A stretch of 64,000 nucleotides of DNA, taken from positions 1 through 64,000 of IMG/VR virus record IMGVR_UViG_3300009095_000011. One strand, 5' to 3'. Below, in pieces: positions 1 through 64,000 of this stretch. A model generated the notes under the pieces. That model was not told where the DNA came from. It worked only from the letters and a program-made list of their open reading frames with translations, and did no database searches. How positions within the stretch are numbered: position 1 is the first letter of the stretch; every line of letters begins with the position of its first letter. The translations under genes and the position numbers were made by a program. The stretch comes from a virus (taxonomy: Duplodnaviria; Caudoviricetes).

Positions 1-240
1 CACGACCTAGTAATTTATCACTTGAATATGGAGAGGAATAATAGATGTTCATTAATTATTTCCACTCTTCTTTAACGTCAAACCATGATGGCTCTCTTAG
101 GCCAGCTTTATTAGTATGATATCCATTTTGAAATCTCTTATTTCCTCTGAGATAAGCTTTAAGATGCTTTTGTTCGTGGGTTCTTTCTTCTTTAGAAGTG
201 AAATTATCTAATTTACCTCCGAAATGACGTGTTTTTGTTT

Positions 241-831
241 TTATTGATTCAACCATTGTTTGAATTGATTTACATTTATTAAGTTTAAAATTTCTTCTCT
301 ATCTACTGCTAGATGCTTGTTATAATCCCATTGTATGTTGTGAGGTCTTTCTAAGCACTTCTGATGACCTTTTGTGATAACTCCTACTCCATAGTCGCAA
401 TCGACAACAAACATGCTTAGATCGTCTCTAAATAGTCTCAGATCAGCCCATGCCTTCCAGCAGTCTCCTGTCCAACATTTCGATTCACGAGGTACTCTTT
501 GCATTAATTCACTTGTTGGATTCATATCGTGACAAATAATATAACCTCCATCAATGAGGCAATCAAGTGAATTTAATATATCTCTACTTACCTGCTCATG
601 TTCATGGAGACCATCAATAAAAATAATATCAAATTTTAGATCATTATAATAGGCAAAAAACTCATCACTTGTACAACGAAAATTTGCTTTTGAATTTTCA
701 TCAGGATCAACTCCTACTTTATATTCGATATTGATAGCATCAAAGTTTTTGCCCTCTCTGGTTCCTATTTCGAGGTAAGATTGAGCATTGATTTTTTTAG
801 CTATTGAATTAATTATTTGGGTTCTGGTCAT
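241..831 (-). CDS. Class I SAM-dependent methyltransferase (Methyltransf_24-like)
   Basis: YLEIG SAM-binding motif, FDIIFIDGLH, GGYIICHD. Confidence 0.85.
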   Translation of the reverse strand: MTRTQIINSIAKKINAQSYLEIGTREGKNFDAINIEYKVGVDPDENSKANFRCTSDEFFAYYNDLKFDIIFIDGLHEHEQVSRDILNSLDCLIDGGYIICHDMNPTSELMQRVPRESKCWTGDCWKAWADLRLFRDDLSMFVVDCDYGVGVITKGHQKCLERPHNIQWDYNKHLAVDREEILNLINVNQFKQWLNQ

Positions 832-1082
832 TTTATTATTTCATCTAAGTACAATCTAAATAAAGTTAAAGCCAATTCTTTGTTTTTAATCTGGCTTCTA
901 TAATATCCAATAGTAATTTCAAAATTTACTTCTTCGCTTACTAAAGTTACATCTGATCTACATAATCCAACTACTTGTCCACCAGAGCCTCTATTAGGAA
1001 CTCTCCATTTGATATTTTCAATTAATTGAGCTTGAACTTGTGCAATCTTTAATATCTCTTCTTTTTCTTTATTGCTCTTCAT
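828..1082 (-). CDS. Hypothetical protein
   Basis: 84-aa ORF overlapping its neighbours in an operon-like arrangement. Confidence 0.55.
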   Translation of the reverse strand: MKSNKEKEEILKIAQVQAQLIENIKWRVPNRGSGGQVVGLCRSDVTLVSEEVNFEITIGYYRSQIKNKELALTLFRLYLDEIIK

Positions 1083-1722
1083 ATCTTGTTAAATAATCCA
1101 GGTATAAATCTCTATAATAAAAAGCAAGGTAAAAATCCCACCTTAACCTATCATCCCATGTTAATAATTGTGAATGATGTATTTCGCTTTTACCTTTAGT
1201 TTTGCTCTTTGGATATAAACAAAGAGATTGAGATTTAATTGATTGCAGATTGTCTAAAAATGAATTTATCCTACTATTTTCAATTTGTAAGAATTGACAT
1301 AATTGATAACATATCTTAGGTATGTATGAATCGTTAATTAAATCTTCGTAGTAAAGATACAATTTTTTTCCGTTAAATTGATCAAAATGCTTGATTATTC
1401 CTATATAATCATCTCTTTTACCTTGATTTTGTTTCTCAAATAATTCAAAGTCATATCCACGCTTGTCTTTGTTGTGCCTTATGATGCACTCTTTATAGTT
1501 TCTTATGATAATGATTACCTTATCATTGTCAGTTATTTTTTCATCAAATGAATGAAGCTTATGTGCTATAAAATTGTTTCCTGACTTTAGAAGGGGCTTT
1601 TGAAGTTTGTCGTGTTTATTTGGTACATCTATTAATCCATTAGTTGATTGATTGCTTAGATATTCTATTATATACCTTAACCAAGTATTGCCAGAACGTG
1701 GATATGAGATGATGTAGTTCAT
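1069..1722 (-). CDS. Sulfotransferase-domain protein
   Basis: N-terminal SYPRSGNTW 5'-PSB PAPS-binding loop, IIRN 3'-PB-like motif, YEDL. Confidence 0.85.
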   Translation of the reverse strand: MNYIISYPRSGNTWLRYIIEYLSNQSTNGLIDVPNKHDKLQKPLLKSGNNFIAHKLHSFDEKITDNDKVIIIIRNYKECIIRHNKDKRGYDFELFEKQNQGKRDDYIGIIKHFDQFNGKKLYLYYEDLINDSYIPKICYQLCQFLQIENSRINSFLDNLQSIKSQSLCLYPKSKTKGKSEIHHSQLLTWDDRLRWDFYLAFYYRDLYLDYLTRYEEQ

Positions 1723-1843
1723 GTATTTAATTTAATTATCAATCCAAACGTTGGTATTGGAAAGAAATATATCCAATTCTTTTTCTTATCATAAAAAATA
1801 CCAACCCAAAAGTCATACCATGCAAATATTAACTTTATTTTCA

Positions 1844-2104
1844 TTATTCTTCTTCTTCAAGTGCTACTATTAATGCTTCCCTAATTGTTTCTTTCCAATA
1901 TTTAGCTTCTATATAAAAAGAACCAGTGTAATCTTCATCATCTGTTTGCCTAATATTTTGCATTCCATCAAATGTTACTGCCCAATATCCATTATCATCG
2001 TTTAATAGATTAGGGCAATATCCTATTTCACTAAGTGCTTGAAATGCACTATCAAAAGACATTGTGTTGTCTCTGAATTTACTGAGAATCTTTTCAACTG
2101 TCAT
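1844..2104 (-). CDS. Hypothetical protein
   Basis: 86-aa ORF in a packed minus-strand run. Confidence 0.55.
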   Translation of the reverse strand: MTVEKILSKFRDNTMSFDSAFQALSEIGYCPNLLNDDNGYWAVTFDGMQNIRQTDDEDYTGSFYIEAKYWKETIREALIVALEEEE

Positions 2105-2105
2105 A

Positions 2106-2984
2106 TTATTTTTCTATTATTTGCCAATCCCATTGTATTTGACCTTCGTTTTCTATGGCTGTAGGCATGTAATACAATCGCTTAACTACTGTATCTGATG
2201 GAAGAAAAACTGTGTCTGTTGTATGAATATATACTGTATCAACATTATTAACAATAGGACTTATGGCTTTATCTTCATTAAACACTTCTATTTTATGTAA
2301 AACAAAATATTTGCCACTTGATTGCTCATTTTCTCCTGTAACAACTATTTTTAATACATGATTGCCGTCAGATAAATTCATATTTTCATACATAATAAAC
2401 TGGTCATTCCCAAATCCAACTGAATCATATTCATCAATTTGTCCCACTTTAATTCCATCAATATAAACATCTGCTGTATTTAAATGTGAATTAAGCTCTC
2501 CCCAAATTTTAATACCATTACCGTAAAAATTTAATTTTACGCTGTCGCCTACTCCATTTGAAAATGAACACTTGCAACCGGTATAAGGAGGTAATTTAGA
2601 AAATGCGCCCGACCACCTTGAACCAGAATATTCAAGAACATCATTTTGCCAGTTATATACAGTTGTGGTATCTATATCGCCTGCAATACTTAATTTACCC
2701 CAAACAATAATTTTATTTGGTTGTTTTAGTAAATAATCTCTAAAGCAAGGCATACTTGAAAAAGTTCCAACTCCATCAATAATTATGGATTTACTTGAAT
2801 CTGATTCAATGCATGGTTCATTAATTCCTATCATTTGATAAGTAGAGTCATTAATTTTATTAAATCCTCTCATATCATCTCTTAATATGATTGACGATTT
2901 ATTGCTTATCCAAGCTCTCTCTTGTGCATTAGATTGTGCAAGAAATGTTAAAAATAGACAAATTAAAATCAATGTGTGTTTCAT
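2106..2984 (-). CDS. Secreted protein with a C-terminal beta-sandwich (carbohydrate-binding-like) domain
   Basis: Signal-peptide-like N-terminus; FYGNGIKIWG...ADVYIDG...GNHVLKIVVTG pattern. Confidence 0.55.
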   Translation of the reverse strand: MKHTLILICLFLTFLAQSNAQERAWISNKSSIILRDDMRGFNKINDSTYQMIGINEPCIESDSSKSIIIDGVGTFSSMPCFRDYLLKQPNKIIVWGKLSIAGDIDTTTVYNWQNDVLEYSGSRWSGAFSKLPPYTGCKCSFSNGVGDSVKLNFYGNGIKIWGELNSHLNTADVYIDGIKVGQIDEYDSVGFGNDQFIMYENMNLSDGNHVLKIVVTGENEQSSGKYFVLHKIEVFNEDKAISPIVNNVDTVYIHTTDTVFLPSDTVVKRLYYMPTAIENEGQIQWDWQIIEK

Positions 2985-3083
2985 AATGATAAATATTTAA
3001 GTATTTGTTCTTGATTACAAATTTTAATTATTTTTATAATTTGCAAGTTAGTAAATATTCTTTGATTTCGTTTAGAAAGTTTT

Positions 3084-3590
3084 TTAATCTTTGGTTTTTC
3101 TAAATAATTCGTTGAGGTAATATTCTTTATTTTGTTCATAATGTTGTGTGTTAATTCTATTCATTATTGATATTGGAATAAAAACTCTGTCTTTGTATAA
3201 ATGAGCATTGTAATGTTTTCTATTTAAATATATATGTCCTAATTCGTGAAATAGAGTTTGTTCTCTTTCAAACTCTGTACTTTTCCTATACCAGTCAATA
3301 TCAACTATAATTTCATTCTTTAAAAAAAATGGCCATCTTACTACTGATGTAGCCTTTCTGTATAATGTATCTTTGCCCACAATCACATAAGCTAATTTTC
3401 CAAATGAAAGTTCAACTGTTTTTTTATTTACTTTACATTTTCTTAATTCTGCCTCTTTTAAAAACCTATGCTTGTATATGTTTAATTCTTTATTTTGATG
3501 TTTATAAACATTTATAGAATCAATTAATAATATATTTACTATAACTGATAGTGTAAATAATAATAATGTCAATAAGAAAATGTGTTTCAT
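3084..3590 (-). CDS. Membrane-anchored zinc metallopeptidase-like protein
   Basis: HELGH (HExxH) plus a downstream His and SIM Met-turn-like motif; N-terminal hydrophobic helix; start reassigned to MKHIF (ATG at 3590). Confidence 0.6.
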   Translation of the reverse strand: MKHIFLLTLLLFTLSVIVNILLIDSINVYKHQNKELNIYKHRFLKEAELRKCKVNKKTVELSFGKLAYVIVGKDTLYRKATSVVRWPFFLKNEIIVDIDWYRKSTEFEREQTLFHELGHIYLNRKHYNAHLYKDRVFIPISIMNRINTQHYEQNKEYYLNELFRKTKD

Positions 3591-3603
3591 AAATTTGAAT
3601 TTT

Positions 3604-3637
3604 AAAAATGGGAGCGGGTACCGCCACACTCCCATTT
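3604..3637 (-). terminator. Rho-independent terminator-like hairpin (possibly bidirectional)
   Basis: AAAAATGGGAG...CTCCCATTTTT inverted repeat with T-tails on both strands. Confidence 0.55.
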
Positions 3638-3725
3638 TTGCCTACCTATGAAATTTTGTTAATAAGGTTTGAAAACAGCTATGATTAACAAAATACAACC
3701 ATGCCACCCGGCATGGAGGTTTCTT

Positions 3726-4445
3726 TTATATTTTTTCTCTACTTATTATATCTTTATGATAACTCCTTTTATTCACTCCTATGTAGGGATCAAAAACACT
3801 ACCACAATCCAGTAAGGTATTGTCTTGCCCGAAGTGAGTATATAATTTATCAATCCATACATTAGTTGACATTGATGCGCTAAATAGGAAAATCATTCCT
3901 CTGTGTGAAACCATAATTTTAGCACATTCATTTACTACCTGATTTGTCACAAGATAACAGTCTTTTGAAGGTATTGATATGAAAGTTCCATATTTTATTT
4001 TACTTCTTATTGCTCTGAGATATTCGGGGCCAACTATTACTATCTTTTCAGGTGTTTGATTGAGTACAGCAAATAGTTTATCTAAGTTTCCTTTGATTGA
4101 TGCTTTATGTAATATATCTGCATCGCACCATGAAATATTAAGGTCTTTTGTGAATTGTTGTATTTCTTCACCTCTTAATCTCATAGCAAGAGATTGAATG
4201 CCTAGTGTGTATTTGGGTTCATTTTTGATAATATCCCTCAATTCTTGTCCCATTTCGGGAAAATATTGGTGTCCGTCACAATTGGTATTTTTGTGAGGTT
4301 TCTTGGGGCCAAATATTGCATTCCATTCTCCATCACCATAACGAGCAAATGAAAAGGGTATTTGTTGATCTATGCAATTAAGAAATTGTTGATATGTGAA
4401 TTGAGTTTTGATCATATCTCGCGAATTAAAAATATATCTCCCCAA
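3726..4445 (-). CDS. GT-D fold (DUF1792-like) glycosyltransferase
   Basis: FARYGDGE motif and LDCGSVFD C-terminal motif; true start probably MIKTQ near 4415. Confidence 0.75.
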   Translation of the reverse strand: MGRYIFNSRDMIKTQFTYQQFLNCIDQQIPFSFARYGDGEWNAIFGPKKPHKNTNCDGHQYFPEMGQELRDIIKNEPKYTLGIQSLAMRLRGEEIQQFTKDLNISWCDADILHKASIKGNLDKLFAVLNQTPEKIVIVGPEYLRAIRSKIKYGTFISIPSKDCYLVTNQVVNECAKIMVSHRGMIFLFSASMSTNVWIDKLYTHFGQDNTLLDCGSVFDPYIGVNKRSYHKDIISREKI

Positions 4446-5044
4446 CCTTTGTTTTTGTAAAAATAAGAATCCTTTAGTTTAAATCCAAGTGGATTGAGCA
4501 AATTTAATAAATCATCTAATTGAGGAACATTTTTGTAGGTTTCTTTAATATGAGCTTCGCAATAAATATAATCGATGTGTTTTAAGCAATTTTTAAACCC
4601 TCTCAGGGCATTTAATTCTCCTCCCCGTATGTCGAGATTAATTAGGTTATATCGTTTAATGTCGAGGTCTATATGATGTTTAAACAGATGATCTAATGAA
4701 ATAGTCTCTACTTGCTCAATTGTTTGTTCCTGTAATCCTTGCCTTTGTTGTTTATTTAATCCAAGGTGATACAAAGAAGATGATTGCGTTTGATTGGTAT
4801 ATATGAAATCTACTTTCTTCCACGGCTCATCTGATATTACTGCATTAAGAATTAGATGATTATCGTTCTTAATTCTTTTTTCGAGTTGTGGGATTAGGTG
4901 CCTGTTTGCTTCTATCCATAATACATTGTCAATGCCTAATTTTTGATATATAGGATATTCCTCTCCTGTGTGCGCTCCACAATGAATTATACCTTTAATG
5001 TTAAGGTTATATTTTCGTACAAGATCGGGAAGTGATAGAAGCAT
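4412..5044 (-). CDS. FkbM-family methyltransferase
   Basis: IIHCGAHTGEE, WIEAN, LINLDIRGGELNALRG. Confidence 0.85.
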   Translation of the reverse strand: MLLSLPDLVRKYNLNIKGIIHCGAHTGEEYPIYQKLGIDNVLWIEANRHLIPQLEKRIKNDNHLILNAVISDEPWKKVDFIYTNQTQSSSLYHLGLNKQQRQGLQEQTIEQVETISLDHLFKHHIDLDIKRYNLINLDIRGGELNALRGFKNCLKHIDYIYCEAHIKETYKNVPQLDDLLNLLNPLGFKLKDSYFYKNKGWGDIFLIREI

Positions 5045-5382
5045 TATGATGCTATATATATTGCCAAACTAAAAATGACTACTACTAATCCAGCCATTAT
5101 TAAATGAATCATTAGGCGATCTTTTTCTTCTTGTTCTTTTAAATCAAAATCTTTCATTTTAATGATATTATTTTATACAATCCATAAAATACAAAAAGAA
5201 TAGCTGAATCATGTGTGTTATTTACTATGAGTTCAGTTATTACTATAACCGATATCACTATTAGAGTGAATCGTTTTGCAATAAATTTCATAATTTATCT
5301 GAATATATCAGCAACAACATAAAACCTAATACTATTGTAGCCCATAAAATCATTGCCAAATTGTCTCCTATTTCAATCTTTT

Positions 5383-6180
5383 TCATTTCATTTCCATTTT
5401 TAATTCAACATGGGTATTATTTATTCCCTTGAAGCTTATATCATCAAGATTGAATCTTTTACCTTCAAGAAATTGTTTGCATATTTCATCTTCATTAAGA
5501 TAATGATTCTCTCCAAAAGTACAATGAGAGGTATCACTTACCCTATTGATCGGTACACCTACTAAGCATTGCTCTATCACACTGAACATATTGCTGCATT
5601 GTGGTGTGAACTTCTGTAACCTGCTTTCAAGTTTATTTGGATTAATGAAGCTTATCTTGTCTATTAGCTTTGTGATGAATTTTGTATCAAATATATTTCC
5701 ATCTACAGACAAAGGATAGGCAGCACATTTAACATTAATATCTCGTGGAATTGTTATGTAGTTCTTGTGAACCATAAAGTCCTTTAAGTATTTATATCGT
5801 TTCCCTAATCGTAAACTGAACACCCTTTTGGTGTGATATATGATTTCATGAATTTGTTCTGATTTTATTCTTGGAGGTCTAAAGAATATATCATCATCTA
5901 CAAGGAAAGTTAGTAGTGGAGTATTGTAGGAGTTGATATGGTTTATTATTGATTTTGTGATCTTCTCAAATTGATTGTCAACTAAATTTTCTTCCTCAAT
6001 GAAAGTTATATGATAATATTTTGAAGCTACATAATTGTATGTAGTCTCATGGTCTTTAGTTGTAGCTTTATAGATTACATAAATGTTATTATATAATCTT
6101 GGTGCGAATCGCTCTATGGATTCAATGAGGAGTTGTAATTGTGCTGCACGATTTTTTGAAAAAATGATACAATCAATCAT
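5383..6180 (-). CDS. GT-A-fold glycosyltransferase
   Basis: IIFSKNRAAQL N-terminus and FLVDDDIF DxD motif. Confidence 0.7.
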   Translation of the reverse strand: MIDCIIFSKNRAAQLQLLIESIERFAPRLYNNIYVIYKATTKDHETTYNYVASKYYHITFIEEENLVDNQFEKITKSIINHINSYNTPLLTFLVDDDIFFRPPRIKSEQIHEIIYHTKRVFSLRLGKRYKYLKDFMVHKNYITIPRDINVKCAAYPLSVDGNIFDTKFITKLIDKISFINPNKLESRLQKFTPQCSNMFSVIEQCLVGVPINRVSDTSHCTFGENHYLNEDEICKQFLEGKRFNLDDISFKGINNTHVELKMEMK

Positions 6181-6911
6181 AATAATGTTCTACGATTTGC
6201 TAATGTTTTATTTAATTTCTGTCTTTTTATTTTTCTCTTTTGTCTTAATCTCTCTTTGTTTGGAGTATGATTGTATAACTGGAAATCACTATAGAATATT
6301 TTAGGTGTGATTGTTTTGAGTTTTATTGACCTATGTAATTTCCAAACTATGTAATTAAAGCTTAGTTGATCTCTTCTGCTTCCTCTTGCTAATTCATTCC
6401 ACCATTGTTGACAAAATGTTTCAGTGGCTGGATTATTTCTTCTTACTATTATTCCTGTTTGTACAAGGCCATAGTGCTTAGGAAAGTGTTGTTCCTTATA
6501 TCGCTGCATCTGATTTTTGATTACATTCTCGTCATCTTTTAATAGTTGAATGCAAGCTTGTGCTTCTGCATATATACAATCTCTTCCAGCATGCCATGAT
6601 AACATCATATCGTTATCATTAAATTGGTATTTGACAAGGAAATTGTCAAGGTTGGTTGTAATCTCAACACTGGCATCAACCCATATTGACATTTCATAGT
6701 GCTTTATGGATTGATGGCCAAGTATCTTGATTTGTCTTGCTAACCGTGTGTTTTCAAGATTTAGAGGATTGTCTATTTTAACAATCCTCCATGTTTTTGA
6801 GGTTAAATTTGATTGATCTGTGAAACAGATATAATCCCAATTAGGGGTTATTACTGTTGGTTCTTTTAAGTGATCGTATTTTCCTATTATTGCAGTATAA
6901 CAGACTTTCAC
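6177..6911 (-). CDS. DUF616 (TOD1/MUCI70-like) glycosyltransferase
   Basis: YTAIIGKYD, CFTD, SIWVDAS, RDCIYAEA, RDQLSFNY. Confidence 0.8.
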   Translation of the reverse strand: MKVCYTAIIGKYDHLKEPTVITPNWDYICFTDQSNLTSKTWRIVKIDNPLNLENTRLARQIKILGHQSIKHYEMSIWVDASVEITTNLDNFLVKYQFNDNDMMLSWHAGRDCIYAEAQACIQLLKDDENVIKNQMQRYKEQHFPKHYGLVQTGIIVRRNNPATETFCQQWWNELARGSRRDQLSFNYIVWKLHRSIKLKTITPKIFYSDFQLYNHTPNKERLRQKRKIKRQKLNKTLANRRTLL

Positions 6912-6925
6912 TTATACTATAAATA

Positions 6926-7225
6926 TTACAAGTAAGAATCTGTTAAGCTAATAGAGAATGAGAAATCACCCCAATCACGAACTACTGTGTCTTCCTGAGT
7001 TCTTGAATCACGGAAGGTCAATCTTAGATCATAAGTGTCTGCAAATTCTACAAACTCATCTTTGCCGTAAGGAAGTTCTCTGAATTGAATACCCGCCCTA
7101 ATTTCGGCATCTGATACTCCTCTTGTTTGATATACTTGAAATTTACCAAAGTCTGGTGAGATAGCATCTACAAAGTACTCTACATGTACCTCGCCATCTC
7201 TGTCTTCAAAAATGTAACTATTCAT
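6926..7225 (-). CDS. Hypothetical protein
   Basis: 99-aa acidic ORF downstream of a terminator and a promoter-like site. Confidence 0.55.
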   Translation of the reverse strand: MNSYIFEDRDGEVHVEYFVDAISPDFGKFQVYQTRGVSDAEIRAGIQFRELPYGKDEFVEFADTYDLRLTFRDSRTQEDTVVRDWGDFSFSISLTDSYL

Positions 7226-7309
7226 TTGATTGTTAATAATTTGTTAATTGCGCAATAAACAATGTTCTTTAAAGAATGTGTAAAGATAATAAATATTGAT
7301 TTTAATAAC

Positions 7310-7337
7310 AAAAAAAGCCTCAATTATTTTGAGGCTA
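7310..7337 (-). terminator. Rho-independent terminator
   Basis: Minus strand AGCCTC-loop-GAGGCT followed by T-run. Confidence 0.65.
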
Positions 7338-8215
7338 TCTGTTTAGAGGTTACTATGTCAAATTTGTTCATCGTGACCTTTCTTTTATGTATTCCTCTAG
7401 TTTTTCGTAAAATCTGCCTTTATCTTTCCATAGGTCGTAGATGTATTTAACATCCTCATACTTCATGTCGTAGTCTTCCGCTGTCTGTTGAATAAATGCG
7501 TTTTTCATGATTTTATATTTAAGCCATTTTAGGTTCAAGTGGTAGTTGAAATTATATATAATGTATAACCCATTCCTTAGTAAATGTATTCTGATAACCG
7601 TTTAATATTTGCCTTTTTTGTTTCTCGAGTTCACCAATCCTTTTTTGTGCGCTTTCCTTTGATTTAAATTTTTCTATAATGTGACTTGGAACTTGTTTAT
7701 TTAAATTAACCATGATTTTTTGTTAAATTATTTACAAAGACACTAATTTGTTATCTATGTACATAATGCCAAGTTTGCCTAAACGTCTATTTTCCTTTTT
7801 GAAATTCAAACAATCTTTTTTTGACTCACTCCTATAAACCTCAACCATTTTTGAGCCTGATACCCTCATTACCGCAAATATTTTAACCATTTTTTTCATT
7901 TCTAAGCGTTTTAAATTTGACATACCAAAGATACAACTTTTATATTTAATATCCAACACTTAGATCAATTATTTTGAGAAATGTTTCATGAAAAATTGCA
8001 ATTCTTCCATATCGCTTATCATAAAACATTTAAGTCTTTCATGTTGCTTAGATTGAAAATTTACCCAATCTTCAAAAGTTATAGGTCTTAGTTCAAATTT
8101 CTCATCTATAAGTATATCAATTAATTTACCATGATCTTTATTGGTGCCTCTAAGATATATTACAAGAAGACCAAGATCATCTCTATATGCTGCGAAATAG
8201 AATATTTCAACTACA

Positions 8216-9136
8216 TTAGACTTCGTATTGTTTTCCATTGAACTCTACCCTCACTTTTGATTTTCTACCCGATTTGTTTTCTACCCTCCCAGGAACAAAT
8301 TGTTTCTCTTCATCACTCCATACATAACCATCTGGAAGATATTCAAGCTGACAACGGTCATACGGATGGACATTTCCTACTACAGGTAACCATTCATTGG
8401 GTTTTCTTCCTATATTTGAACCATTTGCCTTTAGTTGGCTTAATTTATATACAATGGGTTTGCTGCCTAAACCATTGGTTAAATATAGCTTTATACACCA
8501 CTTACACGCACCTGGAAATGGGGATTTATAAACGAGTGCATCCTCACCATAATTCTTTTCAATCATAGCTGCACGACCTTCATCAAATGCCTGATGACTT
8601 ACATATTGTACAATCCTATCAAAGTCCCTACTGAAATCTCCAAGCTTCTTACTTATCTCATTGCTGATTACTCTTAATGATTTCTTTTGAGATGTGCCTG
8701 TTTCTATTTCTTGGCGAATAGTGGATTCAAAGTGTTGTCTCTGTTGTTGCGCTATTGTATCATTGACAAATTTCTCAAGGCGGTTAGATAATCCTTTTAT
8801 ATCTGACAGTGATTGAGTTTGGATAGATGTTATGACTGCTTTCTCATAAGTATTTAGGGGAATGAATTTATCACTATTGAGATATTTCTTAAATTGATTA
8901 TATGAGGTTTTATTTAGTACTGATTGAGGTATTGCCCCTGACATCATTCCTAATGCAAATGCTTGATATATGAGTGTGTCTTTGGCGTTTATTTTTATTA
9001 CATCTACTCCTGCTTGTTTTAGCATTTGTTTTTGTTCACTGGAAAGTAGATCGGGAGAGATATAATTAGCCATAAAGAAAGTTATTCTACTTTCTATGAT
9101 GTTGTTTATTTGCTGTATTTGATTAGGAGTGAACAT
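8216..9136 (-). CDS. Phage head morphogenesis protein (Mu gpF/SPP1 gp7-like)
   Basis: RDFDRIV...GR, ACKWC and HPYDRC motifs. Confidence 0.75.
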   Translation of the reverse strand: MFTPNQIQQINNIIESRITFFMANYISPDLLSSEQKQMLKQAGVDVIKINAKDTLIYQAFALGMMSGAIPQSVLNKTSYNQFKKYLNSDKFIPLNTYEKAVITSIQTQSLSDIKGLSNRLEKFVNDTIAQQQRQHFESTIRQEIETGTSQKKSLRVISNEISKKLGDFSRDFDRIVQYVSHQAFDEGRAAMIEKNYGEDALVYKSPFPGACKWCIKLYLTNGLGSKPIVYKLSQLKANGSNIGRKPNEWLPVVGNVHPYDRCQLEYLPDGYVWSDEEKQFVPGRVENKSGRKSKVRVEFNGKQYEV

Positions 9137-9183
9137 TGTATAAAGTTAACAAATATAAGTGAATATAAAAAGAAAATGGAGAC

Positions 9184-10137
9184 TTAAAAATCTCCATAAT
9201 CTACTTGAAAGCATGTTATTCCACAGTCGCGCCACATTCGTACCACTTGATCTCTATCATCGAAAACTGCTATGATATGATATTTCTTTATAATGTCTTG
9301 AAGAAATTCATGTTTAATAATACTATCTTTTCGATTATCGTTTTCTTTTCTTATATAGAAATCACTATATGAGATTGAATGTTTTCTTAACCACTGTTTT
9401 GTTTTAACTTCAGCCTTACCATCTCTTCCAGTACAAATGACAACATGAACTTTTGAGTCATTTAAATCCCTTATGTGTTCAGCAAATCTATAATTTTGAA
9501 CAAAAGTAAACATCCAATTTACAGATTCATTTAAACTATCCTCATCAACACGATCCCAATCGTAGGGGCTTCGATTATTCATTTTTGCAAGTGTGCCATC
9601 TATATCAAAAATTACAGCTTTTGGTAAACTACTATCTTGCACTACAGGAGTAAAATTTAATTTCTGTCTATCTTCAATCAACTTAATAACTTGCTTTTCT
9701 TGCTGCCATAGATCGTTGAATTGTTGAGATTGTTTATTGATTACATCTGCTCCTACAGATACTTCTCTTAATTGATCACGTTCAATGCATGTTTGAGGAT
9801 TTTCAAGAAACCATATATCTCGGAATACTACATTGCCCTCAATGTTATTTAATATTTCTTTGATGTACTTAATTGATAGATGGGTATTATCAAGAACTAC
9901 ATCCTTACCTTGCTTTAATGCTTCATTGGCCATTTTAAATACAAGAGAGGAGATGATTTTCTCTTTATCTTTATGATCATTGTAAGTGTCAAAGTATTCC
10001 TGCAATGATAATCCAAATAATGAACCTCTTAGGTCATCTCTGTTTATTCTTACTGCATTTGTCTCTTTGCAGGAATTTTTAGCCCACGTGGTTTTTCCTG
10101 ATGCACTAATCCCGATTGTAAAATATACGTTGTTCAT
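9184..10137 (-). CDS. pseT: Polynucleotide 5'-kinase/3'-phosphatase
   Basis: P-loop GISASGKTT, NRDDLR; HAD motifs DIDGTLA, TGR, FDDR. Confidence 0.92.
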   Translation of the reverse strand: MNNVYFTIGISASGKTTWAKNSCKETNAVRINRDDLRGSLFGLSLQEYFDTYNDHKDKEKIISSLVFKMANEALKQGKDVVLDNTHLSIKYIKEILNNIEGNVVFRDIWFLENPQTCIERDQLREVSVGADVINKQSQQFNDLWQQEKQVIKLIEDRQKLNFTPVVQDSSLPKAVIFDIDGTLAKMNNRSPYDWDRVDEDSLNESVNWMFTFVQNYRFAEHIRDLNDSKVHVVICTGRDGKAEVKTKQWLRKHSISYSDFYIRKENDNRKDSIIKHEFLQDIIKKYHIIAVFDDRDQVVRMWRDCGITCFQVDYGDF

Positions 10138-10727
10138 GGTATAAATAGATTTGTTGGATTGTTTTTATGGATTTCGATATCTGGATATTGTTTTTTGAAT
10201 GCCTGTAAATCAAATGGTCTTGTTATGATGTGATAGCCATTTTTAGAAGGAATTTCTGTTATGAATTTATCCCCCTCCGGTCTCAATGTATCAATATATG
10301 ATTTAAGTTCATAGCTTACATATTCCTTATCATCAATATCAATAATCCAAGTTTTATCACTTTCATTACTATACATCCCACATACGCTACTATAAGCTTT
10401 AGGGGCGTGTATGTAATCTTCATTAAGGATTTGATCAGTAATTTTTCTAAGATTCTGTAGGGCCATATTCTTAAATGATCTTCGATTTAAATTAATACCA
10501 GCACGTGCCTGAAATAACTTACACAATTCAATAATCTCTGGCTTTATAAAATCAAAATACTCTAATGATCGAATATAATAAGCTTTAATGAGCCTACTGT
10601 TATTATTGCATCCATTTACTTTACCAATAATATGATCTTTCTTTCTTTGTAGTATTTGTACAAAGTAAAAATCATCTTTTGATCTGAAATCAAGTAATCT
10701 TCTTATTTGATCGAAATTATCTATCAT
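10134..10727 (-). CDS. Archaeo-eukaryotic primase (prim-pol)-like protein
   Basis: IIDIDD and SKNGYHII motifs resembling AEP motifs I and II. Confidence 0.5.
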   Translation of the reverse strand: MIDNFDQIRRLLDFRSKDDFYFVQILQRKKDHIIGKVNGCNNNSRLIKAYYIRSLEYFDFIKPEIIELCKLFQARAGINLNRRSFKNMALQNLRKITDQILNEDYIHAPKAYSSVCGMYSNESDKTWIIDIDDKEYVSYELKSYIDTLRPEGDKFITEIPSKNGYHIITRPFDLQAFKKQYPDIEIHKNNPTNLFIP

Positions 10728-12094
10728 GATTGTACTTCTTCTAAATCTACTACATCAGTATCTTTTATAATCCCTTCGAGCACTTTGAAGAGATAAGCTT
10801 TGTTCTTGTAAAACAAAGGAATTGATCCTCCATTGTCTACTCTAACAACTATACCTTCTTTAAGATGTTGTTTGAAAATTTCAGAATCTTGATCAGTTAA
10901 CTTTTGCAAATGAGTTTCTAAACTAAAATCAATCAACTGACCTTCTGATGCCATAGTTAATTGCCAATTCATAACTACGAATTGCTCAATATCTGGCACA
11001 TGCTTTACTCCCAATTGTTCGCATCTTGTTTTTACTTGGTTCCATGAGTAATCAATTGATTCTCCATCTTCGTTAGTCATTGTGATACGATATACATAGA
11101 TGTCGTATTGAGGTTGATTTTGCAAAGCAAATGGAGTACATCCATAACTAAATACAGTCTGTTCTCCATATCTTTCAACAAATTGCCCATATTCCACTTT
11201 ATCCATGAATTTCTTTAGCTTCTCATTGCTATGAGATCCCATTATTGGAGTACCTTCTGGTGTGTAGCCAACGATTTCAAAGTAAATAGATTCTCCTTTT
11301 CTTAATTTACCTTCAAAGTTTTCCTTAGCTGCTTTAGTCCATAGATCGCTTTCGTAGAATCCAGGGCCGGTGTGTTCAGTGTCTCCAATTGATTTAACCA
11401 CTCTACGAGAGCCTACAACGAATTTATATTGTGTGTCTGGTGTATTGAGACCAATTTTATTTAAAACTCTCTCAAATACGTTCTTTTGACGTAATACAGG
11501 AAGATTGCCACATCTACAAGATGTACCGTGGAGCTTCTCAGTAATCGTTATTAAATCTCCCTCATGAATGTTATGAAGATTTCTCATTAGCTGGTCAGTA
11601 TCAATATGCTCTTTAAAAGTAGGACATAGATTTACTCTTGCTTTACCTTGTTTATTTTCTCTCCCCTGTTTGGTTTTTTGAGTGATGTATTTATTACAAA
11701 TAGCAACTCCTCCCAATTGATCTAATTCAACTCCCTCTCTTATTTCTTCTTTGCTAAAATAACCACTATGAATAAACAACAATGATTCAAGAGGCATCCA
11801 TAATCCTGAACATCTCACACCTCTCAATCGAATTGGACGCACTCTTCTATTATCCTCAATGTATCCTGTTTTGGATTTGTCTTTATTGAGGTCACTATGT
11901 CTATATAGATTGTTATTGTAACAAAATTCTGGACTTAGTTGAGTTTCACAGTCGAACAAAAGGCCAAGTTCTCCTTCTTTGTGATCTTTTGAGATGATTA
12001 CAGTTTCACCAAATAGATTAGCTTGTACTATTTGATCTGCTCCTGGAATTTCCTGTATATTCTTGAGCTTGCAGATTAAGACTTTTCCTGTCAT
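10724..12094 (-). CDS. RNA ligase (DRB0094/Rnl2-like) with N-terminal OB-like domain
   Basis: EKLHGTS motif I, YFEIVG, EGIVVR, YKNK; N-terminal IPGADQI...LRGVRCSG. Confidence 0.85.
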   Translation of the reverse strand: MTGKVLICKLKNIQEIPGADQIVQANLFGETVIISKDHKEGELGLLFDCETQLSPEFCYNNNLYRHSDLNKDKSKTGYIEDNRRVRPIRLRGVRCSGLWMPLESLLFIHSGYFSKEEIREGVELDQLGGVAICNKYITQKTKQGRENKQGKARVNLCPTFKEHIDTDQLMRNLHNIHEGDLITITEKLHGTSCRCGNLPVLRQKNVFERVLNKIGLNTPDTQYKFVVGSRRVVKSIGDTEHTGPGFYESDLWTKAAKENFEGKLRKGESIYFEIVGYTPEGTPIMGSHSNEKLKKFMDKVEYGQFVERYGEQTVFSYGCTPFALQNQPQYDIYVYRITMTNEDGESIDYSWNQVKTRCEQLGVKHVPDIEQFVVMNWQLTMASEGQLIDFSLETHLQKLTDQDSEIFKQHLKEGIVVRVDNGGSIPLFYKNKAYLFKVLEGIIKDTDVVDLEEVQS

Positions 12095-12127
12095 GGGTTT
12101 ATATTTTTGCTTTATCAGATTTGAAAT

Positions 12128-12160
12128 GTAAATATATAAATTATATCTGAGATATGCAAA
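12128..12160 (-). promoter_or_regulatory. Bacteroidota-type promoter
   Basis: Minus strand TTTGCA-N18-TATATTTAC upstream of the RNA ligase gene. Confidence 0.65.
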
Positions 12161-13587
12161 TTCAATTAACCTACAAACATTTCCATCTTTTTTTTAATGT
12201 CTTTTTGGATTTGCCTTAATGTATTATCAAATTGTGCTCTGAAGTGATCTTCGTAGTTGTAGATTAGTTTATAACGAGGAAGGTCTTTATATTGAGCCTT
12301 GAGAGTTCCTTTTTGAGTTTTAAACTTTGAATCTTCTGCTTTATAGATCCATTCGCCTTTTTCGTTTTGTTCAAATACTTGACCGTTGAGGTCTAATTTA
12401 TTACAAGAGGAGCACATAGGTTATTGTATTATTTTAATGTTGGTTAACTGAAATTGCGGTGAAATATTTTAAATCTTTGTATTATTCAAAGAATACTATT
12501 TTCTTTTAGCTTTATTCATTTCATTTTCGATTTCCTCATCGGTTAGATGGCCCCTTTCTCTCATTCTATTCTCTGCATTTTTATCCATTACATAAACCCA
12601 ATCGCAAATATCATAAGGATTAGTCAATTGTCTCTGATCGTCTGGTAGCTCATCGAATTTACCTTGATTGATCAGTTGTTTTGTTTTATTTCTGAATTTA
12701 CGATGAGATAAGGATTTCATACCTTTGTTGCTATCTTTTATGATAGGTTTTTTAGTTGATTTTCCCATTGTTAAAAATTATTTAAATCTCCATCTTTGAT
12801 CCATTCCTTAACAGTATCGATAATTACTTTGATTTCTTCATCGCCTCCTCTATCTCCAAGATAATCTCCATCTTTCCAGTTTTCAGTGTCATTCATTGAT
12901 AGATTAATGTGCAATCTTATGCTTAATGGAATAGATTGCTGATCATAGATATCATTGAATAGCTCTTGTATTTCTTGTTCTGTATATTTATTCATTCTTC
13001 GATTATTTTACATCTTGATGCATCCACTATATATGATTTTCATAACAATTTGCTTAATTTATTGTAAATTTGTTAATACTTTTGAATAAATGCTTGTCTA
13101 TGCCCGGATCTATGATTCACTGATGTTGCCAATTTGATAATTTATTCATCAAAACTTTTCCCACAAAATTGGGAACCCTTTGTTGTAAACCTTTTTAATT
13201 TTGGTTTTAGTATCTAAATATCCTGCTTCAGAAACAGGGAAGCATCCATAGTCTGGCTCATCTTTATTGATATAATGATCTTCTTGCAGTTTCTCTACTT
13301 CAATATTATTTATAGCTTCATCTTCACGCCAAAGAATAACTTTATTTTCGAGTTGATTCTCATCTAATGAATTACAAAACTCTTTTAATTCTTTCCAGTT
13401 CATAATTAATAATATTCACCTTCATTAAATGCTCTAATTTCTTTCTCTCCTGTTATTGGATTAATTACCTCAGCTATTATTGAATTATCTTTTTCATTAA
13501 TTACAACAGCTTTGCCTTCTTTTTCTCTCACTATACCATTTTGATAAGTAAGGTAACTATAATGTATTATTGTTTTCGGATTCATCT

Positions 13588-14283
13588 CTAAAATTGTAAT
13601 AGTGTATAACCTATTCCTAAGCCGATATAAGGAGTTATTTGTTGTTTTGTGACTCCATACCCCACTTGAATGCCAATCGTTGTTCTACGCGGCTTAAAAT
13701 CGCTCACAATGACGTTTTGCATTTGAGTTACCTTTGTGTATGGGTTTTTGTCTCTGAAATATACAATAGGTTTGTTTTTATTGAAGGGATTGAGATTGAA
13801 TTTCTTCTCATAGCCAGATAATACAATAAAATCACTTACAAACGAAAGTGAATCTCTGATTATTTCACCATTATGTGTGAACGTGAATTTGTAATTGTAC
13901 CATTTTGTTGATTTACTGAGAGTATAAGGCAGCTTTAGGTAATTAGTCGTATCTATTGTGGCAATGTTGTCATTGGGTATTTTGACTGTATCGACATCGT
14001 ATTTGGTTACTGTGACTATTCTTACTTGAGATTTGATGTTCTTTATGTGTTGTAGGGAATCACCTAATTTGGCTAATTTGCTGTTTTTATCAACTATTAT
14101 CTGCTCCTGGTATACTATTTGGCTATCTTTCTTGCTTACTGTGAATTGATAGTTGTTTGCAAGTATTTCATTATTTCTTTGTAGTTGATTGATTTGCTTG
14201 TGATTGTAGTATTTGTCTGTTGCAAGAAATACTATTACAAATATACAAAGAATAAGGAGTATTGTTTGAATGGAGAGTTTCAT
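13588..14283 (-). CDS. Membrane-anchored coiled-coil protein, possible lysis accessory (spanin-like)
   Basis: N-terminal TM helix, coiled coil, C-terminal GIQVGYG...PYIGLGIGY beta hairpin; next to holin-like ORFs. Confidence 0.4.
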   Translation of the reverse strand: MKLSIQTILLILCIFVIVFLATDKYYNHKQINQLQRNNEILANNYQFTVSKKDSQIVYQEQIIVDKNSKLAKLGDSLQHIKNIKSQVRIVTVTKYDVDTVKIPNDNIATIDTTNYLKLPYTLSKSTKWYNYKFTFTHNGEIIRDSLSFVSDFIVLSGYEKKFNLNPFNKNKPIVYFRDKNPYTKVTQMQNVIVSDFKPRRTTIGIQVGYGVTKQQITPYIGLGIGYTLLQF

Positions 14284-14300
14284 TACGATTTGATTTTCAA

Positions 14301-14600
14301 TTAGTTACTTTTATTCTTATCAACATATTGAAGTGTTGCCTTACCTCCTAAGATGAATAACATTATGACATCCATTGAGTACCATATGTTGTCCTGGATT
14401 GTTTTTTCAAGGAATACTTCACTGAGCACTATTGTGATAAAAAGTATTAGCCACACTATTGTTACTATCTCAGGTATTTGAAGTTTTCCATCAGTTCCCT
14501 TAATGGCTTCATAGAAATCTTTGCCATTAATTTTTACCAAATATATAAAAAATAGTACAATAAAACAAAAGAAGCAGTATGCTATTATTTGTGCTACCAT
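14301..14600 (-). CDS. Small membrane protein (holin-like)
   Basis: Three hydrophobic segments in 99 aa. Confidence 0.4.
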   Translation of the reverse strand: MVAQIIAYCFFCFIVLFFIYLVKINGKDFYEAIKGTDGKLQIPEIVTIVWLILFITIVLSEVFLEKTIQDNIWYSMDVIMLFILGGKATLQYVDKNKSN

Positions 14601-14609
14601 ATATATATT

Positions 14610-14807
14610 TTATTTTTTGGCATTTTTCTTACTTAAATCGCGAATTAATTTGATTATTGTAAGAATACCCACAACAAATGCTGCTGCACCCGATAAGATT
14701 CTTAATCCCATCTCTACCACTTCAAGATTGGATATTATAGATCCACTCACTATTCCTACGAATTTAATCAAAAGATCTCTGTTGTCTGCTATCACTTGTT
14801 TAAACAT
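14610..14807 (-). CDS. Small membrane protein (holin-like)
   Basis: 65 aa, hydrophobic helices, basic C-terminus. Confidence 0.4.
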   Translation of the reverse strand: MFKQVIADNRDLLIKFVGIVSGSIISNLEVVEMGLRILSGAAAFVVGILTIIKLIRDLSKKNAKK

Positions 14808-14813
14808 AAAAAA

Positions 14814-16382
14814 TTATTTTACTATCAATTCTCTGTCTACGAATTCATTAAACGATTTTGCGAATGGATTATCATCTTGTTGGTAGTTTTCGTCTATAAA
14901 TTGGTTGCTTTCCTGATTGCCCATTTGTTTCATTTGAAGCCACTGCATATATACAGGATTCAAAATAACATCATCTTCGTCTATTGTATCTGGCAATCCT
15001 CTTTCTCTTCGTACTTCTTTAAGTCCCTTAAATGAGCTTGCTTTCTTTATTGCCATTTCAAGTTCTTTCTCTTCTGTTTCTGCTTCTAATCCTACAAAAG
15101 CAAATTCATATTCAGGAGCAATAGGAGTGATGATATATTTGTTGATTCTTTTTTGTAAGAATTTAAGTAATGGTTTTAATCCCTTATCTCTGCTGTATTT
15201 TAGTTTTGATTCATTGTTGGATTCAAACATTGAATTGCTGTCAGGAGATTGTTGAATACTGAATCCTATTTCTTCTGGACTGATTTTATATATAGCACAA
15301 GCGAGTTTTATTAGATATTCCTGATATTTGCTGTATTCCATGTCTCTATTGGATTTAGATAGATCAACAAATTCCATCTTATCAGCTTCTATAAAGCCCA
15401 TCTTATGTGCGTTTTGGAACCCAGCCATTGTCGCACTCCATTGCTGCCTGAACTCATGAAGTCTCGCTTCATTAATGTTACCACCTATTCGGAATATACC
15501 ACTTGGTACACTTCCTACTTTGAATACATTAGCGTTATATGCATCTCCTTGTAACATCGCTGTTACAGTGGAGATTAGTGTTTCCAATTCACTTTCGCCA
15601 TATCCATTAGTGTAGATAGCTGATTGTGGGTTTCTTATTCCCCACATCATTTCCCAAGGATAGAATTCTGCTAATATTTGATCTTGATATATTTGTACAT
15701 GGCTTGGTAGTTCGCCATATATTTTTCTTAGGTTTTTTATTTCGTCTGATCTGTGGTCTGCAAGACGAATAGTGGCTGCATCTACTGCAACAAATTCAAC
15801 TGGTAATCCTTTGTTGTTTCGGATTATCTCGCTTGAAATTTGATCAAGGATGAGACTATCTTTTACTGTTTTTCTTCCCCAACTTTCAAAGTCATCCCCT
15901 GTCCATTTATTACTATCGCTGCCACAGTTTAACAAGAACTCAGTTAATAGCTCAATTGTTCGTTGATCTTGCTTAGTAGCCTTCTCTTCGTTGTCCTGAT
16001 TGAAGTATTGGCTTTTCTTTTTGATTATGAAGCCGGTGCTATATTTGTCTGTTTGTGGTTCAAGAAATGCACTTACTTGTTCTACTCGTGTTTCTATTAC
16101 AGCTTTGATAATAGGGGCATTGGCCATCCTCCTAAGAGTAGTATGGGTTATTTTGTTGGGTTCAGTTAAATAACCACCCCTTGCTGTAAAATTAGATGGA
16201 TCTATAAAGAAAGACTTTGTTTTGTTGTCTCTTCTATAGATCTCGTGTAAGAATGATTGAGCTTTGATTAGTGCGTCTGGATCATCACTTTCAAATGCTT
16301 TGCGCATAATGATAGATTCCTCAGCAACTAATCTTTGTTTTTGAAGCTCTAATGATTTTATTTTATCTGTCAATTCACTCAT
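14814..16382 (-). CDS. Phage portal protein
   Basis: VDAATIR, YTNGYGESELE, F..GSVPSGI, DMEYSKY..YL..LAC.IYKISPEEIG, EVRRERGL. Confidence 0.9.
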   Translation of the reverse strand: MSELTDKIKSLELQKQRLVAEESIIMRKAFESDDPDALIKAQSFLHEIYRRDNKTKSFFIDPSNFTARGGYLTEPNKITHTTLRRMANAPIIKAVIETRVEQVSAFLEPQTDKYSTGFIIKKKSQYFNQDNEEKATKQDQRTIELLTEFLLNCGSDSNKWTGDDFESWGRKTVKDSLILDQISSEIIRNNKGLPVEFVAVDAATIRLADHRSDEIKNLRKIYGELPSHVQIYQDQILAEFYPWEMMWGIRNPQSAIYTNGYGESELETLISTVTAMLQGDAYNANVFKVGSVPSGIFRIGGNINEARLHEFRQQWSATMAGFQNAHKMGFIEADKMEFVDLSKSNRDMEYSKYQEYLIKLACAIYKISPEEIGFSIQQSPDSNSMFESNNESKLKYSRDKGLKPLLKFLQKRINKYIITPIAPEYEFAFVGLEAETEEKELEMAIKKASSFKGLKEVRRERGLPDTIDEDDVILNPVYMQWLQMKQMGNQESNQFIDENYQQDDNPFAKSFNEFVDRELIVK

Positions 16383-16416
16383 TGAACAGTTAGATATTCA
16401 AGTATGTGAATTACGA

Positions 16417-16857
16417 TTATTGCTGTACTGGCAATTCTTTTCCTACTCTGTCGAATTTTCTATTGAGAGGATTGTCTTTGTATTGAGATTTTTGAATTGT
16501 AGTTTCTTCGCCTGATTCGCTTTTTGTGATTGAATCTACTTTTTCTACAAGGGAGTAGAAATAAATAGGCTCTTCATTGCCTTTTTCATCTACCTTGATG
16601 GCTTTCTCAATATTTTTGGTATCCTCTACGTAGTTTTTTGACTCTATCTCAGTTAGGTATCCTTTTTCAAGTTTATCTTTAATGTCAGATGTGTATTTGT
16701 CAAATGAAGCTGCTGAGAACACTTCATACTCTCCACCTTTCTTGATTTGCTCTATTTGTTTCTCAGTGTATTTAGGTAGAGTGAGTTCTTTGTAATTAGT
16801 TACGTTTGCTTTAAGGTTGTTGTGGATTATACTTGCCTGTGCTGATTGTAATGACAT
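16417..16857 (-). CDS. Hypothetical protein, possibly head-associated
   Basis: Immediately upstream of portal; ends in DNPLNRKFDRVG. Confidence 0.45.
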   Translation of the reverse strand: MSLQSAQASIIHNNLKANVTNYKELTLPKYTEKQIEQIKKGGEYEVFSAASFDKYTSDIKDKLEKGYLTEIESKNYVEDTKNIEKAIKVDEKGNEEPIYFYSLVEKVDSITKSESGEETTIQKSQYKDNPLNRKFDRVGKELPVQQ

Positions 16858-17303
16858 GTCTTTGTAAAAATATAAATGCGCATAAATACAATTTGTTTAA
16901 ACAATTGTAAATATACGCAAATTGAAAATTATAAAAAAATAATTGAGGAATTTATTTGATTTGCTTTTTGAGTTTTTCTATTTCTAATAATGTAAATTGC
17001 TTTTCTTGTTCAAGATCGTGTACCCTTTGTTCTAGGTAATGAATTTTATCTTTATATTGGAGAACGATTTTGAATTTCTCTACTCCCTTATCGTCAATTT
17101 TCTTTTGACTCATGCCTAAAGTTTGAAGGGCAAGTAATTTGACATAGATATCTTGTTCACTTTCTCCCTTGACTTTTTTGGCTATTTGCTTAGCTGAGAA
17201 CCAGTTCTTTGATATTTGATAAAATTGCAAAGAGAGATTGAAGGCTGCCTGTCGCGTTTCTTCTTTTTCTAAATATTCAAGTATACTGTTGTCTTGATTC
17301 ATT

Positions 17304-17756
17304 TTATTTTTTCTTTAAAATTAAAGCTTCTGAATGACTTTCAATCATTTGGTCAAACATCCATGATGGCATATCTTTACAATGCTGCACAAATGATTCT
17401 ATTTTCATTCTGGTATCAAGATTGTTTAAATCCATACCTTCAAATAGATTTTCAATTAATTCAACTTTATCTAATCTTTCCCATTCAATTCTATCTATAT
17501 CTCTACATAAATCATCGTTTTCTTCTGATAATCTCTCTATCTCTTCTGCTAAATCATTATTCGACACCGATAAATCATTAATTTTCTCTACCATATTGTC
17601 AGCCTCTTCTTCAAGCTGACTGACTTTATTTTCCAATTGCTCTTTTTCTTCAAGTAATTGTTTGTATTCGGCTTTTAATAATTCATATTCTGTGCCCATA
17701 TTTTTAAAATTCAAATGTATCTCTGTATCGAAATTCCTGTACTGATGATAGCTCAC
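17304..17756 (-). CDS. Coiled-coil protein
   Basis: Heptad-rich acidic sequence; likely start MGTEY. Confidence 0.55.
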   Translation of the reverse strand: MSYHQYRNFDTEIHLNFKNMGTEYELLKAEYKQLLEEKEQLENKVSQLEEEADNMVEKINDLSVSNNDLAEEIERLSEENDDLCRDIDRIEWERLDKVELIENLFEGMDLNNLDTRMKIESFVQHCKDMPSWMFDQMIESHSEALILKKK

Positions 17757-18396
17757 CTCCTTGAGATCGTAAGCTCTTTGTGAGGTAAATAAATAGCTCT
17801 TTAAGTGCTATTGTGTCATTTATTGCCTTATGACCATCTATGAGATCAATACCAGCTTTTTGACAACAAGTAGGGAGTTTGTAATCTTTGATTTCTCCTG
17901 CTTCTCTATTCCACTTTCTTTTACTTTCCTCTACTGTATCAACATATTGAGGTATGAAGTTTCCATAAAAGTCCTCTTTACCTTGTATATAGTCACTTAG
18001 ATTAACTTTACAAAAAGCAAATACTTGTTGAAGAAAACTTATATCAAACAAAACATTGTGAGCTACAATTATAGGTCTTGCATCTTTTCTTTTAGTAAAA
18101 GATGCATTTTGAAATAATTGTATAATTTGTGATACAAGTTCTTTTACACTTATTCCACTATTGATATCATCATGACTTATTCCAGTAATGTCAAGTGCCT
18201 TTTGATCATAAGTGTAATTACCATAGGGTTTTATATATGTACTTATTCGATCAATTTCTTCAAAATTATCTCCTCTAATAGATATCATTGCAAGTTCTGT
18301 TACTGCAACTTTAGTAGCATCTAATCCACCCGTTTCCCAATCAAAGATGATATATGAATTAACTGGCTTAATCGTTTGCGTTGTGTTCTTTGGCAT
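17704..18396 (-). CDS. DEDDh 3'-5' exonuclease (DNA polymerase III epsilon-like)
   Basis: DWETGG, AHNVLFD, HKAIND. Confidence 0.9.
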   Translation of the reverse strand: MPKNTTQTIKPVNSYIIFDWETGGLDATKVAVTELAMISIRGDNFEEIDRISTYIKPYGNYTYDQKALDITGISHDDINSGISVKELVSQIIQLFQNASFTKRKDARPIIVAHNVLFDISFLQQVFAFCKVNLSDYIQGKEDFYGNFIPQYVDTVEESKRKWNREAGEIKDYKLPTCCQKAGIDLIDGHKAINDTIALKELFIYLTKSLRSQGGELSSVQEFRYRDTFEF

Positions 18397-18781
18397 AGAT
18401 ATCTATTAAATCTTTGGTTTTTTGTAAATCTTCCTTGAATTGACCTTTATGTCTGCAACGTATGATTCTTTTTATGATATCAAATTCATAAGCATTGAGT
18501 TGCCATTCTTGTGCAAATTTATAAAGGCTGTCTTTTCCTTTATAATAAGGTTTGGTATTGATAGTTTGTTCCTCTTCCTCTCCATCTATTTCAGGTTGAT
18601 CATATAATCCATCTTTTTGATCCATAATCAATTGTTCTTGTTGATATTTTAACCAATAACCATTAGCATAAAGAATTCCTTCATTATATACATCCCTCAA
18701 TAATGCTCTTATATCCTGCACAGTCATTACTTCTTTGTTGTTGTAATAATTTTGTGCTAATTTATCAATATCAATAGCCAT
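18368..18781 (-). CDS. Protein with DUF3310-like C-terminal domain
   Basis: KPYY...IIKRIIRCRHKG..EDLQK pattern. Confidence 0.5.
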   Translation of the reverse strand: MAIDIDKLAQNYYNNKEVMTVQDIRALLRDVYNEGILYANGYWLKYQQEQLIMDQKDGLYDQPEIDGEEEEQTINTKPYYKGKDSLYKFAQEWQLNAYEFDIIKRIIRCRHKGQFKEDLQKTKDLIDIYAKEHNAND

Positions 18782-19318
18782 TATTTTACTAATTCGATAT
18801 ATATCAATCCTATTGCTTGATTGTTATGTTCTATAAGGGAGATTTGACCACAATAGCTTGGCAGCTTTCCCTTTCTGATGTATTGATGTACATCATTAAT
18901 GTTAAAGCTATGCTTTTTCTTTGTAGAGATTAGTTTACTAAAATTTTCATTGAGATATCTTAGCAACCCTGGTACTGTGAAATGTTTTCCTTCAATTAAT
19001 TCAATTGTTTTGCTCATGAGCCTACGTAAATGTATTGGTAAAAATCACAATTTTGATAAGTAAAGGCTGCATAGTACAGCCTATTTATAGTATGATAGCT
19101 ATTGATATAGCTTTCAGTAATTTCTTGTTGATTCATGATATTAATAACTTACCTCCATATAAGAGGATAAAAATGAATATTCCAAAGCATGATAATGCTA
19201 ACAAAGAACAATAGATCATTTGTGCTATGAAACTATTTAATGCTCTTCTTATTATTACTTTATCTTTTTTTGTAAATGTTTTCATGAGTTTACAATTTTT
19301 AGTTTAAAAATAAAAATA

Positions 19319-19465
19319 AGCAGGCAGCAGGATTCGATACCTGCAAATCGCTTACAACACTTCAATAAGAAAATGCCCGGTGTTGCGTTAGACCGGATCA
19401 GCGTCTACTTTTCGAAGAGCTTTAAAGTTTAGAAAGCTTTTGCTCTACGCTTCCGCCATGCCTGC
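19319..19465 (-). ncRNA. tRNA-like RNA with expanded D-loop and non-canonical anticodon arm
   Basis: Acceptor stem GCAGGCA/TGCCTGC, TGGCGGAA...GTAGACGC (Leu-type D arm), T arm GCAGG-TATCGAAT-CCTGC; 147 nt. Confidence 0.65.
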
Positions 19466-19469
19466 TTAT

Positions 19470-20180
19470 ATCCGTTCTAAATCTATTCCTCCCGCGTGGT
19501 ACGCAGTCATCAGATTTAAAATGGGTTAAATATTGGTTGTAACGTTACCAACGTAGCCAACAGTGTATTAACTATTCATTAAGTACTATTTGAATAGCAA
19601 GTTACAATTTTGTTACTGGAATATGATTTTATTACCATTACTCAGGCTTTCATCCCTATCCTGTGGCAACCTATACTTCTATGTGGTATAGGATTTTATT
19701 GTACAATGACAGTTTTACATAGTAGATTTTCTCATACTACAACTTGTAATAATGGCTGCTGTTTTATTCCGCATTTAACAGTTGTTATATCTGCACCTTA
19801 TCACAAGAAACTGTTTCAACTTTTATTTATACACGTTTAAGTCACTATTAATTGTATGATGGATTTTCAACCAACCCAAGAGGTATTATACACTCTGGTA
19901 TTTTACTCCGATTAATAGTCATCATCAGATTGTTTACGTGTTTTATTAAGTTTTATTTCTTTTTGTATACTTTCAAATGATCAAACTCTAAATCTTCTCT
20001 GATTGATATTTCAATCATGTACTTTCCATTTACATAGTAGATAGTATCAAGTGTTGAGTATCTCTTTGAAGTTCTTGAGTTAAACAACCTCTTTTAAGAT
20101 AATAACGGAATCGCTACTCCGGCACAGCATCAAGTTTAATTGCCCTTGAATTCGTCTTTGTGCTGCATATATTATCTTAT
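19470..20180 (-). ncRNA. Putative structured non-coding RNA locus
   Basis: About 700 bp with no long minus-strand ORF, many hairpins, promoter at 20190-20222. Confidence 0.4.
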
Positions 20181-20189
20181 GATCAGATT

Positions 20190-20222
20190 GTAAATATAGC
20201 ATCTTTATATTTAAGATGCAAA
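20190..20222 (-). promoter_or_regulatory. Bacteroidota-type promoter
   Basis: TTTGCA-N18-TATATTTAC. Confidence 0.65.
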
Positions 20223-20226
20223 TGTT

Positions 20227-20802
20227 TTATTGATTATTTATGAATTTATTATAAAGCTCAATATCGTATTTCTTCATTACTTCAAGGCATTCATTGATAT
20301 TATTAAGATTCTTCCATTCCTGACCTTTGGGGTTCTCAATAGCTGCATTGCATTTGTGACAACCAGGGAAGAAATTTTCATTGCTCCATATCAATTCACT
20401 CTTGTGTATTTGTTTACATCTTGATTGAGGAATTATATGAGCACTGCCTTGTGCTTGATCTCCACATCCACGACATATTTGTATTTGACTTGGATAGGTT
20501 TCTCTATAGGCTTTAGATCGTCTTGAATCTATCTGGCTTTGAGTTACCTTAGTTCCATCACTACAAAAATATGCTATAGCTTGTTTTGGCTTATTTTTAG
20601 CCGCTACAATCGATTTTCTTTGCTTAGTTAATATACTGACTCCATTTGACTGCTTTAATGGCTTATAACGCTTTATTTTGCCTTGTTTCCAATTGTCACC
20701 ATTTAATCGTACTTGATTGCAGTCATGACAAAGCCAATGAGTGCGATTAATTATAGGTTTTGAATTGTTACACTTTTTACAAATAGATATTTCGATCTTC
20801 AA
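20227..20802 (-). CDS. Zinc-binding HNH-like endonuclease
   Basis: CRGC...AHIIP...N..PGCHKCN plus two N-terminal CxxC pairs. Confidence 0.6.
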   Translation of the reverse strand: MKIEISICKKCNNSKPIINRTHWLCHDCNQVRLNGDNWKQGKIKRYKPLKQSNGVSILTKQRKSIVAAKNKPKQAIAYFCSDGTKVTQSQIDSRRSKAYRETYPSQIQICRGCGDQAQGSAHIIPQSRCKQIHKSELIWSNENFFPGCHKCNAAIENPKGQEWKNLNNINECLEVMKKYDIELYNKFINNQ

Positions 20803-20995
20803 AATCTTCTTCTGCTAATTAATGTTTTAACTTTTGATATCATTAGTGCAACTAAATTAAACAATACTATCCATGCAGCAATCCATGAGGCTATAATTGA
20901 TAATATTGAATATTGAGAAACGAAATCCCAATATTCTCCCGCTACCCATATTATAATTCCAAACGATAGTACAAGTGGTAACCAGAAATCACCAA

Positions 20996-21818
20996 GTAAA
21001 CTACCCACCCACGCATAGCGATGGGTTGGGCTTTAAACCTAAGAACGAATGCACTTGACAGTACAACATACTCGGCTTTTCAGGATGGTTTACAACTTTT
21101 TAAGTTGCTTTAACCGCTCTGCAACGTCATTTGAATACTCTATAAATTCATTTGATAAAGCAACTGTTTTTCTTTCTTCGGCTCTTTTCAGCAACCACTC
21201 TTTAGCTAATTCTAATTGTGGCTTTTTCTCTATACTAAAACGGATGATAGCTTCTATGAAATTAAATAAATCATCATTTTTAACAATCGTCCAAGAATAT
21301 AACGGTTTGTTTGTAAAATGTTTTTTGGTTCTAATAACTCCATTAAAATATTTAGCATACAATTCTAATGTTTGTTTATTAGAAATAGATACAATTACAA
21401 CTAATCGCTGTTTTAGTTTACCAGAGTCTTTTAAAGACATTCTAATACACCCTTCACCATCGAAGTGTCCAGATAGATATGCTTTAATATTTTCAGGTAT
21501 TTGCTTATGGTATTCGGACAATTCAGGATACGCATGTATCCCCATTCTGTTTGCTTTGGTTTTTACTGCACTTCTTGTTTTATTTACAAGTAATGCAATC
21601 CTATCAAAATCGTCAGATGTTTTAATTTCCTTTAATAATTCTGTTTGTTCTTTTGTCCAATTATACATGGTTTCTTTTTTTACAAGGGTACAAAAAAATA
21701 CCCAAACAATGCAATATCAGAAAATAATTTTAAATTTGTTTAACTTTAAAAGCGTTAGCGTGTCGCTTACCTCCCATCCACACCTATCGGTGATGAATGG
21801 GTTTCACGCTCCATTATT
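20996..21818 (-). mobile_element. IS200/IS605-type non-autonomous element carrying a LAGLIDADG gene
   Basis: Subterminal hairpins at both ends homologous to those of 44198-44444; no target duplication; TTCAT immediately 5' of the left end. Confidence 0.75.
21090..21668 (-). CDS. Single-motif LAGLIDADG endonuclease with N-terminal Myb/HTH-like domain
   Basis: AYLSGHFDGEGCI; WTKEQTELLK...IALLVNKTRSAVKTKA; EKKPQLEL. Confidence 0.85.
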   Translation of the reverse strand: MYNWTKEQTELLKEIKTSDDFDRIALLVNKTRSAVKTKANRMGIHAYPELSEYHKQIPENIKAYLSGHFDGEGCIRMSLKDSGKLKQRLVVIVSISNKQTLELYAKYFNGVIRTKKHFTNKPLYSWTIVKNDDLFNFIEAIIRFSIEKKPQLELAKEWLLKRAEERKTVALSNEFIEYSNDVAERLKQLKKL

Positions 21819-21851
21819 ATGAATTTATTTTAAGTATTTGAAATAGTTTTT

Positions 21852-22646
21852 TCATATCGATTTATTTTTGAGTTTTTCTAATAGTTTTTGTTTCTTTATT
21901 CGCTTTTCAATTTGTCGTGCTTCTTCTAACTTCATATCTTTAACTACTTCATGAACTTGCGGGATATCTTTACCCTCATTGGTTACATCTTCATAGCCCA
22001 CATCTTCAACCTCAAACTGATCAACAACATTTTCATATTTGGGTTTATCTTGTTTTTGCTCAATTTGATTAGTTACCATTACTGTAGTTTTAATTTGAGT
22101 TTGTTCCTCAAGTTCACCTTTGGCTTTCTTTAATAATAAAAGGATTTCTTTCTTTTCATCTATTGAAAGTTTTGATAAATCAAGATTACTTGATGGCAAT
22201 AATTCTTCATCTTGCTGAGCTTGTTCTACTATATCGTTCTTTAGTTCTACCTCTAATTGGTTCTTCTGCACTACTCCCAATAGTTTTTCTTTTCTCTTCA
22301 GTGCTTCCATCGCAGTGAGGTAATGATGTATTAATCTATTTCTATCTGTAACTTTCGCTCCATTGGTTGTTATAGGGTTTCGGTTCTTTTCGTAGATGAT
22401 ATCATATTTCGATGCATGATTGATCATTACATCTTCAATATTGAAATCAAGTTCATTCTGGATTATCTGTCTGGCCTCAACTATAAGATGTTGCACCTTC
22501 TGTTCTGACTTAATGGAAGGATATTTTTCCATTATATCCTTATAGATATCAGTATTTAATTTACCTTCATTGAGGTATTGTTTAATATCAAGTAGTACTT
22601 GATCTTTATCTAAGGTGCTTCGTAAATGGGTTACTTGTTTAGACAT
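21852..22646 (-). CDS. Terminase small subunit-like protein (paralog of 25271-25753)
   Basis: Motifs shared with 25271-25753; close to TerL. Confidence 0.45.
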   Translation of the reverse strand: MSKQVTHLRSTLDKDQVLLDIKQYLNEGKLNTDIYKDIMEKYPSIKSEQKVQHLIVEARQIIQNELDFNIEDVMINHASKYDIIYEKNRNPITTNGAKVTDRNRLIHHYLTAMEALKRKEKLLGVVQKNQLEVELKNDIVEQAQQDEELLPSSNLDLSKLSIDEKKEILLLLKKAKGELEEQTQIKTTVMVTNQIEQKQDKPKYENVVDQFEVEDVGYEDVTNEGKDIPQVHEVVKDMKLEEARQIEKRIKKQKLLEKLKNKSI

Positions 22647-22792
22647 TTACAATTTAAATAGTTTAATATACTTTCTTTTGTTCTTTCCATAGAATAGCAC
22701 TACATCTTTGTATTTTGTTACCTGGATGTTTGGTTTGTAAATTATCTCTAATATACAAAGAATCAGAATGATAACAAGGAAGATGTCTGCCA

Positions 22793-23143
22793 TCATACTC
22801 TTAATAATAATTTACCATAGAACAAATTAAACACTATTGAATAAACTATCCAATAAATTACTAAATCTATGTAAAATGTAGTTAATGTTTGATAGGTTAC
22901 TATTGATGCAATAGTTAGTATAAGAAAAATGAATTTAAATAGGTGATAGGCATCTGACCATATTACACTAATATATTTATTAAATAGTGTTGGTTTCATT
23001 TCGTATTTTCTTTTCCAGCTATAGGTAGGATTCCACCATTTGGGATCTAATTTACTGAATATAGAAATACTAAAATGATGTATGAGTGTTTCTATTATTG
23101 AGTAACATATTATTGCAAGAATGAATGTGATTAGTGATAGCAT
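22793..23143 (-). CDS. Membrane protein
   Basis: Three TM helices; WWNP..SWKRKY...DAYHLFK. Confidence 0.55.
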   Translation of the reverse strand: MLSLITFILAIICYSIIETLIHHFSISIFSKLDPKWWNPTYSWKRKYEMKPTLFNKYISVIWSDAYHLFKFIFLILTIASIVTYQTLTTFYIDLVIYWIVYSIVFNLFYGKLLLRV

Positions 23144-23653
23144 GTTGTTTTATTGTTATAAATTATCTTCAGCCCATTCATTAACTTTATCTATATCTTT
23201 ATAATATGGATCTCTACCATAATGTAAAGTGTCTTGTTCATATTTATAAAGTATTTCTATTATCTCTTTTCTACTCCAACTGTCTTTAAAATCTTCTTTG
23301 GTTAAATCAGCACCATTCTTTGAAGCATATTTTTCAATATCTTCTTCAGAACCTCCTCTATTTAATATTTGATCGTCATCCATAACTTTCTTTTGTTATT
23401 ACTTATTTAATTAGACAATTAGTTTAAACAACTACACCACGTGAAGGTTTGTCTATTGTAGTCATTTTAGAGATTGAATGAGTAGTATAGTGTTAAGTTC
23501 ACATTGCTACTTTTCCGGGGTACTTATTTCAACATTACAATCTCTTGGATTTTCAACCTTTTCTTTTAGCTGCATTAATCGCTATTCAACTGATAGTTGC
23601 AGTGATTTCTTTTCTTTTAAAAGTATCAGCTTTGTTGAATGTCTTATTGTTAT

Positions 23654-23686
23654 GTAAATATAAGGATTATATTTGATATGTGCAAA
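23654..23686 (-). promoter_or_regulatory. Bacteroidota-type promoter
   Basis: TTTGCA-N18-TATATTTAC. Confidence 0.65.
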
Positions 23687-23706
23687 TGTCGGGAAAAATA
23701 TTTTAT

Positions 23707-25140
23707 CTACATTAATAAGAAGTCGAAATCACTACCCATTAATAATTCATCTACTGCCATAGTTAAAACATCAGTCATATCCCATCGTGATGCAAAGGGC
23801 TGCATGCATAATTGTGACAAAAATGGACCTAAATAAGCACCTTCAATAAATTTTACTCTTCCAGATTTAATAAATGGAACAACAGCATTTAGTCTCATTT
23901 TTTTGTCTTTAATTGGATTTTTTGCCTCTACTACTTTTAATTGGGTTTGTTTCCTTAAAATATCAACTATATCCTGACCACTTGCTTTGGGTTCTATATA
24001 AATCAATGACCCATTACTGTAATGATTTGCTTGGACATATTGTTGTATATAGGGAATGTTTTGAGTAATAGTAAGCCATTCTTCATGAACATTAATTACA
24101 TATAGATCTCCCTTTCGTTTAAAACAAGCAAGGTATGCATTGGGGTCGTTCTCATGTTTATCTGTATATGATGTATCTAAAAAGAAATATATTGGTTCAT
24201 CTACTGGATTTCTAATGATACTATGAGCACTTACTTTTTCAATCCATTCATATTTAACCATACCTCCCTCTGGTGGAGATGGACTTTGTAGATACTGAGA
24301 AGCAAAGTCAGATTCACTCATTTCCTTCTGTTTCTCATTAATTACATGAATCGGAAATCTTTCTTGCCAAAATGTTCCTTTGCCATCTTCACCATATTTA
24401 TCAACAAATTGATCATAGGGTGTCAAATCTTTTGTAAGAATTGCAGGAACAATAAAATGTCTATAATTGAGATTTCTTTCTTTTACTATACCGCATGGAT
24501 CGTTTTGGGCAAGTCTTTGCATTACAAGAACCTTCAATCCGTAGATTTGAGATCTGAAACGAGAGGGAACAGTTTTAAACCAAAATTCATCTGCTGCCTT
24601 CACTTCTGCCTCACTGGCCCCATCTTGTGCATTCAACAAGTCATCGCCAATTATTATATCATAGTGAAATCCTGTATCAACATAAGCAACACGAACTCCA
24701 CCATGATTATTTTCAATTCTTTCTTCTGTAGATTTAGTGAGTTTATATTTATTACCCCAAAGTTTTTGATACCAGTCTGTATTAATTAATCTTGCAGCCT
24801 TACGACAATGATCGGTAGATAGTGCTCTCTTATATGAATCTGTAGCTAATCTAACATGAGGTGCAAATGACCATATCCATGCAATACTGCAAACAGAAAA
24901 GATCATTGATTTACTACTGGAAGGAGGAAGGTTAAAAGATAAATCGTAAGGTTTGGGTTCTTTTTTTACTACTCTCTCAACTGCTTCCTGGAAAATATTA
25001 CATGCTTCCTCTATATGCCAATTCCAGCTCCAGACGTTATCCGGCTCAATTTTGGTAACAGCTTCCTTTAAAAACTCATAATAGCTTTCCCTGTAAATGT
25101 CTCTCTGTAATTCGAGTTCAAATTCCTGCCCTAATTTCAC
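23707..25140 (-). CDS. terL: Terminase large subunit
   Basis: WNWHIE, NLPPSSSKS Walker A variant, IIIGDD Walker B, VMQRL, FASQYLQSP, nuclease domain FLDTS, IEPKASG, WDMTD. Confidence 0.92.
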   Translation of the reverse strand: MKLGQEFELELQRDIYRESYYEFLKEAVTKIEPDNVWSWNWHIEEACNIFQEAVERVVKKEPKPYDLSFNLPPSSSKSMIFSVCSIAWIWSFAPHVRLATDSYKRALSTDHCRKAARLINTDWYQKLWGNKYKLTKSTEERIENNHGGVRVAYVDTGFHYDIIIGDDLLNAQDGASEAEVKAADEFWFKTVPSRFRSQIYGLKVLVMQRLAQNDPCGIVKERNLNYRHFIVPAILTKDLTPYDQFVDKYGEDGKGTFWQERFPIHVINEKQKEMSESDFASQYLQSPSPPEGGMVKYEWIEKVSAHSIIRNPVDEPIYFFLDTSYTDKHENDPNAYLACFKRKGDLYVINVHEEWLTITQNIPYIQQYVQANHYSNGSLIYIEPKASGQDIVDILRKQTQLKVVEAKNPIKDKKMRLNAVVPFIKSGRVKFIEGAYLGPFLSQLCMQPFASRWDMTDVLTMAVDELLMGSDFDFLLM

Positions 25141-25175
25141 AATGTCATGACTGTGAGTATTTTCATTACGGTTTA

Positions 25176-25207
25176 AAAACAGATAGCCACGTTTTAGTGG
25201 CTACCTG
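25176..25207 (-). terminator. Rho-independent terminator-like hairpin
   Basis: Minus strand CAGGTAGCCAC-TAAAAC-GTGGCTATCTG-TTTTT. Confidence 0.55.
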
Positions 25208-25270
25208 CGATGTTTAACTTAAATAAAAAAGATGAAAGAACAAATTTACAAAACTTTTATCAATTATGCA

Positions 25271-25753
25271 CTACTTTTTACATTTATCTACTAATTGTTT
25301 TAATCTTTTTAATTCTTGCTCAGTTAGCTTTGTGTAATCATATAGATTTGGTTGCTGTTTCTTTTCAATTAGATTATGAATGCTTACTCCTATTGTGTTA
25401 CTATGAAGTCCTAATAATCTTTCAATACAACCAAGAGCATCCATTGCGTATCTATCGCAGTCCATTTTAAGGAATGTTTGATAGAACCATTCATATCTGT
25501 CTGCATGGATTACCCTTATGTGAATTAAATCATCATTTAATAACTGTCTTACTTTGTCTTTAGCTCTCTGAGCATATTGATTGTATCTATTCTCAGTGAG
25601 TTCATAAGTAGTCATCATATATTTTTTTACATCACTATATGATTTTCCTTGTAGACGTAATTGAGCTATTTCACTAACCCTTTTGGCTACCTCTATATCA
25701 TTGAATCTTACTTCCTTTGTATTTTTTGGTTTTGTCTTTCTTTTTCTTGCCAC
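25271..25753 (-). CDS. Putative terminase small subunit
   Basis: Directly upstream of terL; HTH-like LRLQGKSYSDV; RLLGL; C-terminal DYTKLTEQEL. Confidence 0.6.
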   Translation of the reverse strand: MARKRKTKPKNTKEVRFNDIEVAKRVSEIAQLRLQGKSYSDVKKYMMTTYELTENRYNQYAQRAKDKVRQLLNDDLIHIRVIHADRYEWFYQTFLKMDCDRYAMDALGCIERLLGLHSNTIGVSIHNLIEKKQQPNLYDYTKLTEQELKRLKQLVDKCKK

Positions 25754-26207
25754 ATCAATTTAAAAGATTAAGATTAAAACCATTAACAAGCATATGAAGT
25801 TTTTCATATGACATATCTACGCAATAAATCTTATTGTCATCCCACATGTGATATATAATGCAAGTTCCATCTTCACACTCTTCTATTTCATAGTTTTGAA
25901 GATCAACACTTATTCGGAACTTTCCCCCTTTATCATTAATTGCTACTAAAGCCGTTTTTACTTGAGGTTGTATCATAATAATGATTGTATTGCTTGTTGT
26001 TTGCTTTGATAACAATTATTTGATTTAACAAGGTTTTTATGCTTATTATCATTAGGATCAAATTTACTCCATACTATTTTAAGAGTAGGTAGGTTGTTTT
26101 CTAATGCCTCCTTAATATACCAGAATTTATCTCCTGGATTTGGTATGAAATTATTATGATCTATTTCACTGTTCATCTATGTAAAGATACAAAAATTTTT
26201 ATTTACA

Positions 26208-27506
26208 TCATAAATTAGCATTGATAATATTTATCAATCCTGCATCCTTATCCCATACAAAAGCCTCTGTTCCTCTAATAGTACCTACATATCCATTGCT
26301 GTAATGATAGTCATCCAAAGATGCTATTGATCGCGTTATTCTGAATGTACATCCTTTATATTCTTTTACAGTATTGTTTTCATTGACTATAATTGAATTA
26401 CTTTTCTTTACAAGGTGATGTTTGTCTCCTGTATGCATTTCTCTGTATTTTGTAGCTCCCCATAATTGAGGTTGTTCTGCTGCAAATATTTCATTCCATG
26501 CTTTCTCTGGTACCTTATCGCCATGAGCAAATCCTATTGCACATTGTCCATATTGAATGTATTTGCGCTTCATAGGACTGTTATTAACTGTTATATTGGT
26601 ATTATTATAGAAATATGCTTCAAGAGTACTTCCCATATAAAAGGATCTTGTTGCATCGTGATTCCCCGGTATTACAATAATTTCAACAGGTGCAATTTGA
26701 GATAATTTTAGTGCTTGATCTCTTGCTATTTGAACTCCTTTCGAAAAAGTCTTTTGCCATCTGGTATCTTCATCTTGTGGAGTTCCTTTAGTTGTTGTAT
26801 TGTCAAGATTGTCCACATTAAAGAAATCACTACCTACGACATATAATATTTTATCATATGAATAATGATTTGTTCTTTGAACAATAGTATCAATGGTATT
26901 ATTATAGAGTTCCTCAGCTATCTTTAAATCATAATCTTCTCCTACTTCTTTAGCCCAGGCATGTTTACCTAAATGAAAATCATGAATGCCTACTTCAAGC
27001 ATTTTATCATTTTCAGTAAATTTAAAATTGATAGTTGGGAATTTGGGAGCTTGTTTAAAAAGCTGTTCACTCACAAAGGTGAGAAATAAATTAGGATCGG
27101 TTTGAATTGTTTTTTTTACAAGGAAAAGTTTAATTTGATAATTTGTATATGTGATACCGTGTTTATTAGTAACATCCCAACTGTTGGCTGTGAATTTTTC
27201 TACTTCCCATTGTTCAGTGTCTATTTCAAAATATTCAATGGCTTGTTCAAGAGATGTTAAGCTTTTTCTTCCTTTGTATTCAAAATTAGCTTTATTGCCA
27301 CTAAATTCACTTCTTTTCTGCTCATCTGATTGATCTTCTATCTTATGGGGATTATCTAATTTTGCAACTTTAGCCACATGCCTTCGCATCTTTTCAACTG
27401 ATCTGCTATCAGTATCATTTTCCTCAATTATCATTGTTGCTATGTGTGTAAAAGTAGCATTAGGATATTGCTTGAGGTATTTGAGTATTAATTCTTTGTA
27501 TTTCAA
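26208..27506 (-). CDS. Calcineurin-like metallophosphoesterase
   Basis: DFHLG, GSDFFN, PGNHD, AHGD, HTGDKHH. Confidence 0.85.
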   Translation of the reverse strand: MKYKELILKYLKQYPNATFTHIATMIIEENDTDSRSVEKMRRHVAKVAKLDNPHKIEDQSDEQKRSEFSGNKANFEYKGRKSLTSLEQAIEYFEIDTEQWEVEKFTANSWDVTNKHGITYTNYQIKLFLVKKTIQTDPNLFLTFVSEQLFKQAPKFPTINFKFTENDKMLEVGIHDFHLGKHAWAKEVGEDYDLKIAEELYNNTIDTIVQRTNHYSYDKILYVVGSDFFNVDNLDNTTTKGTPQDEDTRWQKTFSKGVQIARDQALKLSQIAPVEIIVIPGNHDATRSFYMGSTLEAYFYNNTNITVNNSPMKRKYIQYGQCAIGFAHGDKVPEKAWNEIFAAEQPQLWGATKYREMHTGDKHHLVKKSNSIIVNENNTVKEYKGCTFRITRSIASLDDYHYSNGYVGTIRGTEAFVWDKDAGLINIINANL

Positions 27507-27597
27507 CCTTTAAAAAATTATGATTCAACTAACAGTTGTTTAGGCGATTGTCTTTCCCATTTGTACCCCATTTAAGAACGCAAAGAATAAAAACGGG

Positions 27598-27650
27598 GTA
27601 CAACACACAGTAAGCGGCATTAAAACGACCGCTTACTTACACCGTTACTA
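27598..27650 (+). repeat. Solo short attC-like site
   Basis: GTACAAC-ACAC-AGTAAGCGG-loop-CCGCTTACT-TACACC-GTTACTA; loop shares GCATTAAAACGA with the array terminus at 48965. Confidence 0.55.
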
Positions 27651-27889
27651 TGATGATTTGGATTTAACCATTTATAGCTCATTTAATATGCTTTATGATA
27701 TCATACAATCTCTCTATATGATCTGTTATTAAATCACTTGTATTTATTTTTAGATCCATATCATAAATTGCCTCTTCAATAATTGTATAATGAGAGGGTG
27801 AATGAATATCATTTGTGGTTTGCCATCCTTTTATTAAATCACCAATGGCTTGAATTGTTTGCTTTTGTTTATCGTTTGCTTTCATAAAC

Positions 27890-29347
27890 TTAAATTGTAA
27901 TATATATTAATTGTTGTTTATGACGAGTTCTGGCAACATAGTCAAGATTTCGTTCTTGTATAAGTTGTTCTTTTGTGGTTGCATATTTTGAGGGAATAAG
28001 CTTCTTACCATCATAATGAGTGAGATAAAAAACAATATCATTCTCAAGTCCTTTTGCCCTATGGATTGTCATTAGTTTAACTCCTGGTCTATTTTCATCA
28101 AATATTTCATGAAGCTTTTGTTTAACAACAGATATGTGATCATATTTTCTAATAAACAATGCAATAATGTCTGCTTTTTCTTCAAATACTATATACTTAT
28201 AATGATTTTTGGGATTTTCAACACCCTCCTGCTTTAATTTGTCGTAAATATACGTTTTTTCTTGTTCTAATGCAAATAAAGCCTCTTGTTTGTTTAAATC
28301 CTCAAGCTTATTTACAATGGTAAGAAGTCCTTTCTCAGTATCTTTACCAACTATTGTAGCTTTCTTTTCCATTTCGAGTAAATGAAAGTATAAATCTACC
28401 AATGGTCTTGTGTTACGACAAACAACATAATCTTTCTCCTCAATTTCTTCAATGGTTCCCTTTCGCATTATGCCCTCAATGTTTGCTGGATTTGATTCTA
28501 ACTTTTCATTGATTTCTTGAGCATGTTTTACTCCTGACTTTGGAAGTCTATAAGAGATTGACAGGGGAAGATTAAGGGTATCGAATTTGTTTTTGAATTT
28601 TGTAATCGACTGAGTATCAGCGCCAATAAAATTGTAAATACTTTGAAAATCGTCGCCCACACCAACTATTCTACCCCCAGGGCGAATCATTTTATATAAT
28701 AATAAATGCTGTATGGGTGACATATCTTGAAGCTCGTCGATTAGAACTACATCATACTGAGGTACTTGTAGATTTAAGAATACAGGAAAATAAAGCATAT
28801 CTACAAAATCAATAATGAATTGCTTATGTCTGCCTCTATTGTATTTATTAAGATCATCAAATACTTCCAATGAATGTGATAATTCGCCATTTTTACAAAC
28901 GATATCGTAATTATCAACTACTTTTTTAAATCCAGATTCATCTGATACATGAGTGATCCTTGCAAAGTCAATGATTGATTGAATAGTGAGCTTATAAATG
29001 AACTCTTCCTTCTTGGGCAATTTAAGCGGTTTTACGACATTATCACTCAATTGTAGTGTCTTATATTGATTGAGCTTAAATTGTCCTCCTATGGCGTTCC
29101 TAATAGCTCCAAATCCATAGCTATGTAATGTTTGACATTCTACATGAAATGGTAGCTTAGATTTGATATCTTCCACAATCGATTTATTGAAAGCAACAAC
29201 AATAGCTTTCTTGTATCGTGGTATTCTTTTGGCAAGTTCTTTTAGGATAGTTGATTTTCCAGATCCTGGCCCTGCCTCAATACATAGATTACGATTTGTT
29301 TTATCAAATGCATCAAAGATGTCTGACTGATATTTTGAAGGAATCAT
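27890..29347 (-). CDS. UvrD/Rep-family SF1 helicase
   Basis: AGPGSGKS, IDELQD, VGDDFQSIY, SYR, TIHRAKGLE, YVARTR. Confidence 0.92.
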   Translation of the reverse strand: MIPSKYQSDIFDAFDKTNRNLCIEAGPGSGKSTILKELAKRIPRYKKAIVVAFNKSIVEDIKSKLPFHVECQTLHSYGFGAIRNAIGGQFKLNQYKTLQLSDNVVKPLKLPKKEEFIYKLTIQSIIDFARITHVSDESGFKKVVDNYDIVCKNGELSHSLEVFDDLNKYNRGRHKQFIIDFVDMLYFPVFLNLQVPQYDVVLIDELQDMSPIQHLLLYKMIRPGGRIVGVGDDFQSIYNFIGADTQSITKFKNKFDTLNLPLSISYRLPKSGVKHAQEINEKLESNPANIEGIMRKGTIEEIEEKDYVVCRNTRPLVDLYFHLLEMEKKATIVGKDTEKGLLTIVNKLEDLNKQEALFALEQEKTYIYDKLKQEGVENPKNHYKYIVFEEKADIIALFIRKYDHISVVKQKLHEIFDENRPGVKLMTIHRAKGLENDIVFYLTHYDGKKLIPSKYATTKEQLIQERNLDYVARTRHKQQLIYITI

Positions 29348-30994
29348 TTGTGGGTTTTAAATGGTTTGCATCTTTAATGCAAATAAATTTATGATTTTAT
29401 TCTGTTCTTTAAGATGATATTGATCTTTATTGTCCTTATATTCTCTCCATAGATCAAATAAATCTTCTATGTTTACACAAGCTTTTATTCTTAACTCTAT
29501 GTCTATCTCATGATAGTCATTAGGCAATAAAGCTTTGATTATCTTTCTTATAACTTTCATGACTAATCATTCAAACCATGATTTAATATCTTCATCATCT
29601 ACCGTATACCTTGAATTATTTTCATAATGATCAAAATCAAGTTCATCCTGAGCATCTTTTGCAATTGCACCCATACCTTTAAATATTGCTATAAGAAACA
29701 ATATGCCTATTATAATTAAAAATATTACTACGGTTATCATGATTGAAATTTTTTACCATTTGGATAATGAGATAATAAATCAAATCCTTTTTTGTTTGAT
29801 TCAAGAAAAGAAAAGTCTATTTCTTCATGATCAAGCTTCATATATGGATGAGTTATTCTTTTACTTTCTTCTCTAAAATTCCAATTTTCAGTGATCTTAA
29901 CATCGCCCTTATTCATATAGGGCTGCATTGTGTTAGTTTTGTTTGAGACTTCCATAATAATTTTAATTATAATATAAATCAAAAAATTTATCAAACTTAG
30001 TAATAAAATGCTTTATAAAAAAGCCATTTTCGTTATACAATTGACATTCAAAATGACTACATTTATTGCCATTCTCTATTATGTTTGTTATTGTTTTAAC
30101 CCTTCCATTTTGATGATATTCATAGGAAGTTCCTGTCAACTTATTTGTTCCTTTTATCACACAATTATCCATATGTAATCTACCATCTGGATAATAAGAT
30201 AGTTTTCGCTCTTCCATCACACCGGTATTTTAGTTAACGTTCTGCTATCAAAATCTTTTCTTTCACACATCTCTAATGCCATTCTCCAAGCTTGAGATTG
30301 ATTCTCTGCTTTAAATGATATAGTGAAGTATGCATTTGTTGGCTTATCCATAACCTCAAAATGAAATGTTTTGTCTTGAGGAAACGACTTTATTATTCTT
30401 CCTGCGATCCTGTCTATTAACTGTTGCAATGGATCAGGAATAAATATTTTTCTTTGATTTGCTGTTGTCATAATTACGATTTTTAAGTACTATACCTATT
30501 GATGTTAATGACATAGAAGCTAATACAAAGGAAATGAATAATATTGCTATTTGTTCCATTTTGCACCTCCCTTATACACTACCCTGCCATCACTGAAAGT
30601 ATGAGCTACCTGTAATGATGGTTTAGGTATTCCTCTGAATTGGTTTATGAAGTTGTAAAAATTGGTTTCTGCTTGTTTAGTTTTAAAAGTAGGAACTTTC
30701 ATTGTTTTGTTCTTTAAATAAAAATTAATAACTCAATTCTCTCATTGTCATAACAGTTAAGCTTCTGAATTTCTGCCTAACCATACCTTTGATAAACACA
30801 TTAGTTTCCTCAATGTATAATCTACGTGCATCAACAGTCACTAACTGACCTTGTGAATTGAGTTTCAAAAATACTCCATCAACAAAGTTATCTCCCTTTA
30901 CAGCTCCACCATTCATCACTACTTCAAGTGCTTGATAAAAGTTTAAATCATAATTTTGCTTTTCCATTTCTTTATCTTTTAGTTAAACATCTAT

Positions 30995-31026
30995 GTAAAT
31001 ATAACTCTTTTATCAATGCTTTGCAA
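30995..31026 (-). promoter_or_regulatory. Bacteroidota-type promoter with shared leader
   Basis: TTGCA-N18-TATATTTAC followed by ATAGATGTTTAAC, as at 37714. Confidence 0.6.
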
Positions 31027-31321
31027 GTTCTTTGTCTTTTTTATTTCGACTCTTAGCGACAATTTTTTTGATTTGATCGAACTCTTTTGAATGAGTTACT
31101 TGATATATCTTGTTATCATCTGCACTGAATATGTACACATCGTACTTACTTGTCTTTTTGTTTTGGTAAACCTGGACAAGAACGCTGTCTATTTCTTTAT
31201 CATAGACAATGTGGGTTTTTGTTTCACTTGATACTGTGAAACCTAAGTCTTTGAGTTGATCGTCCTGTGCAAATACAGCAAGGGAGATTAAGATTAGTGT
31301 GGTAGTGAATAAAGTTTTCAT
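31013..31321 (-). CDS. Secreted hypothetical protein
   Basis: Signal peptide MKTLF...AVFA; own promoter at 31344-31376. Confidence 0.55.
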   Translation of the reverse strand: MKTLFTTTLILISLAVFAQDDQLKDLGFTVSSETKTHIVYDKEIDSVLVQVYQNKKTSKYDVYIFSADDNKIYQVTHSKEFDQIKKIVAKSRNKKDKELAKH

Positions 31322-31436
31322 CTTTTTTATTTTAGTTTACACTATAAATATACAACTTATATTTGATATATGCAAATGTTTATTTAAGTTGTATTTGCAA
31401 ATCCTTAAATATTTAATTAAAACTTAAATATAAAGT

Positions 31437-31485
31437 ATTGAAAATCAAATATTTAAAAACGGTTGTTTATATATAGTAGTTATCG
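31437..31485 (+). other. attI-like site of cassette array B
   Basis: ATTGAAAATCAA...TTATATATAGTAGTTA matches ATTCATAATCAA...TTATATATAATAGTTA next to the integrase. Confidence 0.65.
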
Positions 31486-31493
31486 GTAATTAG

Positions 31494-31706
31494 TTAGCCC
31501 ACATTAAACTCATAATCACATTTTCTACACCAAACATGATTTCCATTTCTTGTGAAGTTTTCTTCGCCTGATTTGCAATGTGGGCAAACTAACTTTCGCT
31601 CCGCACCGCTAACGGCAAATAAATCCAATAGCTGTTCGGATGCTTCCGTAACAGTTATCTGCCCATCATTTAGCTGTGTGCATATTTTGTAAATTTGTTC
31701 TTTCAT
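31494..31706 (-). CDS. Cassette B1 zinc-ribbon protein
   Basis: CPHC...CRKC; ATG lies in the attC-like loop. Confidence 0.65.
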   Translation of the reverse strand: MKEQIYKICTQLNDGQITVTEASEQLLDLFAVSGAERKLVCPHCKSGEENFTRNGNHVWCRKCDYEFNVG

Positions 31707-31739
31707 GTCGCTACTGTATTTATTTGCAAAACGTTATAA
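31607..31739 (+). repeat. attC-like site B1
   Basis: CGCTAAC-GGCAAATAAATCCAATAGC...GCTACTGTATTTATTTGC-AAAAC-GTTATAA. Confidence 0.75.
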
Positions 31740-31746
31740 GCAAGTG

Positions 31747-32544
31747 CTACCTTTCGTTTCCAAAGAGCGTTCCTGCTTGTAAATCTTTTTCTTTTCTTTT
31801 TTCTCCCACCCTTTTTAAAGCAATTTCATAATGGTCTTTTACTAATTCACTACCAATGTAATCACATTCATTTTCAATACAACTTAATTGTGTAGTTCCT
31901 ATTCCAGTAAAAGGTTCATAAATCAAACTACCTTTTGGAAAGTAAATATTTATCAGTTGATTTACCAAATCTTGTGAAAATGATGCTTTTAATTGACATT
32001 GGTATCCATCATTATTTCTTGCTTCAATATAATTCACATAGTTTTTGTAAAACTTTTGTCCTGTTTTCTCATTTACTTTACTCACTTCCTTATTGGTCTT
32101 GAATGTATGTAAATGTTCTTTTTTTACAAAAACATAAATCAATTCAGTAATCCTACTTAATTTGGTTGGAGAAGTCTGAAATGGTATTGCGTTTGGTTTC
32201 TTCCAACAAATAATATCAGCAATAGTTAAATCAGTTTCATTGTGAATTTTAGCAACCAATAATGTTGGTAGAATAGGATTTTCTTTTGCATAAGATATGT
32301 TGTAGCAAATTACACCAGTATCATTTATTACTCTTGAAAATTCTTTAAATTCATTTGTTCTAACTTCAAGATAATCATTCTCACTCAAACCATCTAATTC
32401 AGAATATCCATTATTGTAATAACAATCACTTCTTTCTGTATTAATGTTATATGGTGGTGATGTAATTATCCCATCAATAGATTTATCATAAAGTCTTTTC
32501 AAGGTAATCTTACAATCTTCGTTATAAATTATATTTCGTTTCAT
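31747..32544 (-). CDS. Cassette B2 DNA amino-methyltransferase (beta class, probably N4-C)
   Basis: TSPPY catalytic motif precedes EPFTGIGTT SAM motif. Confidence 0.88.
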   Translation of the reverse strand: MKRNIIYNEDCKITLKRLYDKSIDGIITSPPYNINTERSDCYYNNGYSELDGLSENDYLEVRTNEFKEFSRVINDTGVICYNISYAKENPILPTLLVAKIHNETDLTIADIICWKKPNAIPFQTSPTKLSRITELIYVFVKKEHLHTFKTNKEVSKVNEKTGQKFYKNYVNYIEARNNDGYQCQLKASFSQDLVNQLINIYFPKGSLIYEPFTGIGTTQLSCIENECDYIGSELVKDHYEIALKRVGEKRKEKDLQAGTLFGNER

Positions 32545-32640
32545 TATTCAATTTTTGTTTTTTACCACCGCACAAAAAAGAAAAGAAAAGAAAAAGGTTA
32601 GTCTTTCGATTCAAGTTCTGTGCTATAATACCGCACCAGC

Positions 32641-32771
32641 TTATAACAGCGTGTATAAAAAATGGCGGGTTCTCGGTTAATTTAAAGTTTTATAATTCTA
32701 ATTAAGTTCTGCGTTTTCTGAAAGTTTTGGAGTTCTAATCCGCCACTTCTTATACACGCAAAACGTTAGTT
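32641..32771 (+). repeat. attC-like site B2
   Basis: TTATAAC-A-GCGTGTATAAAAAATGGCGG...CCGCCACTTCTTATACACGC-AAAAC-GTTAGTT. Confidence 0.8.
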
Positions 32772-33044
32772 TCCATTTGGATAAGCAGCATTACCATCTT
32801 TTAAAGACCAGTGCCATCCATCATTCATCGTGTGTTTACGTGGTTTTCTATAAGCCTTTTGTCCGTTACTTAAATATGCCAATGTCTTAGACACATCTAC
32901 AACTTTCACAGCTTCCATCCTGTAATTATGATTTAGTACACCATGATATTTACGAACAAAAACCACGTCACCAATTTCTAAAAAACGGCAACTAACACCC
33001 GCTATAGTGCATGGCTGTTCGTTTTTTTCTGATATTGTATCCAT
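32766..33044 (-). CDS. Cassette B3 hypothetical protein
   Basis: Starts inside attC B3; its TAA stop is the TTA of the GTTA core. Confidence 0.6.
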   Translation of the reverse strand: MDTISEKNEQPCTIAGVSCRFLEIGDVVFVRKYHGVLNHNYRMEAVKVVDVSKTLAYLSNGQKAYRKPRKHTMNDGWHWSLKDGNAAYPNGN

Positions 33045-33111
33045 AATTTAAAGTTTATTTACTGTTTGGGTGCGTTGTTGAAAGCCACGCACCATAGCTT
33101 TTACGTTGTAG
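32990..33111 (+). repeat. attC-like site B3
   Basis: AACTAAC-ACCC-GCTATAGTGCATGGCT...AGCCACGCACCATAGC-TTTTAC-GTTGTAG. Confidence 0.8.
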
Positions 33112-33120
33112 GTAATAAAC

Positions 33121-33330
33121 CTACTCATATACTCGTAACACAAAAGTTACAGATTTCTTACACCTGTCCTCAGCCATCCATTCTCCATCCTCAGTTAAAT
33201 AGCTTTCATCTGTATTCTCAAAATAATTAGTATACAGTAACTTTGGGATTAAATCATCTCCGTCAGCCAGATTGTACACCTTACCTTTTGTGTAACTTTC
33301 TTTTATCTCTTTAATTAATTTCTTTGCCAT
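33121..33330 (-). CDS. Cassette B4 hypothetical protein
   Basis: 69-aa ORF between GTTGTAGGTA and TACCTACAAC. Confidence 0.6.
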   Translation of the reverse strand: MAKKLIKEIKESYTKGKVYNLADGDDLIPKLLYTNYFENTDESYLTEDGEWMAEDRCKKSVTFVLRVYE

Positions 33331-33370
33331 GTTATCAAGTTTTCGTTTTCAAATCCGTAGGCTTACATAC

Positions 33371-33426
33371 CTACAACACACGCTAAAACGCCATACAAGT
33401 ACAGGCGTTTAGCTACATCGTTAGTA
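33371..33426 (+). repeat. attC-like site B4 (short form)
   Basis: CTACAAC-ACAC-GCTAAAACGCC...GGCGTTTAGC-TACATC-GTTAGTA. Confidence 0.75.
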
Positions 33427-33430
33427 GTCA

Positions 33431-33682
33431 TTACTCATCATCTTCAGGATAAATAGACACGCCTTTTCTTTCACAGGGAGTTTTGCCACAATATTTACAA
33501 TAGCCTTCAGGCAACGAACCGCTAACATCGGCTAAATCCAATGCTTTGTTTCGTTTCAATTCATCAATTCCCCTTCTTACATATTTCTCTACATCAATAC
33601 CTTCGCTTTCAAGATAGGCTGTAGCTCCTTCGGAAGTATCAATATCAAATCCATTTACTATAGTCATAATTTTCGTTTTCAA
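33431..33682 (-). CDS. Cassette B5 hypothetical protein
   Basis: Most of the ORF lies in the attC B5 loop; ALDLADVSGS is the translated left arm. Confidence 0.6.
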   Translation of the reverse strand: MKTKIMTIVNGFDIDTSEGATAYLESEGIDVEKYVRRGIDELKRNKALDLADVSGSLPEGYCKYCGKTPCERKGVSIYPEDDE

Positions 33683-33714
33683 ATTCGCACTGGTTTAGTC
33701 GCGGCACGTTATAT
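33520..33714 (+). repeat. attC-like site B5 with expanded coding loop
   Basis: CGCTAAC-AT-CGGCTAAATCCAATGC...GCACTGGTTTAGTCG-CGGCAC-GTTATAT. Confidence 0.7.
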
Positions 33715-33724
33715 TTGCGAACCG

Positions 33725-34243
33725 TTATTTCCCTCTCGCATCCCAACATAACTGATCTACCATCTCATTCCATTGATTTCCTGCATGACCACGAACCCAC
33801 TTGAAGGTAACGTTTGGCAAGGACAATTTGAGAGAATTGAGATACTGCCACAATTGTTGGTTTGCTATTGGTTTTCCTGATGTACTGTACCATTTCTGAT
33901 CAATCCATTGTTTGAGCCATAAATTAAGCCCTGTGATACAATATTTACTATCACTTAATACAATCACCTTATCAGTGATGTTATTGTCTCTGAGCCACTG
34001 TAAACCCTTTGTAATAGCTGTTAATTCCATGATGTTTGATGTGACGTTGTGTGCATCTCCATGATCGAAATGAATAAGGTCATCATCTTTAATTACAACG
34101 AAGGCCCATGCACCATATTTATGATGCTTTGATTTTGGGTTATTGGAGCAGCCACCGTCTGTGTAGATGTAGATCATCTTCCACAAATTAACATTAATAC
34201 TCTTATTAATATAAACCCAATAACTTTCTTTAAAGAAATCCAA
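33725..34243 (-). CDS. rnhA: Ribonuclease HI
   Basis: YTDGGC, TSNIMELTA, SDSKY, WVRGHAG..WNEMVD; true start probably MIYIY. Confidence 0.92.
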   Translation of the reverse strand: MDFFKESYWVYINKSINVNLWKMIYIYTDGGCSNNPKSKHHKYGAWAFVVIKDDDLIHFDHGDAHNVTSNIMELTAITKGLQWLRDNNITDKVIVLSDSKYCITGLNLWLKQWIDQKWYSTSGKPIANQQLWQYLNSLKLSLPNVTFKWVRGHAGNQWNEMVDQLCWDARGK

Positions 34244-34928
34244 AAGAACAAAATTGACAAATGGATTGATTCTTTAAATATGTGAAACCAGAAGATTATT
34301 TTTTGCTTTTGAACCATTCGTATAATCCGACTAATGCAAAGATAATTATTGCTCCTGCGAATGATAAGATTACTTGTGTCATTACTGTAAATTTAAGTTA
34401 AAAATTTTATTATTAATATTGACTTTTATATACCAAGTGTAAACTATATTATCACTATAGGTCATAAAGTCAATGAATAATCTGATTCTCTTTTCTTTAT
34501 TTGATATTGATTTGATGATTTTCATCATTTTTTCAAATAAGTTTTATCAATAATTCGTTTATTTATTGCTTTAAGGTTATCAACATACAAAGGAAAGGTA
34601 TTGAGAATAGCTATCTGCTCTCGCTTAAGTTGCAATTGTCGTTGCATTGCTAATTCAATTCGGTTTATGAGTTGAATGGTTGATTGTGAGGTCATGATTT
34701 TACAAATACTTTTTTAATGTGCAACCTTGTACTATCTTTCCCTGGCTTATCGAAGTAATCTCTGATATATTCAACAGCCTCTTCGTAGGTGTCTTTGACT
34801 TCCCATTGTTTGAATACTTCGATCATCATCTGCTCTATTCCAGAATCAAAAATACATTCAGTGGATAATTCTCCGATTATGAATTGCTCTTTCATCTCTA
34901 TAACTTTTAGTTAAACATTTATTACTCT

Positions 34929-34960
34929 GTAAATATAATCATTGTATTTATAAGTTGCAA
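34929..34960 (-). promoter_or_regulatory. Bacteroidota-type promoter
   Basis: TTGCA-N18-TATATTTAC. Confidence 0.6.
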
Positions 34961-35118
34961 CTATTATTATATATATTTTATATAATATTTAATATAATAT
35001 ACTTCTTTTCCCTTTGTATTTAATATATTATATATAAATAATATCCTTTTTTAAGTTATATATAAACTTGACCTGTATGGTTTGCAAGGCAAAGCAAAAC
35101 ATACAAATAAAGGTCTGA

Positions 35119-35931
35119 TCACACTTTGTGGGATTTGCCATTTATGTGGTTAAGTTTATTGTCGTTGAAAAAAGACAAAGGAGAGGTTAGTAGTGTATTG
35201 CATAAACGCATGTGAATATTTACCATACCTTTCTTTTTTTTATCAAATATATAGAAAGTTTTGGGATTAAGTCTGCTAACATTATCATTAAGGTAGGTAG
35301 TGATATGCATTTTATCTACCATGATGCTATTATTTTGCACAGACATTAAACCTTGCTTTCTTAGTTTTGATTGAATTTTACAAGCTGCCATTCTCGTTTT
35401 CAATCCTAATCGATTAGCCATAGCACGTTGAGAAATTTGATAACCGCCCTCTGAATAAGCCCTGCAAGGTTTGTTATCTCGTTTATCAATGTAAAAAAGC
35501 CTCTGTTCTAATCGATATTGATCAAAATGATATATGACTTCAAGTAATTTGTTTTTGCTATTAATTAAGTCATGAGGTATTTTTATTATTTCATTTGCAT
35601 TTTTATATCCCCTTCCACTTCTCTTAGGTTCGAATCCTAATTTTTGCCATAGTTTATCATAGGAAAGCAATTGATAGCCAACGTGTTTATTGTTTTTATC
35701 ATACACAATAATGGCTATTTCATTATCTACCATTGATTTAAATCGTTCTCTAATGGTAGCCTTATTGATATTAAGATGGCAGGAGATTTGTTTTAGGTAG
35801 TTTTTTTTATAGAAGTATCCAGAATCACAGAAAGATTTTAATTGCATGAAAAAAAGATAGTCATGCTTTAAGCCTGCTTTGGAAGCTTTCTCAATAGTTC
35901 CTTCGAGATATTTAATGGGATTGGATCTCAA
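35119..35931 (-). CDS. Basic protein with two winged-HTH-like regions (possible replication initiator)
   Basis: ISCHLNINKATIRERF and ISQRAMANRLGL...LRKQGL; AT-rich tract downstream. Confidence 0.4.
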   Translation of the reverse strand: MRSNPIKYLEGTIEKASKAGLKHDYLFFMQLKSFCDSGYFYKKNYLKQISCHLNINKATIRERFKSMVDNEIAIIVYDKNNKHVGYQLLSYDKLWQKLGFEPKRSGRGYKNANEIIKIPHDLINSKNKLLEVIYHFDQYRLEQRLFYIDKRDNKPCRAYSEGGYQISQRAMANRLGLKTRMAACKIQSKLRKQGLMSVQNNSIMVDKMHITTYLNDNVSRLNPKTFYIFDKKKKGMVNIHMRLCNTLLTSPLSFFNDNKLNHINGKSHKV

Positions 35932-37713
35932 CTATATATAAAAGAAAAAGACCAGACTATTGCAGGATTATCTGGCCTTTTTGATTATTGGATTAAAAAA
36001 CTTAATTCAATTAATCATCCATAATCCTGCGAACTAAAAAATTAATTGAATTTTGTGTGAAATTAATATAATTGAAATTAAGATGCAAGTTTTTAGGTAA
36101 TTATTTTTTAATTTTCTATTTTTTGACATTCAGTAATATCAAAGGTTTTATAAAATCCTCTTCCAGACAATACTAGCGTCAATTGTGTGGAATAATAACC
36201 ATTATTATATCCATATCCTGGAATTTTAATAGAATGTCCATTAATTGGAATTAACTCTATTCCATAATCTTCTATTTTTTTAAAGAAAAAATCATTTGTT
36301 AAATTAAATTCTAATCCTTCAAAATCACTTAATTCTAAATCATCGAGTAATAAATAATGATTTTCGCAACAATCTGATATATGTTCTGAATATAACTTTA
36401 TTTCATTTTCAAATTCAATATATTCAGAATTTACTTTTATTACTTTTAATTTTTCCATTTTACTTATTTTAAACGTTTATAATCAATTTAATTACTTTCT
36501 GGATAGATGACACTACTCACAATGAGAAAGTGTCTCAGATCAAGGGAAAATAGCCTTAAAACAAAATCTTGACAAGAAAGATTAAGGCAGCAATGATCAT
36601 ACACCAAATAAAGGTTGAAATGCTGACTTGCACTTGATCTTTTCGTTTACCTTGGTAGTTCATTATTATAATGGTTTACTATTATACCATTTGATAAACT
36701 CAACAATTGATTTGTGCGCTCCTTCAATATGTATTTCAGTAACAGCACAATGTATATCTACTTCTAATGAATCACCATAGCAGCAATGGTTTTTACTTGG
36801 TCTTTCAATTCGATCCAGATAGTCTTTTATTTTTCTATAAACAGGCATGAGCCAATCCCATGAGGAATGAAATTTTAAATGATTTACATGCAACCCCTCT
36901 GTTTCTTCAAAATCTTGATATTGATGAATGCGAACTTTAGAATTTTGTTCAACAATACCATTTTTTCTTAATCCATATAAAATTCCCATAAATTCGGCAA
37001 TTAATTTATTGCCCTCAAGTATATCGTTTTGCTCTAATGTTTTCATTTTCACTTAGTTTTAGTTACATAATATTCTGTTACTGGCACCACCTTACCTCCT
37101 ATGTATTCAAGTTTATTAATCTCATGCTTATTTGATACAGTAGCATTTAAGTTATGAGTACAAGAGGTGAGGGATAGGTAGGTAAGAATTATCACAAGGA
37201 TGACAATTGCTATTTTTCTATGAGTTGACATTAGACTGTTCTTTTAAGTATTCCTAGTTTAGTACATTTATTGTAGTCAGCAACTATTCTTAATTGAATA
37301 TTTGGCTCAATTTCAATTGTTTTGATTGTTAGGCTATCAAGGATAGTTGCTTTGCTACAAATAGCTTCCATTTTATCAGCGATTTGTCTTAATTCATCTG
37401 GCGTTGTGAAGTACCAGATAGTTTTAGTTGAGTCAATCATTGTTGTATGGGTTGTTAATATTTAATAAGATTATAGTTTTTATCAAGCTCTATGGATTTT
37501 GTCCATTCCTTGAAGGCTTTTAATTCAGGTTTTCTATTTAAAAATTCTTCTGGATCTTCTCCAAATTTTCTACCTAAAATATGAGAAGCTAGTGCCATTT
37601 TAATATCTGATATTACATTCATCATATTGGTTTTATTGCCATTTGCTTGTTCTAATCTTTTTTTAAATCTTTCTATTCTTGTCATTTCTTTATTCTTTAG
37701 GTTAAACATCTAT

Positions 37714-37746
37714 GTAAATATAAGATTTATATTTAATATATGCAAA
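37714..37746 (-). promoter_or_regulatory. Bacteroidota-type promoter
   Basis: TTTGCA-N18-TATATTTAC. Confidence 0.65.
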
Positions 37747-37817
37747 TGTTTATATAAAAAATAAGGTGTGATAAATTAATACCACACCTTACGCAAATAT
37801 AGATGATTAACAGAGAA

Positions 37818-38615
37818 TTAATTAAGATGTCGAAAGTGAACGAAGTCAGCTTTAGATTTGTAATTGAAGATTTCTTCAAACAAGGACAGATATTGTTTAA
37901 CGTCAGTGCATTTAATCAGTTTACCATGCTGCATTGAAACTTTATGAAGCATTTTCTCATGGTCATAATCCTCATTCTTCATCAGTCTGCTGATTGCATT
38001 CATGAATGACTTACTTTTATAATGTGGAAAATATTGACCGTAATCATTGATTGCAGAAATAATTTCCTGAGCCTGACCGAGAGATTTAACTTTAAATTCT
38101 CCTTTCTCAAATTGTTTGATCAATTTTGATGATGGTTGAGTTGAGCCGCCATTAAGTACTCCAATGGCGGCATAGATGCTGATATCATTATGTTGTGCAA
38201 AATCTCTGACAATTTTATAATCTTCAAAATTTTTACTGACATAAAAATCAAGATAGTCATTGAGTTTCCAATCGTCGGCAGAGCTATTTATACGAGCTAT
38301 GTCGCCTTCATCGAATCTTTCGCTGATCTTATAATAGATAGCTACTCCAAGCTTCTTAGCGGCCTCAAAACGATGCTGTCCATCTAAGATCCATAATTCG
38401 CGATTCACTGTCATTGGGTAATCGTGAAGGAGGTTTTTTTGCTTAATGCTCTCTACTAATTCATCAACATGTTTCCAGTTGATTCTGCGATTTGTTCTAT
38501 AATAATTGAACAAAGCATAGTTCTTAGTAGATTTAATTTGTAATTCATCCTTTTTAGGAGTGTAATTAAGATTAGAATTTTCTTTTCTTGTTTGTTGTTT
38601 TTCTACAGTTTTCAT
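37818..38615 (-). CDS. ParB/Srx-like domain protein
   Basis: NRRIN..HV..L...I, ILDGQHRFEA. Confidence 0.8.
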   Translation of the reverse strand: MKTVEKQQTRKENSNLNYTPKKDELQIKSTKNYALFNYYRTNRRINWKHVDELVESIKQKNLLHDYPMTVNRELWILDGQHRFEAAKKLGVAIYYKISERFDEGDIARINSSADDWKLNDYLDFYVSKNFEDYKIVRDFAQHNDISIYAAIGVLNGGSTQPSSKLIKQFEKGEFKVKSLGQAQEIISAINDYGQYFPHYKSKSFMNAISRLMKNEDYDHEKMLHKVSMQHGKLIKCTDVKQYLSLFEEIFNYKSKADFVHFRHLN

Positions 38616-38951
38616 AATACAATTATAATTTGGTTGTTAATTATTGAACTGTAAATATAACATTAATATTTCATATTTGTTATATCAAACAAGAAAAAAA
38701 ATAAAAATATTTTTATAAATGCGTAGAAATGAGAAAATTAAAGCATTCTTCAAGAATAAAATTATGCGCATAGCTATCATCAAATGGATAACTAAGTACT
38801 GCTTTGAAGCATGTTACATAGCCTAAATAAAAATTATAAACATCCTTCCATTCACTTTCCTGAATAACTATTTCGGGATTATGGTGTAAAACAAGAAAAG
38901 AGAGCTTTGATTTTAGCTCTCCTTTAGATAAGATTTTGATTTGGGGGGATT

Positions 38952-39269
38952 TCATTTTTTAAATTGTTCTCTGATTTTTTTATCCATTTCTTTACTTTTC
39001 TCCTGAACTCCGTTTTTAATACTATCCTGCTTTGATCGTTTACTGAAAGCTTGTTGACGTTCATCTTTACTTTTTAATCCTCCTTTATCATAAGTACCTC
39101 TTCCGAAAGTTAGCAAAGAAGGGATTGAAAGTTGGCGTTTCATCTTTCTTCCACAATAGCAAGTACATTGAGCAATAGTAGCTTCACTTGGTTGATCACA
39201 TTCGCTCATAGAGTGAGTGATTTCTTTATATTCATCGCAGTTGATACAGTAATAATTGTATGTGGGCAT
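38952..39269 (-). CDS. FmdB-like zinc ribbon protein
   Basis: MPTYNYYCINC...CYCGRKMKR. Confidence 0.7.
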   Translation of the reverse strand: MPTYNYYCINCDEYKEITHSMSECDQPSEATIAQCTCYCGRKMKRQLSIPSLLTFGRGTYDKGGLKSKDERQQAFSKRSKQDSIKNGVQEKSKEMDKKIREQFKK

Positions 39270-39362
39270 ATTTATTTGTTTTTAAAAAGCATAATTTTAT
39301 ATATAAGTTTAAACGCGACAAATAAAGCTAAAACGAATGAAATTAAATTAATAATCATAAGT

Positions 39363-39899
39363 TTAATATTTCATTTTACAATAAAAAGCCATTAGTGCAG
39401 CATCAACAAGGCCATCATGAGGCACTTTGCTTCGTTCAGTAGCAAGGAAAGTTTCATTAGGGAACAATCTCTTGGCTGCAATAAGAGATGTTGCCTTAGT
39501 GTCTATTTTATATTTAGGTTCGCCGGATTTGAGTTTCTTTCCAGTATTGATCTTAATAGGAGATACGCCTCTCCAAGCTTCTTTTTGCCATTCTTTAGGA
39601 GCTACTTTAATAAAGGGGATTCGATTGGCAGTAAGTAATCCCCTCAAAATGCCATTAATAAGACCAAATTTGAAATTGGCAGCGGCACCACTTTTAGGAA
39701 CTGCATGAACATCTTCCAGAACACACATACAATCATATACTTCACCATCGTCGCCATATCTTAATTCAAACAATATTTTATCTAGCAGATCATCATCTAT
39801 CTCATTCTTAATTGTAGGAATTACATGAAGTGTTAATTCATTATCTTCAATAATTACTATACCGCCCTTAGCTCCAGGGTCAATTCCAATATATTTCAT
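39363..39899 (-). CDS. RuvC-like Holliday junction resolvase
   Basis: IGIDPGAKG, VLEDV, FKFG, PKEWQK, HDGLVDAALMA. Confidence 0.85.
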   Translation of the reverse strand: MKYIGIDPGAKGGIVIIEDNELTLHVIPTIKNEIDDDLLDKILFELRYGDDGEVYDCMCVLEDVHAVPKSGAAANFKFGLINGILRGLLTANRIPFIKVAPKEWQKEAWRGVSPIKINTGKKLKSGEPKYKIDTKATSLIAAKRLFPNETFLATERSKVPHDGLVDAALMAFYCKMKY

Positions 39900-40382
39900 A
39901 TTTAGTCTATTATATATATTTTTTCTTTAAAATTAAATCCCAATAACATATTTTTTCCTCTTGTCCATTACGATAACTATGCCAAACACAAGGAAAATGC
40001 TTTCTTGCTTGCTTGATTCTTTGCTTAGTAGTTTTTGATTTATCTGTATTTCTTGTATAATGCAACCAGCATTCCCAATAATGATCTAAATGAGGTGCAA
40101 CGAATGTAATTGCTATCTGCCATTTAAAAAATACAAATGACCAAATGGGGCTCCATTCAAATCTATAATCAGCATCATTCCATTTGGTTTTCCATCCTAA
40201 ATCAACGAAGTCAAATCCTATTTTCTTATCAACAAATTTACGTACTCCTGCCTTATTCTTAACAATTTTGCGAGGATAGTAATATGGAGTACCTATAGCT
40301 ATTCTGCCTATATAAAAATCCAATTTCAATGGCTTAAATGGAGAGAAGTATGTTTTTAAGAAATGCATAATAGGTAAATTTA

Positions 40383-42233
40383 CTAATTTAAATGCACAAT
40401 TTCGCTTATTGCGTTGATTTTCTTAACAATGATGATATTCTCATAATTGATATTTGCAATATAATTATTACTATCATCTTTCTCAACATTAACAAGTTGA
40501 CTAATTAATAAGATATTGATATTGATATCATTGAGAGATTTAACAAGAATTTCAATACCTAATGAATCAAGTGATTCCAATATCTCATCCAGGACAATGA
40601 AGTTAAGCCCTCTGCCATCAGTTGAGATATTAATGAGCTTCTGCATAGCAAGGATGACAGATATTTCAATACGTGCTTTCTCACCACCTGATAGACCATA
40701 GAATGAACCAACATCAATTCCATTCTTTAATACAATGACATTGATCTTTTCTCTGATATCTTTACCCTTATTGACTTCTTTATATCCCTCAATTTTGATT
40801 CTGATATTAGATTTTAATTGCTCAAGATAAAAATTAGCATAGCTCTCAATTGCACATAATGATTGATTGGCAAGATAACCTTTGAACCTTTTGAAATTGA
40901 TCAGCCATTCTTCACATTTAGACAATTGTTGATTTGTATCTTCTAATTGTTTTTGATATTGTTCATTCTCAGATTGTAAAGTTTCAATCTTTTGTAAAGT
41001 CTCTGCATCTTTTGAATTTTCTATTTTACTGAGGTCTTTAATAGTGCTTTCAAATGATTTGTTTTCATTATTGAGCATATTGATTTCACGAGTGTATTTA
41101 GTGATATCAAATTGTAATTCATCATATTGAGATTGACTGTATTTTTTATCCTTTTGTAGCTGTTCCAGTTGAGTATTAATAATCTGTTGCTGGAATAGAA
41201 CGTCTTTAAGAGATTCCTGGATGATAGGAAGATTCTCTCTTAATTCTACAAGGGGAATTGATTTATCTTTGAATGAGAATTTATGATTGCAATTTGGACA
41301 CTGTACTTCATCGCCCAAATGTTTTTCAATATCCCTTAATACAGTTTCATATTCTTTTTCAGTAGTTTTAAGTTCTTTTAATTGTGGATCAAATTCACTG
41401 ATTGATTTAGTGTAATCAGCAAGCAATAATTTATGATCTTCAAGGTAAGATTGATTACTTTCAATTAATTGTTTCTTGACTTCAATTTGTTCAATATTGA
41501 CAGTAATTTTATCTTGATATTGCTTAATCAGTTCACCATTATCATTGCTATCTTGATCAATACTTTCAATGTAAGCCTCAATCTTACTTTCATTAGCGTG
41601 AATCCTTCGCTCTAAGGCATTCTTTTTATCTGAATAAGTATTGATGTCGTCTTTAATAGAATCATCGATAGGATCAATTATATATGCCTTAGAGAACCTA
41701 TTAATAAGATCTTTCTTGGCAGTATCGGAACTATTAAAGAATGAGGTATATTTTTCTTTACTGATAATGAAGTAATCAGAGATATGATCACTTGAAAGTC
41801 CAAATGTTTCCAATACAAACGATTTGCATTGATTAACATCAAGTCTTTTCTTTTCCTGATCGTTTACAAGCAAGTGTTCAGGAACTTTGTCATTAATTTC
41901 AACCCAATATTCAGATGGAGTAGTATTGGCAAATACTTTCTTTCTGATATATAGAGTTTGATTGAGTACTTCGCTTCTAAACCAACCCTCAACTATAAAG
42001 AATTTTTCACCATAAAATATTGCATTGGCTTTATTGATCTTTCGTAGGTATGAATCTGTAGTAAGGAAATATAAAGCCTCAATGATCCAGCTTTTACCAC
42101 TTCCATTGCTTTTCTGCCCATCATCAGTTTCATTAATTCCACAAAGCAAGGAAGTTTGGTTGGTGGGGAATGTGTATTCGGTGTTTTTATGGGAACCGAA
42201 ATTAGTAAGTACGATTTTATGAGGTGTGTACAT
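40383..42233 (-). CDS. sbcC: SbcC/Rad50-like ATPase
   Basis: NFGSH, NGSGKS, coiled coil with CPNC zinc hook, LSGGE, LDEILESLD. Confidence 0.9.
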   Translation of the reverse strand: MYTPHKIVLTNFGSHKNTEYTFPTNQTSLLCGINETDDGQKSNGSGKSWIIEALYFLTTDSYLRKINKANAIFYGEKFFIVEGWFRSEVLNQTLYIRKKVFANTTPSEYWVEINDKVPEHLLVNDQEKKRLDVNQCKSFVLETFGLSSDHISDYFIISKEKYTSFFNSSDTAKKDLINRFSKAYIIDPIDDSIKDDINTYSDKKNALERRIHANESKIEAYIESIDQDSNDNGELIKQYQDKITVNIEQIEVKKQLIESNQSYLEDHKLLLADYTKSISEFDPQLKELKTTEKEYETVLRDIEKHLGDEVQCPNCNHKFSFKDKSIPLVELRENLPIIQESLKDVLFQQQIINTQLEQLQKDKKYSQSQYDELQFDITKYTREINMLNNENKSFESTIKDLSKIENSKDAETLQKIETLQSENEQYQKQLEDTNQQLSKCEEWLINFKRFKGYLANQSLCAIESYANFYLEQLKSNIRIKIEGYKEVNKGKDIREKINVIVLKNGIDVGSFYGLSGGEKARIEISVILAMQKLINISTDGRGLNFIVLDEILESLDSLGIEILVKSLNDININILLISQLVNVEKDDSNNYIANINYENIIIVKKINAISEIVHLN

Positions 42234-42811
42234 TATGATTTATTGGATTTAAGACTAAATGCTGCCCTTACAAGACTAAGATATGTTTCATCTCTAATAT
42301 GATATCCTTTTCGGTGCCAATGTGGTATTCTCATTAAACAATCTCTAACAACTCTTAGATCATCAAATGAAGTAGGTATTAATTGTTGTTGATCAAAACT
42401 TACTCTATCAATGTGAATTGTATTTGCTTCCAATTCTTTTTTGTATCCAATCTTTCCATTTTGTATTATAAATTTAGATTGGCTTATTTTAAATTCAAAT
42501 TGAGTTGTGGGAACTTTAAGCAATTGAATAATAATTCCGTTAAAATTATAAGTCTTAGCTGTTTTAGTTTCATACATAAAAACAAAATCTTTATTATCGT
42601 TTATGAAATTGCTGAAACTTAAATCAGTTGTTTCAAAATCATAATCTTTAGGATCTCTATCATCTAATATATCAACAACTGCACCACCAATTAGGTGAGC
42701 TTCAATATAGCTATATTTTTTATTTTCATTTGCTTTAGCAATAATCTCCATAAACTGTTTAATGACAGGATGAGATTCTAATTTTTCAATCATTTGCAAT
42801 TCAGTCATCAT
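42233..42811 (-). CDS. Nucleotidyltransferase (CCA-adding/poly(A) polymerase head-like domain)
   Basis: LIGGAVVDIL...PKDYDF. Confidence 0.65.
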   Translation of the reverse strand: MMTELQMIEKLESHPVIKQFMEIIAKANENKKYSYIEAHLIGGAVVDILDDRDPKDYDFETTDLSFSNFINDNKDFVFMYETKTAKTYNFNGIIIQLLKVPTTQFEFKISQSKFIIQNGKIGYKKELEANTIHIDRVSFDQQQLIPTSFDDLRVVRDCLMRIPHWHRKGYHIRDETYLSLVRAAFSLKSNKS

Positions 42812-43833
42812 ATCTCTTTCAATTTTTCAAGTCCATATTTATTATCAGTAATTTTATTATCGCTACAGAACGATTTAAAAGCGTCTACAATCGATTTTTT
42901 ATTATGGGTGATGTTCTTACTCATTTCCTTATCAGATAATGGCTTATCGACGGTATTATGGCTTAAATCAAAGGAGATACCAGCTTGAGTTAACAAGGAA
43001 GTGTCAAATGACTTGACTTTGGCTTGATCACCCTTGATTTTGATTCGGATATTATTGCCACTTTGTTTTTCTTGTTGAAGTTGTAGGATTTCTTTTGAGG
43101 TAAGTTGTTCAACATTGATTTCATATTTGATGTACAAAGGAAAGTGAGATTGAATAAATTCAATTGATCCATCATTATAAAGAATTGTAAAACCCTTTTG
43201 ATCATCCTCTCCAAAGTTGGCCTGATATGTACTTCCGATATAATGAATTGGGAATTGATCAAAACTCTGTCTATTATGGAAATGACCTACTAAAGTTTTA
43301 TCAAATTGTGCAAATGCATTTGCTGGCACTACATCTTGTTGCACTGATCCATCATTATTATTTACCCCGTTGATTGCAACATGGGTTAGGAGGATGTTTG
43401 TTTCTTTAGTATCAATATTGATATCTTGCAATCTTTGCATATAACTTCCAGATTCTTTGAAGAATGGCAGAAAATGTACATTAATGTTGCCAAAATGTAC
43501 ATTTGAATAATCTCGTATAACTACAAAGATAGTTGAATTGAATACATCAAGAAAGCTATCCTCACTATCATAATCTGTTCGATCGTGATTACCGGCTATG
43601 ATGGCCACCATGATCTTATTATCTTTGAACTTATCAATTATCCTCTGAGTAGCCTTTAATACAGATAATGGCTGTCCAGTACGTGAATTAAACCAATCCC
43701 CACCATGAAGGATTGTGTCTATTTTCAATTCCTTGCATTTAGCAATAGCCTGATCAAAGATGTTTTCTACAAGAGAAATATTGTCAGGCTTTAGGTGTGT
43801 ATCTGTTAGTATGAGTGCTATGGGTTTCTTCAT
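42808..43833 (-). CDS. sbcD: SbcD/Mre11-like nuclease
   Basis: TDTHL, GGDWF, GNHD, GHFH, YIGS..Q.NFGE. Confidence 0.9.
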   Translation of the reverse strand: MKKPIALILTDTHLKPDNISLVENIFDQAIAKCKELKIDTILHGGDWFNSRTGQPLSVLKATQRIIDKFKDNKIMVAIIAGNHDRTDYDSEDSFLDVFNSTIFVVIRDYSNVHFGNINVHFLPFFKESGSYMQRLQDINIDTKETNILLTHVAINGVNNNDGSVQQDVVPANAFAQFDKTLVGHFHNRQSFDQFPIHYIGSTYQANFGEDDQKGFTILYNDGSIEFIQSHFPLYIKYEINVEQLTSKEILQLQQEKQSGNNIRIKIKGDQAKVKSFDTSLLTQAGISFDLSHNTVDKPLSDKEMSKNITHNKKSIVDAFKSFCSDNKITDNKYGLEKLKEI

Positions 43834-44035
43834 GTTCTCTTTTGATTGCTTGTAAATTATCTTCTATGTATTCAAACACTTCTCGGTAAGTTTTATAAGT
43901 GTAAGATTTAGGGCTTATGTTTTCTTTAAGCCACAGTAAATGATGCGCAGGAACGTAAATCATTTCAGTTCCCTTATGTTTACCAAATGGCATTATATCG
44001 GTGTCTTTCATAGCACAGTAATTAAGAATTGACAA
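43784..44035 (-). CDS. Small MPFGKHKG-motif protein (DUF3820-like)
   Basis: MPFGKHKG...VP..HLLWL. Confidence 0.65.
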   Translation of the reverse strand: MSILNYCAMKDTDIMPFGKHKGTEMIYVPAHHLLWLKENISPKSYTYKTYREVFEYIEDNLQAIKREHEETHSTHTNRYTPKA

Positions 44036-44138
44036 ACTTCTTTACTCTATTGGGAATGCGAGGTAATTCACGAAATTCTGCAAGAAGATGTTGATCTGTG
44101 AGATCATGAGGCAGGATGCCTATATTGATGCGAGTCAT
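44022..44138 (-). pseudogene. denV: Truncated pyrimidine-dimer DNA glycosylase (T4 endonuclease V-like)
   Basis: Hand translation MTRINIGILPHDLTDQHLLAEFRELPRIPNRVKKFVNS* resembles the T4 DenV N-terminus; stops after 38 aa. Confidence 0.75.
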
Positions 44139-44197
44139 GTTACAATTTTTGTTTACGATTTATGATGTAAATGTAAGGATTATATTTCGCAAAGTCA

Positions 44198-44444
44198 GTG
44201 AACTACACATCCACACTTCGTGATGAATGTGCTTCGAGTTTCATAGCTTGTGCTTACTGCTTCCGAAGAAGTTAGGAGTCTTATTTTTGCTCCACTCGTG
44301 TACTCGCAAGTCCCTTACGAGGTTTTAATGTCTTATACTGACAATGCAAATATATAACAAATATTTTAATCTACCAAATTATTTTGTATTTTTTGTCGCT
44401 TACATCCAAACCACTAAAGATGGTTTGGTTTTACGCTCCGTCAT
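44198..44444 (-). mobile_element. 247-bp non-autonomous IS200/IS605-type element (no ORF)
   Basis: Left end ATGACGGAGCGTAAAACC + hairpin, right end hairpin + GTAGTTCAC; TTTAT 5' of the left end; internal promoter. Confidence 0.75.
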
Positions 44445-44446
44445 AT

Positions 44447-44474
44447 AAAAATGGGGGAGAAATATTCTCCCCCA
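44447..44474 (-). terminator. Rho-independent terminator of the SSB gene
   Basis: GGGGAGAA-loop-TCTCCCC followed by T-run. Confidence 0.7.
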
Positions 44475-44504
44475 TCTCTAACAACCATATAACCTAAACA
44501 ACAA

Positions 44505-45665
44505 CTATTTACCTTTATTCATCTTAGCTTTTAATGCAGCTAATTTTTGCTTCATTTCGTCAGGAGAAAGATTTTTTGATGGATAATTCTGCACAGGATC
44601 AGCTTCGACAGCAACCTTTTCAACTTCTGGCTCAGATTCATCCTGCTGCATTTCTTTGATCCACCTATCATCCTTACCATTAGATTGATTTACAGGATGA
44701 TCAGCTTTAGGTTGACCACCTTTTTCAAATGGCAAGCCATTATCATCAGTATCATCGCTATCTTTTGATTCAGGAGCATCAGGATACAAGGCAGCAAGTT
44801 CTTCGCATACATTTAGGAAATCATCATCTGCAAATACTCCAAGTGCATTTTGTTGATCGTATAGTTCAAGTCCCTCAATTGCTTTCTCAAAATCTTTAGA
44901 AGTATAAGAATTAACAAATAAGGATTCTAAAGAATCCATTTCGGCAAACTTTTCAAGATCGCTATCTGAAAGAGGTGCTGAAATTGGAACAAAATCTTTA
45001 GTAACGAAACTAACCTTATATACATCTTGAGGCTTTACATCATCGCCAGTGTTATATACAATCTTTACCAAACGTCCTGTATCTGGATCAGTGAACGGAT
45101 CAACTTGCATAGGTTGATCTGAATCTTCACTCATACCCAATTCATCTTGTTTGTATTTGATAGAGGGTTTTACTTCTAAACGACCAAAAGAAGTTCCTTT
45201 GGAGTTTTTAACATTAGCATATCCTACCCAAGAGTACACAGGATTAATTCCTGTTTTCCAGTGGTACAACGAATCAATCTTTTTCTTGATTTCAGACGCA
45301 TCTGTTTCATCTCTTTGAATGATTCTTTTTGCTGCTGCTATATATTCCTCAACAATATCTTTAGGTGTGCCAGCATGAATACGAGCATTAAACACAGGTC
45401 GCTTTTTTAATTCAACCTTTTTCTTACCCTTATCGTCAGTTGTTTCTATATTAAAAGGCAACCAACTGATACATTTTTGATAAATATAGCTCAGAGTATT
45501 GGGGTGTGGTGGATACCACCTTACAACATTATCTCCCTTCTCAAGATTGATATATCCTGGACGAGTGTTGTTGTTTTTAGGTCTAAGAGCTTCTGCTTCT
45601 TGTTTTTGTTTTTGTAGGTCAGCTACTTTAGCTGCCTGAAATTTTGACCGATCAAATTTTGCCAT
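44505..45665 (-). CDS. Single-stranded DNA-binding protein (gp32-like)
   Basis: GDNVVRWYPP, DPFTDPDTGR, long acidic tail with DDNGLPF; lies in the replication/recombination module. Confidence 0.65.
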   Translation of the reverse strand: MAKFDRSKFQAAKVADLQKQKQEAEALRPKNNNTRPGYINLEKGDNVVRWYPPHPNTLSYIYQKCISWLPFNIETTDDKGKKKVELKKRPVFNARIHAGTPKDIVEEYIAAAKRIIQRDETDASEIKKKIDSLYHWKTGINPVYSWVGYANVKNSKGTSFGRLEVKPSIKYKQDELGMSEDSDQPMQVDPFTDPDTGRLVKIVYNTGDDVKPQDVYKVSFVTKDFVPISAPLSDSDLEKFAEMDSLESLFVNSYTSKDFEKAIEGLELYDQQNALGVFADDDFLNVCEELAALYPDAPESKDSDDTDDNGLPFEKGGQPKADHPVNQSNGKDDRWIKEMQQDESEPEVEKVAVEADPVQNYPSKNLSPDEMKQKLAALKAKMNKGK

Positions 45666-46045
45666 TGTTTAATTTAATTGTTTTTGCTTTGTTTATATAT
45701 ACCTTATTGATTGAATAAGTTCTTAATTATTATTGATTACAACGAATTGATTTGCATTGAATGTGATGGGCTTGTCTTTGATGAAGATCGACTGAATCTC
45801 TTCAAATTCAAAGTGAAGGATTCCATTAATGACATGCTGTCTTTTGATTGTGTAATTGTTGAATAATCGTGGGAGGTCTGGTTTTAATGCCTTGATGATT
45901 CGTTTATCTAATTGATGAGAGAAATCATCATTAATACAAAAAACCTTAATTTTAACAGTTTTGTTTACAATTTCCATAATAGCCTTATTAGTTTGAAAAA
46001 TTTTGATAAAAATAATAGATCGTGATTTAAAACACAAGCAAAATA

Positions 46046-46624
46046 TTAATTTTTAATTTCATAACCTGCTTCATTTGGCGATGGAATATACACATTGTGC
46101 TCTATTGCAGCCCAATCTCTTATTGATTCAATATATTGACTAAATTCATAAGTGTCTTTGTCAGTGGTTGTTAATGGAATATTTCGAGTTTGAGTGATTG
46201 TAATAAACTTACCATACTTAGGCCAATTGTCAATATCAATCACTGTATATTTTGGTAACAAAGGGAGCTTATTGGAACTGATTAGCATATCATTGATATC
46301 TTTTTCTTCGAGATATTGTGCAGGTTTTTCAAATTCAAATATACTATCATCATAAACCTCAAAGTATTCGGTTTTTATTTCAATCTTTCTGCTATTGAAT
46401 TGTAGTTTGAGAATCTCATGCATCTCATCTGTATTATATCCAAAATAATCACTAAGGATTTTAACTACCACTGCAAAATAGTAACTGTTCTGTTCCCTTG
46501 ATCTATTTCTTCGATACTTCTTTATAGAAAACCAGTAAGCAATATCTTCAAGTGTTTCAAGATGTTTGAGTACTTTATCTCTGTGATGAGGATTAGACCA
46601 GTCTATAAGGATATCAAGGTTCAT
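46046..46624 (-). CDS. NinB/Orf-like recombination protein
   Basis: [32 protein letters not shown]....V.IP.P. Confidence 0.7.
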
Positions 46625-47433
46625 ATTGGTAATGGAATTTTATTGAGCAAATTAGTACTTACATGGGTGTATATTTCTGTAGTCTTACTTGAATTGTGTC
46701 CTAATAACTTCTGAATTATCCTTATATCAGTTCCATTCTCTAACAATGAAGTTGCACTTGAATGTCTTAATTGATGAAAATGATATTGATTGCCCAAATA
46801 TTTCTTTATAATTTGATTACAAGAAGTGGATGAATATTGAAGACAATTTTGACCATTAAATAAATATTCTTTTGGTTTATATTGTTTATAATAGTCTCTA
46901 AGTAATTTAAGAATATTTTCACTTAATGGGACAACTCTATCTTTTCTACCCTTGGCATTTTTGATATTAATTATCATTCGCTTACTGTCAATATCCTTAA
47001 TTTTAAGATTGATTACCTCAGATACCCTAAGTCCTACAGAATATGCAAGCGAAATAATTGCTTTATGTTTAATGTTTTCAATCTTGGGAATCTTATCTAA
47101 AAGATATTTTTGATCGATTATTTGAGGTAATTTTTTCTCTTTCTTTGGTCTGGTAAATGAAACCTTATCATACTTTTTGTTTAAGCCAAACTTATATAAA
47201 AACCTAATGGCATTTATGACTTGATTTTGTTGAGAAATAGAGGAGAAATTGTATTGATCAAGATAGGATTGGAAATCGCTTGCAACTAAATGTTGATAAT
47301 ACTTACCTGTACTTTGAATAAACTTATCTATATAGTGAATATAGATACTTATCGTTCTTTCTGAGTAATTAAGATATTTAAGCTTTCGTTCGCAAATCTT
47401 TAAAATATCTTCTTTTTTCTTATTCATAATCAA
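46621..47433 (-). CDS. Tyrosine recombinase (integron-integrase-like, no IntI-specific insertion visible)
   Basis: N-terminal SAM-like domain (YSERTISIY); catalytic GLRVSE, KGRKDR, HQLRH, LLGH, TEIY; ATG at 47427. Confidence 0.93.
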
Positions 47434-47470
47434 TAGTTTACAAGTTAAATCTTATATATAATAGTTAGGC
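47422..47470 (+). other. attI-like site of cassette array C
   Basis: GTTAGGC core at 47464 immediately upstream of the integrase start; motif shared with 31437-31485. Confidence 0.7.
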
Positions 47471-47480
47471 ACAATAAAAA

Positions 47481-47786
47481 TTATTCCTCTGGTGTATCTA
47501 ACATATATCTCCAATATTTAACGTCTGTAAAATCAGTGTACCAACTACCAGCACCTAAAATAAACCAATTATATTCGTGTTTGGGACTACCAGTTCTTTT
47601 TATCAACTGTAATTTTGCTGGAGTCCATATATCATCATAAAACACCAAAACATAATCACTTTCTCTTTTTTCTTCAACACTTCCTTCTCTTTTATCGCAT
47701 TCTGCAATTTCCCAAACTTCATTTCCTAGTTTTGGTATTTCATTAATTGTCAGTTTATAGTCCATAATTTTAAAAGTGCCTAACAA
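47481..47786 (-). CDS. Cassette C1 hypothetical protein
   Basis: ORF fills the cassette; likely start MDYKL; VKYWRY C-terminus. Confidence 0.6.
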   Translation of the reverse strand: MLGTFKIMDYKLTINEIPKLGNEVWEIAECDKREGSVEEKRESDYVLVFYDDIWTPAKLQLIKRTGSPKHEYNWFILGAGSWYTDFTDVKYWRYMLDTPEE

Positions 47787-47901
47787 AGTGTATAAGCAAT
47801 AGCCGTTAGACGTTTTAAACTATTGCAGTTGTTAATAATAATTTTTATTCTTCTAGTCAAGTTTTGTGTTCGGCTACTGCTCATACACTAAACCGTTGTG
47901 C
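47778..47901 (+). repeat. attC-like site C1
   Basis: GCCTAAC-AA-AGTGTATAAGCAATAGCCG...CGGCTACTGCTCATACACT-AAACC-GTTGTGC. Confidence 0.85.
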
Positions 47902-47907
47902 GCAATA

Positions 47908-48177
47908 CTACTCCGCTGGCTCATACGTTTTCACAAATATATCAGGCTTGCAGGGGTAAAATTCACCGTGTACGCCCTTTATAATCCAATCGCCTTTACG
48001 GGCTAAGTGGTCGCCTTCAAGAGTTTCAATGTAAAATGTTTGCGTTCCCATTTCTCCGGGCTTCCACTTGGTTAATCCCATATTCATAATGTGCTGCCAG
48101 CTTTCATCTGTGCCATCCCATTGAGCAGCTTCAATTACAACAGGTTTCTTTCTAAATTTCATATTCGTACTGCGCAC
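47908..48177 (-). CDS. Cassette C2 conserved phage protein (RKKPVVIEA...[11 protein letters not shown] family)
   Basis: Motif set widespread in phages; likely start MKFRKK. Confidence 0.75.
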
Positions 48178-48301
48178 AACACAAAATAAAATGCAGTGGG
48201 TTGTACGTCTTATTTACACTGCTTGCCTGTCTGTTAGTTTCGGTCAGTCGGACAGCTCAGGCTTATCTATCCCACCGACATTTTATTCAAATTCGTTGTA
48301 G
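48174..48301 (+). repeat. attC-like site C2
   Basis: GCACAAC-ACAA-AATAAAATGCAGTGGG...CCCACCGACATTTTATT-CAAATTC-GTTGTAG. Confidence 0.8.
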
Positions 48302-48305
48302 GCAA

Positions 48306-48587
48306 TTAGTCTGCCCTTTCACCACTTCCAAAACAAGTAAGACAGGGCAATATTTCATTAGTACCTTTACCACTAAAACCTTCGCCTTCACAATTCGGGC
48401 AAACTAACTGTTCGCTTTGCCCTACAACATTAGATAAAACCAATAATGCTTGGTCTATCTGCCGTTCTTCTTCTTGTAATTCAGACGCTATTTCAGCTAT
48501 ATACTGATCTACTTCTTTTGGCATTTTCTGAAACTTTTTATCTATTTCAGACTTTCGTTTTATAAGGATGTTTATTACTTTCTTCAT
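48306..48587 (-). CDS. Cassette C3 protein with DnaJ-type CxxCxGxG zinc finger
   Basis: CPNCEGEG...CLTCFGSG; the N-terminal half is encoded in the attC loop and left arm. Confidence 0.65.
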   Translation of the reverse strand: MKKVINILIKRKSEIDKKFQKMPKEVDQYIAEIASELQEEERQIDQALLVLSNVVGQSEQLVCPNCEGEGFSGKGTNEILPCLTCFGSGERAD

Positions 48588-48619
48588 CGCATTACTGTTT
48601 TTATCATTATACGTTGTGC
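48422..48619 (+). repeat. attC-like site C3 with expanded coding loop
   Basis: CTACAAC-ATTA-GATAAAACCAATAATGC...GCATTACTGTTTTTATC-ATTATAC-GTTGTGC. Confidence 0.75.
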
Positions 48620-48620
48620 G

Positions 48621-48836
48621 CTATAATGGCTGAACACCTTCATCTTTCATTAATTCTTGTGCTTCTTTTGTAGCCATCAATACAGCTAATGCGGCATCAG
48701 CCATTCTTTCGACTTGATTTTTCCCGTACCAACAAAAGTCTTGTAATACAGGTAATTCAAATACCTTATCAATTGCATCAATTAATTCTTTTCTTACATC
48801 TTGTTCTTGCTTTGAAATCATAATATTACAGCGCAC
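48621..48836 (-). CDS. Cassette C4 hypothetical protein
   Basis: ORF fills the cassette; likely start MISKQ. Confidence 0.6.
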   Translation of the reverse strand: MRCNIMISKQEQDVRKELIDAIDKVFELPVLQDFCWYGKNQVERMADAALAVLMATKEAQELMKDEGVQPL

Positions 48837-48963
48837 AACATTGTATATAAATCAGTGGCGTTGTACGTCTATTTTGAACCACCTTTGCTGTTAATTTAGT
48901 TTTGTGCGGTTAGCAATCTTACAGCTATTAATCGCCACCGCTTCATATACTTTACCGTTGTGG
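48833..48963 (+). repeat. attC-like site C4
   Basis: GCACAAC-ATT-GTATATAAATCAGTGGCG...CGCCACCGCTTCATATAC-TTTACC-GTTGTGG; loop similar to C2 (TTGTACGTCT...CTGTTA). Confidence 0.8.
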
Positions 48964-48992
48964 TGCATTAAAACGATTGCACAACAACCATA

Positions 48993-49024
48993 CAAATATA
49001 AACGTTTTATCTATTAGATGCAAG
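48993..49024 (-). promoter_or_regulatory. Promoter at the distal end of array C, facing the integrase
   Basis: Minus strand TTG-N20-TATATTTG (Bacteroidota consensus). Confidence 0.65.
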
Positions 49025-49038
49025 AAAAGTGTGGAGAA

Positions 49039-51636
49039 TTATACTCCACAAGTTCCACCACCAGTAAGTTCACAAACATCATGAAATTCTTCTTTAAATT
49101 CCTCACCAACCTTATCAATAGCTTCATGATATGGTACAATTGTTAATGGCTGTCCACCTCTGGCAGAATCTGGATAACAAGTGAAACCTCTCAATCTGTG
49201 AGCATATTTAAGTAATGTATGAGCAAAATGATCAACAAGAGATTCATTGTTGTATTTAGATCCCCACTTGGGAAAATTAATTGTTGACGAAATACTCATA
49301 TCAACATAATCTTGCACATCAGCTTGAAATCTTATCCTTCTTTCATAATCTTTTGCAAGATCAATTGCACTTTCAATTTTGTCTGGATTAATTCCAAATT
49401 GATTAATTAATATTTCGGCAGTTCCATCAACTACATATTGATAATGCCAATCTTTATCGCTTTTTAGATATCTTCTTTTGTAAGCAACTGCAAAAATAGG
49501 TTCAATTCCAGTTGAAGTTCCTGACAAAATCCCAATGCTGCCAGTAGGTGCAATTGCCCTATACGCAGCAGGTCTTGATATGCTTAATTGATCACATAAT
49601 TCATTAGCTGCATTTTCTGATTCATCTTTATAGACTTGCAACCACTGCCTTAATTCATCATTCATTTCATAATTATAATCTCTTTTCAATAACCATTCAT
49701 GAACACCCATAAGGCCAAGTCCCAATCTTCTATTTTTCTTTCTTACCTCATAAACTTTATCATAAGGCAAATCAGCCTTTAAGGTTCCACACACAAGGAA
49801 TTTACTCATTAAACGAACAACCATTCTGAATGTCTCTATATCATCAATTCTGGACATATTAAGAGACGCAAGGTTACAAACATCGCTATCATCTTCACTC
49901 ACCACTTCTGTGCAAGCATTTCTTAGAGTTTGATTTACTTTTTCAAAGAAATTAAAGCTAAAACCAGGTTCACCAGTTTGACAAGCTTGTCTACAATTTG
50001 TAAGAAATGTTGGAGGAATATGTTTTATTTCTAATTGTTCGCCTGCTAAATACTTAGCTTTAATTTGATCAATTGGTAATTGATAAACTTGCTCAAGAAA
50101 ATCATTGTCATAATTAAGACTTATGTTTGTCATATCTAATGGAGCAGGGAAATTAAAATCTTTCTCTTTTAATGTACCGACATTAGTATTGGCTATCTTT
50201 TGAGAATGCCAATCTTTAGCTTTAAGAAATTCAGGTATATCTCCATGTTGCCAATTGAGAGAAGCATAAATAGCTGAACGCCTTGAGCCACCTTGCATTA
50301 CTTCTCTACCAATTTCATTAATAATCCTCATTGCACTGACTGCACCAGAAGCTACACCACCAGTTTTTGACAATTTACTGCCACGTGGCCTATAAACACT
50401 ATAATCAATCCCTATTCCTCCACCTGTCATAAGACAAGATTGTGCTCTCCAAGATAAATTAGCCCATTCTTCACGTGTATCGCTTTCAGCTTTTAACAAG
50501 AAACAATTAAATGTATCAATATTATTTTCAAGTATAAATCTATTATACACAGGTTCATAAGGACAATAAACATCCTCTTTTCCTAATGATCTGATAGAAT
50601 CAACCTTAAACCCCTCCCACCTTTCGCCATAATTATAATTAATAGTATAAATTCTAGAATGTTTTTTATATGCCGTCTCTCTATCCTGAAATCTTTTTTC
50701 TCCACTTATAACTAATCCAGCACATATAGCATTATCTATAAAATAATCTATATGAGATTCTGTTACAGAATTTATTTTTTTTCCTACTTTCTCGCAAGCA
50801 TCTGCTTTAATCCACCCTAATATAAATCCACTTATATAGTCAGTAGTTTCATTTTTACTTGGTAACTCTTTAAAATTTATATCATTCCAAATTCTAATAA
50901 CAGCATCTCCATTATAAGTTTTTGGAAACTTGATATTATATTCAATATTAAGTTCTTTTAAATAATCTTCTACTTTATTTAAATAAGACATATTCTTTTC
51001 TCCACATAAACGAATCTTATGTGTATATTTTTGATCTTTGTTTCTTATTCTTTCAAGATTTCCATCGCCAAATATTAAACCATGAATCCATCCCCTTTTA
51101 CTAAAATTAGAAAATTTTCCAGCAGGAACTACATCACCGATTCGCAAATCATAAGTATCTTTACCATTTATTAAAGGCCAATGATGAGTTCTTGTAGATT
51201 TTATTTTATAAGATATGTTGGAATTGCCCCTAATTGGTTTAAATATAATTTCTTGCACATCTTGTTTCCCATGATAAATTATCTCAGAAGGATAATATTT
51301 ACCATCAATAGGAGATTTTAACATTAAAGTTTTTCCTACATTAGATTTTAAATCTTTTAATCCAAAATCAGTTAAGACCTTAGTTTCTCCCGCAAAGCAA
51401 TTGTTAAAAAATTTATTTTCTCTACCAGCATAATATAAATATCTACCTCCCGCAATTGCTTGCATATCAGTATGAATTTGAATTAATTGTCGTATTTCAT
51501 CTTTAGTAAGCAAATCTCCACAAACATCATTTATTAGTGTTTTACTTAATTTATCCCACGTTTCACAATCTTTGTGTGCATATTTGTGATTAAAAATGTC
51601 TTCGGAGAATTTACTTCTGAAATATTTCTGACTCAT
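49039..51636 (-). CDS. nrdJ: Class II (B12-dependent) ribonucleotide reductase with intein
   Basis: GGRYL, GGGIG, GGSRRSA, NACTE, APTGS, GIEP, C-terminal Cys pair; no adjacent small subunit gene. Confidence 0.88.
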   Translation of the reverse strand: MSQKYFRSKFSEDIFNHKYAHKDCETWDKLSKTLINDVCGDLLTKDEIRQLIQIHTDMQAIAGGRYLYYAGRENKFFNNCFAGETKVLTDFGLKDLKSNVGKTLMLKSPIDGKYYPSEIIYHGKQDVQEIIFKPIRGNSNISYKIKSTRTHHWPLINGKDTYDLRIGDVVPAGKFSNFSKRGWIHGLIFGDGNLERIRNKDQKYTHKIRLCGEKNMSYLNKVEDYLKELNIEYNIKFPKTYNGDAVIRIWNDINFKELPSKNETTDYISGFILGWIKADACEKVGKKINSVTESHIDYFIDNAICAGLVISGEKRFQDRETAYKKHSRIYTINYNYGERWEGFKVDSIRSLGKEDVYCPYEPVYNRFILENNIDTFNCFLLKAESDTREEWANLSWRAQSCLMTGGGIGIDYSVYRPRGSKLSKTGGVASGAVSAMRIINEIGREVMQGGSRRSAIYASLNWQHGDIPEFLKAKDWHSQKIANTNVGTLKEKDFNFPAPLDMTNISLNYDNDFLEQVYQLPIDQIKAKYLAGEQLEIKHIPPTFLTNCRQACQTGEPGFSFNFFEKVNQTLRNACTEVVSEDDSDVCNLASLNMSRIDDIETFRMVVRLMSKFLVCGTLKADLPYDKVYEVRKKNRRLGLGLMGVHEWLLKRDYNYEMNDELRQWLQVYKDESENAANELCDQLSISRPAAYRAIAPTGSIGILSGTSTGIEPIFAVAYKRRYLKSDKDWHYQYVVDGTAEILINQFGINPDKIESAIDLAKDYERRIRFQADVQDYVDMSISSTINFPKWGSKYNNESLVDHFAHTLLKYAHRLRGFTCYPDSARGGQPLTIVPYHEAIDKVGEEFKEEFHDVCELTGGGTCGV
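50506..51399 (-). mobile_element. Intein (298 aa) with LAGLIDADG-type endonuclease in RNR
   Basis: NN|CFAGETKV ... TRTHHW ... GLIFGDG ... EDVYC ... DTFN|CFLL. Confidence 0.88.
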
Positions 51637-51888
51637 GAAAATTATTAGTTTATGATTGAATAATAAGTAAACGATTTATAAAACAAAAGGGCTTCAAATT
51701 TACACAAATCAAGCCCCTTCTGGAAATTATCAATGAAATAAAATTAAATTAAAATTGACGAATTATTTGGTTTTTACATCTTTGCGATAACCACATACTT
51801 TACAAATAATAATTGATTTATTACTATCTAATATGTGTGGAGTTTCAGTCTTGCATTTGTTGCAGTATTGATAGTGGCGTGGGGTCAT

Positions 51889-52539
51889 TTAAGTTATATT
51901 ATCATCAGTTGCTTCCCATGTCATTGAAAATTCTTTATCCTTAAACATCTCTAATAAACTTGATATTTGAGATAATCTTAACACTTCATCTGCATCCATG
52001 CCTAATTCTTTAGATATTTTATTAGTAGTCCAATTTCTTCTTTTTAAATCCATTACTATTTTTGACATAAGATCAACATTATGTTTTCCACGTGCTCTAT
52101 TATGTCTAATGGTTGAGGCTATCCTATCATTAATTCCTTCACGGTTTTTATTAATAGTTACAACGGGTAAATATCCCCTTATTCTGTTTCTTATATTGGA
52201 AGATTCTTTACCTATTTTATTACGATGAAATCCATCTATAACCTCCCTGTTACCATTTTCTTCAAGCATTGAAACAATAGGCTGAGTATAACCATCACAT
52301 TCAATAGAGTGTTCTAAAAGTTTAAATTCAGGTATTGCAACATTATTGGGATTATAACTATTGGCATGAATTTTATCACCCTTAATCCACAATACACAAT
52401 CCACAGGTTCATTTTCAAATGGAGAAATGGAATGCAGAAAAGACTTAATATTATTGAGTTGATTTACTTTTTCTTCAAATTCTAATTTCTCTAAATTTTC
52501 CCAAAGTTCAAAAAGTAATGATTCAATTTTTTCTTGCAT
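51889..52539 (-). CDS. IbrB-like ParB/Srx protein
   Basis: ANSYNPN, DGYTQPIV, VIDGFHR, ASTIRHNRARGKH, ELGMDADEVLRL. Confidence 0.85.
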   Translation of the reverse strand: MQEKIESLLFELWENLEKLEFEEKVNQLNNIKSFLHSISPFENEPVDCVLWIKGDKIHANSYNPNNVAIPEFKLLEHSIECDGYTQPIVSMLEENGNREVIDGFHRNKIGKESSNIRNRIRGYLPVVTINKNREGINDRIASTIRHNRARGKHNVDLMSKIVMDLKRRNWTTNKISKELGMDADEVLRLSQISSLLEMFKDKEFSMTWEATDDNIT

Positions 52540-53107
52540 TTTTATTATATATAAATTTATATCCGTAAACTTGTTTTAATTTTCCATTGCAAACCAAACT
52601 AATATTGCCCTTATCGGCATTTTTATATTTAGTATTTTCTTTAATAAAAAATTCTGCTTCTTTAAGTGTTTCCCTTTGACAAATAAAATTATTATCTATA
52701 TCGAAAATATCTACATATCCACGCCAACAACTATTTTTATTTCCAACTCTTAATTTAGCTTTGTTACTTAATTTATTCCTTGTGTTATCATTAGATAATC
52801 CAATTTCCCATGCATGCTGAACATTTTCACTATTATTAACCCATTCTAAATTATCAATATGGTTGTTTTTTTTATTTCCATCTTTATGATTTACTATAGG
52901 TTTATTTTCTGGATTTGGAATAAAAGCTAAAGCAACGAGGCGATGGATATATAAATCTTTAAATGTAGTACAATAACCATTTTTAATTTGGTATTTTAAA
53001 ATCCTAATTCCTTTATTAAAGCTCTTAATTCTACCTAAATTAGAAACCTGATATTTTTCATATCCAGGAATGTCTTTCCATATTTCATTGCTCATTTTTA
53101 AGTCCAT
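52523..53107 (-). CDS. NUMOD4-HNH homing endonuclease
   Basis: EIWKDIPGYEKYQVSNLGRIKS, HRLVALAF, VNHKDGNKKNN..DNLEWV...EN. Confidence 0.9.
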   Translation of the reverse strand: MDLKMSNEIWKDIPGYEKYQVSNLGRIKSFNKGIRILKYQIKNGYCTTFKDLYIHRLVALAFIPNPENKPIVNHKDGNKKNNHIDNLEWVNNSENVQHAWEIGLSNDNTRNKLSNKAKLRVGNKNSCWRGYVDIFDIDNNFICQRETLKEAEFFIKENTKYKNADKGNISLVCNGKLKQVYGYKFIYNKNARKN

Positions 53108-53663
53108 AAGAATCTTTATCTATAGTCCAACTATTCATATATTGATGTTTTCTGAATGTATGAGCAATTCCAAGCTGTTGTTTGAGACGAATATATTCTT
53201 CTGTTTCCATACCGAGATTGCCTATGATTTCTTCATCCTCAAGTCCAAGATCATGTAACTTAACAACTAATTCACTCATTAATTCAACTTGATGCATACC
53301 TTTAATTCTATTCATAAGGACAGTTAATTGTACTGCATCTTCATGAGTCAACTGTAAATCAACTATGCAAGCTTTTTTTGACCCTATTCTTTTAAGAGTT
53401 TCAAATCTATGATAACCATCAATGATTCTATACATAGGCCTACCAACCTCTTCGCTTTTAGCTTTATTGTAAGTTGCAATTATAGGAAACAAGAAACCAT
53501 ATTTTTGAATACAATCTGCTAACAAGCTCATTTCAGTATCTGGCATTCGATTTGGATTGTAATCATTGGCAAATAATTGATCAATATTAACTTCAATTGC
53601 CTCAGTGGCTTTCATTTTTATTTCTTTCATATTATAGAGTTTTGTATTTACTGATTCTTTCAT
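53085..53663 (-). CDS. Second IbrB-like ParB/Srx protein
   Basis: ANDYNPN, YGFLFPI, IIDGYHR, MNRIKGMH, LGMETEE..RL. Confidence 0.8.
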   Translation of the reverse strand: MKESVNTKLYNMKEIKMKATEAIEVNIDQLFANDYNPNRMPDTEMSLLADCIQKYGFLFPIIATYNKAKSEEVGRPMYRIIDGYHRFETLKRIGSKKACIVDLQLTHEDAVQLTVLMNRIKGMHQVELMSELVVKLHDLGLEDEEIIGNLGMETEEYIRLKQQLGIAHTFRKHQYMNSWTIDKDSYGLKNEQ

Positions 53664-54603
53664 GAATGATATCTATATTTTCCTTTTCTTTTTCAATTAA
53701 AATATATGGTCTATTGATTTCCTCACAAGCAATACCAGTTGTTCCACTCCCTGCGTAAGGATCTAAAACTATCCCACCCTGTGGCATTTTAGTTAAGGTA
53801 CAAAGATACTTAATTAAAGCCAAAGGCTTAACAGTATCATGAGTATTGTTTAATCCTTTTTCTTCTTTCGTAGGTTTAGCACAATAGAAGAAATTAGAAG
53901 CTCCAAATTTTTGATTTTCTAATTCATCTTTAATCTCTTCATTAATAATAACATTAGCAGGCCAACGACCTTCTTTTGTTCTTTTAATACCAAAATGTTT
54001 CCCGTCAGTATTAATTCTTGCTCCATCAATCCAATATCCAGAAACTCCCCAATTTAAAGCATTATCATCATAATTGCCCTCAATTGGTTTTCTACATACA
54101 AGAATAGGTTCAAATGAAGGCTTTAATGCAGTTCCCCAACCATTCCATTCCTCAGCTTCATTTGAATTAGGCTTATTTATTTTGATAACTTTTTGTTCAT
54201 TATGTTTGCCACCCATTGGATTTTTATTTACTATTAATTCTTGCTGTATATCTCCAAGTCTATTTCGATTCTTATCAATGACATAAGCAATATCAACACT
54301 TTTGGGGAAACCACTACCATAAAGCCACATAATTGTATCCATTATATGAAATCCTGCTTCCTCTATGTTTACAGCAAGTCTATGAAACGTTCTACTGCCA
54401 CCAAAACAAAGCATCGTTCCTCCTGGCTTTAATACCCTAAACATTTTTTGAAAAGCTTCTATTGATGGGATTGAATAATCCCATTTATTACCTTTAAATT
54501 TTAAACCATAAGGTGGGTCAGTAATAATAGTAGTGATAAAATTATCTTCCATTTTATCAAGTACATTTTCACAACTATCGTGTATTATATTATTTGCATC
54601 CAT
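53632..54603 (-). CDS. DNA amino-methyltransferase (beta class, DPPY)
   Basis: TDPPY, WLYGSGFPKS, HDTVKP, LDPYAGSGTT. Confidence 0.9.
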   Translation of the reverse strand: MDANNIIHDSCENVLDKMEDNFITTIITDPPYGLKFKGNKWDYSIPSIEAFQKMFRVLKPGGTMLCFGGSRTFHRLAVNIEEAGFHIMDTIMWLYGSGFPKSVDIAYVIDKNRNRLGDIQQELIVNKNPMGGKHNEQKVIKINKPNSNEAEEWNGWGTALKPSFEPILVCRKPIEGNYDDNALNWGVSGYWIDGARINTDGKHFGIKRTKEGRWPANVIINEEIKDELENQKFGASNFFYCAKPTKEEKGLNNTHDTVKPLALIKYLCTLTKMPQGGIVLDPYAGSGTTGIACEEINRPYILIEKEKENIDIIHERISKYKTL

Positions 54604-55661
54604 TTTTCTCTCAATTTCTCTAATTGTTCATCTCTTTTGGTGTTAAAAGCTTTACTATTCTCATAGTCATTTATTAATAACTGCCCTACTTGAGCTTGAT
54701 AAACCTCTTCTTTTTTTGGTTGTTTGCTAAATCTTGCCTTAAATTTCTCTCTATGTTGATTTTCTGGAATATTTTCTAATAAGAAATCTCTATACTCCTC
54801 CCAACTCTTATAATGAGTTGGGAGTATTTTATTAGAAAAAATAAGTTTCTCAGTTCCATATCTCATAGCGGTTGAAATACCGCCTATTCGCTTACAAAGC
54901 TTATCGTATGTTTCGGGTTCATATTTGGGTAAAGTAATTAATGATTTCCATGCTTTCTCATGAATAAGATTAGAAACCCTCATTTTATTATAAATAGAAA
55001 CATTATCCATAAATTGAAGATCATATATTTTATTATATGGTATATTATAATCATAAATATATTTCCATACATCATATACAGTCCAGTCGTAAATCGGATA
55101 AAATTTCTTTATTCCATTTTGTACAGTACTCCATCTGATATTTTCCCAACCAACATATTTAGTAACTGCCCTAAACCTTATTACACCTTCTTCTGCCCTT
55201 ATCCCAACAAGATAAATAGCATCTTTATCTTTCCCCTCAAGGTAAGGGAATATTTCATAAAATCTTCTTGGATATTCTTCATCTATTGAATGTATTGAAT
55301 TAGGTTCTTTATCTCTCATCCATTGCTCACCCTCCCCCCATGCATAAAGAAAATAATCCGAATAACTTGTGGCATTAGTCATATAAACAGGAACCTGATA
55401 CCATAAGGGAATTACATTAGGGTGCTTCATTTGTTCCCTTATAATTTCTATTGATGCTGCATATTCTGCCTCCTGATCAAGGAAAAAAACATGTATTTTT
55501 CGATTTCTTTTGATTGCTTCTTGAAGTGCTAAATGATAAAGTACTGTACTATCTTTACCACTTGATATTGATACATGAATAGTTTCAAAAGTATCGAAAA
55601 GAAAAGACATCCTTTCTCTTGCAGCTTCAAGAACATTTTTATCTGGATTATATATTTTCAT
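54585..55661 (-). CDS. IbrA-like PAPS-reductase/DUF3440 protein
   Basis: PP-loop SISSGKDS, DQEAEY, VGIRAEE, YPIYDW. Confidence 0.85.
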   Translation of the reverse strand: MKIYNPDKNVLEAARERMSFLFDTFETIHVSISSGKDSTVLYHLALQEAIKRNRKIHVFFLDQEAEYAASIEIIREQMKHPNVIPLWYQVPVYMTNATSYSDYFLYAWGEGEQWMRDKEPNSIHSIDEEYPRRFYEIFPYLEGKDKDAIYLVGIRAEEGVIRFRAVTKYVGWENIRWSTVQNGIKKFYPIYDWTVYDVWKYIYDYNIPYNKIYDLQFMDNVSIYNKMRVSNLIHEKAWKSLITLPKYEPETYDKLCKRIGGISTAMRYGTEKLIFSNKILPTHYKSWEEYRDFLLENIPENQHREKFKARFSKQPKKEEVYQAQVGQLLINDYENSKAFNTKRDEQLEKLREKWMQII

Positions 55662-56421
55662 TCTTTGTAACTTGAATAATTTTATTAAATGTATTTAGCC
55701 TTCTTATATTTTCTTCATGAAGAAATTTATAAACTCCCAATTCTGGCAATAAGTAAACTTCATTTTCTTTATAAGAATCTATTGAATAATTAATACCAAA
55801 CTTATTATTACACATCTTTAATAAATTATTAATCCAAAGCTTAGGGGAAGTATATTTATTAAAAACAAATTCTTTAGCTTCATCATACCATTGCAAATCA
55901 ACATCATTAAGATCATAAAAATCTGCCTTGTATGAAAGCATATCTATATCGGAATATGTATCTGTAATACAAAATCCAATATTGTCAGAATCTAAACGAC
56001 AATTATTTTTGTCCCTAAGAAACCAATGTTTCCATTCTGTTTCAATAGTATAACTATAAGGAATAGCAAATTTACCAGTGCCACAAAGTCCATAATGAAA
56101 CCAAAAACGCCAAGGTTCCCCAATAAATGGTAAATGATCTATGCTCATTTTAGGAATATCCCTTGTTATAGTAAAAAGATGCTCAAGCACAAAATCAGTT
56201 CTATTACTTGGGGTCATAATTTTATTTAGACCAAAAAATATTAACAAATTAGCATGTATATTGTGATAAATGGTTTTGTATTCTTGGAATTCTATATTGC
56301 CCCTTATTCCTGGTATATCTGGTATATCATATCCTTCTTTGTAAATTACCCATGTATCTTCTGGTAATTCCGGTAATTTTACAGTTTTTAAATCTTTAAG
56401 AAATTGTATTTTAGGAATCAT
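55648..56421 (-). CDS. Hypothetical protein in the modification locus
   Basis: 257-aa ORF overlapping both neighbours. Confidence 0.55.
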   Translation of the reverse strand: MIPKIQFLKDLKTVKLPELPEDTWVIYKEGYDIPDIPGIRGNIEFQEYKTIYHNIHANLLIFFGLNKIMTPSNRTDFVLEHLFTITRDIPKMSIDHLPFIGEPWRFWFHYGLCGTGKFAIPYSYTIETEWKHWFLRDKNNCRLDSDNIGFCITDTYSDIDMLSYKADFYDLNDVDLQWYDEAKEFVFNKYTSPKLWINNLLKMCNNKFGINYSIDSYKENEVYLLPELGVYKFLHEENIRRLNTFNKIIQVTKNENI

Positions 56422-56974
56422 AACCCATATATTTTTTAGCTATGTAATATACACACTTTTTATTTAAATCAGAACATATAAAATTTTTAAATTTAGAAGC
56501 CACATTGCCATATCCACAATTAAAATCCAATACTGTATTAAATTTTTCAGAAAGCTTATCTATTGCTTCCCAATTATCTTTAAATTCAACCTTATCATGA
56601 TTCCATATAGCCAACAAAGAAGAGTATCCGTGTAATTGTATTTCAGTAATATAATCTGGATTTAATTTATTAATGGCATGTTTGCCTGTAATGATAAAAG
56701 TGGGTTTTTTTAATTCATTTATTATTCTCTGAATAGAGAACAAATATAAATTAAAATCATCATTTTTACAATCCGTACGATCAATAAAAGTTTTATATCC
56801 ACTTCTCCATGCTGGCTCAGAATAAATCACATCAGCTTCATAAAACAATGGCAAAACGCCATCTATTAAATTATGAGCTATGACATGAGAATTATTATAT
56901 TTATAATAATCTAATTCTTTTAAATTTTGAATTTCATCCGTAAGTGCAGAATGATAATTTTTAGATACTTTCAT
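56411..56974 (-). CDS. Divergent methyltransferase-like protein
   Basis: DVIYSEPAW (DPPW-like) and VLDFNCGYG (SAM-motif-like). Confidence 0.55.
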   Translation of the reverse strand: MKVSKNYHSALTDEIQNLKELDYYKYNNSHVIAHNLIDGVLPLFYEADVIYSEPAWRSGYKTFIDRTDCKNDDFNLYLFSIQRIINELKKPTFIITGKHAINKLNPDYITEIQLHGYSSLLAIWNHDKVEFKDNWEAIDKLSEKFNTVLDFNCGYGNVASKFKNFICSDLNKKCVYYIAKKYMGYDS

Positions 56975-58154
56975 GGTTTTTGTTTTTTCTCATTTTTAAT
57001 ACTAATCCATACATTTCAGTTTTAGGTTGTGATTTACCCAATCCCTTCATGTAATAATCATTTTTTAAAATACATTTAGTAATTAATCTCCAACTTGGAA
57101 CCTTACCAGTTTTTTCAAGACAGCCTGGAACTTCATCCGGTATTCCTTTTGGATACCCTCTATCTTTCCATAATTTAACATAAGAATCAATTATATTATT
57201 GTAATGATTTTTGGTTTTATCAGGAATTGAATTTAATAATAAATTGGAAATTTCCCGCCATGTTGTATTTTTAGGCTTTTGTATATTATTATAATTATTT
57301 TCCTTTATATATAAAGCTCCGCTATTAACTCCACTAACTCTATTTACAACCTTTGACCAAGTTTCCGGTTCTACAATATGAAATAACCATAATCCTATTT
57401 TTTGCTCATCACCATAGGGCTGACATATTCTTTGATGCCTTAATGGAACACCTGCCTTATGCATTAATTCATACAATTCATTATATTTCTTTTCTGGATT
57501 ATTACAATGATAAATCCAAATATCTTCTGTTTCCCAATCATAAATCGGATAAACATTAAATAAATTTTCTGAAATTTGAGTAGTAAATAAGTTTGAATCT
57601 AATGTTTTTTTATTGAGATTATAAATAGCCCTAAACCTATTTAAACTCTCATTTGTTCTAATTCCAACTAAACAGGCAGTTTTTTTATTATCAGAATACC
57701 ATTTCCCAAATTCAAACATAAATTCTTCAAACTCCATTCCTTTATTGAAAAAGGAAAAATAATTTTCATCACTTATAGATTTTTCTGGCAAATCCCTAAC
57801 CCAATCATTTTTTCGATCTTTATCCCAACATATCCATGAAGGTTCATATACACTAACGGCATTTCTTAATTTTAATGGAAGAGCAATCCAATATAAATCT
57901 ATATAATCTCTGTATTCTTCAATACAATTTTTTAAATGATCTATAGTTAATTTATATTGAGCTTCTAAATCTATTACTAATACACCTATTTTTTTATTTC
58001 TTCTTTTTGCTTCATCCATAGCGAGATGAAGCATTACTGTTGAATCTTTGCCAGCACTAAAACATAAATAAATTTTATCAAATGAATCAAAAGTCCATTT
58101 TATTCTTTGCTTCGCAGCTTCATAAACATTAATATCTAATCTATATTTAGGCAT
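56961..58154 (-). CDS. Second IbrA-like PAPS-reductase/DUF3440 protein
   Basis: CFSAGKDS, DLEAQY, VGIRTNES, YPIYDW, QRICQPYG, PSWR...CILKNDY. Confidence 0.88.
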   Translation of the reverse strand: MPKYRLDINVYEAAKQRIKWTFDSFDKIYLCFSAGKDSTVMLHLAMDEAKRRNKKIGVLVIDLEAQYKLTIDHLKNCIEEYRDYIDLYWIALPLKLRNAVSVYEPSWICWDKDRKNDWVRDLPEKSISDENYFSFFNKGMEFEEFMFEFGKWYSDNKKTACLVGIRTNESLNRFRAIYNLNKKTLDSNLFTTQISENLFNVYPIYDWETEDIWIYHCNNPEKKYNELYELMHKAGVPLRHQRICQPYGDEQKIGLWLFHIVEPETWSKVVNRVSGVNSGALYIKENNYNNIQKPKNTTWREISNLLLNSIPDKTKNHYNNIIDSYVKLWKDRGYPKGIPDEVPGCLEKTGKVPSWRLITKCILKNDYYMKGLGKSQPKTEMYGLVLKMRKNKNHESI

Positions 58155-58525
58155 ATTAAATCTTTATTATGCAATTCCCATTTATAAATTAATTCTTGTG
58201 CTATTTTATCAGATCTGTCTTGGACTTCTTTAGAAAGTAAATTCCAAGCTTCCATTGTTATTACATGAGGTATTTTTTGATAAGCCGCACATGCTGCCTG
58301 ACCCAACCACGCTATTCTATTAAGACTTGTATTTGATAAATTATGCTCACAAGAATATTTCCAGTTCTCAACAACAAAAGACATCATTTCTTTTGTTAAA
58401 TGTTCGTTATTGAACATTTTAATTGAATACTGTATTTTTTGTTCTTTTTTTATTCCAGAACAATTGCCATAAAAATTATTATGAAAATCTTCCCAAAGAT
58501 GGTAGGGGTGCCAAATTCTTTTCAT
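58136..58525 (-). CDS. Conserved hypothetical protein
   Basis: HPYHLWED, WKYSCEHNL, NRIAWLGQAA; overlaps the IbrA-like gene. Confidence 0.6.
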   Translation of the reverse strand: MKRIWHPYHLWEDFHNNFYGNCSGIKKEQKIQYSIKMFNNEHLTKEMMSFVVENWKYSCEHNLSNTSLNRIAWLGQAACAAYQKIPHVITMEAWNLLSKEVQDRSDKIAQELIYKWELHNKDLICLNID

Positions 58526-58947
58526 TATTTACCAGTTGATCCAAATCCATTTTCTCCACGTTCTGATTCATTAAGCTCTTTTACCTCAATAAATTCAATA
58601 ACATTAACATTTTCAACATGAATTTGACCTATACGATCGCCTACTTTATAATTTGGCAAAGATGGGATTATATTATAGAAATGAAATAAATATTCTCCTG
58701 TATATCCATAATCTCCCGTTGCTGTTGAATTAGATAAAATAAGTCCTGTTTTATAAATTGATGATCGAGGTCTTAAATCTAATCTTGTTCCCTCTGGTAT
58801 CTCAAAAGACAATCCTATTCCATATCTTATAATTCCATTGCCCAAATCATCCATTGAAGTAGCATATACATCAAAACATGCATCTGTTGGATATTTTTGA
58901 TAAGGTTCTTTGGCTAATGGGTGTAGCTTTTTAAATTTTACTTTCAT
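58525..58947 (-). CDS. dut: dUTPase
   Basis: PRSS, DYGYTGE, GDRIGQ, RGENGFGSTG. Confidence 0.93.
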   Translation of the reverse strand: MKVKFKKLHPLAKEPYQKYPTDACFDVYATSMDDLGNGIIRYGIGLSFEIPEGTRLDLRPRSSIYKTGLILSNSTATGDYGYTGEYLFHFYNIIPSLPNYKVGDRIGQIHVENVNVIEFIEVKELNESERGENGFGSTGK

Positions 58948-58951
58948 GGGT

Positions 58952-61900
58952 TTAAATGATTTCTACTTTAGTATTCTCATTGGAATGAAGAACGTTACAT
59001 TTCTTCCATCCATCATGTTTGATAATTCCTTTTATAAAGATAATGCTTTTTTCTGCATTTTTCAAGACTTTTTTATACTTTTCATATTCTTCATTCCATA
59101 ATGTAAAATGAATCATTTCACTATTTACATTGATATCTATCTGGACAAATTTGCCACGTTTGGATTTTCTTTCAATGATCTTTTCAATTACTCCACTAAC
59201 TACTATTTCCTGCCCTATGCTTTCCTCCTGATTAAATCTTAAAAGATCTATGAGGGAATTTGATTCACTTGCAAAAGAAGATGACTGAATGAGTTCTTTA
59301 TAGTTAATATACCCCAATCCTGTCAATTCAAGACTTTTCAATATCCACCAATGATTTTTCCAAATATTATTGAAATCATTAAATTCTTCTGGTAAATCTT
59401 CTTTTATAATTTCCTCATAATATTCCCTCAATATCTTAATTCTGTCAGATTCTTGTTTGACATTATAAAGCTCATCAAAAGCACCTGCAAGAATGAGATT
59501 AGTAATTGCTCGTTTATTTACTGTTCGCTTATCTACGCGATCAAATAAGTCTTTTACAGAGAAGAAATTACCTTTATTGTTTCTTTCTTCTATGATCTTC
59601 TCAACTGCTTTTTCACCTACCCATTTAACAGAAACAAGTGACCAATATATTTTTTTCTTGTCAAAGTCTGGTTTAAAATATTCTCCCGAATGATTGATAT
59701 CTGGCTGAGATACCATTACCTCTCCCAATCGATTCATTTCGGCTATAATTTGAGGCTTAGTGGAATCATCAGCATATTGCAGGGCTACATTATAGAATGC
59801 CACAGGGTAATGAGCCTTTAGGTACATTGTGGTATATCCTAAAATCGTATAACAAGCAGCATGGGAGTAATTGAATGAATACTGACCAAAGCTTTCAAAC
59901 ATATTCCATATATGTTCAGCTTCTTCTTTCGGGCAACCATTTTTTATTGCACCTTCAATAAATTGTGGCTTGTATGAATTTAAAAGTTCCTGATCTTTCT
60001 TACCTATACCCTTACGAATCATATCGGAATCAGCAAGGGAAAATCCCGCAAGATCAACGCAAGCCCTCATCACTTGCTCCTGGTATGCTAAAATTCCATA
60101 AGTTTCTTTTGTGATTTCCTCAAGTCCCCAAAGATATTCAGGTAATCTTTCACCATTTTTTATTTTTATATAATCAATATGTGACCCCGTACCCATTGCG
60201 CCTGGACGATAAAGAGCATTGGCGGCAATAAGATCATTTAACTTATCAGGCCTCATATCCATAAGAAAACCAGTCATGCCACCGCCACTGAATTGAAACA
60301 CATCAGCAGTGTACCCATCATTAAACATCCAGAATACTTTCTTATCATCAAGTGGAATATTTTGAAAATTATATTCCTTACCATATTTTTCTTTAACTAT
60401 TTTAAATATATCTCCAACTTTATCAAGTTGAGAAAGTCCAAGTATATCTTCTTTCAGAAATCCAAGTTTATCTAATACAGTCCCACTATATTCACTTACT
60501 ATAATTCCATCCTCTTTTCTTACAGGTATCCAATCCCATACTTCAATTTCATTACCCTCTTCATCTACATGTGGGAAAATTATAATAGCAGAAGCATGAA
60601 TTGATTTATTACGAATTACATTGTTAACTAATGGAAGATCATTTACAACTTCAATATTTTCTTTTATGAACTTTTTAAGAACTGTAACCTCCTGTGAATA
60701 TTTAAACAATTCAGTAATATTTTGTGGTTCATCGGCAACTTTCTTTGGGAATGTTCCTGTAATATAATTGATAGTCTGAAAATCAGTACCATTTTCTTTA
60801 GCAAGTTCCTTTAATGCACTTTTTATTTTTAATAATCCCCATGTGCCAACATAAGCAGTATGATTGTATCCATATTTCTGAACTATATATTGTTTAATTT
60901 TTTCTCGTCCCTCACTGGAAAAATCTATATCCACATCAGGCAATCCCTTAGTTACCCTTGCACTATTAAGAAACCTATCAAAAGGTAAGTTATATTCAAG
61001 TGGATCAATCATTGTAACATTCATCAAGTAAAGACAAAGAGATGATGCAGCAGAACCACGACCTAAATTTCTCATTATGCCTCTCTTATCTGCCTCTCTA
61101 CAAATATCATAGGTAATAAGAAAGTATTCTCTATATCCTCCTAAATCAATTACACTTGTTTCATATTCAATGCGGTCTAAATATTTTTGATCATTCTCCT
61201 TGCCTATTCTTATCAATCCTTTCATGATAAGATTGTCGAACATATTATTTGTAGTTCCATATTGTTCTTTCTCTTCATCTGTCATAATATACTTAGGCAG
61301 ATGAAGTTTTCCGGTTTCTATTTCAAACTTGCACTTATCAGCTATTTTAACGCTGTTCTCAGCACTTTGAGCGAATATGTCATATAATCTATCATCTTCA
61401 CCTTTAAATAGCTTAGAGAGGCTAAAAAACAGTTCATCAATGCTCTTGAAATGTTGGTCGTCGCTTGCGTAGCTAAATGGTACTTTGCCGATCTTTGCAA
61501 GTTTTGGTTTTATATGAGCATGAGATTTATCAAGATAGTAACTGTCACTCATTAATACAGGAGGACAGATAGGATAAAGTTCATGAAGATATTGTTTAAG
61601 GTTTAGCAAGTGCTCTTTATCTCGCTCATTGGATTTATATTCAACTGGATCGAATTGAAAATATATGTCTTTGAATTGTTTACTAAATTTGTAGAATACT
61701 GCTTTATTAAAATAATTTATGCTATCGGGAGGAATCACAAGGATGAGACCAGATGATCTTTCGAGTAGTTCTTTTTCAACAATAAATCCATCATTATCTA
61801 CTTTAATTGCTTTATTGATCCTTAAAAGGTTTTGCCATCCTGTTTTATTCTTTACATATAGTTTTACAAGGTAAGTTGCTTTGCTCTGTACTGTGGCTGT

Positions 61901-62095
61901 CATTCCTAATGAATAACCTATTTGTGCTTTCTTGCAAGCTTCCTGGAATGATAATGTTCCTCCTAATGTATTATGATCACATATTCCAAGATGATCTATT
62001 CCTAAGAATTTAGCTTTCTTTATGTAATCTTTATGTTCTCTTGTTCCTGAACATATTTCGTATTTAGAATGAATAGCAAGGTGAGAGTAGTTCAT
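58952..62095 (-). CDS. dnaE: DNA polymerase III alpha subunit
   Basis: PHP domain (HLAIHS, CDHNTLGG), GRGSAA, PDVDIDF, KEDILGL, YQEQVM, FNYSHA, C-terminal OB fold. Confidence 0.95.
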   Translation of the reverse strand: MNYSHLAIHSKYEICSGTREHKDYIKKAKFLGIDHLGICDHNTLGGTLSFQEACKKAQIGYSLGMTATVQSKATYLVKLYVKNKTGWQNLLRINKAIKVDNDGFIVEKELLERSSGLILVIPPDSINYFNKAVFYKFSKQFKDIYFQFDPVEYKSNERDKEHLLNLKQYLHELYPICPPVLMSDSYYLDKSHAHIKPKLAKIGKVPFSYASDDQHFKSIDELFFSLSKLFKGEDDRLYDIFAQSAENSVKIADKCKFEIETGKLHLPKYIMTDEEKEQYGTTNNMFDNLIMKGLIRIGKENDQKYLDRIEYETSVIDLGGYREYFLITYDICREADKRGIMRNLGRGSAASSLCLYLMNVTMIDPLEYNLPFDRFLNSARVTKGLPDVDIDFSSEGREKIKQYIVQKYGYNHTAYVGTWGLLKIKSALKELAKENGTDFQTINYITGTFPKKVADEPQNITELFKYSQEVTVLKKFIKENIEVVNDLPLVNNVIRNKSIHASAIIIFPHVDEEGNEIEVWDWIPVRKEDGIIVSEYSGTVLDKLGFLKEDILGLSQLDKVGDIFKIVKEKYGKEYNFQNIPLDDKKVFWMFNDGYTADVFQFSGGGMTGFLMDMRPDKLNDLIAANALYRPGAMGTGSHIDYIKIKNGERLPEYLWGLEEITKETYGILAYQEQVMRACVDLAGFSLADSDMIRKGIGKKDQELLNSYKPQFIEGAIKNGCPKEEAEHIWNMFESFGQYSFNYSHAACYTILGYTTMYLKAHYPVAFYNVALQYADDSTKPQIIAEMNRLGEVMVSQPDINHSGEYFKPDFDKKKIYWSLVSVKWVGEKAVEKIIEERNNKGNFFSVKDLFDRVDKRTVNKRAITNLILAGAFDELYNVKQESDRIKILREYYEEIIKEDLPEEFNDFNNIWKNHWWILKSLELTGLGYINYKELIQSSSFASESNSLIDLLRFNQEESIGQEIVVSGVIEKIIERKSKRGKFVQIDINVNSEMIHFTLWNEEYEKYKKVLKNAEKSIIFIKGIIKHDGWKKCNVLHSNENTKVEII

Positions 62096-62550
62096 GAATT
62101 TATCTTTTCAATAAAAATTATATCAGAAGTGTTAATTTCTTTATTATTCAAATTAACAATATTGGGAAATAAGCTACTAACTATTTTAATAGATCCACCC
62201 TCACCATCAATCCAACTTGAACTTAATTGTTTTAAAATTCCACTCTTTGCCTCAATCGTATTATGAATTGTCTTATAATGATAGATATATTCGTTAGTAA
62301 AGCAATCAAATGGAAGGTGATTCAAAGCTTTTAGTCGAGATAATTTTTTAGGATGAATTTTGCTATTTATTCTTCCTAATCCAGTATGCAATTCTTTATT
62401 AATAATATAGTCTGAATTAATAAGATTTTTAGGATAAGTAATGGTATTTTTTATAAAATATTCATTATACCATACATTTACTTCCAATTTGCCATTTAAT
62501 AAACGTATGGCAGACCAACCTATTGGTAATTTTTTAAACATTTCTCTCAT
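62092..62550 (-). CDS. Hypothetical protein
   Basis: Start reassigned to MREMF (TGATG overlap); stop overlaps the dnaE ATG. Confidence 0.5.
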   Translation of the reverse strand: MREMFKKLPIGWSAIRLLNGKLEVNVWYNEYFIKNTITYPKNLINSDYIINKELHTGLGRINSKIHPKKLSRLKALNHLPFDCFTNEYIYHYKTIHNTIEAKSGILKQLSSSWIDGEGGSIKIVSSLFPNIVNLNNKEINTSDIIFIEKINS

Positions 62551-62921
62551 CACAATTGACTTTTGGCCTTTCCTAAATATTTTAATGGGTTTAATTGAGG
62601 TTCTTGATCTTTGTTGTAGAAGTACCAATTGCCTCCGAATTTAAAAGCAAAGAACTGAACTATATCAGCTAATGTTTGCTCCATGTCATCTAAGATAAGA
62701 TGAAATGATTGGTCGAATAGATGGGATTGTATTTCTTGTTCAATTTGAACTTGCTTTGGTTCAATTATAAGGAAATAACCTACATCTTTGATTTCAAATA
62801 TTTTGTCAGGAAATTCTTCTACAAAGGAATAGTTGAGAGAATTTTCCTCAAGCCAGTCTACGATTTTCATGGGTTGCAATTTAAAATGGCAAATCGAAAA
62901 TAAAATCTTCATCTTGCTCAA
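62550..62921 (-). CDS. Hypothetical protein
   Basis: Likely start MKIVDW; in the dnaE operon. Confidence 0.55.
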   Translation of the reverse strand: MSKMKILFSICHFKLQPMKIVDWLEENSLNYSFVEEFPDKIFEIKDVGYFLIIEPKQVQIEQEIQSHLFDQSFHLILDDMEQTLADIVQFFAFKFGGNWYFYNKDQEPQLNPLKYLGKAKSQL

Positions 62922-63216
62922 TGGAGTTGGTATCGTTGATTTTGTTTTCTAATTCTTTGAAAGCTTTATCTAAATTTCTACTTTTAAACCAATTAAGGCC
63001 GTCAACATAAAGAGAATATTCTATATAATATTCAGATCCTGTTTCTTTTGAATGTACTATTTTTTCTACTCGAAATGAATAATACCTTCCATTTGCCAAT
63101 TTAGACAATCTTTTGTCTATTTCAGTGAAAGTATTAGTGATATTGGATATTCTCAATAACCAATAAGCAAATTTTTTAATTAATCTTTTCATGGGTTTTA
63201 CAATTTTTATTTAAAG

Positions 63217-63765
63217 TTATAAAATTCTTGCAATATGATCAAGAGAAACTTTTCTACATTTCTCTTCGCCTTTGGCTTTTATTACTGCTATATTATTTTT
63301 TCTATCAACATTTACAAGAACTCCCACAATGGCACTATCATCTTCCTGCTTGATTCTTATGTCAGTATCTTTCATAAAGTAATTATAAAAATCCTGAGAT
63401 GCAAATGATTCCCTATGTTGCTCATCTTTATAATGAAAATCAGGAAAGCCCCATCCATCTCTATATATCTTAGATGCAACCCTTTGTTTTTCCTTACTAT
63501 CAATAAAGATATTAGGTAATGCAGGATTTCGACTACATATGTCTTGAATCTTATTTTTCTTATGAAACATTACCCTTTCTTTGTAATATTTCTTATCGTT
63601 GACATTAGGGTATATCTTAGATCTCAATTCAGCAGATATATATTCAATTTGCAAAATCTCTAAAAATTCTAAGATTGGTAAGTCTCTGGTTTTTTCTACT
63701 TTATTTTCGCTGGACATTAAAAATGAAACAATTCGTTTCCATACTACAGTTATATTCTTTGCCAT
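63217..63765 (-). CDS. Hypothetical protein
   Basis: Intact ORF, likely start MSSEN. Confidence 0.55.
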   Translation of the reverse strand: MAKNITVVWKRIVSFLMSSENKVEKTRDLPILEFLEILQIEYISAELRSKIYPNVNDKKYYKERVMFHKKNKIQDICSRNPALPNIFIDSKEKQRVASKIYRDGWGFPDFHYKDEQHRESFASQDFYNYFMKDTDIRIKQEDDSAIVGVLVNVDRKNNIAVIKAKGEEKCRKVSLDHIARIL

Positions 63766-64000
63766 AAGAATTGTACAATTTTTTTAAAGATTATCAATGA
63801 AAAAATCAAAAGGAGATTTAATATTATTTAGTGCTTTCTCTAATTGATCATAACTGCAATCGCCTGGATCATTATTTCCTGCAATAGTGGTTATGTTGGT
63901 ATTGAAGTATAAATCTAATTCAAAGGAAATTGGCTTTATCTTACTGACTACATCGTTATCAAAAAGTAAGATGGTATTCTTAATGTTGGGCTTGGATCTT

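Follow-up and report, generated by a model that had tools for sequence, protein, structure and literature searches.

Does the row of small genes at 31380-33719 form a second cassette platform with a docking site of its own, and is this platform served by a recombinase encoded elsewhere in the phage? Integrons are known from bacteria, with one integrase and one attI site; orphan arrays (CALINs) are commonly regarded as debris. The window analyzed here, a 64,000-nt stretch of a 114-kb phage genome, has its array 2 at a distance of 13 kb from the nearest recombinase gene, and only one recombinase homologue was detected by tblastn in the entire genome. The elements around the two docking sites are the following (E-values for attC-like sites are from the hairpin model R3, see below):

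46621-47433, minus strand: recombinase gene, 270 aa, Xer/IntI-like (Pfam Phage_integrase, E = 1.5e-39, plus SAM_4)
47449-47475, minus strand: site 1, recombinase-linked attI-like core, opening array 1 (nhmmer E = 0.0031)
47465 to about 48990, minus strand: array 1, four cassettes with four attC-like sites (R3 E from 1e-16 to 1e-3)
31457-31491, minus strand: site 2 core, orphan attI-like (nhmmer 15.7 bits, E = 0.0019 genome-wide)
31380-31456, minus strand: distal part of the site-2 module, with the former recombinase start-codon region and putative decayed codons

The preliminary description had based its attI consensus on an alignment of the two copies in the window. Because this pairwise alignment proved marginal (it scores 30, and 54 of 1000 shuffles do as well, along with 17 of 1130 segments from elsewhere in the window), it was replaced by profiles from relatives. 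The nhmmer core profile was built solely from the sites of 60 related phages, leaving the window out. It matches two places in 114 kb, the cores of sites 1 and 2, which score equally well; the next match has an E-value of 1.2. The exact 13-base consensus likewise occurs at two places only, site 2 and 47455. The second array thus begins at an attI-like site of its own, as had been proposed. Read in gene sense, the conserved core is ..ATAAC|TAnTATATATAA, and crossover at site 2 would take place between G31479 and T31480 (+ strand). The docking core is short and AT-rich. All 74 loci from relatives that retain sequence upstream of the recombinase start (74/74) have the core motif, always on the recombinase strand. 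The strings quoted in the preliminary description were all found where it had placed them, with the motif halves at 31437/31467 and 47422/47452; the left half (ATT.A.AATCAA), taken there for a site element, is actually the recombinase start-codon region. An exact 22-mer of the window's orphan module returned no copy from viral or metagenome contigs in an exact-word search.

Beside the core, platform 2 has just a decayed remnant of a recombinase gene. The former start-codon region lies at 31437-31448, with the ATG lost, and a remnant of about codons 9-20 at 31388-31414, where the minus strand does read YLRICKYNL. When anchored to 47352-47446, the part of the site-2 module beyond the core aligns with a score of 8.5 as compared to -1.8 ± 4.0 for shuffles (25 of 2000 reach the score), which beats 98.7% of shuffles. 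A profile of recombinase codons 9-33 yields 3.0 bits at site 2, corresponding to E = 14 genome-wide and to E = 0.2 if restricted to the 300 bases beside eleven orphan sites (ten from relatives plus the window's), and tblastn gave no match to a protein-level relic at E < 10. Hence, the window alone does not substantiate the integrase relic that had been described; it is made credible by analogy, because this layout recurs in related phages, where the relics are unmistakable. Decay of the site-2 leader and relic has gone further than in all relatives whose relic was scored. In the alignment, 11 bases are inserted in the leader and, the start codon also being gone, any accessory binding sites in this segment may be damaged.

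Ten orphan docking sites were identified in six related phages, with no recombinase gene in the 1.2-3 kb examined downstream. At least six of the ten keep the start codon and the first 9-25 recombinase codons. Two low-scoring profile matches (G014, 52873; G002, 118895) were left out of the orphan count for want of an AAC box. An exact-word search with a stretch of the G009 relic retrieved G009 itself only. Five of the six phages, two of which are complete genomes with terminal repeats, combine one recombinase gene each (tblastn) with two to five docking sites. In phage G021, a stretch of 100 bases, from 1 base before the AAC to a sharp end at +99, is 100% identical between the orphan and the linked module; in G024, the two modules are 89% identical over 114 bases. 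The shared blocks begin exactly at the crossover point in both phages, and the cassettes to the left are unrelated. G005 carries the same first cassette at both sites, and homology stops at the outer box of this cassette. Where scored, the end of module homology lies between about +85 and +136 from the AAC; in G023_243931 homology may reach about +160, past a 16-base deletion. Judging from these comparisons, the relatives' orphan sites have clearly received different cassettes, joined exactly at the crossover. At the level of sequence, the homology of the two modules, the platform architecture and the family-wide recurrence of orphan modules in one-recombinase genomes can be regarded as established.

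Array 2 is a row of five one-gene cassettes at 31480-33708, whose attC-like sites span 31602-33719:

31480-31733, minus strand: cassette B1, ORF 31494-31706 (70 aa, Cys-rich); site b1 at 31602-31744 (R3 E = 3e-14)
31734-32765, minus strand: cassette B2, DNA methyltransferase ORF 31747-32544 (265 aa; Pfam N6_N4_Mtase, E = 4e-27); site b2 at 32636-32776 (R3 E = 1e-22)
32766-33105, minus strand: cassette B3, ORF 32766-33044 (92 aa, no family); site b3 at 32985-33116 (R3 E = 5e-12)
33106-33420, minus strand: cassette B4, ORF 33121-33330 (69 aa, no family); short site b4 at 33366-33431 (R3 E = 0.011)
33421-33708, minus strand: cassette B5, ORF 33431-33682 (83 aa, no family); long site b5 at 33515-33719 (R3 E = 0.28)

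The distal end of the array adjoins an RNase H gene (33725-34243; Pfam E = 3e-29). Site b1 overlaps the 5' part of the B1 ORF, whose product is a paralogue of the A3 cassette protein from array 1 (48306-48587; 32% identity, E = 6e-5) and matches PHROG 32244 (E = 6e-5). The B3 start codon falls inside the hairpin loop; since the inner box of b3 (32985-32996) lies within the ORF, b3 is a full-length site of 132 bases. The first 12 bases of a cassette are complementary to its own inner box at 7-10 positions (10/12 in B3 and B4, 8/12 in B1, 7/12 in B5). The total for own pairs was reached in none of 50,000 permutations with the nine cassettes of the two arrays, and in 2 of 120 with array 2 alone. 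The five cassettes recognized earlier are therefore real, and both pairs reported as perfect are so: GTTATAAGC at 31733 has its complement at 32639, and GTTGTAGGTA at 33105 has its own at 33368.

The R3 hairpin model was trained on 102 sites from relatives; it descends indirectly from window sites, as the training matches were gathered with R2, itself built from six of them. Applied to array 2, R3 gives three strong matches (b2, b1 and b3), a moderate one (b4) and a weak one (b5), all on the minus strand and the b4 site folding as a hairpin. The consensus comprises 21 pairs. In the alignment of the 102 sites, 97.5% of the cells are paired, as compared to 68.8% in shuffles and 31-58% in slid controls, and double-sided changes number 526 versus 146 in shuffles. 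The phage sites thus share with attC the AAC...GTT outer boxes and the variable inner stems that covary. Scans for strict RYYYAAC...GTTRRRY pairs gave no match because the boxes are non-canonical and the spacers asymmetric; no Rfam family matched in 30900-34300. The weakness of b5 and the imperfect inner boxes of B1 and B5 fit some decay. Having at least two attC-like sites and no integrase nearby, array 2 corresponds to a CALIN (Cury et al. 2016, PMC4889954), with sites that are of a phage type and scored by a phage-trained model.

The B2 methyltransferase cassette recurs in five viral contigs (L093-L097) with 87-89% DNA identity. Homology is confined to window positions 31732-32666/32760: it starts at 31732 and stops inside or at the end of b2. 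The contigs with this close relative belong to unrelated phages. Past the terminal AAC of B2, five loci show five different continuations, one of which is an attI core. In L097, the B2 relative occupies the first cassette position next to a docking core (E = 4e-9), and the adjacent recombinase gene shows 61.5% identity. Independent mobility of cassettes with exchange at G|TT, a hallmark of integrons, is seen here through such comparisons (B2, and the G021, G024 and G005 breakpoints). Comparison between phages shows that the array-2 cargo belongs to a common mobile pool from which linked and orphan sites both draw. In a search for relatives with a full recombinase at this locus, the helicase anchor gave no relatives among viral contigs, and neither RNase H nor the 102-aa neighbour on the left had a match in the relatives' loci L001-L092. 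No near-identical phage was found with an exact 22-mer in viral and metagenome collections or with the helicase anchor in viral contigs.

Altogether, the one-recombinase genomes with 2-5 sites, the crossover-exact joins and the shared pool lend comparative support to the earlier suggestion that the second platform is serviced in trans. Given the crossover-exact blocks in relatives and the recurrence of B2 at 87-89% identity, trans service of platform 2 in the window is likely. The orphan site of the window may itself still be active.

The presumed enzyme of both platforms is the recombinase at 46621-47433. Its best NCBIfam match is XerA, with 183 bits under a cut-off of 220. The integron integrase family TIGR02249 scores 154 bits (cut-off 265) in two separate matching stretches, and PRK15417 scores 102 against a cut-off of 435. 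The best full-length matches are archaeal XerA proteins (PDB 4a8e and 5hxy; E = 2e-37 and 6.5e-30); XerA/XerC-like proteins cover the full length, whereas the alignment with IntI4 (PDB 2a3v) covers residues 21-182 only. The size of 270 aa, the sub-cut-off integron scores and the partial IntI4 alignment indicate that the enzyme lacks the extra domain that IntI enzymes have in their catalytic fold. Site 1 lies directly upstream of the recombinase start, the attI-next-to-integrase layout of integrons; site 2 has only the decayed gene remnant beside it. In integrons, cassette genes face away from attI and a platform promoter, Pc, drives their expression; here, all cassette ORFs of the two arrays (9/9) are on the minus strand and face the docking site and the recombinase gene.

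We therefore favor a reading, to which we assign a probability of about 0.7, in which large Bacteroidota-type phages have a native integron-like system for gene capture, 31380-33719 is its second cassette platform in this phage, and the recombinase acts in trans. Platform 2 consists of an orphan dock of ~110 bases (the core, a diverged promoter-leader region and the first recombinase codons) and five one-gene cassettes each bordered by a folding attC-like hairpin, with the RNase H gene marking the distal end. The single Xer-like tyrosine recombinase would act in trans on either dock: a circular cassette would be brought, through its folded attC-like hairpin, into synapsis with one of the two docking cores, and strands would be exchanged at G|TT (+ strand), so that both loci could take up new cassettes beside the core.

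The signs of decay could also mean that array 2 is a dead CALIN-like remnant, with a core kept by chance or recent descent and cassettes that are now fixed phage genes. The weak b5, the imperfect boxes of B1 and B5 and the extent of leader and relic decay would agree with this view. We find it improbable: the core matches the profile as well as its recombinase-linked counterpart does though the flanking relic has decayed, which suggests selection on the core, sites b1-b3 are among the best hairpin matches in the window, and the orphans of relatives are demonstrably joined to new cassettes. We regard as highly improbable that the motif is not a recombination site but a phage promoter or regulatory element, the hairpins being terminators or shuffling elements of the T4 type, which act through homologous recombination. 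The TATA-rich core could indeed act as a promoter, and the hairpins do sit between genes; however, with no more than two copies in 114 kb the motif is not a general promoter, homology between phages ends precisely at the AAC/TAT junction and at the boxes of cassettes, each cassette has a unique complementary end pair, and the stems covary rather than being conserved repeats, with no Rfam match. Arbiol, Comeau and Krisch reportedly described in 2010 near-identical promoter-stem-loop repeats that flank small ORFs in T4-type phages and are shuffled by homologous recombination. Here, the stems differ and covary, end pairs are unique, and there are a dedicated recombinase and a docking site.

A further question is how the site-2 module came to its place. 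The preliminary description held that the platform had lost its integrase. A second platform with no recombinase gene does exist; loss in place is not separable from the copying-in of a module of ~100 bases. We infer that the module descended from a platform with a full recombinase gene and is not a copy of the module alone. It is possible, though we hold this to be the weaker case, that no full recombinase gene ever stood at the locus and that a portable block of ~100 bases was copied from the linked site and then gathered cassettes. The perfectly identical, sharply ending block in G021 and the one in G024 argue for it, as does the clustering of scored homology ends, not expected from random decay of an 810-base gene. 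Against it, some relics decay stepwise with internal deletions, and the possibly longer homology in G023_243931 would fit erosion of a longer gene; no copying mechanism or boundary motif was identified for the block, and gene conversion between modules could equally give sharp identical blocks.

Among known systems, the closest to the favored two-platform reading are integrons with a companion CALIN carrying its own attI, as in Shewanella prophage M16-3 (Qi et al. 2023, PMC9892861). Both have an integrase-linked array plus a second, integrase-less attC array starting at an attI copy; in both, folding sites with AAC/GTT cores delimit the cassettes, strands cross over at G|TT, and trans-mobilization by the resident integrase is expected. 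Unlike integrons, the phage system has a 270-aa Xer-like enzyme without the IntI-specific insertion, cassette genes that face the dock and the recombinase gene, and a hairpin spacer that is asymmetric (5-7 bases on one side, 1-3 on the other). It further differs in that large phages of the lytic type are the native carriers of the platform, that the orphan dock holds the first recombinase codons and that a genome can have up to five sites. CALINs have also been reported from virulent phages, among them Polaribacter phage P12002L, which carries two DNA methyltransferase cassettes (Qi et al. 2023, PMC9892861). These resemble array 2 in being attC clusters without adjacent integrase, in their DNA methyltransferase cargo and in the flavobacterial phage context; they differ in that canonical attC models served to identify them and bacterial IntI1 to test them, no phage recombinase or attI being described (PMC9892861). 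The likeness to Xer/dif and archaeal XerA lies in the best full-length matches of the recombinase, which nonetheless scores under the XerA cut-off; its gene adjoins cassette arrays, not a single dif site, and its targets would be a docking core and variable hairpins. A literature search, with subscription journals outside its scope, found phage CALINs and the prophage CALIN with attI, and no published description of an Xer-like phage platform.

In conclusion, these results point to a phage-borne analogue of the integron with a shorter, Xer-like enzyme, in which one enzyme gene is repeatedly accompanied by several docking sites per genome. As a tentative extension, the block of ~100 bases (core, leader and first 15-25 codons) might be a functional portable dock that phages of this group copy into multiple genomic positions (as many as five in a single relative), at which one recombinase then builds and remodels cassette rows in different transcription units; the 5' codons would be kept for attI accessory binding or regulatory sites rather than being junk. 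The consistent retention of these codons offers a concrete, testable guess at the outer limit of the attI-like site, and the two natural sites in one genome provide a ready comparison for the attI requirements of the recombinase. If the favored reading is correct, phages would have a modular means of keeping accessory and counter-defence genes, the DNA methyltransferase being one example, at several loci and of exchanging them there.

A motif lies ahead of the recombinase start in all relatives' loci that keep upstream sequence (74/74); in gene sense it reads AATTG-nnn-ATAAC followed by TATTATATATAA. A profile of this docking core, built from 60 relatives' docking sites with the window left out, gave exactly two matches in the 114-kb genome, the next best having E=1.2. 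One adjoins the recombinase gene (site 1, 47449-47475; 15.1 bits, E=0.0031) and the other opens a second cassette array, array 2 (site 2, 31457-31491; 15.7 bits, E=0.0019). The strict 13-base core consensus is present at the same two places only. Site 2 is therefore a genuine duplicate of the docking core and stands in register with cassette B1. The preliminary description had placed a second attI-like site here and proposed aligning the two copies; that alignment is unconvincing alone, and it is the relatives' profile that bears out the second core.

Layout of array 2, in plus-strand coordinates:
31380-31456, putative recombinase remnant
31457-31491, docking core, site 2
31480-31733, cassette B1, ORF on minus strand
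31734-32765, cassette B2, ORF on minus strand
32766-33105, cassette B3, ORF on minus strand
33106-33420, cassette B4, ORF on minus strand
33421-33708, cassette B5, ORF on minus strand
33725-34243, RNase H gene, after B5

In every cassette of this array the first bases are TT, preceded by a G, and a hairpin site comes after the ORF. The inner box of each site is complementary to the first bases of its own cassette, at 8 of 12 positions in B1, 10 of 12 in B2, B3 and B4, and 7 of 12 in B5. Counted across all nine cassettes in the two arrays (array 1 being the one that starts at site 1), own pairs total 59 of 81 variable positions, a value that 50,000 permutations never reached; with array 2 taken by itself, the observed total was reached in 2 of 120 permutations. 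The five cassettes first recognized from the sequence are thereby confirmed, and the strings quoted in that first description, as well as the translations YLRICKYNL and ILKICERKL, were all reproduced. Further along, a very AT-rich segment with many overlapping inverted repeats (34900-35100) adjoins an ORF (35119-35931) of recombinase length (270 aa), unrelated to the recombinase and with no Pfam, NCBIfam or PHROG match.

Six window sites share a common fold of 21 pairs, 12 of them with compensatory changes. With a hairpin model built from these sites (R2), over 100 sites were detected in the loci of relatives, nearly all of them on the recombinase strand and upstream of a recombinase or an orphan docking site. 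Among 102 such sites, 97.5% of cells are paired, versus 68.8% in shuffles and 31-58% in slid controls, and double-sided changes number 526 versus 146; fitting of the alignment to the model favours structure somewhat. A second model (R3), trained on relatives' sites only and run unfiltered over the window, matched both arrays, on the minus strand throughout.

R3 matches in the two arrays:
31602-31744, minus, b1 (site of B1), E=3e-14
32636-32776, minus, b2 (site of B2), E=1e-22
32985-33116, minus, b3 (site of B3), E=5e-12
33366-33431, minus, b4 (site of B4), E=0.011
33515-33719, minus, b5 (site of B5), E=0.28
within 47773-48968, minus, four array-1 sites, E 1e-16 to 1e-3

Beyond the arrays R3 found only two matches in the genome, both weak and lone, and no third array or docking core turned up in the 50 kb beyond the window. 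One, a short attC-like hairpin between two core genes (27593-27654, minus; E=0.02), has a loop motif, TCGTTTTAATG, that recurs in the mini hairpin closing array 1 (48957-48988, reverse complement) as well as in tiny "empty" cassettes adjoining the docking site of four relatives (L019, L028, L045, L062). The other lies beyond the window (genome 81782-81884, minus; L174:17782-17884; E=0.048). In gene sense, many cassette ends in relatives' loci and in the window (e.g. 31733-31751) carry a conserved GTAGCAWTG-nnn-ATAAC, so that the conserved box exceeds the 7-base core known from classical attC sites. One contig (L095:1483-8372) has two abutting cassette arrays in opposite orientation: R3 matches occupy the minus strand at 1483-2387 and the plus strand from 2631 on.

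The full record is 114,226 bases long (G+C about 30%) and has nearly all its genes on the minus strand. Its PHROG matches also include SbcCD-like nucleases.

Principal genes:
14814-16382, portal protein (PHROG)
23707-25140, large terminase (PHROG)
46621-47433, minus, tyrosine recombinase, 270 aa (Pfam Phage_integrase E=1.5e-39, plus SAM_4 N-domain)
49039-51636, ribonucleotide reductase (PHROG)
58952-62095, PolIII-alpha-type DNA polymerase (PHROG)

The polymerase and the recombinase have their closest cultured relatives (31-40% identity) in phages of Chryseobacterium, Cellulophaga, Polaribacter and Bacteroides, which makes the element a large, uncultured phage of Bacteroidota type. About 210 recombinase relatives occur in viral contigs at 58-72% identity; in relative G005 (G005:C1:196591-197397) the recombinase frame has a single in-frame TAG, possibly a broken gene or stop-codon recoding. 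Archaeal XerA is the top NCBIfam model (183 bits; cut-off 220); against a cut-off of 265, the integron-integrase model reaches 154 bits, with its match split in two stretches. XerA/XerC-like structures align full-length, Vibrio IntI4 at residues 21-182 only. By these comparisons the enzyme is Xer/IntI-like, without the IntI-specific insertion. By tblastn it is the sole copy in the 114-kb genome.

Beyond the core, sites 1 and 2 can be aligned over some 100 bases with a score of 8.5, versus -1.8±4.0 for dinucleotide shuffles; that score was reached in 25 of 2000 shuffles and in 4 of 239 AT-rich genomic controls. The aligned blocks of site 2 cover the recombinase start region, with the ATG lost and an 11-base insertion placed after it, and some early codons. 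A profile of codons 9-33 gives only 3.0 bits there, corresponding to E=14 across the genome, or to E=0.2 within the 300 bases beside eleven orphan sites (ten in relatives plus this one). Judged on the window by itself, the integrase relic proposed earlier is no more than suggestive; clearer relics in relatives make it part of a pattern.

Those relics came from a core-model search of 25 whole records of relatives and from inspection of a further locus, L003. Ten convincing extra docking sites were found in six phages: G005, G009, G021 (four), G023 (two), G024 and L003. On the gene side of these sites, the 1.2-3 kb examined contain no recombinase gene in any case. Model-detected hairpin sites lie just upstream of seven, and at least six show a start codon and 9-25 recombinase-like codons, then a stop (profile E 1e-5 to 0.026). 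Five of the orphan-bearing records each contain exactly one recombinase gene, and two of these (G009, G023) are complete genomes with terminal repeats. A single enzyme gene accompanied by two to five docking sites therefore recurs as a design, of which site 2 in the window is a more decayed case. Such a module could arise either by in-place loss of a recombinase gene or by copying of a unit of about 100 bases. In the scored relics homology ends at about +85 to +136 (counted from the AAC of the core), sharply in two cases, which favours a boundary with a functional or mechanistic basis; in other relics the erosion is stepwise, and G023_243931 may reach about +160 after a deletion.

The window's two-platform system follows the same logic as an integron with a companion CALIN bearing its own attI, an arrangement described in a Shewanella prophage (PMC9892861); phage CALINs with methyltransferase cargo are also on record (PMC9892861). 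Of the features that define integrons it lacks two, namely the IntI insertion and the orientation of the genes, and it departs further in hairpin spacer asymmetry and in being carried by a phage. On the IntI insertion in their integron-like subgroup, Smyshlyaev et al. go no further than calling it "not fully conserved", and a full-text literature search found no paper describing this Xer-like phage platform.

Whether orphan sites are used can be judged from four comparisons. In G021 one orphan module and the linked module are 100% identical over 100 bases, from one base before AAC to +99, with unrelated cassettes to the left; G024 is similar (89% over 114 bases). The two sites of G005 share their first cassette (86% over 406 bases), homology ending at its outer box. 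The B2 methyltransferase cassette recurs in five contigs (L093-L097) at 87-89% DNA identity, limited to window positions 31732-32666 or 32760. Past the terminal AAC these copies meet three different hairpin sites and one probable docking variant; the L097 copy runs into a docking core (E=4e-9), beyond which lies a recombinase gene with 61.5% identity. More distant methyltransferase cassettes lie in recombinase-linked arrays of other relatives. The B1 protein is a paralogue of that of array-1 cassette A3: the two (31494-31706 and 48306-48587) are Cys-rich homologues (32% identity, E=6e-5), and each gene has its 5' part within the attC-like hairpin. No close relative of the window phage was found among the viral and metagenome contigs searched; recombination at its own site 2 is predicted. 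Altogether, the breakpoints are those predicted for site-specific exchange at the crossover, and they assign array-2 cargo to a mobile pool shared with recombinase-linked arrays.

What the first reader, a model, noticed from the sequence alone, without database searches (positions are those of the whole stretch)
31494..48619. Proteins encoded inside recombination hairpins: attC loops as N-terminal coding modules
Seen: in cassettes B1, B3, B5 and C3 the start codon lies inside the attC-like site. The frame runs through the left arm and AAC core in the same phase each time (GTT = Val), giving a shared peptide scar: LLDLFAVSG, PCTIAGVSC, ALDLADVSG, LLVLSNVVG. Sites B5 and C3 are expanded to about 195 bp, against about 125-130 bp for non-coding ones. 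In B3 the stop codon is the GTTA core itself. Inference: the sites are under dual coding and structural selection, and the system may create new genes from recombination sites.
Basis: partly seen in the sequence, partly recalled or inferred. Interest (0 to 1): 0.85.

Follow-up and report, generated by a model that had tools for sequence, protein, structure and literature searches.

The report
Phage genes starting inside recombination hairpins
In this phage, small swappable genes begin inside the folded DNA hairpins that serve as their recombination sites. Related phages carry the same protein front halves and back halves in many different pairings, joined in frame at the site's GTT core, so the site appears to double as a protein-shuffling joint.

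Summary
The window (a complete 114-kb phage genome, genes on the minus strand) has ten AAC...GTT hairpin sites in integron-like cassette arrays. One array ends at a hairpin-less half-site next to a 270-aa Xer-type recombinase.

In 80 related phage loci:
- 119 of 317 sites carry such through-ORFs, in phases 83/12/24.
- Genes that start after the site show random phase (55/63/58).
- Loop ATG leaders in phase 0 number 108, against 23 expected.
- The non-coding left arm covaries with the coding right arm in 14 of 18 pairs.
- Loop codons of the long site give dN/dS of 0.15-0.37.

Relatives of B1, B5 and "C3" show each N-module joined to many unrelated C-parts, and the reverse, with the junction at the GTT codon. 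DNA break points fall on the AAC and GTT cores. For B3 the hairpin travels with its own gene.

Translation, and catalysis by the recombinase, are inferred, not shown. I found no paper describing this. Earlier AI notes of this scan report the same phenomenon in other phage genomes.

The parts
31611..31735 (-). Hairpin site B1 (125 nt, tAACG...GTTA). The loop holds the ATG (31706) and the right arm encodes LLDLFAV.
   Evidence: Arm duplex -16.9 kcal/mol, z -7.5. Whole-site fold z -4.1.
31494..31706 (-). ORF B1, 70 aa: N-module of 32 aa up to Val32 (GTT), then a CxxC...CxxC zinc-ribbon cargo with no start codon of its own.
   Evidence: In the representative library, 22 relatives match only the N-part (ending at residue 33-45), about 6 match only the C-part, and about 15 match full length.
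32645..32767 (-). Hairpin site B2 (123 nt), with no ORF start in its loop. It precedes the N6/N4 DNA methyltransferase cassette (31747-32544).
   Evidence: z -7.7.
32994..33107 (-). Hairpin site B3 (114 nt). The loop holds the ATG (33044) and the right arm encodes PCTIAGV.
   Evidence: z -6.9. The same hairpin plus gene sits in two other contexts, with homology ending at AAC on both sides.
32766..33044 (-). ORF B3, 92 aa. A 17-aa leader precedes a conserved 75-aa body that starts at G-V-S-C. The TAA stop is part of the next site's TAAC core.
33375..33422 (-). Short hairpin site B4 (about 48 nt between cores), followed by ORF 33121-33330, which starts after the site.
   Evidence: z -4.2.
33521..33710 (-). 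Site B5 (190 nt between cores). It holds the ATG at 33667 and 49 codons up to the GTT. This is the weakest hairpin.
   Evidence: Arm duplex -11.3 kcal/mol, z -3.1. The minimum-energy fold does not form the long stem. The core is placed by the module junction in relatives.
33431..33667 (-). ORF B5, 78 aa: N-module up to Val49, then a Cys-rich cargo without its own start codon.
   Evidence: The same N-module occurs with two other C-parts, and the same C-part occurs with another N-module.
31465..31486 (-). Hairpin-less half-site ccgatAAC|TACTATATATAAAC at the end of array B. It matches the recombinase-proximal site consensus, but no recombinase gene follows.
   Evidence: compared with the consensus of 53 loci.
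48837..48959 (-). Hairpin site C1 (123 nt), the first site of array C. It has no ORF start in the loop, and the ORF starting at ATG 48821 follows.
   Evidence: z -6.0.
48426..48615 (-). The ATG at 48587 directly follows the left arm. The loop encodes a two-helix N-module and the right arm encodes ALLVLSNV.
   Evidence: z -5.8. dN/dS of loop codons 0.15-0.37. AlphaFold2 model: helices 2-20 and 24-58, pLDDT 82-95 over residues 1-50.
48306..48587 (-). ORF of 93 aa: a 53-aa N-module, Val54 (GTT), then a 39-aa CxxCxGxG-type zinc-finger cargo without its own start codon.
48178..48297 (-). Hairpin site C3 (120 nt), non-coding loop. The ORF starting at ATG 48162 follows.
   Evidence: (z -3.1).
47782..47897 (-). 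Hairpin site C4 (116 nt), non-coding loop. The ORF starting at ATG 47765 follows.
   Evidence: (z -3.4).
47451..47472 (-). attI-like half-site gtgccTAAC|TATTATATATAAG, about 35 nt before the recombinase ATG. Its left part is the reverse complement of the 9 nt after the GTT of C4.
   Evidence: The same layout occurs in 53 of 63 related loci.
46621..47427 (-). Xer-type tyrosine recombinase (SAM-like N-domain plus catalytic domain), co-oriented with the cassettes.
27598..27646 (-). Isolated short hairpin site A (49 nt) with the loop motif TCGTTTTAATGC.
   Evidence: z -5.0.

Best explanation
The region belongs to an integron-like gene-cassette system of phages. Each cassette gene is preceded by an imperfect hairpin site of this form: yAAC, a 4-5 nt spacer, left arm, variable loop, right arm, GTT. 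The array ends in a hairpin-less half-site beside a Xer-type recombinase gene.

In more than a third of sites the variable loop carries the translation start and the first 12-50 codons of the gene. The right arm and the GTT core are then read as protein, with GTT as Val, mostly in one phase. Only the right arm is coding, so the non-coding left arm is free to compensate and pairing is kept.

Two break points are used. Exchange at the AAC core moves hairpin plus gene as one unit; this is how cassettes enter beside the recombinase. Exchange at the GTT core re-pairs a hairpin, with its N-terminal module, with a different cargo. Many cargos, such as the small Cys-rich zinc-ribbon tails of B1, B5 and 48306-48587, have no start codon and depend on the hairpin for one. 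A shared phase therefore keeps the pieces interchangeable, much as intron phase does in exon shuffling.

Shown: the anatomy, the frame statistics, the covariation, purifying selection on one loop, and module re-pairing with break points on the cores.

Inferred: that the loop parts are translated, that this recombinase catalyses both exchanges (perhaps by using either folded strand), and that the products are accessory, possibly anti-defence, proteins.
For: System.
- In 80 loci (1.2 Mb) around relatives of the recombinase, there are 365 AACG...GTTR hairpins on the recombinase strand, against 40 on the other strand and 15 in shuffles.
- They pile up 0-5 kb upstream of the gene and are nearly absent downstream.
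- The 8 nt after GTT of site n are complementary to the 8 nt before AAC of site n+1 in 64% of 242 units (at least 6 of 8), against 5% within one hairpin and 9% for non-cognate pairs.
- In 53 of 63 loci the array ends in e'-AAC|TATyATATATA, 30-58 nt before the recombinase start.
- Polaribacter phage Freya_10 differs from Freya_1 by 4.9 kb inserted directly after that AAC. The insert begins with a hairpin and ends with e'-AAC.

Coding.
- 119 of 317 sites have an ORF running from an ATG inside the site to at least 30 codons past GTT, in phases 83/12/24.
- Genes starting after the site have random phase, 55/63/58.
- ATG leaders of at least 12 codons in phase 0 number 108, against 23.4 +/- 4.4 in shuffled sites. 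84 of those 108 run on for at least 30 codons, against 31 of 209 sites without a leader (Fisher 1e-28).
- Loop codons have G at positions 1/2/3 of .27/.11/.13, like genes (.29/.17/.14) and unlike chance ORFs (.22/.15/.20).
- dN/dS is 0.15-0.37.
- There is no in-frame ATG, GTG or TTG early in the B1, B5 or 48306-48587 cargos.
- GenBank annotators also start CDS Freya10_10 inside a hairpin.

Structure.
- 14 of 18 pairs are compensatory.

Shuffling.
- See alignments A2, A3 and A4.
- One leader cluster of 41 members is joined to 40 unrelated C-part clusters.
- DNA blocks: GTT...AAC only for the zinc-finger cargo; AAC...GTT only for its N-module hairpin.
- Contig break points in two metagenome runs fall at 47776-80, 47897, 48294, 48429-30 and 48615.
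Against: - There is no expression or peptide evidence.
- The B5 hairpin is weak.
- Short leaders are hypervariable, and one conserved arm is read in two frames in two homologues. For these the peptide itself seems unimportant.
- For B3 and for the Freya isolates, the hairpin travels with its gene. GTT exchange may therefore be rare or have another cause.
- The module pairings come partly from predicted-protein databases, which list only in-frame forms.
- The phase bias shrinks when counted by leader cluster (33/11/16), and phase 1 is disfavoured anyway because GTTAG or GTTAA then gives a stop.
- Among the 80 loci, cargo genes are so diverse that no cargo-level homology block could be counted.
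- The recombinase lacks the IntI-specific insert that binds the extrahelical bases of attC.
Confidence: 0.7

Rival explanations
1. The hairpin always moves with its own gene, with crossover only at AAC. The shared N-termini reflect common descent of a hairpin family. The alternative N/C pairings arise from rare illegitimate or short-homology recombination, for example through the phage's own NinB/Orf-like and SbcCD-like functions, and not from the recombinase acting at GTT.
For: - B3 hairpin plus gene is one homology block in three contexts.
- Freya isolates differ by hairpin-first units.
- Several N-module relatives share 20-24 nt past GTT (VVGQSEQ) before they diverge, a stretch that could serve as short homology.
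- A NinB/Orf-like gene sits next to the recombinase.
Against: - For the zinc-finger cargo, and for L092, the homology ends on the GTT itself, with unrelated sequence on the other side. That leaves only 3-8 nt of shared sequence.
- At least seven contigs in two runs break at 48429-48430.
- The junction is at the Val codon in three independent gene families of this window.
Confidence: 0.2
2. The loop parts are not translated. The true starts lie at or after the core, and the open frame through the arm is a by-product of site sequence.
For: - In 33 of 119 through-ORFs an in-frame ATG lies within 10 codons after GTT, often directly (GTTATG).
- Leaders are poorly conserved.
- 24 phase-0 leader ORFs stop soon after GTT and look like chance ORFs.
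Against: - 27 through-ORFs have no downstream in-frame ATG at all, and 36 have one only beyond codon 25.
- The B1, B5 and 48306-48587 cargos lack any early start codon.
- Leaders occur 4.6 times more often than expected, and leader presence is coupled to a long ORF.
- Loop codons show coding periodicity.
- dN/dS is 0.15-0.37.
- A confident two-helix fold is predicted for the loop-encoded part.
Confidence: 0.06
3. The hairpins are RNA-level elements between genes (terminators, processing sites or translational operators), not DNA recombination sites.
For: - They lie on the transcribed strand between co-oriented genes, and would enclose the start codon in an mRNA loop.
Against: - The flanks of each unit are complementary to each other, not to the hairpin they touch.
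- Arrays end at a conserved half-site beside a recombinase gene.
- Isolates differ by whole units cut at the core.
- There is no Rfam match.
Confidence: 0.03

Closest known systems
Integrons (IntI, attI, attC cassette arrays), including attC clusters without an integrase (CALINs) reported in virulent phages (Qi et al. 2023, PMC9892861)
   Same: - Imperfect hairpin sites with inverse AAC/GTT cores and a variable loop.
- Site lengths of 48-190 nt.
- Units whose two ends are complementary to each other.
- A simple site beside a tyrosine recombinase gene where units enter.
- Very diverse small cargo, including an orphan N6/N4 DNA methyltransferase.
   Different: - The recombinase is Xer-like. It is 270 aa, lacks the roughly 48-aa IntI-specific insert, and scores below the NCBIfam integron-integrase cut-off.
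- It is co-oriented with the cassettes.
- Genes face the other way relative to the site, so the hairpin lies at the 5' end of its gene.
- Loops carry start codons and N-terminal coding sequence.
- The GTT core is a codon.
ORF-11 / ORF-18 of attI1 and short ORFs inside attC sites (review PMC8876359)
   Same: An ORF with its own start lies in a recombination site and crosses the crossover point. It serves expression of cassettes that lack translation signals.
   Different: Those ORFs end at a stop in or near the cassette core and act by translational coupling. Here the frame continues as the gene itself, giving a fused N-terminus, and in some sites the loop encodes a folded domain.
Promoter-early stem-loops (PeSLs) and the shared capsid-targeting leader of internal-protein genes in T4-type phages (from my own knowledge, not checked here)
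   Same: Repeated stem-loop or leader sequences flank small accessory genes in hyperplastic regions and are thought to mediate modular exchange. In the second case, unrelated proteins share one short N-terminal leader.
   Different: Those exchanges are attributed to homologous recombination. No dedicated recombinase, core triplets or half-site beside a recombinase gene are involved.
Exon shuffling with phase-compatible introns in eukaryotes (analogy only)
   Same: Protein modules are re-paired at a fixed codon phase, so that any front half fits any back half.
   Different: The chemistry is wholly different. Here the exchange is DNA site-specific recombination at a 3-nt core in a virus, not RNA splicing.

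Membership tests
Integron (IntI / attI / attC) | Integrase of the IntI clade with the additional domain (about 35-50 aa, including helix I2) between catalytic patches | tested here: not met
   Alignment to VchIntIA (2A3V) splits into residues 21-182 and 219-259. That leaves 36 aa where IntI has 84. TIGR02249 scores 154 bits against a cut-off of 265. The best hit is XerA, also below its cut-off.
Integron (IntI / attI / attC) | attC-type site: imperfect inverted repeat with inverse cores (..AAC / GTT..), unpaired spacer or bulges and a variable terminal loop | tested here: met
   Ten sites in the window have arm duplex z of -3.1 to -7.7. All have yAACG on the left, GTTR on the right and a 4-5 nt asymmetric spacer. 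14 of 18 stem pairs are compensatory across 40 sites.
Integron (IntI / attI / attC) | Cassettes as discrete mobile units: the two ends of a unit match each other, not the site halves they abut | tested here: met
   64% of 242 units reach at least 6 of 8 complementary, against 5% and 9% in the controls. Freya_1 and Freya_10 differ by units cut at the core.
Integron (IntI / attI / attC) | attI: a simple, non-hairpin site next to the integrase gene where cassettes enter | tested here: met
   The half-site e'-AAC|TATyATATATA lies 30-58 nt before the recombinase start in 53 of 63 loci. In the window it is at 47451-47472. Insertion at it is seen in the Freya isolates.
Integron (IntI / attI / attC) | ORF lies upstream of its own attC, and the array is transcribed away from a divergent integrase gene | tested here: not met
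   The hairpin lies 5' of its gene and moves with it. The recombinase gene is co-oriented and downstream of the array.
Integron (IntI / attI / attC) | Recombination of the folded bottom strand with replicative resolution | not testable with these tools
   Only the break points can be seen, and both the AAC and GTT cores are used.
Xer-type tyrosine recombinases | SAM-like N-domain plus catalytic domain with the R..HxxR..Y residues, about 270-300 aa without extra domains | tested here: met
   Pfam Phage_int_SAM_4 plus Phage_integrase. XerA 4A8E matches at E 2e-37 over residues 15-264, with the LRVSE, HQLRHS and EIYTH motifs aligned.
attI1 ORF-11-type translational coupling | A short ORF starting in the site crosses the crossover point and ends at a stop in or near the cassette core | tested here: not met
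   The ORFs start in the site and cross the core, but 84 of 108 phase-0 leaders continue for at least 30 codons as the gene. Only one typical leader stops after 8 codons.

The most novel reading that the evidence does not exclude
A phage-encoded recombinase system that works as a prokaryotic analogue of exon shuffling. Hairpin sites carry start codons and N-terminal modules, cargos carry start-less C-terminal modules, and exchange at a core read as one Val codon in a fixed phase continually makes new small chimeric proteins. These may be used in the arms race with host defences: related arrays hold Acb2/Tad1-like and Sequestin-like genes.
Probability: 0.45. Interest if true: 0.9.

Novelty: new variant of a known kind. 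Interest (0 to 1): 0.8.

Why it matters
Integron sites are treated as non-coding DNA structures, and cassettes as self-contained genes. Here one arm and the loop of the site are protein-coding, and the crossover triplet is a codon. Comparative data show front and back halves of proteins re-paired at that codon.

If the recombinase does this, phages have a dedicated enzyme-driven way to build new proteins from modules, not just to reorder genes. It would also bear on how cassettes acquire expression signals, an open question for integrons.

Cultured relatives exist (Polaribacter phages Freya_1-10, Cellulophaga phage Ingeline), so the claim can be tested directly.

Tried and rejected
- Megablast of the region against GenBank phages gave no match. 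There were no Rfam families and no tRNAs.
- Pfam, PHROGs and NCBIfam gave no function for the four proteins. There were only weak zinc-ribbon and DnaJ CxxCxGxG hints, below cut-off.
- A systematic test of which hairpin travels with a cargo, among the 80 loci, failed. Cargos are too diverse: 44 homologous pairs, mostly duplicate contigs. No cargo-level BLAST blocks were found. One informative pair had break points unrelated to the sites.
- I first read the unit-end complementarity as proof of a crossover at GTT (classical polarity). I dropped this when the array ends and the Freya isolates showed entry at AAC.
- I then read the data as AAC-only exchange. I dropped that when the protein and DNA comparisons showed blocks ending at GTT.
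- A contig joint 48201>48827 in the source sample has only 28 nt on one side and lies in the similar right arms of C1 and C3. I do not count it.
- I considered a targeting or cleavage signal in the common leader. Nothing supports it; the leaders are low-complexity and variable.
- I ran no fold search on the two-helix model, because it would not be informative.

Full report
**What the window is.**
The window is the first 64 kb of a complete 114,226-nt virus record. It has about 31% G+C, and nearly all genes are on the minus strand. The stretch between the two arrays holds replication and recombination genes:
- RNase H
- an SbcCD-like pair
- a NinB/Orf-like protein
- ribonucleotide reductase
- an N6/N4 DNA methyltransferase
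- a 270-aa tyrosine recombinase at 46621-47427

**The observation.**
Read on the minus strand, each belongs to an ORF whose ATG lies between a yAACG motif and a GTTR motif. These motifs bound a long imperfect inverted repeat.

An energy scan of every AAC...GTT pair in the window ranks eight such sites on top (-14 to -21 kcal/mol, against -12 to -14.7 for the best pairs in shuffled sequence). A scan allowing shorter sites adds two of about 48 nt. With the cores held fixed and the arms shuffled, arm pairing has z from -3.1 (B5) to -7.7.

Whole-site folding is less decisive, and B5 does not form the long stem in its minimum-energy fold. I therefore treat B5 as the weakest hairpin.

The other details check out:
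- Site lengths are as described: 190 nt for B5 and for the site at 48426-48615, and 114-125 nt for the others.
- The stop codon of B3 is the TAA of the next TAAC core.

**The surrounding system.**
The recombinase has 210 relatives at 58-72% identity in IMG/VR. In 80 fetched loci (1.2 Mb):
- AACG...GTTR hairpins number 365 on the recombinase strand, 40 on the other strand and 15 in shuffles.
- They accumulate in the 5 kb upstream of the gene and are almost absent downstream.
- The 8 nt after GTT of one site are complementary to the 8 nt before AAC of the next site, that is, across the gene. They are not complementary within one hairpin (64% against 5% reach at least 6 of 8). The genes are thus discrete units with matching ends.
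- In 53 of 63 loci the array ends in a hairpin-less half-site, e'-AAC|TATyATATATA, 30-58 nt before the recombinase start. The window has it at 47451-47472, and a second copy without a recombinase closes the other array at 31465-31486.

Cultured relatives exist at 38-40% identity. Polaribacter phage Freya_10 differs from Freya_1 by 4.9 kb of small genes inserted directly after that AAC. The insert begins with a hairpin and ends with e'-AAC.

The layout is therefore that of an integron read on the other strand. The hairpin precedes its gene, and entry beside the recombinase uses the AAC core.

The enzyme is Xer-like. Its best solved match is XerA 4A8E, and it lacks the roughly 48 residues that distinguish integron integrases.

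The paper that describes the Freya and Ingeline phages calls the gene an integrase and mentions no cassettes (PMC8776804). attC clusters without an integrase have been reported in virulent phages (PMC9892861). My searches found no description of this system.

**Are the through-ORFs more than chance?**
Of 317 sites, 119 have an ORF running from an ATG inside the site to at least 30 codons beyond GTT. GTT is in phase 0 in 83, phase 1 in 12 and phase 2 in 24.

Genes that start after the site have random phase relative to GTT (55/63/58), so the bias is specific to through-ORFs.

ATG leaders of at least 12 codons open to GTT occur 108 times in phase 0, against 23.4 +/- 4.4 when the site interior is shuffled. 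The other phases give 46 and 41. A leader predicts that the frame stays open for at least 30 further codons: 84 of 108 against 31 of 209, Fisher 1e-28. The 24 exceptions mostly look like chance ORFs. Only one typical leader ends early.

Two points temper the phase bias. Phase 1 is partly excluded by stops (GTTAG, GTTAA). Counted by leader cluster, the bias is weaker, at 33/11/16.

**Evidence for coding.**
- Loop codons, with the arm excluded, have G at positions 1/2/3 of .27/.11/.13. This is close to cassette genes and unlike chance ORFs.
- For the 190-nt site at 48426-48615, four homologues give dN/dS of 0.15-0.37 over loop codons 2-43.
- AlphaFold2 predicts a confident two-helix hairpin for residues 2-58.
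- The cargos behind B1, B5 and this site have no usable start codon of their own.

By contrast, the 15-21-residue leader of B3 is hypervariable among homologues whose body is 58-98% identical from G-V-S-C onward. The conserved arm segment GGCCATGCAC is read in different frames in two homologues. Short leaders therefore look like a start ramp whose sequence is dictated by the DNA.

**Evidence for structure.**
In an alignment of 40 leader-type sites, the consensus fold pairs the non-coding left arm with the coding right arm through 18 pairs. Of these, 14 show compensatory double changes (also visible). The encoded peptide changes with them. It is resolved by letting the non-coding arm follow the coding one.

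**Module re-pairing.**
- *ORF 48306-48587.* Relatives fall into two sets. One keeps the N-module up to ...LLVLSN-V and carries at least 12 different Cys-rich tails. The other keeps the zinc-finger tail from V-V-G onward and carries at least 10 unrelated N-modules.
- *B5.* It shows the same pattern on a smaller scale.
- *B1.* In a library clustered at 50% identity, B1 has 22 relatives matching only residues 1 to 33-45, about six matching only the C-part, and about 15 matching full length.
- *DNA level.* The zinc-finger cargo is shared from GTT to e'-AAC only, with both neighbouring hairpins different. The N-module hairpin is shared from the left arm to the GTT only, with different cargo.
- *Metagenome contigs.* Contigs of two metagenome runs laid on the array break at 47776-80, 47897, 48294, 48429-30 (seven contigs) and 48615, which are the cores.
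- *The 80 loci.* One leader cluster of 41 members precedes 40 unrelated C-part clusters.

For B3 the hairpin and gene form one block in three different contexts, with both ends at AAC. Both cores therefore act as break points. AAC moves hairpin plus gene; GTT re-pairs hairpins and cargos.

**Interpretation.**
The best reading is that the variable loop of these sites has been used to house the translation start and N-terminus of the cassette gene. In addition, exchange at the GTT core, read as Val in a shared phase, lets N-terminal modules and start-less cargos be combined.

Translation itself, catalysis of both exchanges by the recombinase, and use of either folded strand are inferences. The main rival is AAC-only site-specific exchange with occasional short-homology recombination. 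It is not excluded, but it fits poorly with blocks that end on the 3-nt core.

**Relation to earlier notes of this scan.**
After my own tests I looked up earlier notes. The integron-like phage system, and genes starting inside its hairpins, have been noted several times on other genomes, with similar conclusions. One note on another genome concluded that no new fusions arise. My data for this genome disagree with that. These notes are unchecked AI leads and did not enter the evidence.

Noticed in passing
window 44020-44135 (-) and 44190-44350: A 38-codon ORF resembles the N-terminus of T4 endonuclease V (MTRINIGILPHDLTDQHLLAEFRELPR...) and ends early. Just upstream lies a GC-richer non-coding stretch that looks structured.
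   Followed up: no
window 31343-31387, 37713-37757, 38650-38679, also 30959-31026 and 34887-34954: A repeated intergenic motif (minus strand ...AAACATTTGCATATAT.AAATATAA...) sits in front of several genes. It may be a phage promoter. It is unrelated to the hairpin sites.
   Followed up: no
window 48960-48992 (-) and 27598-27646 (-); also L021, L022, L024, L043: Short hairpins share the loop TCGTTTTAATG. One (GTTGTGCA...TGCACCACAAC) directly abuts the first site of array C. The roughly 48-nt site class may therefore have a conserved loop.
   Followed up: no
L088 739-957 and 1083-1343: In a related metagenome contig, the genes next to a relative of ORF 48306-48587 hit Pfam Acb2_Tad1_hairpin and Sequestin. 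This suggests the arrays hold anti-defence genes.
   Followed up: no
MT732463-MT732472 (Polaribacter phages Freya_1 to Freya_10): Ten near-identical isolates differ in genome length by up to 4.9 kb, all upstream of the integrase. The Freya_1 record starts at the AAC half-site. Freya_6 shares an upstream unit with Freya_10 up to the AAC plus about 13 nt, then carries a different unit.
   Followed up: partly
window 47803-47873: Contigs in two runs carry the C4 hairpin arms with 69 nt of the loop missing. This is a short-loop variant of the same site.
   Followed up: no
window 48399-48406: A second break point lies about 24 nt after the GTT of site 48426-48615, inside a small inverted repeat GGGCAAA...TTTGCCC that contains AACAGTT. 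Many relatives share VVGQSEQ and diverge there.
   Followed up: partly
window 37818-38615 (-): A second 265-aa ORF, the same length as the methyltransferase cassette gene, has only a weak GmrSD_N hit (E 0.005).
   Followed up: no

Follow-up and report, generated by a model that had tools for sequence, protein, structure and literature searches.

Why would a phage carry 247 bp of DNA that encodes no protein, is bounded by the ends of a transposon and contains what resembles the gene for a guide RNA? The element lies in a stretch of 64,000 nucleotides (hereafter the window), which comprises bases 1-64000 of a 114,226-bp IMG/VR virus record rated complete by CheckV. The phage genome (G000) has a GC content of ~33% and holds nearly all of its genes on the minus strand, the strand on which the element is also read. 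We argue below that the locus is probably a non-autonomous IS200/IS605 mini element of the PATE type, whose promoter-made omegaRNA would be used by TnpB in trans. Three features lead to the reading as a PATE-like mini-IS with a self-promoted omegaRNA: the ends of the element, the homology of its RNA region to omegaRNAs, and a promoter that is kept among its copies.

Boundaries and setting of the element

Read along the minus strand, TTTAT (44449-44445) is followed directly by the left end, ATGACGGAGCG, and the element continues to GTAGTTCAC, which ends at 44198 and is followed by the flanking sequence TGACTTTGCGAAATATAATC. Inside 44198-44444 the minus strand holds no ORF of at least 30 aa, and the plus strand has only three ORFs (33-35 aa) within or overlapping the element; a tRNA/tmRNA scan of the window returned none. 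The GC content of 44200-44349 is 42-43%, against 27-35% in the surroundings, and the GC-richer ~140 nt fold better than shuffled versions of themselves (z = -2.5). The hairpin at the right end shows compensatory variants in L005, L006 and L027-L034. The original prediction, made from the letters of the window alone, had described two ends enclosing ~140 nt of GC-richer, hairpin-forming sequence and had reported neither tnpB nor tnpA in the window. Boundaries, GC content and folding agree with that description to the base, and the window indeed contains neither gene. Coordinates are collected in Table 1.

Table 1. Features of the mini element, its surroundings and related loci in the phage genome
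Feature	Position	Strand	Remarks
Mini element, left to right end	44444->44198	minus	247 bp, protein-free; boundaries common to copies in other flanks
Intrinsic terminator of the upstream 386-aa gene	44446..44476	minus	stem 44473-44455; T-tail provides the TTTAT target
TTTAT target / predicted TAM	44445..44449	minus	abuts the left end on its 5' side
Left-end hairpin CCAAACC..GGTTTGG	44406..44428	minus	GGAGCGTAAAA before, GATGTAAGCGAC after
Predicted Bacteroidota-type promoter TTTG-N20-TATATTTG	44347..44378	minus	TTTG 44378-44375; TATATTTG 44354-44347
Predicted omegaRNA scaffold	44198..44341	minus	model match covers 44332-44198 (~135 nt)
Helix 1	44321-44303	minus	part of the omegaRNA scaffold
Helix P2, 5' strand	44298-44294	minus	part of the omegaRNA scaffold
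Right-end imperfect hairpin	44206..44231	minus	then TAGTTCAC up to the right end at 44198
Would-be 20-nt guide TGACTTTGCGAAATATAATC	44178..44197	minus	flank, outside the element, adjoining the right end on its 3' side
TACATTTAC, -7-like box of a phage promoter family	44167..44175	minus	downstream of the element
Second element of the same IS family	20996..21818	minus	left end after TTCAT, with GGAGCGTGAAACCC and a hairpin
Resident tnpB	76290-77486 (L008:3291-4487)	minus	sole tnpB in G000; outside the window, 32 kb away

Derivation from an IS605 element

Where does such an element come from? The same right-end RNA region was found in L010 behind a truncated tnpB. A search with the TnpB fragment of L010 returned 58 phage loci, in ~23 of which a ~400-aa tnpB runs into ...GAAGCCCA-hairpin-TGGGTAG|TTCAC; the stop codon of the gene, TAG, forms part of the right end, inside GGGTAG|TTCAC. 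In 17 tnpB-linked copies, positions 44332-44198 of the window align to a stretch made up of the tnpB 3' end and the right end. Homologues of the left end, of the form TTTAT|A..ACGGAGCGTAAAACC-hairpin-GGATGTAAGCGAC, stand upstream of tnpA/tnpB in L012, L015, L016, L023, L024, L031 and L033; the sequence of the stem varies between copies through compensatory changes, and the hairpin is kept. A complete parent is present in L024, with a divergent 148-aa Y1 transposase (Y1_Tnp, 110 bits) and a 397-aa TnpB carrying the HTH_OrfB_IS605, OrfB_IS605 and TNB domains.

The mini element shares with the full IS605 elements of L024 and of Sphingobacterium cavernae (L080) the left end TTTAT|A..ACGGAGCGTAAAACC-hairpin-GATGTAAGCGAC, the right end GTAGTTCAC and the architecture of the omegaRNA. 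It differs from them in having lost tnpA and about 1.07 kb of tnpB, with a promoter in their stead, and in an extra UUCG-capped extension on helix 3. These sequence comparisons identify the mini element as a deletion derivative of an IS605 element composed of a Y1 tnpA and tnpB, a parent in circulation among Bacteroidota phages and Sphingobacterium-like bacteria.

A tnpB-less derivative of the same IS was also seen in a bacterium, Sphingobacterium litopenaei (L135:3496-3704). Its TnpB is reduced to the last 22 codons, which abut a tnpA fragment, and its omegaRNA scores 91 bits with the covariance model described below.

A conserved omegaRNA scaffold

The omegaRNAs of TnpB come from the right end of the element, and the guide is taken from the flank. 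A covariance model, R2, was built from tnpB-linked copies only (17 from phages and 4 from bacteria, with no mini element among them). It matches the window at 44332-44198 over all 125 model positions (1-125), with 71.0 bits and an E-value of 4e-14; its sole other match in the 64 kb lies at 21115-20996 and scores 21.5 bits.

The aligned sequences fit a five-helix structure, in which hairpin 1 is followed by helix P2, closing a two-part central stem, and by the right-end hairpin, which is closed by GAA/TTC. Among 22 sequences, 94.7% of the cells are paired in this structure versus 32-46% when the partners are slid. Compensatory changes are found in 18 of its 31 pairs, and the observed structure values were reached by none of 500 shuffles. 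Hairpin 1 covaries from CTCGTAAG/CTTGCGAG in the window to ATCGTCAG/CTGGCGAT in L012, and P2 appears as CGAGT/ACTCG versus CGGGT/ACCCG, CGGAT/GTCCG and CGCTT/AAGCG.

Rfam 15 offers no family for 44198-44345, not even at E <= 10, and the matches obtained at that threshold near the element are at chance level and all fall on the neighbouring terminator. This miss says little, since no match to any TnpB omegaRNA model appeared. A blastn search of the region against the phage collection, set for distant similarity, also gave no match.

The original prediction had proposed an omegaRNA-like cassette with a guide from the 3' flank and TTTAT as the TAM, to be compared with covariance models. The comparison was positive with a model free of mini elements, the alignment to tnpB-linked omegaRNAs makes the homology a strong one, and TTTAT precedes the left end in the copies described below. 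Assignment of the stretch to the TnpB omegaRNA scaffolds, with the 3' flank as would-be guide and TTTAT as predicted TAM, is fully supported at this structural level. By analogy with known TnpB systems, the flank TGACTTTGCGAAATATAATC would be used as the guide.

Promoter and predicted transcript

How would this RNA be transcribed? A promoter inside the element had been part of the original prediction, and the sequence TTTG-N20-TATATTTG at 44378-44347 upholds it, being kept among the copies. Transcription is predicted to start near 44341. We take the -33/-7 consensus to be of the Bacteroidota type; it agrees as well with the promoter family of the phage itself, TTG(CA)-N20-TAtATTTAC. Taken alone, the motif is as common in the window as chance predicts (3 found, 2.6 expected), so the weight of the promoter comes from its conservation among copies. 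Every mini copy whose upstream sequence is intact retains both the -7 box and the N20 spacing, in the same position. Most of the copies with a short spacer lack 32 nt that are present in the window copy, and in the short-spacer copies GGTTTGG of the left-end hairpin provides the -33 TTTG; here, too, the distance to TATATTTG is exactly 20 nt. L193 and L194 have the long spacer, as in the window, and keep TTTG-N20-TA(T/G)NTTTG. Since the geometry of the boxes is the same through two spacers, it appears to be under selection for transcription.

Past the right end, a terminator hairpin follows within ~30-70 nt in L004 and L006, and a T-run follows directly in L191 and L196; in those copies a discrete small RNA would result. 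The window copy has no terminator between the promoter and the next ORF, and its transcript would read on into a truncated denV-like ORF.

The insertion site itself resembles a promoter. Removal of the element would give TTTAT|TG-N20-TACATTTAC, in which a -33 TTG is restored; with the element in place, this would-be TTG is a CTG. It is plausible from the sequence that the insertion splits a phage promoter. Could the element then be a mobile promoter cassette, whose outward promoter drives the downstream genes after damage to the native -33 box? The change of TTG to CTG and the open path from the promoter to the next ORF would both suit such a role. However, the terminators and T-runs beyond other copies indicate that read-through into a gene is not a common feature, and the gene immediately downstream of the window copy is a 38-aa truncated denV-like remnant. 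We regard this explanation as very improbable and retain that of a promoter serving the omegaRNA.

Two further observations concern the downstream region. A repeated promoter-like family of the form TTG(CA)-N20-(C)TTATATTTAC, often then followed by ...GATGTTTAACTAAAA, occurs genome-wide; its minus-strand sites lie, for example, at 23664, 37724, 81889, 91576 and 99477, and the box at 44167-44175 belongs to it. The 38-aa ORF (44022-44138, minus strand) is a truncated remnant: its similarity to T4 endonuclease V (DenV)-type glycosylases (phrog_1183, E 3e-11) is confined to their residues 1-35. The ORF that comes next (83 aa, 43784-44035) encodes a different small, QSregVF_b-like protein.

Copies, target sites and mobility

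Further copies were sought by exact-word scans of viral contigs and in metagenome contigs. The same element is present in viral contigs L002, L004, L005, L006 and L007 and in nine more metagenome contigs (L191-L199), in about ten distinct insertion contexts whose flanks are unrelated between sites. Similarity among copies begins just 3' of TTTAT in every case, each complete copy ends at GTAGTTCAC, and the 20 nt 3' of the right end are different in each context. TTTAT stands 5' of the left end in the window, L002, L004, L005, L006 and L191-L194, as well as in the full elements L012-L033. The flanks carry no target-site duplication. The element is found, with the same boundaries, at site after site: it has moved between them.

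Empty alleles were looked for at two of these sites. That of the window site was not found in metagenome contigs, nor that of the L196 site in viral contigs. No relatives were found for the 386-aa flanking gene, and those of the phosphoesterase flanking gene are at most 35% identical.

Are the ends still functional? In IS608, DNA guides internal to the ends pair with the cleavage sites. Here the left-end word 5' of the hairpin is GTAAAA where the target is TTTAT and GTGAAA where it is TTCAT, as in the second family member in the window. At the right end, all sequences compared (26/26 and 22/22) have a GAA 5' of the hairpin that pairs with the TTC of TTCAC. Both the covariation of left-end word and target and the GAA/TTC pairing match the IS608 rule, which argues that both ends of the mini element would still be TnpA substrates.

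A mobile element need not have a working RNA. It might be a mobile but idle relic, that is, a young deletion derivative mobilised in trans by TnpA, with an RNA that no TnpB uses and an omegaRNA part that persists only through its overlap with the right-end hairpin and for want of time to decay. The closest copies (L002/L196, L004/L197 and L191), judged on aligned stretches, are nearly identical to the window copy, so conservation within that subtype says little about selection. The phage genome encodes no cognate TnpB, and the second family member at 20996-21818 has lost the central scaffold; both agree with idleness. Yet the deletion spares exactly the whole scaffold (positions 1-125) and not just the ~45-nt right end. 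Moreover, compensatory changes set helices 1 and P2, both dispensable for TnpA, apart from those of tnpB-linked copies, and the spacing of the promoter is preserved through two spacer versions. We therefore consider an idle relic possible but unlikely, and favor an omegaRNA that is made from its own promoter and used in trans.

Two pairs of contigs have the insertion site in common and differ immediately beyond the right end. In L197, compared with L004, the initial ATAT of the would-be guide is missing; L006 and L198 agree in the left flank, and their right flanks are unrelated. The element may mark a recombination breakpoint in these pairs.

Potential sources of TnpA and TnpB

Which TnpB would use the RNA? 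The phage has a tnpB of its own, encoding a 398-aa protein that looks intact and has all three Pfam domains. The gene lies between a baseplate-J gene, whose stop its ATG overlaps, and the next structural gene; it has neither a recognisable left end nor an adjoining tnpA, and no Y1 tnpA was found anywhere in G000. The mini element might thus supply a second guide for this protein, the two forming a phage-internal two-locus system. That the protein is intact, is encoded on the same strand 32 kb away and conserves the D/E/D motif stretches (GIDLG, LEDLN, DRDLNAA) of the cognate TnpB speaks for such an arrangement. However, its identity to the cognate TnpB of L024 is only 36%. The 3' end of its gene, the expected place of its own omegaRNA, ends differently, scores 7.9 bits with R2 (E about 1) and has no similarity in blastn. 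The resident TnpB was rejected as the partner on these grounds; from its sequence it is an unlikely one, and we hold the two-locus system to be improbable.

The resident gene has features of its own. AAATCTCAT is present at both its start and its end, and its 3' end resembles a divergent omegaRNA.

Since the resident TnpB is divergent and would have a different omegaRNA, the likely partner is a TnpB of the host or of a co-infecting phage. A scan of species-representative genomes for the right-end pattern gave matches among which those listed include cyanobacteria, Clostridia, Bacteroidota and archaea; among the matches listed, the best model scores were in Bacteroidota, namely Sphingobacterium cavernae, Chitinophagaceae and Galbibacter. 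S. cavernae has at least 4 copies among the matches listed, scores 138.9 bits and carries the full element as a multi-copy IS. Its L080 copy and the phage contig L024 encode near-identical proteins (TnpA 91%, TnpB 93% identical), which makes a host IS copy or a co-infecting phage a plausible source of both TnpA and TnpB. The original prediction had proposed looking for a tnpB with matching ends in the rest of the genome or in the host: such genes exist in phage contigs (L024) and in Sphingobacterium, and the rest of the phage genome offers only the non-matching resident gene.

Proposed mode of action and relation to known systems

In the reading that we prefer, the promoter would give rise to an omegaRNA from about 44341 with the flank TGACTTTGCGAAATAT... 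as its 3' guide. A cognate TnpB, supplied by a host IS copy or a co-infecting phage and not by the phage's own divergent protein, would load this RNA in trans and cut TTTAT followed by TGACTTTGCGAAATAT..., the sequence of the empty allele. Such an allele would arise after excision, or be brought in by a co-infecting phage without the element. Repair by recombination with an element-bearing copy would then restore or spread the element, and moves to new TTTAT sites would require a Y1 TnpA in trans. The use of the omegaRNA in trans is proposed here by analogy, and action against empty alleles in co-infecting phages, as the original prediction had it, would follow the published cut-and-copy model.

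In the ISDra2/IS608 systems, the guide RNA of TnpB reportedly comes from the tnpB 3' end together with the right end, its 3' guide is said to be taken from the flank, and the TAM is said to be the target of TnpA. The mini element is like these in the origin of its omegaRNA, in a would-be 3' guide from the flank and in a predicted TAM equal to the TnpA target; it differs in the sequence of the scaffold and in the TAM itself, TTTAT versus TTGAT or TTAC.

Is such an element new? PATEs 'often encode omegaRNAs', which TnpB must use in trans (Meers et al. 2023, PMC10055086). Like the ISGst PATEs of Geobacillus stearothermophilus (PMC10055086), the mini element has no protein gene, has end hairpins in common with autonomous and tnpB-only relatives, keeps the omegaRNA, for which TnpB would be needed in trans, would depend on TnpA in trans for mobilisation, and is inserted beside a fixed TAM. 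In contrast to the ISGst PATEs, it resides in the genome of a phage with a Bacteroidota-type host, its own -33/-7 promoter replaces the deleted genes, the single TnpB of the phage is of another subfamily, so that the partner would have to be foreign, and in its sister variants the same shell houses genes for homing endonucleases of the HNH and LAGLIDADG types. As judged from sequence, the element shows the features tested here that define PATE-type IS200/IS605 derivatives and TnpB omegaRNAs. Elements of this kind, omegaRNA-bearing PATEs, are already in the literature (PMC10055086), and the present case is a well-documented new example and not a new system; for this reason it brings little conceptual change.

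What the locus offers is a clean, well-bounded, nuclease-less guide-RNA transposon inside a phage, now documented with a defined parent IS, a probable host nuclease source and ten or so insertion sites. Peculiar to it are the non-cognate resident TnpB, that probable host source, a promoter maintained through two spacers, and the HNH and LAGLIDADG sisters. Should the RNA truly be put to use, the phage would be directing a foreign nuclease against rival alleles from this locus, which would amount to a minimal gene drive.

Sister elements with homing endonuclease genes

The second element of the family in the window carries a 192-aa LAGLIDADG ORF at 21668-21090 (LAGLIDADG_1, 27.3 bits), and closes with a right-end hairpin ending in GGGTAGTTTAC. 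Of the omegaRNA, the central part is unrecognisable; the R2 match falls on the 3' tail. A homing endonuclease is found in the place expected for tnpB.

A 194-aa EndoVII/HNH-type endonuclease gene was found in L005:3505-4089 (minus strand) and L010:1501-2085 (plus strand), in copies that are 82% identical. It sits at the same spot in both, in hairpin 1 of the omegaRNA region, within a mini element in L005 and behind the truncated tnpB in L010. It looks like a homing endonuclease gene that has invaded the omegaRNA gene itself. Other classes of element were considered. A group I/II intron, a reading prompted by the HNH ORF inside a sister copy, was rejected because the ends are not intron-like and have no Rfam intron match, and further because they are those of an IS605 element with tnpA/tnpB. 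An IscB/IshB-type system was set aside because the HNH protein (P0001) is of the phage EndoVII/HNH homing-endonuclease type (phrog_1035), and also because the RNA is of the TnpB type, with a 3' guide.

The occurrence of HNH and LAGLIDADG genes in the same shell provides a testable link between RNA-guided and protein-guided homing. A far-reaching reading would be that Bacteroidota phages carry guide-only IS605 shells with a promoter of their own that borrow a foreign TnpB, in effect an RNA-guided, nuclease-less gene drive, and that the two homing strategies are interchangeable modules. A TnpB borrowed from the host or from another phage would then cleave insertion-free genomes of co-infecting phages and convert them, and in the sister shells protein-only homing endonucleases (HNH, LAGLIDADG) would have taken the place of the RNA-guided nuclease. 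We think this rather doubtful.

L005 contains a second omegaRNA at 5721-5848 (minus strand), equivalent to L200:1469-1596, which scores 98 bits with R2 and lies beside a short remnant of the TnpB C-terminus.

Follow-up and report, generated by a model that had tools for sequence, protein, structure and literature searches.

A probable phage-owned gene-cassette platform that resembles an integron and adjoins a Xer-type recombinase

It is very likely that a 114-kb phage genome carries its own site-specific gene-cassette platform, one that works like an integron. We examined the window, i.e., the 64,000-nucleotide stretch covering positions 1 to 64,000 of IMG/VR record IMGVR_UViG_3300009095_000011, together with related viral contigs. 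The cassette architecture in the window is real and goes well beyond chance, and sequence comparison supports the first-pass annotation, which had read the region as a cassette-capture system. The platform is not a canonical integron, because its recombinase has no IntI-specific insertion and aligns colinearly with XerA, yet it seems to behave like one.

Four cassettes and one ORF-less mini-unit follow a docking site, all on the minus strand. Units are bounded by inverted termini of 8-10 nt (GTT…AAC) and separated by imperfect hairpins, and in all four cassettes the opening GTT complements the cassette's own AAC as an exact reverse complement, as had been described at first pass. Cassette 1 (47464..47894) comprises a unit with 9-nt inverted termini (47464-47784), whose ORF (47481-47765) belongs to no known family, and a 5' hairpin site (47785-47894) that is 84-91% identical to sites flanking other DNA in phi18:3 and in L009, L021, L023, L065 and L074. 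Cassette 2 (47895..48294; unit 47895-48180, 10-nt inverted termini) encodes an ORF (47908-48177) matching phrog_419, a PHROG with no assigned function, and its hairpin site (48181-48294) folds on the minus strand at -18.5 kcal/mol (z -3.1). Cassette 3 (48295..48612; unit 48295-48428, 8-nt termini) has an expanded hairpin site (48429-48612) with 88% complementary arms at 48433-48449 and 48589-48605; its ORF (48306-48587), a 93-aa Zn-ribbon, begins in the hairpin loop and runs through the core, an arrangement shared by 49/106 cassettes of relatives. Cassette 4 (48613..48956; unit 48613-48839, 10-nt termini; hairpin site 48840-48956) carries an ORF of no family (48621-48836), and the mini-unit (48957..48988) consists of inverted termini around a ATCGTTTTAAT loop, a motif that many relatives and phage P12002L also have, in units of 29 nt and sites of 46 nt. 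The first-pass count of four one-ORF units with a hairpin each holds for units and hairpins, while the AAC core of unit 3 lies inside its ORF and the fifth, mini-unit had been missed.

In dinucleotide shuffles of 47434-49040, the four observed 9-mer GTT..AAC pairs compare with a mean of 0.16 and the seven 8-mer pairs with a mean of 0.61 (0/1000 in both cases). A custom covariance model of the kind suggested by the first-pass annotation, built solely from the sites of relatives, finds two of the hairpins here on the minus strand, those of cassette 1 (47775-47904, E 7e-9) and cassette 4 (48830-48966, E 0.006). No Rfam family matched the array region, and a whole-genome energy scan for AAC-hairpin-GTT was uninformative (137 matches vs 202 in the reversed control). 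A sigma-70 promoter scan, whose consensus may not be the host's, returned fewer matches than in shuffles and did not recover the promoter-like site previously placed at 48993-49024.

The attI-like docking site (47448..47472, minus strand) reads …GTGCCTAAC/TATTATATATAA on the gene strand, with TAAC directly before the slash, which marks the probable junction. Its GTTAGGC core, first noticed about 35 bp before the recombinase ATG, occupies 47464-47470; its distance to the recombinase start is 31 nt for the TTG and 37 nt for the first ATG. The cassette junction appears to fall within or just after the docking-site AAC (plus-strand 47464-47466). The position of the site beside the recombinase gene, already remarked upon at first pass, is conserved: 63 distinct relatives keep the consensus taTAAC/TAttaTATATaaa at 30-40 nt before the start of the recombinase gene, and a conserved TAAC/TATTATATATA site is present in nearly all recombinase-bearing viral contigs. 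As with an attI site, the docking site adjoins the recombinase gene, and exact cassette insertions and nested arrays are found there. In most testable loci, the docking 10-mer ending in AAC has its exact reverse complement 100-1000 nt upstream and no reverse complement of ≥9 nt downstream. In L010, L030 and L079 the contig ends ≤7 nt from the docking-site AAC, and a number of further recombinase matches among the loci listed lie close to a contig end.

A second array of about five cassettes (31479..33710, minus strand), with termini pairs and hairpins and without a recombinase gene, begins at the docking-site motif, identical over about 24 nt, and retains a faint remnant of the 5' part of the recombinase gene. 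Its cargo includes two Zn-ribbon ORFs, an N6/N4 DNA methyltransferase (Pfam PF01555) and three small ORFs. The covariance model matched this array at 32638-32774 (E 4.5e-8) and 32987-33114; with default filters and E ≤ 1, it found zero extra sites in the genome's 64-114 kb.

At least 210 viral contigs code for a recombinase 58-72% identical to the one in the window, and dozens of related viral contigs show the layout again, in arrays that range from a single unit to at least 14; units were counted from 9-10-mers alone, as chains extended with 8-mers run into chance matches in AT-rich sequence (e.g., in Freya). Homologues in bacterial genomes reach ≤55% identity, with the exception of a partial match of 74% identity on one 2-kb contig of a Chitinophagales MAG, and the docking motif is absent from those bacterial homologues that have upstream sequence, many with coding sequence directly upstream. 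The first-pass observation that ORFs point at the recombinase extends to the relatives, where 106/108 cassettes have their ORF on the recombinase strand, and the inverted cassette logic holds for this reason.

Cassette sites of the relatives group near lengths of 46, 86 and 122 nt and share the features of integron-type sites, namely an imperfect AAC/GTT hairpin and a cassette start complementing its own AAC box. In the site alignment, 97.8% of the cells are paired, vs 81% when shuffled and 34-58% when slid, and compensatory changes occur in 11/21 stem pairs, a strong covariation. The gene strand is the better-folding strand in 75/86 sites (p 7e-14). Folding, a check proposed at first pass with extrahelical bases in mind, predicted none of these; it gave instead a bulge of 3-4 nt confined to one side, along with fixed G·T wobbles, one invariant (22/22) and another nearly so (21/22).

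Evidence for movement comes from cassette gain and loss at the core. Among L015-L018, whose recombinase DNA is 100% identical, L018 and L017 split exactly at TAAC, and L016 has one additional cassette between the docking site and the first cassette of L018; similar cassette differences separate L022 from L024 and L026 from L027. The Polaribacter phages Freya_1, 5, 9 and 10 encode a 271-aa recombinase, 39% identical to the 270-aa enzyme, and have flanks 99.8-100% identical, yet their arrays are nested. In Freya_10 coordinates these arrays end at 6079, 7823, 10714 and 11021, each end directly after a cassette AAC and followed by the common docking sequence, and the Danklef phages have 38% of the Freya array in common at 97% identity. 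Overall, >60 loci have an array whose end coincides exactly with the site next to the recombinase gene. The two sides of a junction are alike over only 3-4 nt, and the crossover therefore cannot be homologous; covariation between position -4 and the GTT-box of the same cassette places the exchange within or after the AAC. Unitigs (Logan) from other metagenomes stop matching the window at 47467, 47897, 48429 and 48615, or begin to match at 48294, these break positions being the cores; as unitigs only, the data are silent on circles and read-level junctions. One Logan joint (48201>48827) has short sides. The first-pass annotation had staked its reading against a fixed gene order without indels at the cores, and the order in relatives proved to vary by whole cassettes, with ends exactly at AAC.

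The recombinase gene (46621..47433, minus strand) encodes 270 aa, and profile scores and structures place the enzyme as a Xer-type tyrosine recombinase. It has the two-domain Xer architecture (Pfam Phage_integrase PF00589, E 1.5e-39, and Phage_int_SAM_4 PF13495) and the catalytic R-H-R-H-Y, with R136, H220, R223, H246 and Y255 invariant in 37 family members, in agreement with an earlier claim that all catalytic residues are present. Among NCBIfam profiles XerA matches best, although its 183 bits fall short of the cut-off of 220, and the curated Xer cut-offs are not reached (XerC 148 vs 335, XerD 147 vs 330); this Xer profile ranking is unchanged across 37/37 family members. With the integron-integrase profile TIGR02249 the enzyme reaches 154 bits (cut-off 265) and aligns in two stretches, profile positions 181-259 having no counterpart, and IntI4 (2a3v) has 84 residues where the phage enzyme has 36. 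This profile gap and alignment both agree with the first-pass remark that an IntI-specific insertion is lacking. The enzyme is colinear with the XerA structures 4a8e and 5hxy; its AlphaFold model (pLDDT 83) has no extra helix at the IntI insertion point, and a fold search returned XerA as the top match, with XerA and VchIntIA as the top folds. We also considered a NinB/Orf-like gene overlapping the recombinase stop codon as part of the system, which was ruled out as 0/80 relatives have it there. A 428-aa tyrosine recombinase beside the phi18:3 cassettes was judged unrelated to the 270-aa enzyme.

We propose that the mobile unit, which on the gene strand would read AAC/ bulge, stem, loop, stem, GTTA…ORF…TAAC/, is a hairpin followed by one small ORF. 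The Xer-type recombinase would pair the docking site beside its own gene with a folded cassette site, and strands would be exchanged inside the AAC triplet or immediately after it, so that new cassettes would enter directly upstream of the recombinase gene. Cassettes would leave as circles, and the opening GTT-box may complement its own AAC-box rather than that of the neighbour because in the circle the two 10-nt termini would form a perfect stem with each other. The substrate would be folded, single-stranded DNA of the gene strand, which corresponds to the bottom strand of integrons, and replication would resolve the product. That recombination takes place, with this recombinase as catalyst and on folded single-stranded gene-strand DNA, we infer from the sequences. 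The abstract of PMC7790495 describes gain of the I2 helix as the step by which integron integrases moved from recombining double-stranded DNA towards single-stranded DNA; given this role, the I2-less enzyme would, by analogy, count against the proposed single-stranded substrate. Further points count against the platform reading. The hairpins, whose fixed G·T pairs would be G·U in transcripts, may have a role in RNA besides or in place of one in DNA, and the recombinase may serve lysogeny as well or exclusively. The second array, P12002L and phi18:3 have arrays without a recombinase of the 270-aa type, and IntI1, which recombined all but one of six phage sites (PMC9892861), failed on P12002L_attC1, a 46-nt member of the cassette-site family.

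Several other explanations deserve weighing. The hairpins might be conserved regulatory modules (terminator, promoter or leader) between which cassettes are swapped by homologous recombination, as has been proposed for the promoter-stem-loop cassettes of T4-type phages. The position of the sites 5' of ORFs, often containing the start codon, and their G·T pairs, which become G·U in RNA, would suit such a role, and the 84-91% identity between sites of different cassettes means that some homologous exchange is possible. We nevertheless regard this explanation as improbable, given breakpoints exact to 3-4 nt at AAC with a non-hairpin docking site as one partner, and given that homologous exchange yields no cassette-specific 10-nt complementarity between unit ends. 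A related view, that the hairpins act in RNA alone, in processing or translation control around the ORFs, with incidental DNA polymorphism, draws on the better folding of the gene strand, the conserved G·U-compatible pairs and the co-orientation of every unit with transcription. It leaves whole-cassette indels with exact ends, the docking site and the recombinase linkage unexplained and finds no matching family in Rfam, and we consider it highly implausible.

Another rival makes the recombinase the phage's lysogeny integrase and nothing else. Bartlau et al. 2021 took the integrases of the Freya, Danklef and Leef phages to indicate a temperate lifestyle, and if lysogeny were the only role, the conserved site would be attP and arrays of other origin would merely abut it, in keeping with arrays that lack this kind of recombinase. 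This exclusive version is quite unlikely in the face of >60 loci in which the array stops precisely at the gene-adjacent site, virion genomes of isolates that vary by cassettes at the docking site, and bacterial homologues (≤55% identity) without the docking motif. We give almost no credence to the idea that the recombinase flips the ORFs as shufflon- or inverton-like segments: although 8-10-nt perfect inverted repeats flank units beside a small tyrosine recombinase with weak matches to DNA-invertase profiles, inverted states are all but absent (106/108 ORFs on the recombinase strand), and the variation observed concerns presence or absence rather than orientation.

The cassette platform that we favour resembles integrons, especially sedentary chromosomal ones with homogeneous attC, in the recombinase gene adjoining the docking site, the one-gene cassettes with imperfect AAC…GTT hairpins and strand asymmetry, the first bases of a cassette complementing its own AAC box, and new cassettes lying beside the docking site. 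It differs in that the phage enzyme lacks the insertion of IntI and scores below the curated IntI cut-off, that its terminal box measures 10 bp instead of 7 bp, that G·T wobbles and a one-sided bulge appear to take the place of extrahelical bases, and that it resides in phage genomes. Whereas integron ORFs read away from attI with a divergent intI, the phage ORFs face the docking site and are co-oriented with the recombinase; and whereas attC lies 3' of its ORF, the phage site lies 5' and often encodes the N-terminus, because the strand that carries the ORFs corresponds to the bottom strand of integrons.

XerCD integrates folded single-stranded CTX phage DNA at dif; as a Xer-type enzyme that has no I2 helix and acts on a folded hairpin partner, it may offer a precedent for the proposed chemistry. 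Archaeal XerA is closest in fold and sequence to the phage recombinase, although the latter scores below the XerA cut-off. These enzymes serve chromosome resolution or whole-phage integration, whereas the enzyme here is phage-encoded and would serve cassette arrays. The pdif modules of Acinetobacter plasmids, which are inverted in orientation and shuffle between replicons, and the T4-type promoter-stem-loop cassettes, which also move between replicons, are likewise small gene modules with short repeated sites. However, the former use 28-bp sites of host XerCD and the latter homologous recombination, and neither has the adjacent dedicated recombinase, docking site and cassette-specific terminal complementarity found together here.

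Our literature search found no published account of a phage cassette platform, the nearest being Qi et al. 2023 (PMC9892861), who termed such sites in virulent phages, including Polaribacter phage P12002L, "CALIN". The sites were treated there as stray integron parts, and no dedicated recombinase, docking site or orientation rule was reported; the methyltransferase cassette of P12002L, which P12002L_attC1 bounds, has termini (GTTAGGCAC/GTGCCTAAC) identical to those of cassette 1 here. With moderate confidence, we suggest that an I2-less Xer-type lineage runs hairpin cassette capture in Bacteroidota phages, convergent with integrons or from a shared ancestor, and that its sites serve in addition as 5' leaders and as modules coding for N-termini.

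Integrons are regarded as bacterial devices, lately archaeal too, and are defined by IntI. Here, the cassette logic of integrons occurs in phages, with a simpler enzyme, a reversed gene orientation and a spread over at least 210 viral contigs; if true, integron-style capture would be neither confined to bacteria and archaea nor reliant on the IntI innovation, which bears on the origin of integrons. Common cassette "frames" holding different ORFs, together with the ORF-less mini-units, bear on the unsolved question of cassette birth. The recombinase and site pair may give a new compact tool, and cultured, tractable phage-host pairs carry the platform (Polaribacter phages Freya and Danklef). For the phages themselves, the platform would account for gain and loss of small accessory genes, among them DNA methyltransferases, a cargo that probably counters restriction.

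The viral record is 114,226 bp long and rated complete; the window covers its first 64 kb, and from 44 to 51 kb every gene lies on the minus strand, hereafter the gene strand. Upstream of the recombinase gene on this strand, we found four ORF-bearing units separated by imperfect hairpins, together with one empty mini-unit. The ends of each ORF-bearing unit are exact reverse complements (unit 1, 47464/47784; unit 2, 47895/48180; unit 3, 48295/48428; unit 4, 48613/48839), and the four 9-mer terminus pairs observed compare with 0.16 in shuffles, 0 of 1000 of which reach this number. These results confirm the array described in the first-pass annotation. Its four ORF units hold, but its layout lacked an ORF-less unit (48957-48988) and a second array (31479-33710, minus strand), which starts with the same docking motif and has no recombinase gene. 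Similarly, the complementary ends proposed for unit 3 stand, with the amendment that its AAC falls within an ORF of 93 aa, the N-terminus of which is specified by a 139-nt hairpin loop. Beyond the docking motif of the second array, on its left, 31325-31478 gives a weak alignment (74%, AT-rich, gapped) with the recombinase gene's 5' end and may, judging by this alignment, be a relic of a second recombinase copy. Directly before the main array, a terminator-like hairpin (49050-49030) follows the stop codon of an 865-aa ribonucleotide reductase ORF (49039-51636, minus strand) with an apparent intein-like insert, judged from translation alone.

The product of the ORF at 46621-47433 is a tyrosine recombinase of 270 aa that carries Phage_int_SAM_4 and Phage_integrase domains, and in which R136, H220, R223, H246 and Y255 show no variation in 37 relatives. 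Its top profile was XerA (183 bits, under the XerA cut-off), and the confidently predicted structure (pLDDT 83) had XerA and VchIntIA as top folds. The IntI profile matched only as two separate pieces, skipping positions 181-259, and the protein is colinear with XerA structures, having 36 residues where VchIntIA has 84. Therefore, the recombinase does not have the feature that defines IntI, and it does not qualify as an integron integrase. A NinB/Orf-type recombination mediator (46046-46624, minus strand; phrog_72, E 4e-14) overlaps its stop codon by 4 nt; such a mediator is not conserved at this position among 80 relatives.

Scanning viral contigs yielded at least 210 recombinase relatives at 58-72% identity, almost all with TAAC|TAT(T/C/A)ATATATA 30-40 nt ahead of the start codon. 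At most loci, an exact reverse complement of the 10-mer that ends in the docking AAC occurs 100-1000 nt upstream, with none of at least 9 nt downstream. Walking outward from the docking site, we counted from 1 to at least 14 units per array, with termini typically of exactly 10 nt and site lengths grouping around 46, 86 and 122 nt. The median cassette ORF was 92 aa among distinct cassettes, and in 49 of 106 recombinase-strand cassettes the ORF starts within the upstream site. Bacterial homologues reached at most 55% identity, save for a single partial match (74% identity) on a MAG contig of 2 kb, and those having upstream sequence lacked the docking motif.

An alignment of 22 sites of the 86-nt class gave a three-part consensus: a short stem of 5 bp (TAACG paired with TGTTA), a bulge of 3-4 nt confined to the 5' side, and a long stem. 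Paired cells amounted to 97.8%, against 81% when shuffled and 34-58% with partners slid; compensatory changes occurred at 11 of 21 pairs, and one G·T pair was invariant (22/22), a second being present in 21/22 and a third in 15/22. With DNA parameters, 75 of 86 sites folded better on the gene strand (p 7e-14). A covariance model trained only on relatives' sites recovered those of the window and of Cellulophaga phage phi18:3 and Polaribacter phages Freya_10 and P12002L, and all its significant or near-significant matches (E ≤ 1.6) were on the gene strand.

Closely related loci place the variation at the cores. Recombinase DNA is 100% identical among loci L015-L018, and L018 and L017 share no similarity upstream of TAAC. 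Between the docking site and L018's first cassette, L016 carries one additional cassette (119-915), which starts directly after AAC and ends in AAC. The cultured phages Freya_1, 5, 9 and 10 encode a 271-aa recombinase 39% identical to the window's; Bartlau et al. 2021 gave Freya genome sizes of 44.0-48.9 kb and took the integrase to indicate that these phages could be temperate. The array flanks of the four isolates are 99.8-100% identical and their arrays nested, with stops at Freya_10 positions 6079, 7823, 10714 and 11021. Every stop comes immediately after an AAC, and the docking sequence beyond it is the same throughout. Such nesting is what would be expected if cassettes were added, or lost, one after another at an attI. 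Danklef phages, a different species from another host strain, have 38% of the Freya array in common at 97% identity, and matches of unitigs from other metagenomes to the window stop or start at cores. The two sides of a junction have only 3-4 nt in common and the base at position -4 varies in step with the GTT box of the same cassette, which, at the sequence level, indicates that exchange is site-specific, within or just after AAC. Three viral contigs (L010, L030 and L079) terminate no more than 7 nt from the AAC of the docking site, and among the other recombinase matches in the viral scan a number lie near contig ends. Such ends would be expected if assemblies fragment at points where populations vary in cassette content.

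The boundaries of these insertions and junctions delimit a cassette in which, read along the gene strand, the hairpin site comes first and the ORF second. The gene strand is thus analogous to the integron bottom strand, with phage ORFs inverted relative to those of integron cassettes. The inverted, integron-like reading of the first-pass annotation is supported by the longest ORF lying on the recombinase strand in 106 of 108 distinct cassettes and by cassette-exact junctions at AAC, and the enzyme lacks the IntI feature, as that annotation noted; we infer that this recombinase is the catalyst and that the substrates are single-stranded, and the expression signals are likewise inferred. In the literature searched, we found no description of a phage's own recombinase with a docking site and cassette array. 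CALINs in virulent phages were reported by Qi et al. 2023 (PMC9892861), where P12002L_attC1 was the only site that IntI1 failed to recombine; it is a 46-nt member of the present site family.

Three small Zn-ribbon ORFs (48306-48587, 31494-31706 and 33431-33682, all minus strand) have in-frame V-(S/V)-G codons at the AAC core and an N-terminal helix encoded by the hairpin loop. Within an 89-aa cassette ORF (phrog_419), 47921-48001 shows 71-84% nucleotide identity over ~75-100 nt to genes of SPP1, Acinetobacter phage 133, and Streptococcus, Staphylococcus and Microbacterium phages, whose hosts are very different. ORF-less 29-34-nt units and 46-nt sites have an (A)TCGTTTTAAT(G) loop in common (window 48957-48988; viral loci L024, L033, L050 and L067; L173 at about 29995-30054), and these elements may represent cassettes without cargo or sites reduced to a minimum. 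Cassette 1 and gp035 of phi18:3 (L005) have hairpins 85% identical and an identical 21-nt leader and trailer (47464-47484 and 47764-47784; 3826-3846 and 4004-4024 in L005) extending to the start and stop codons, and the ORFs within are unrelated (94-101 aa vs 60 aa). Such swapping of ORFs in conserved cassette "frames" may bear on how cassettes originate.
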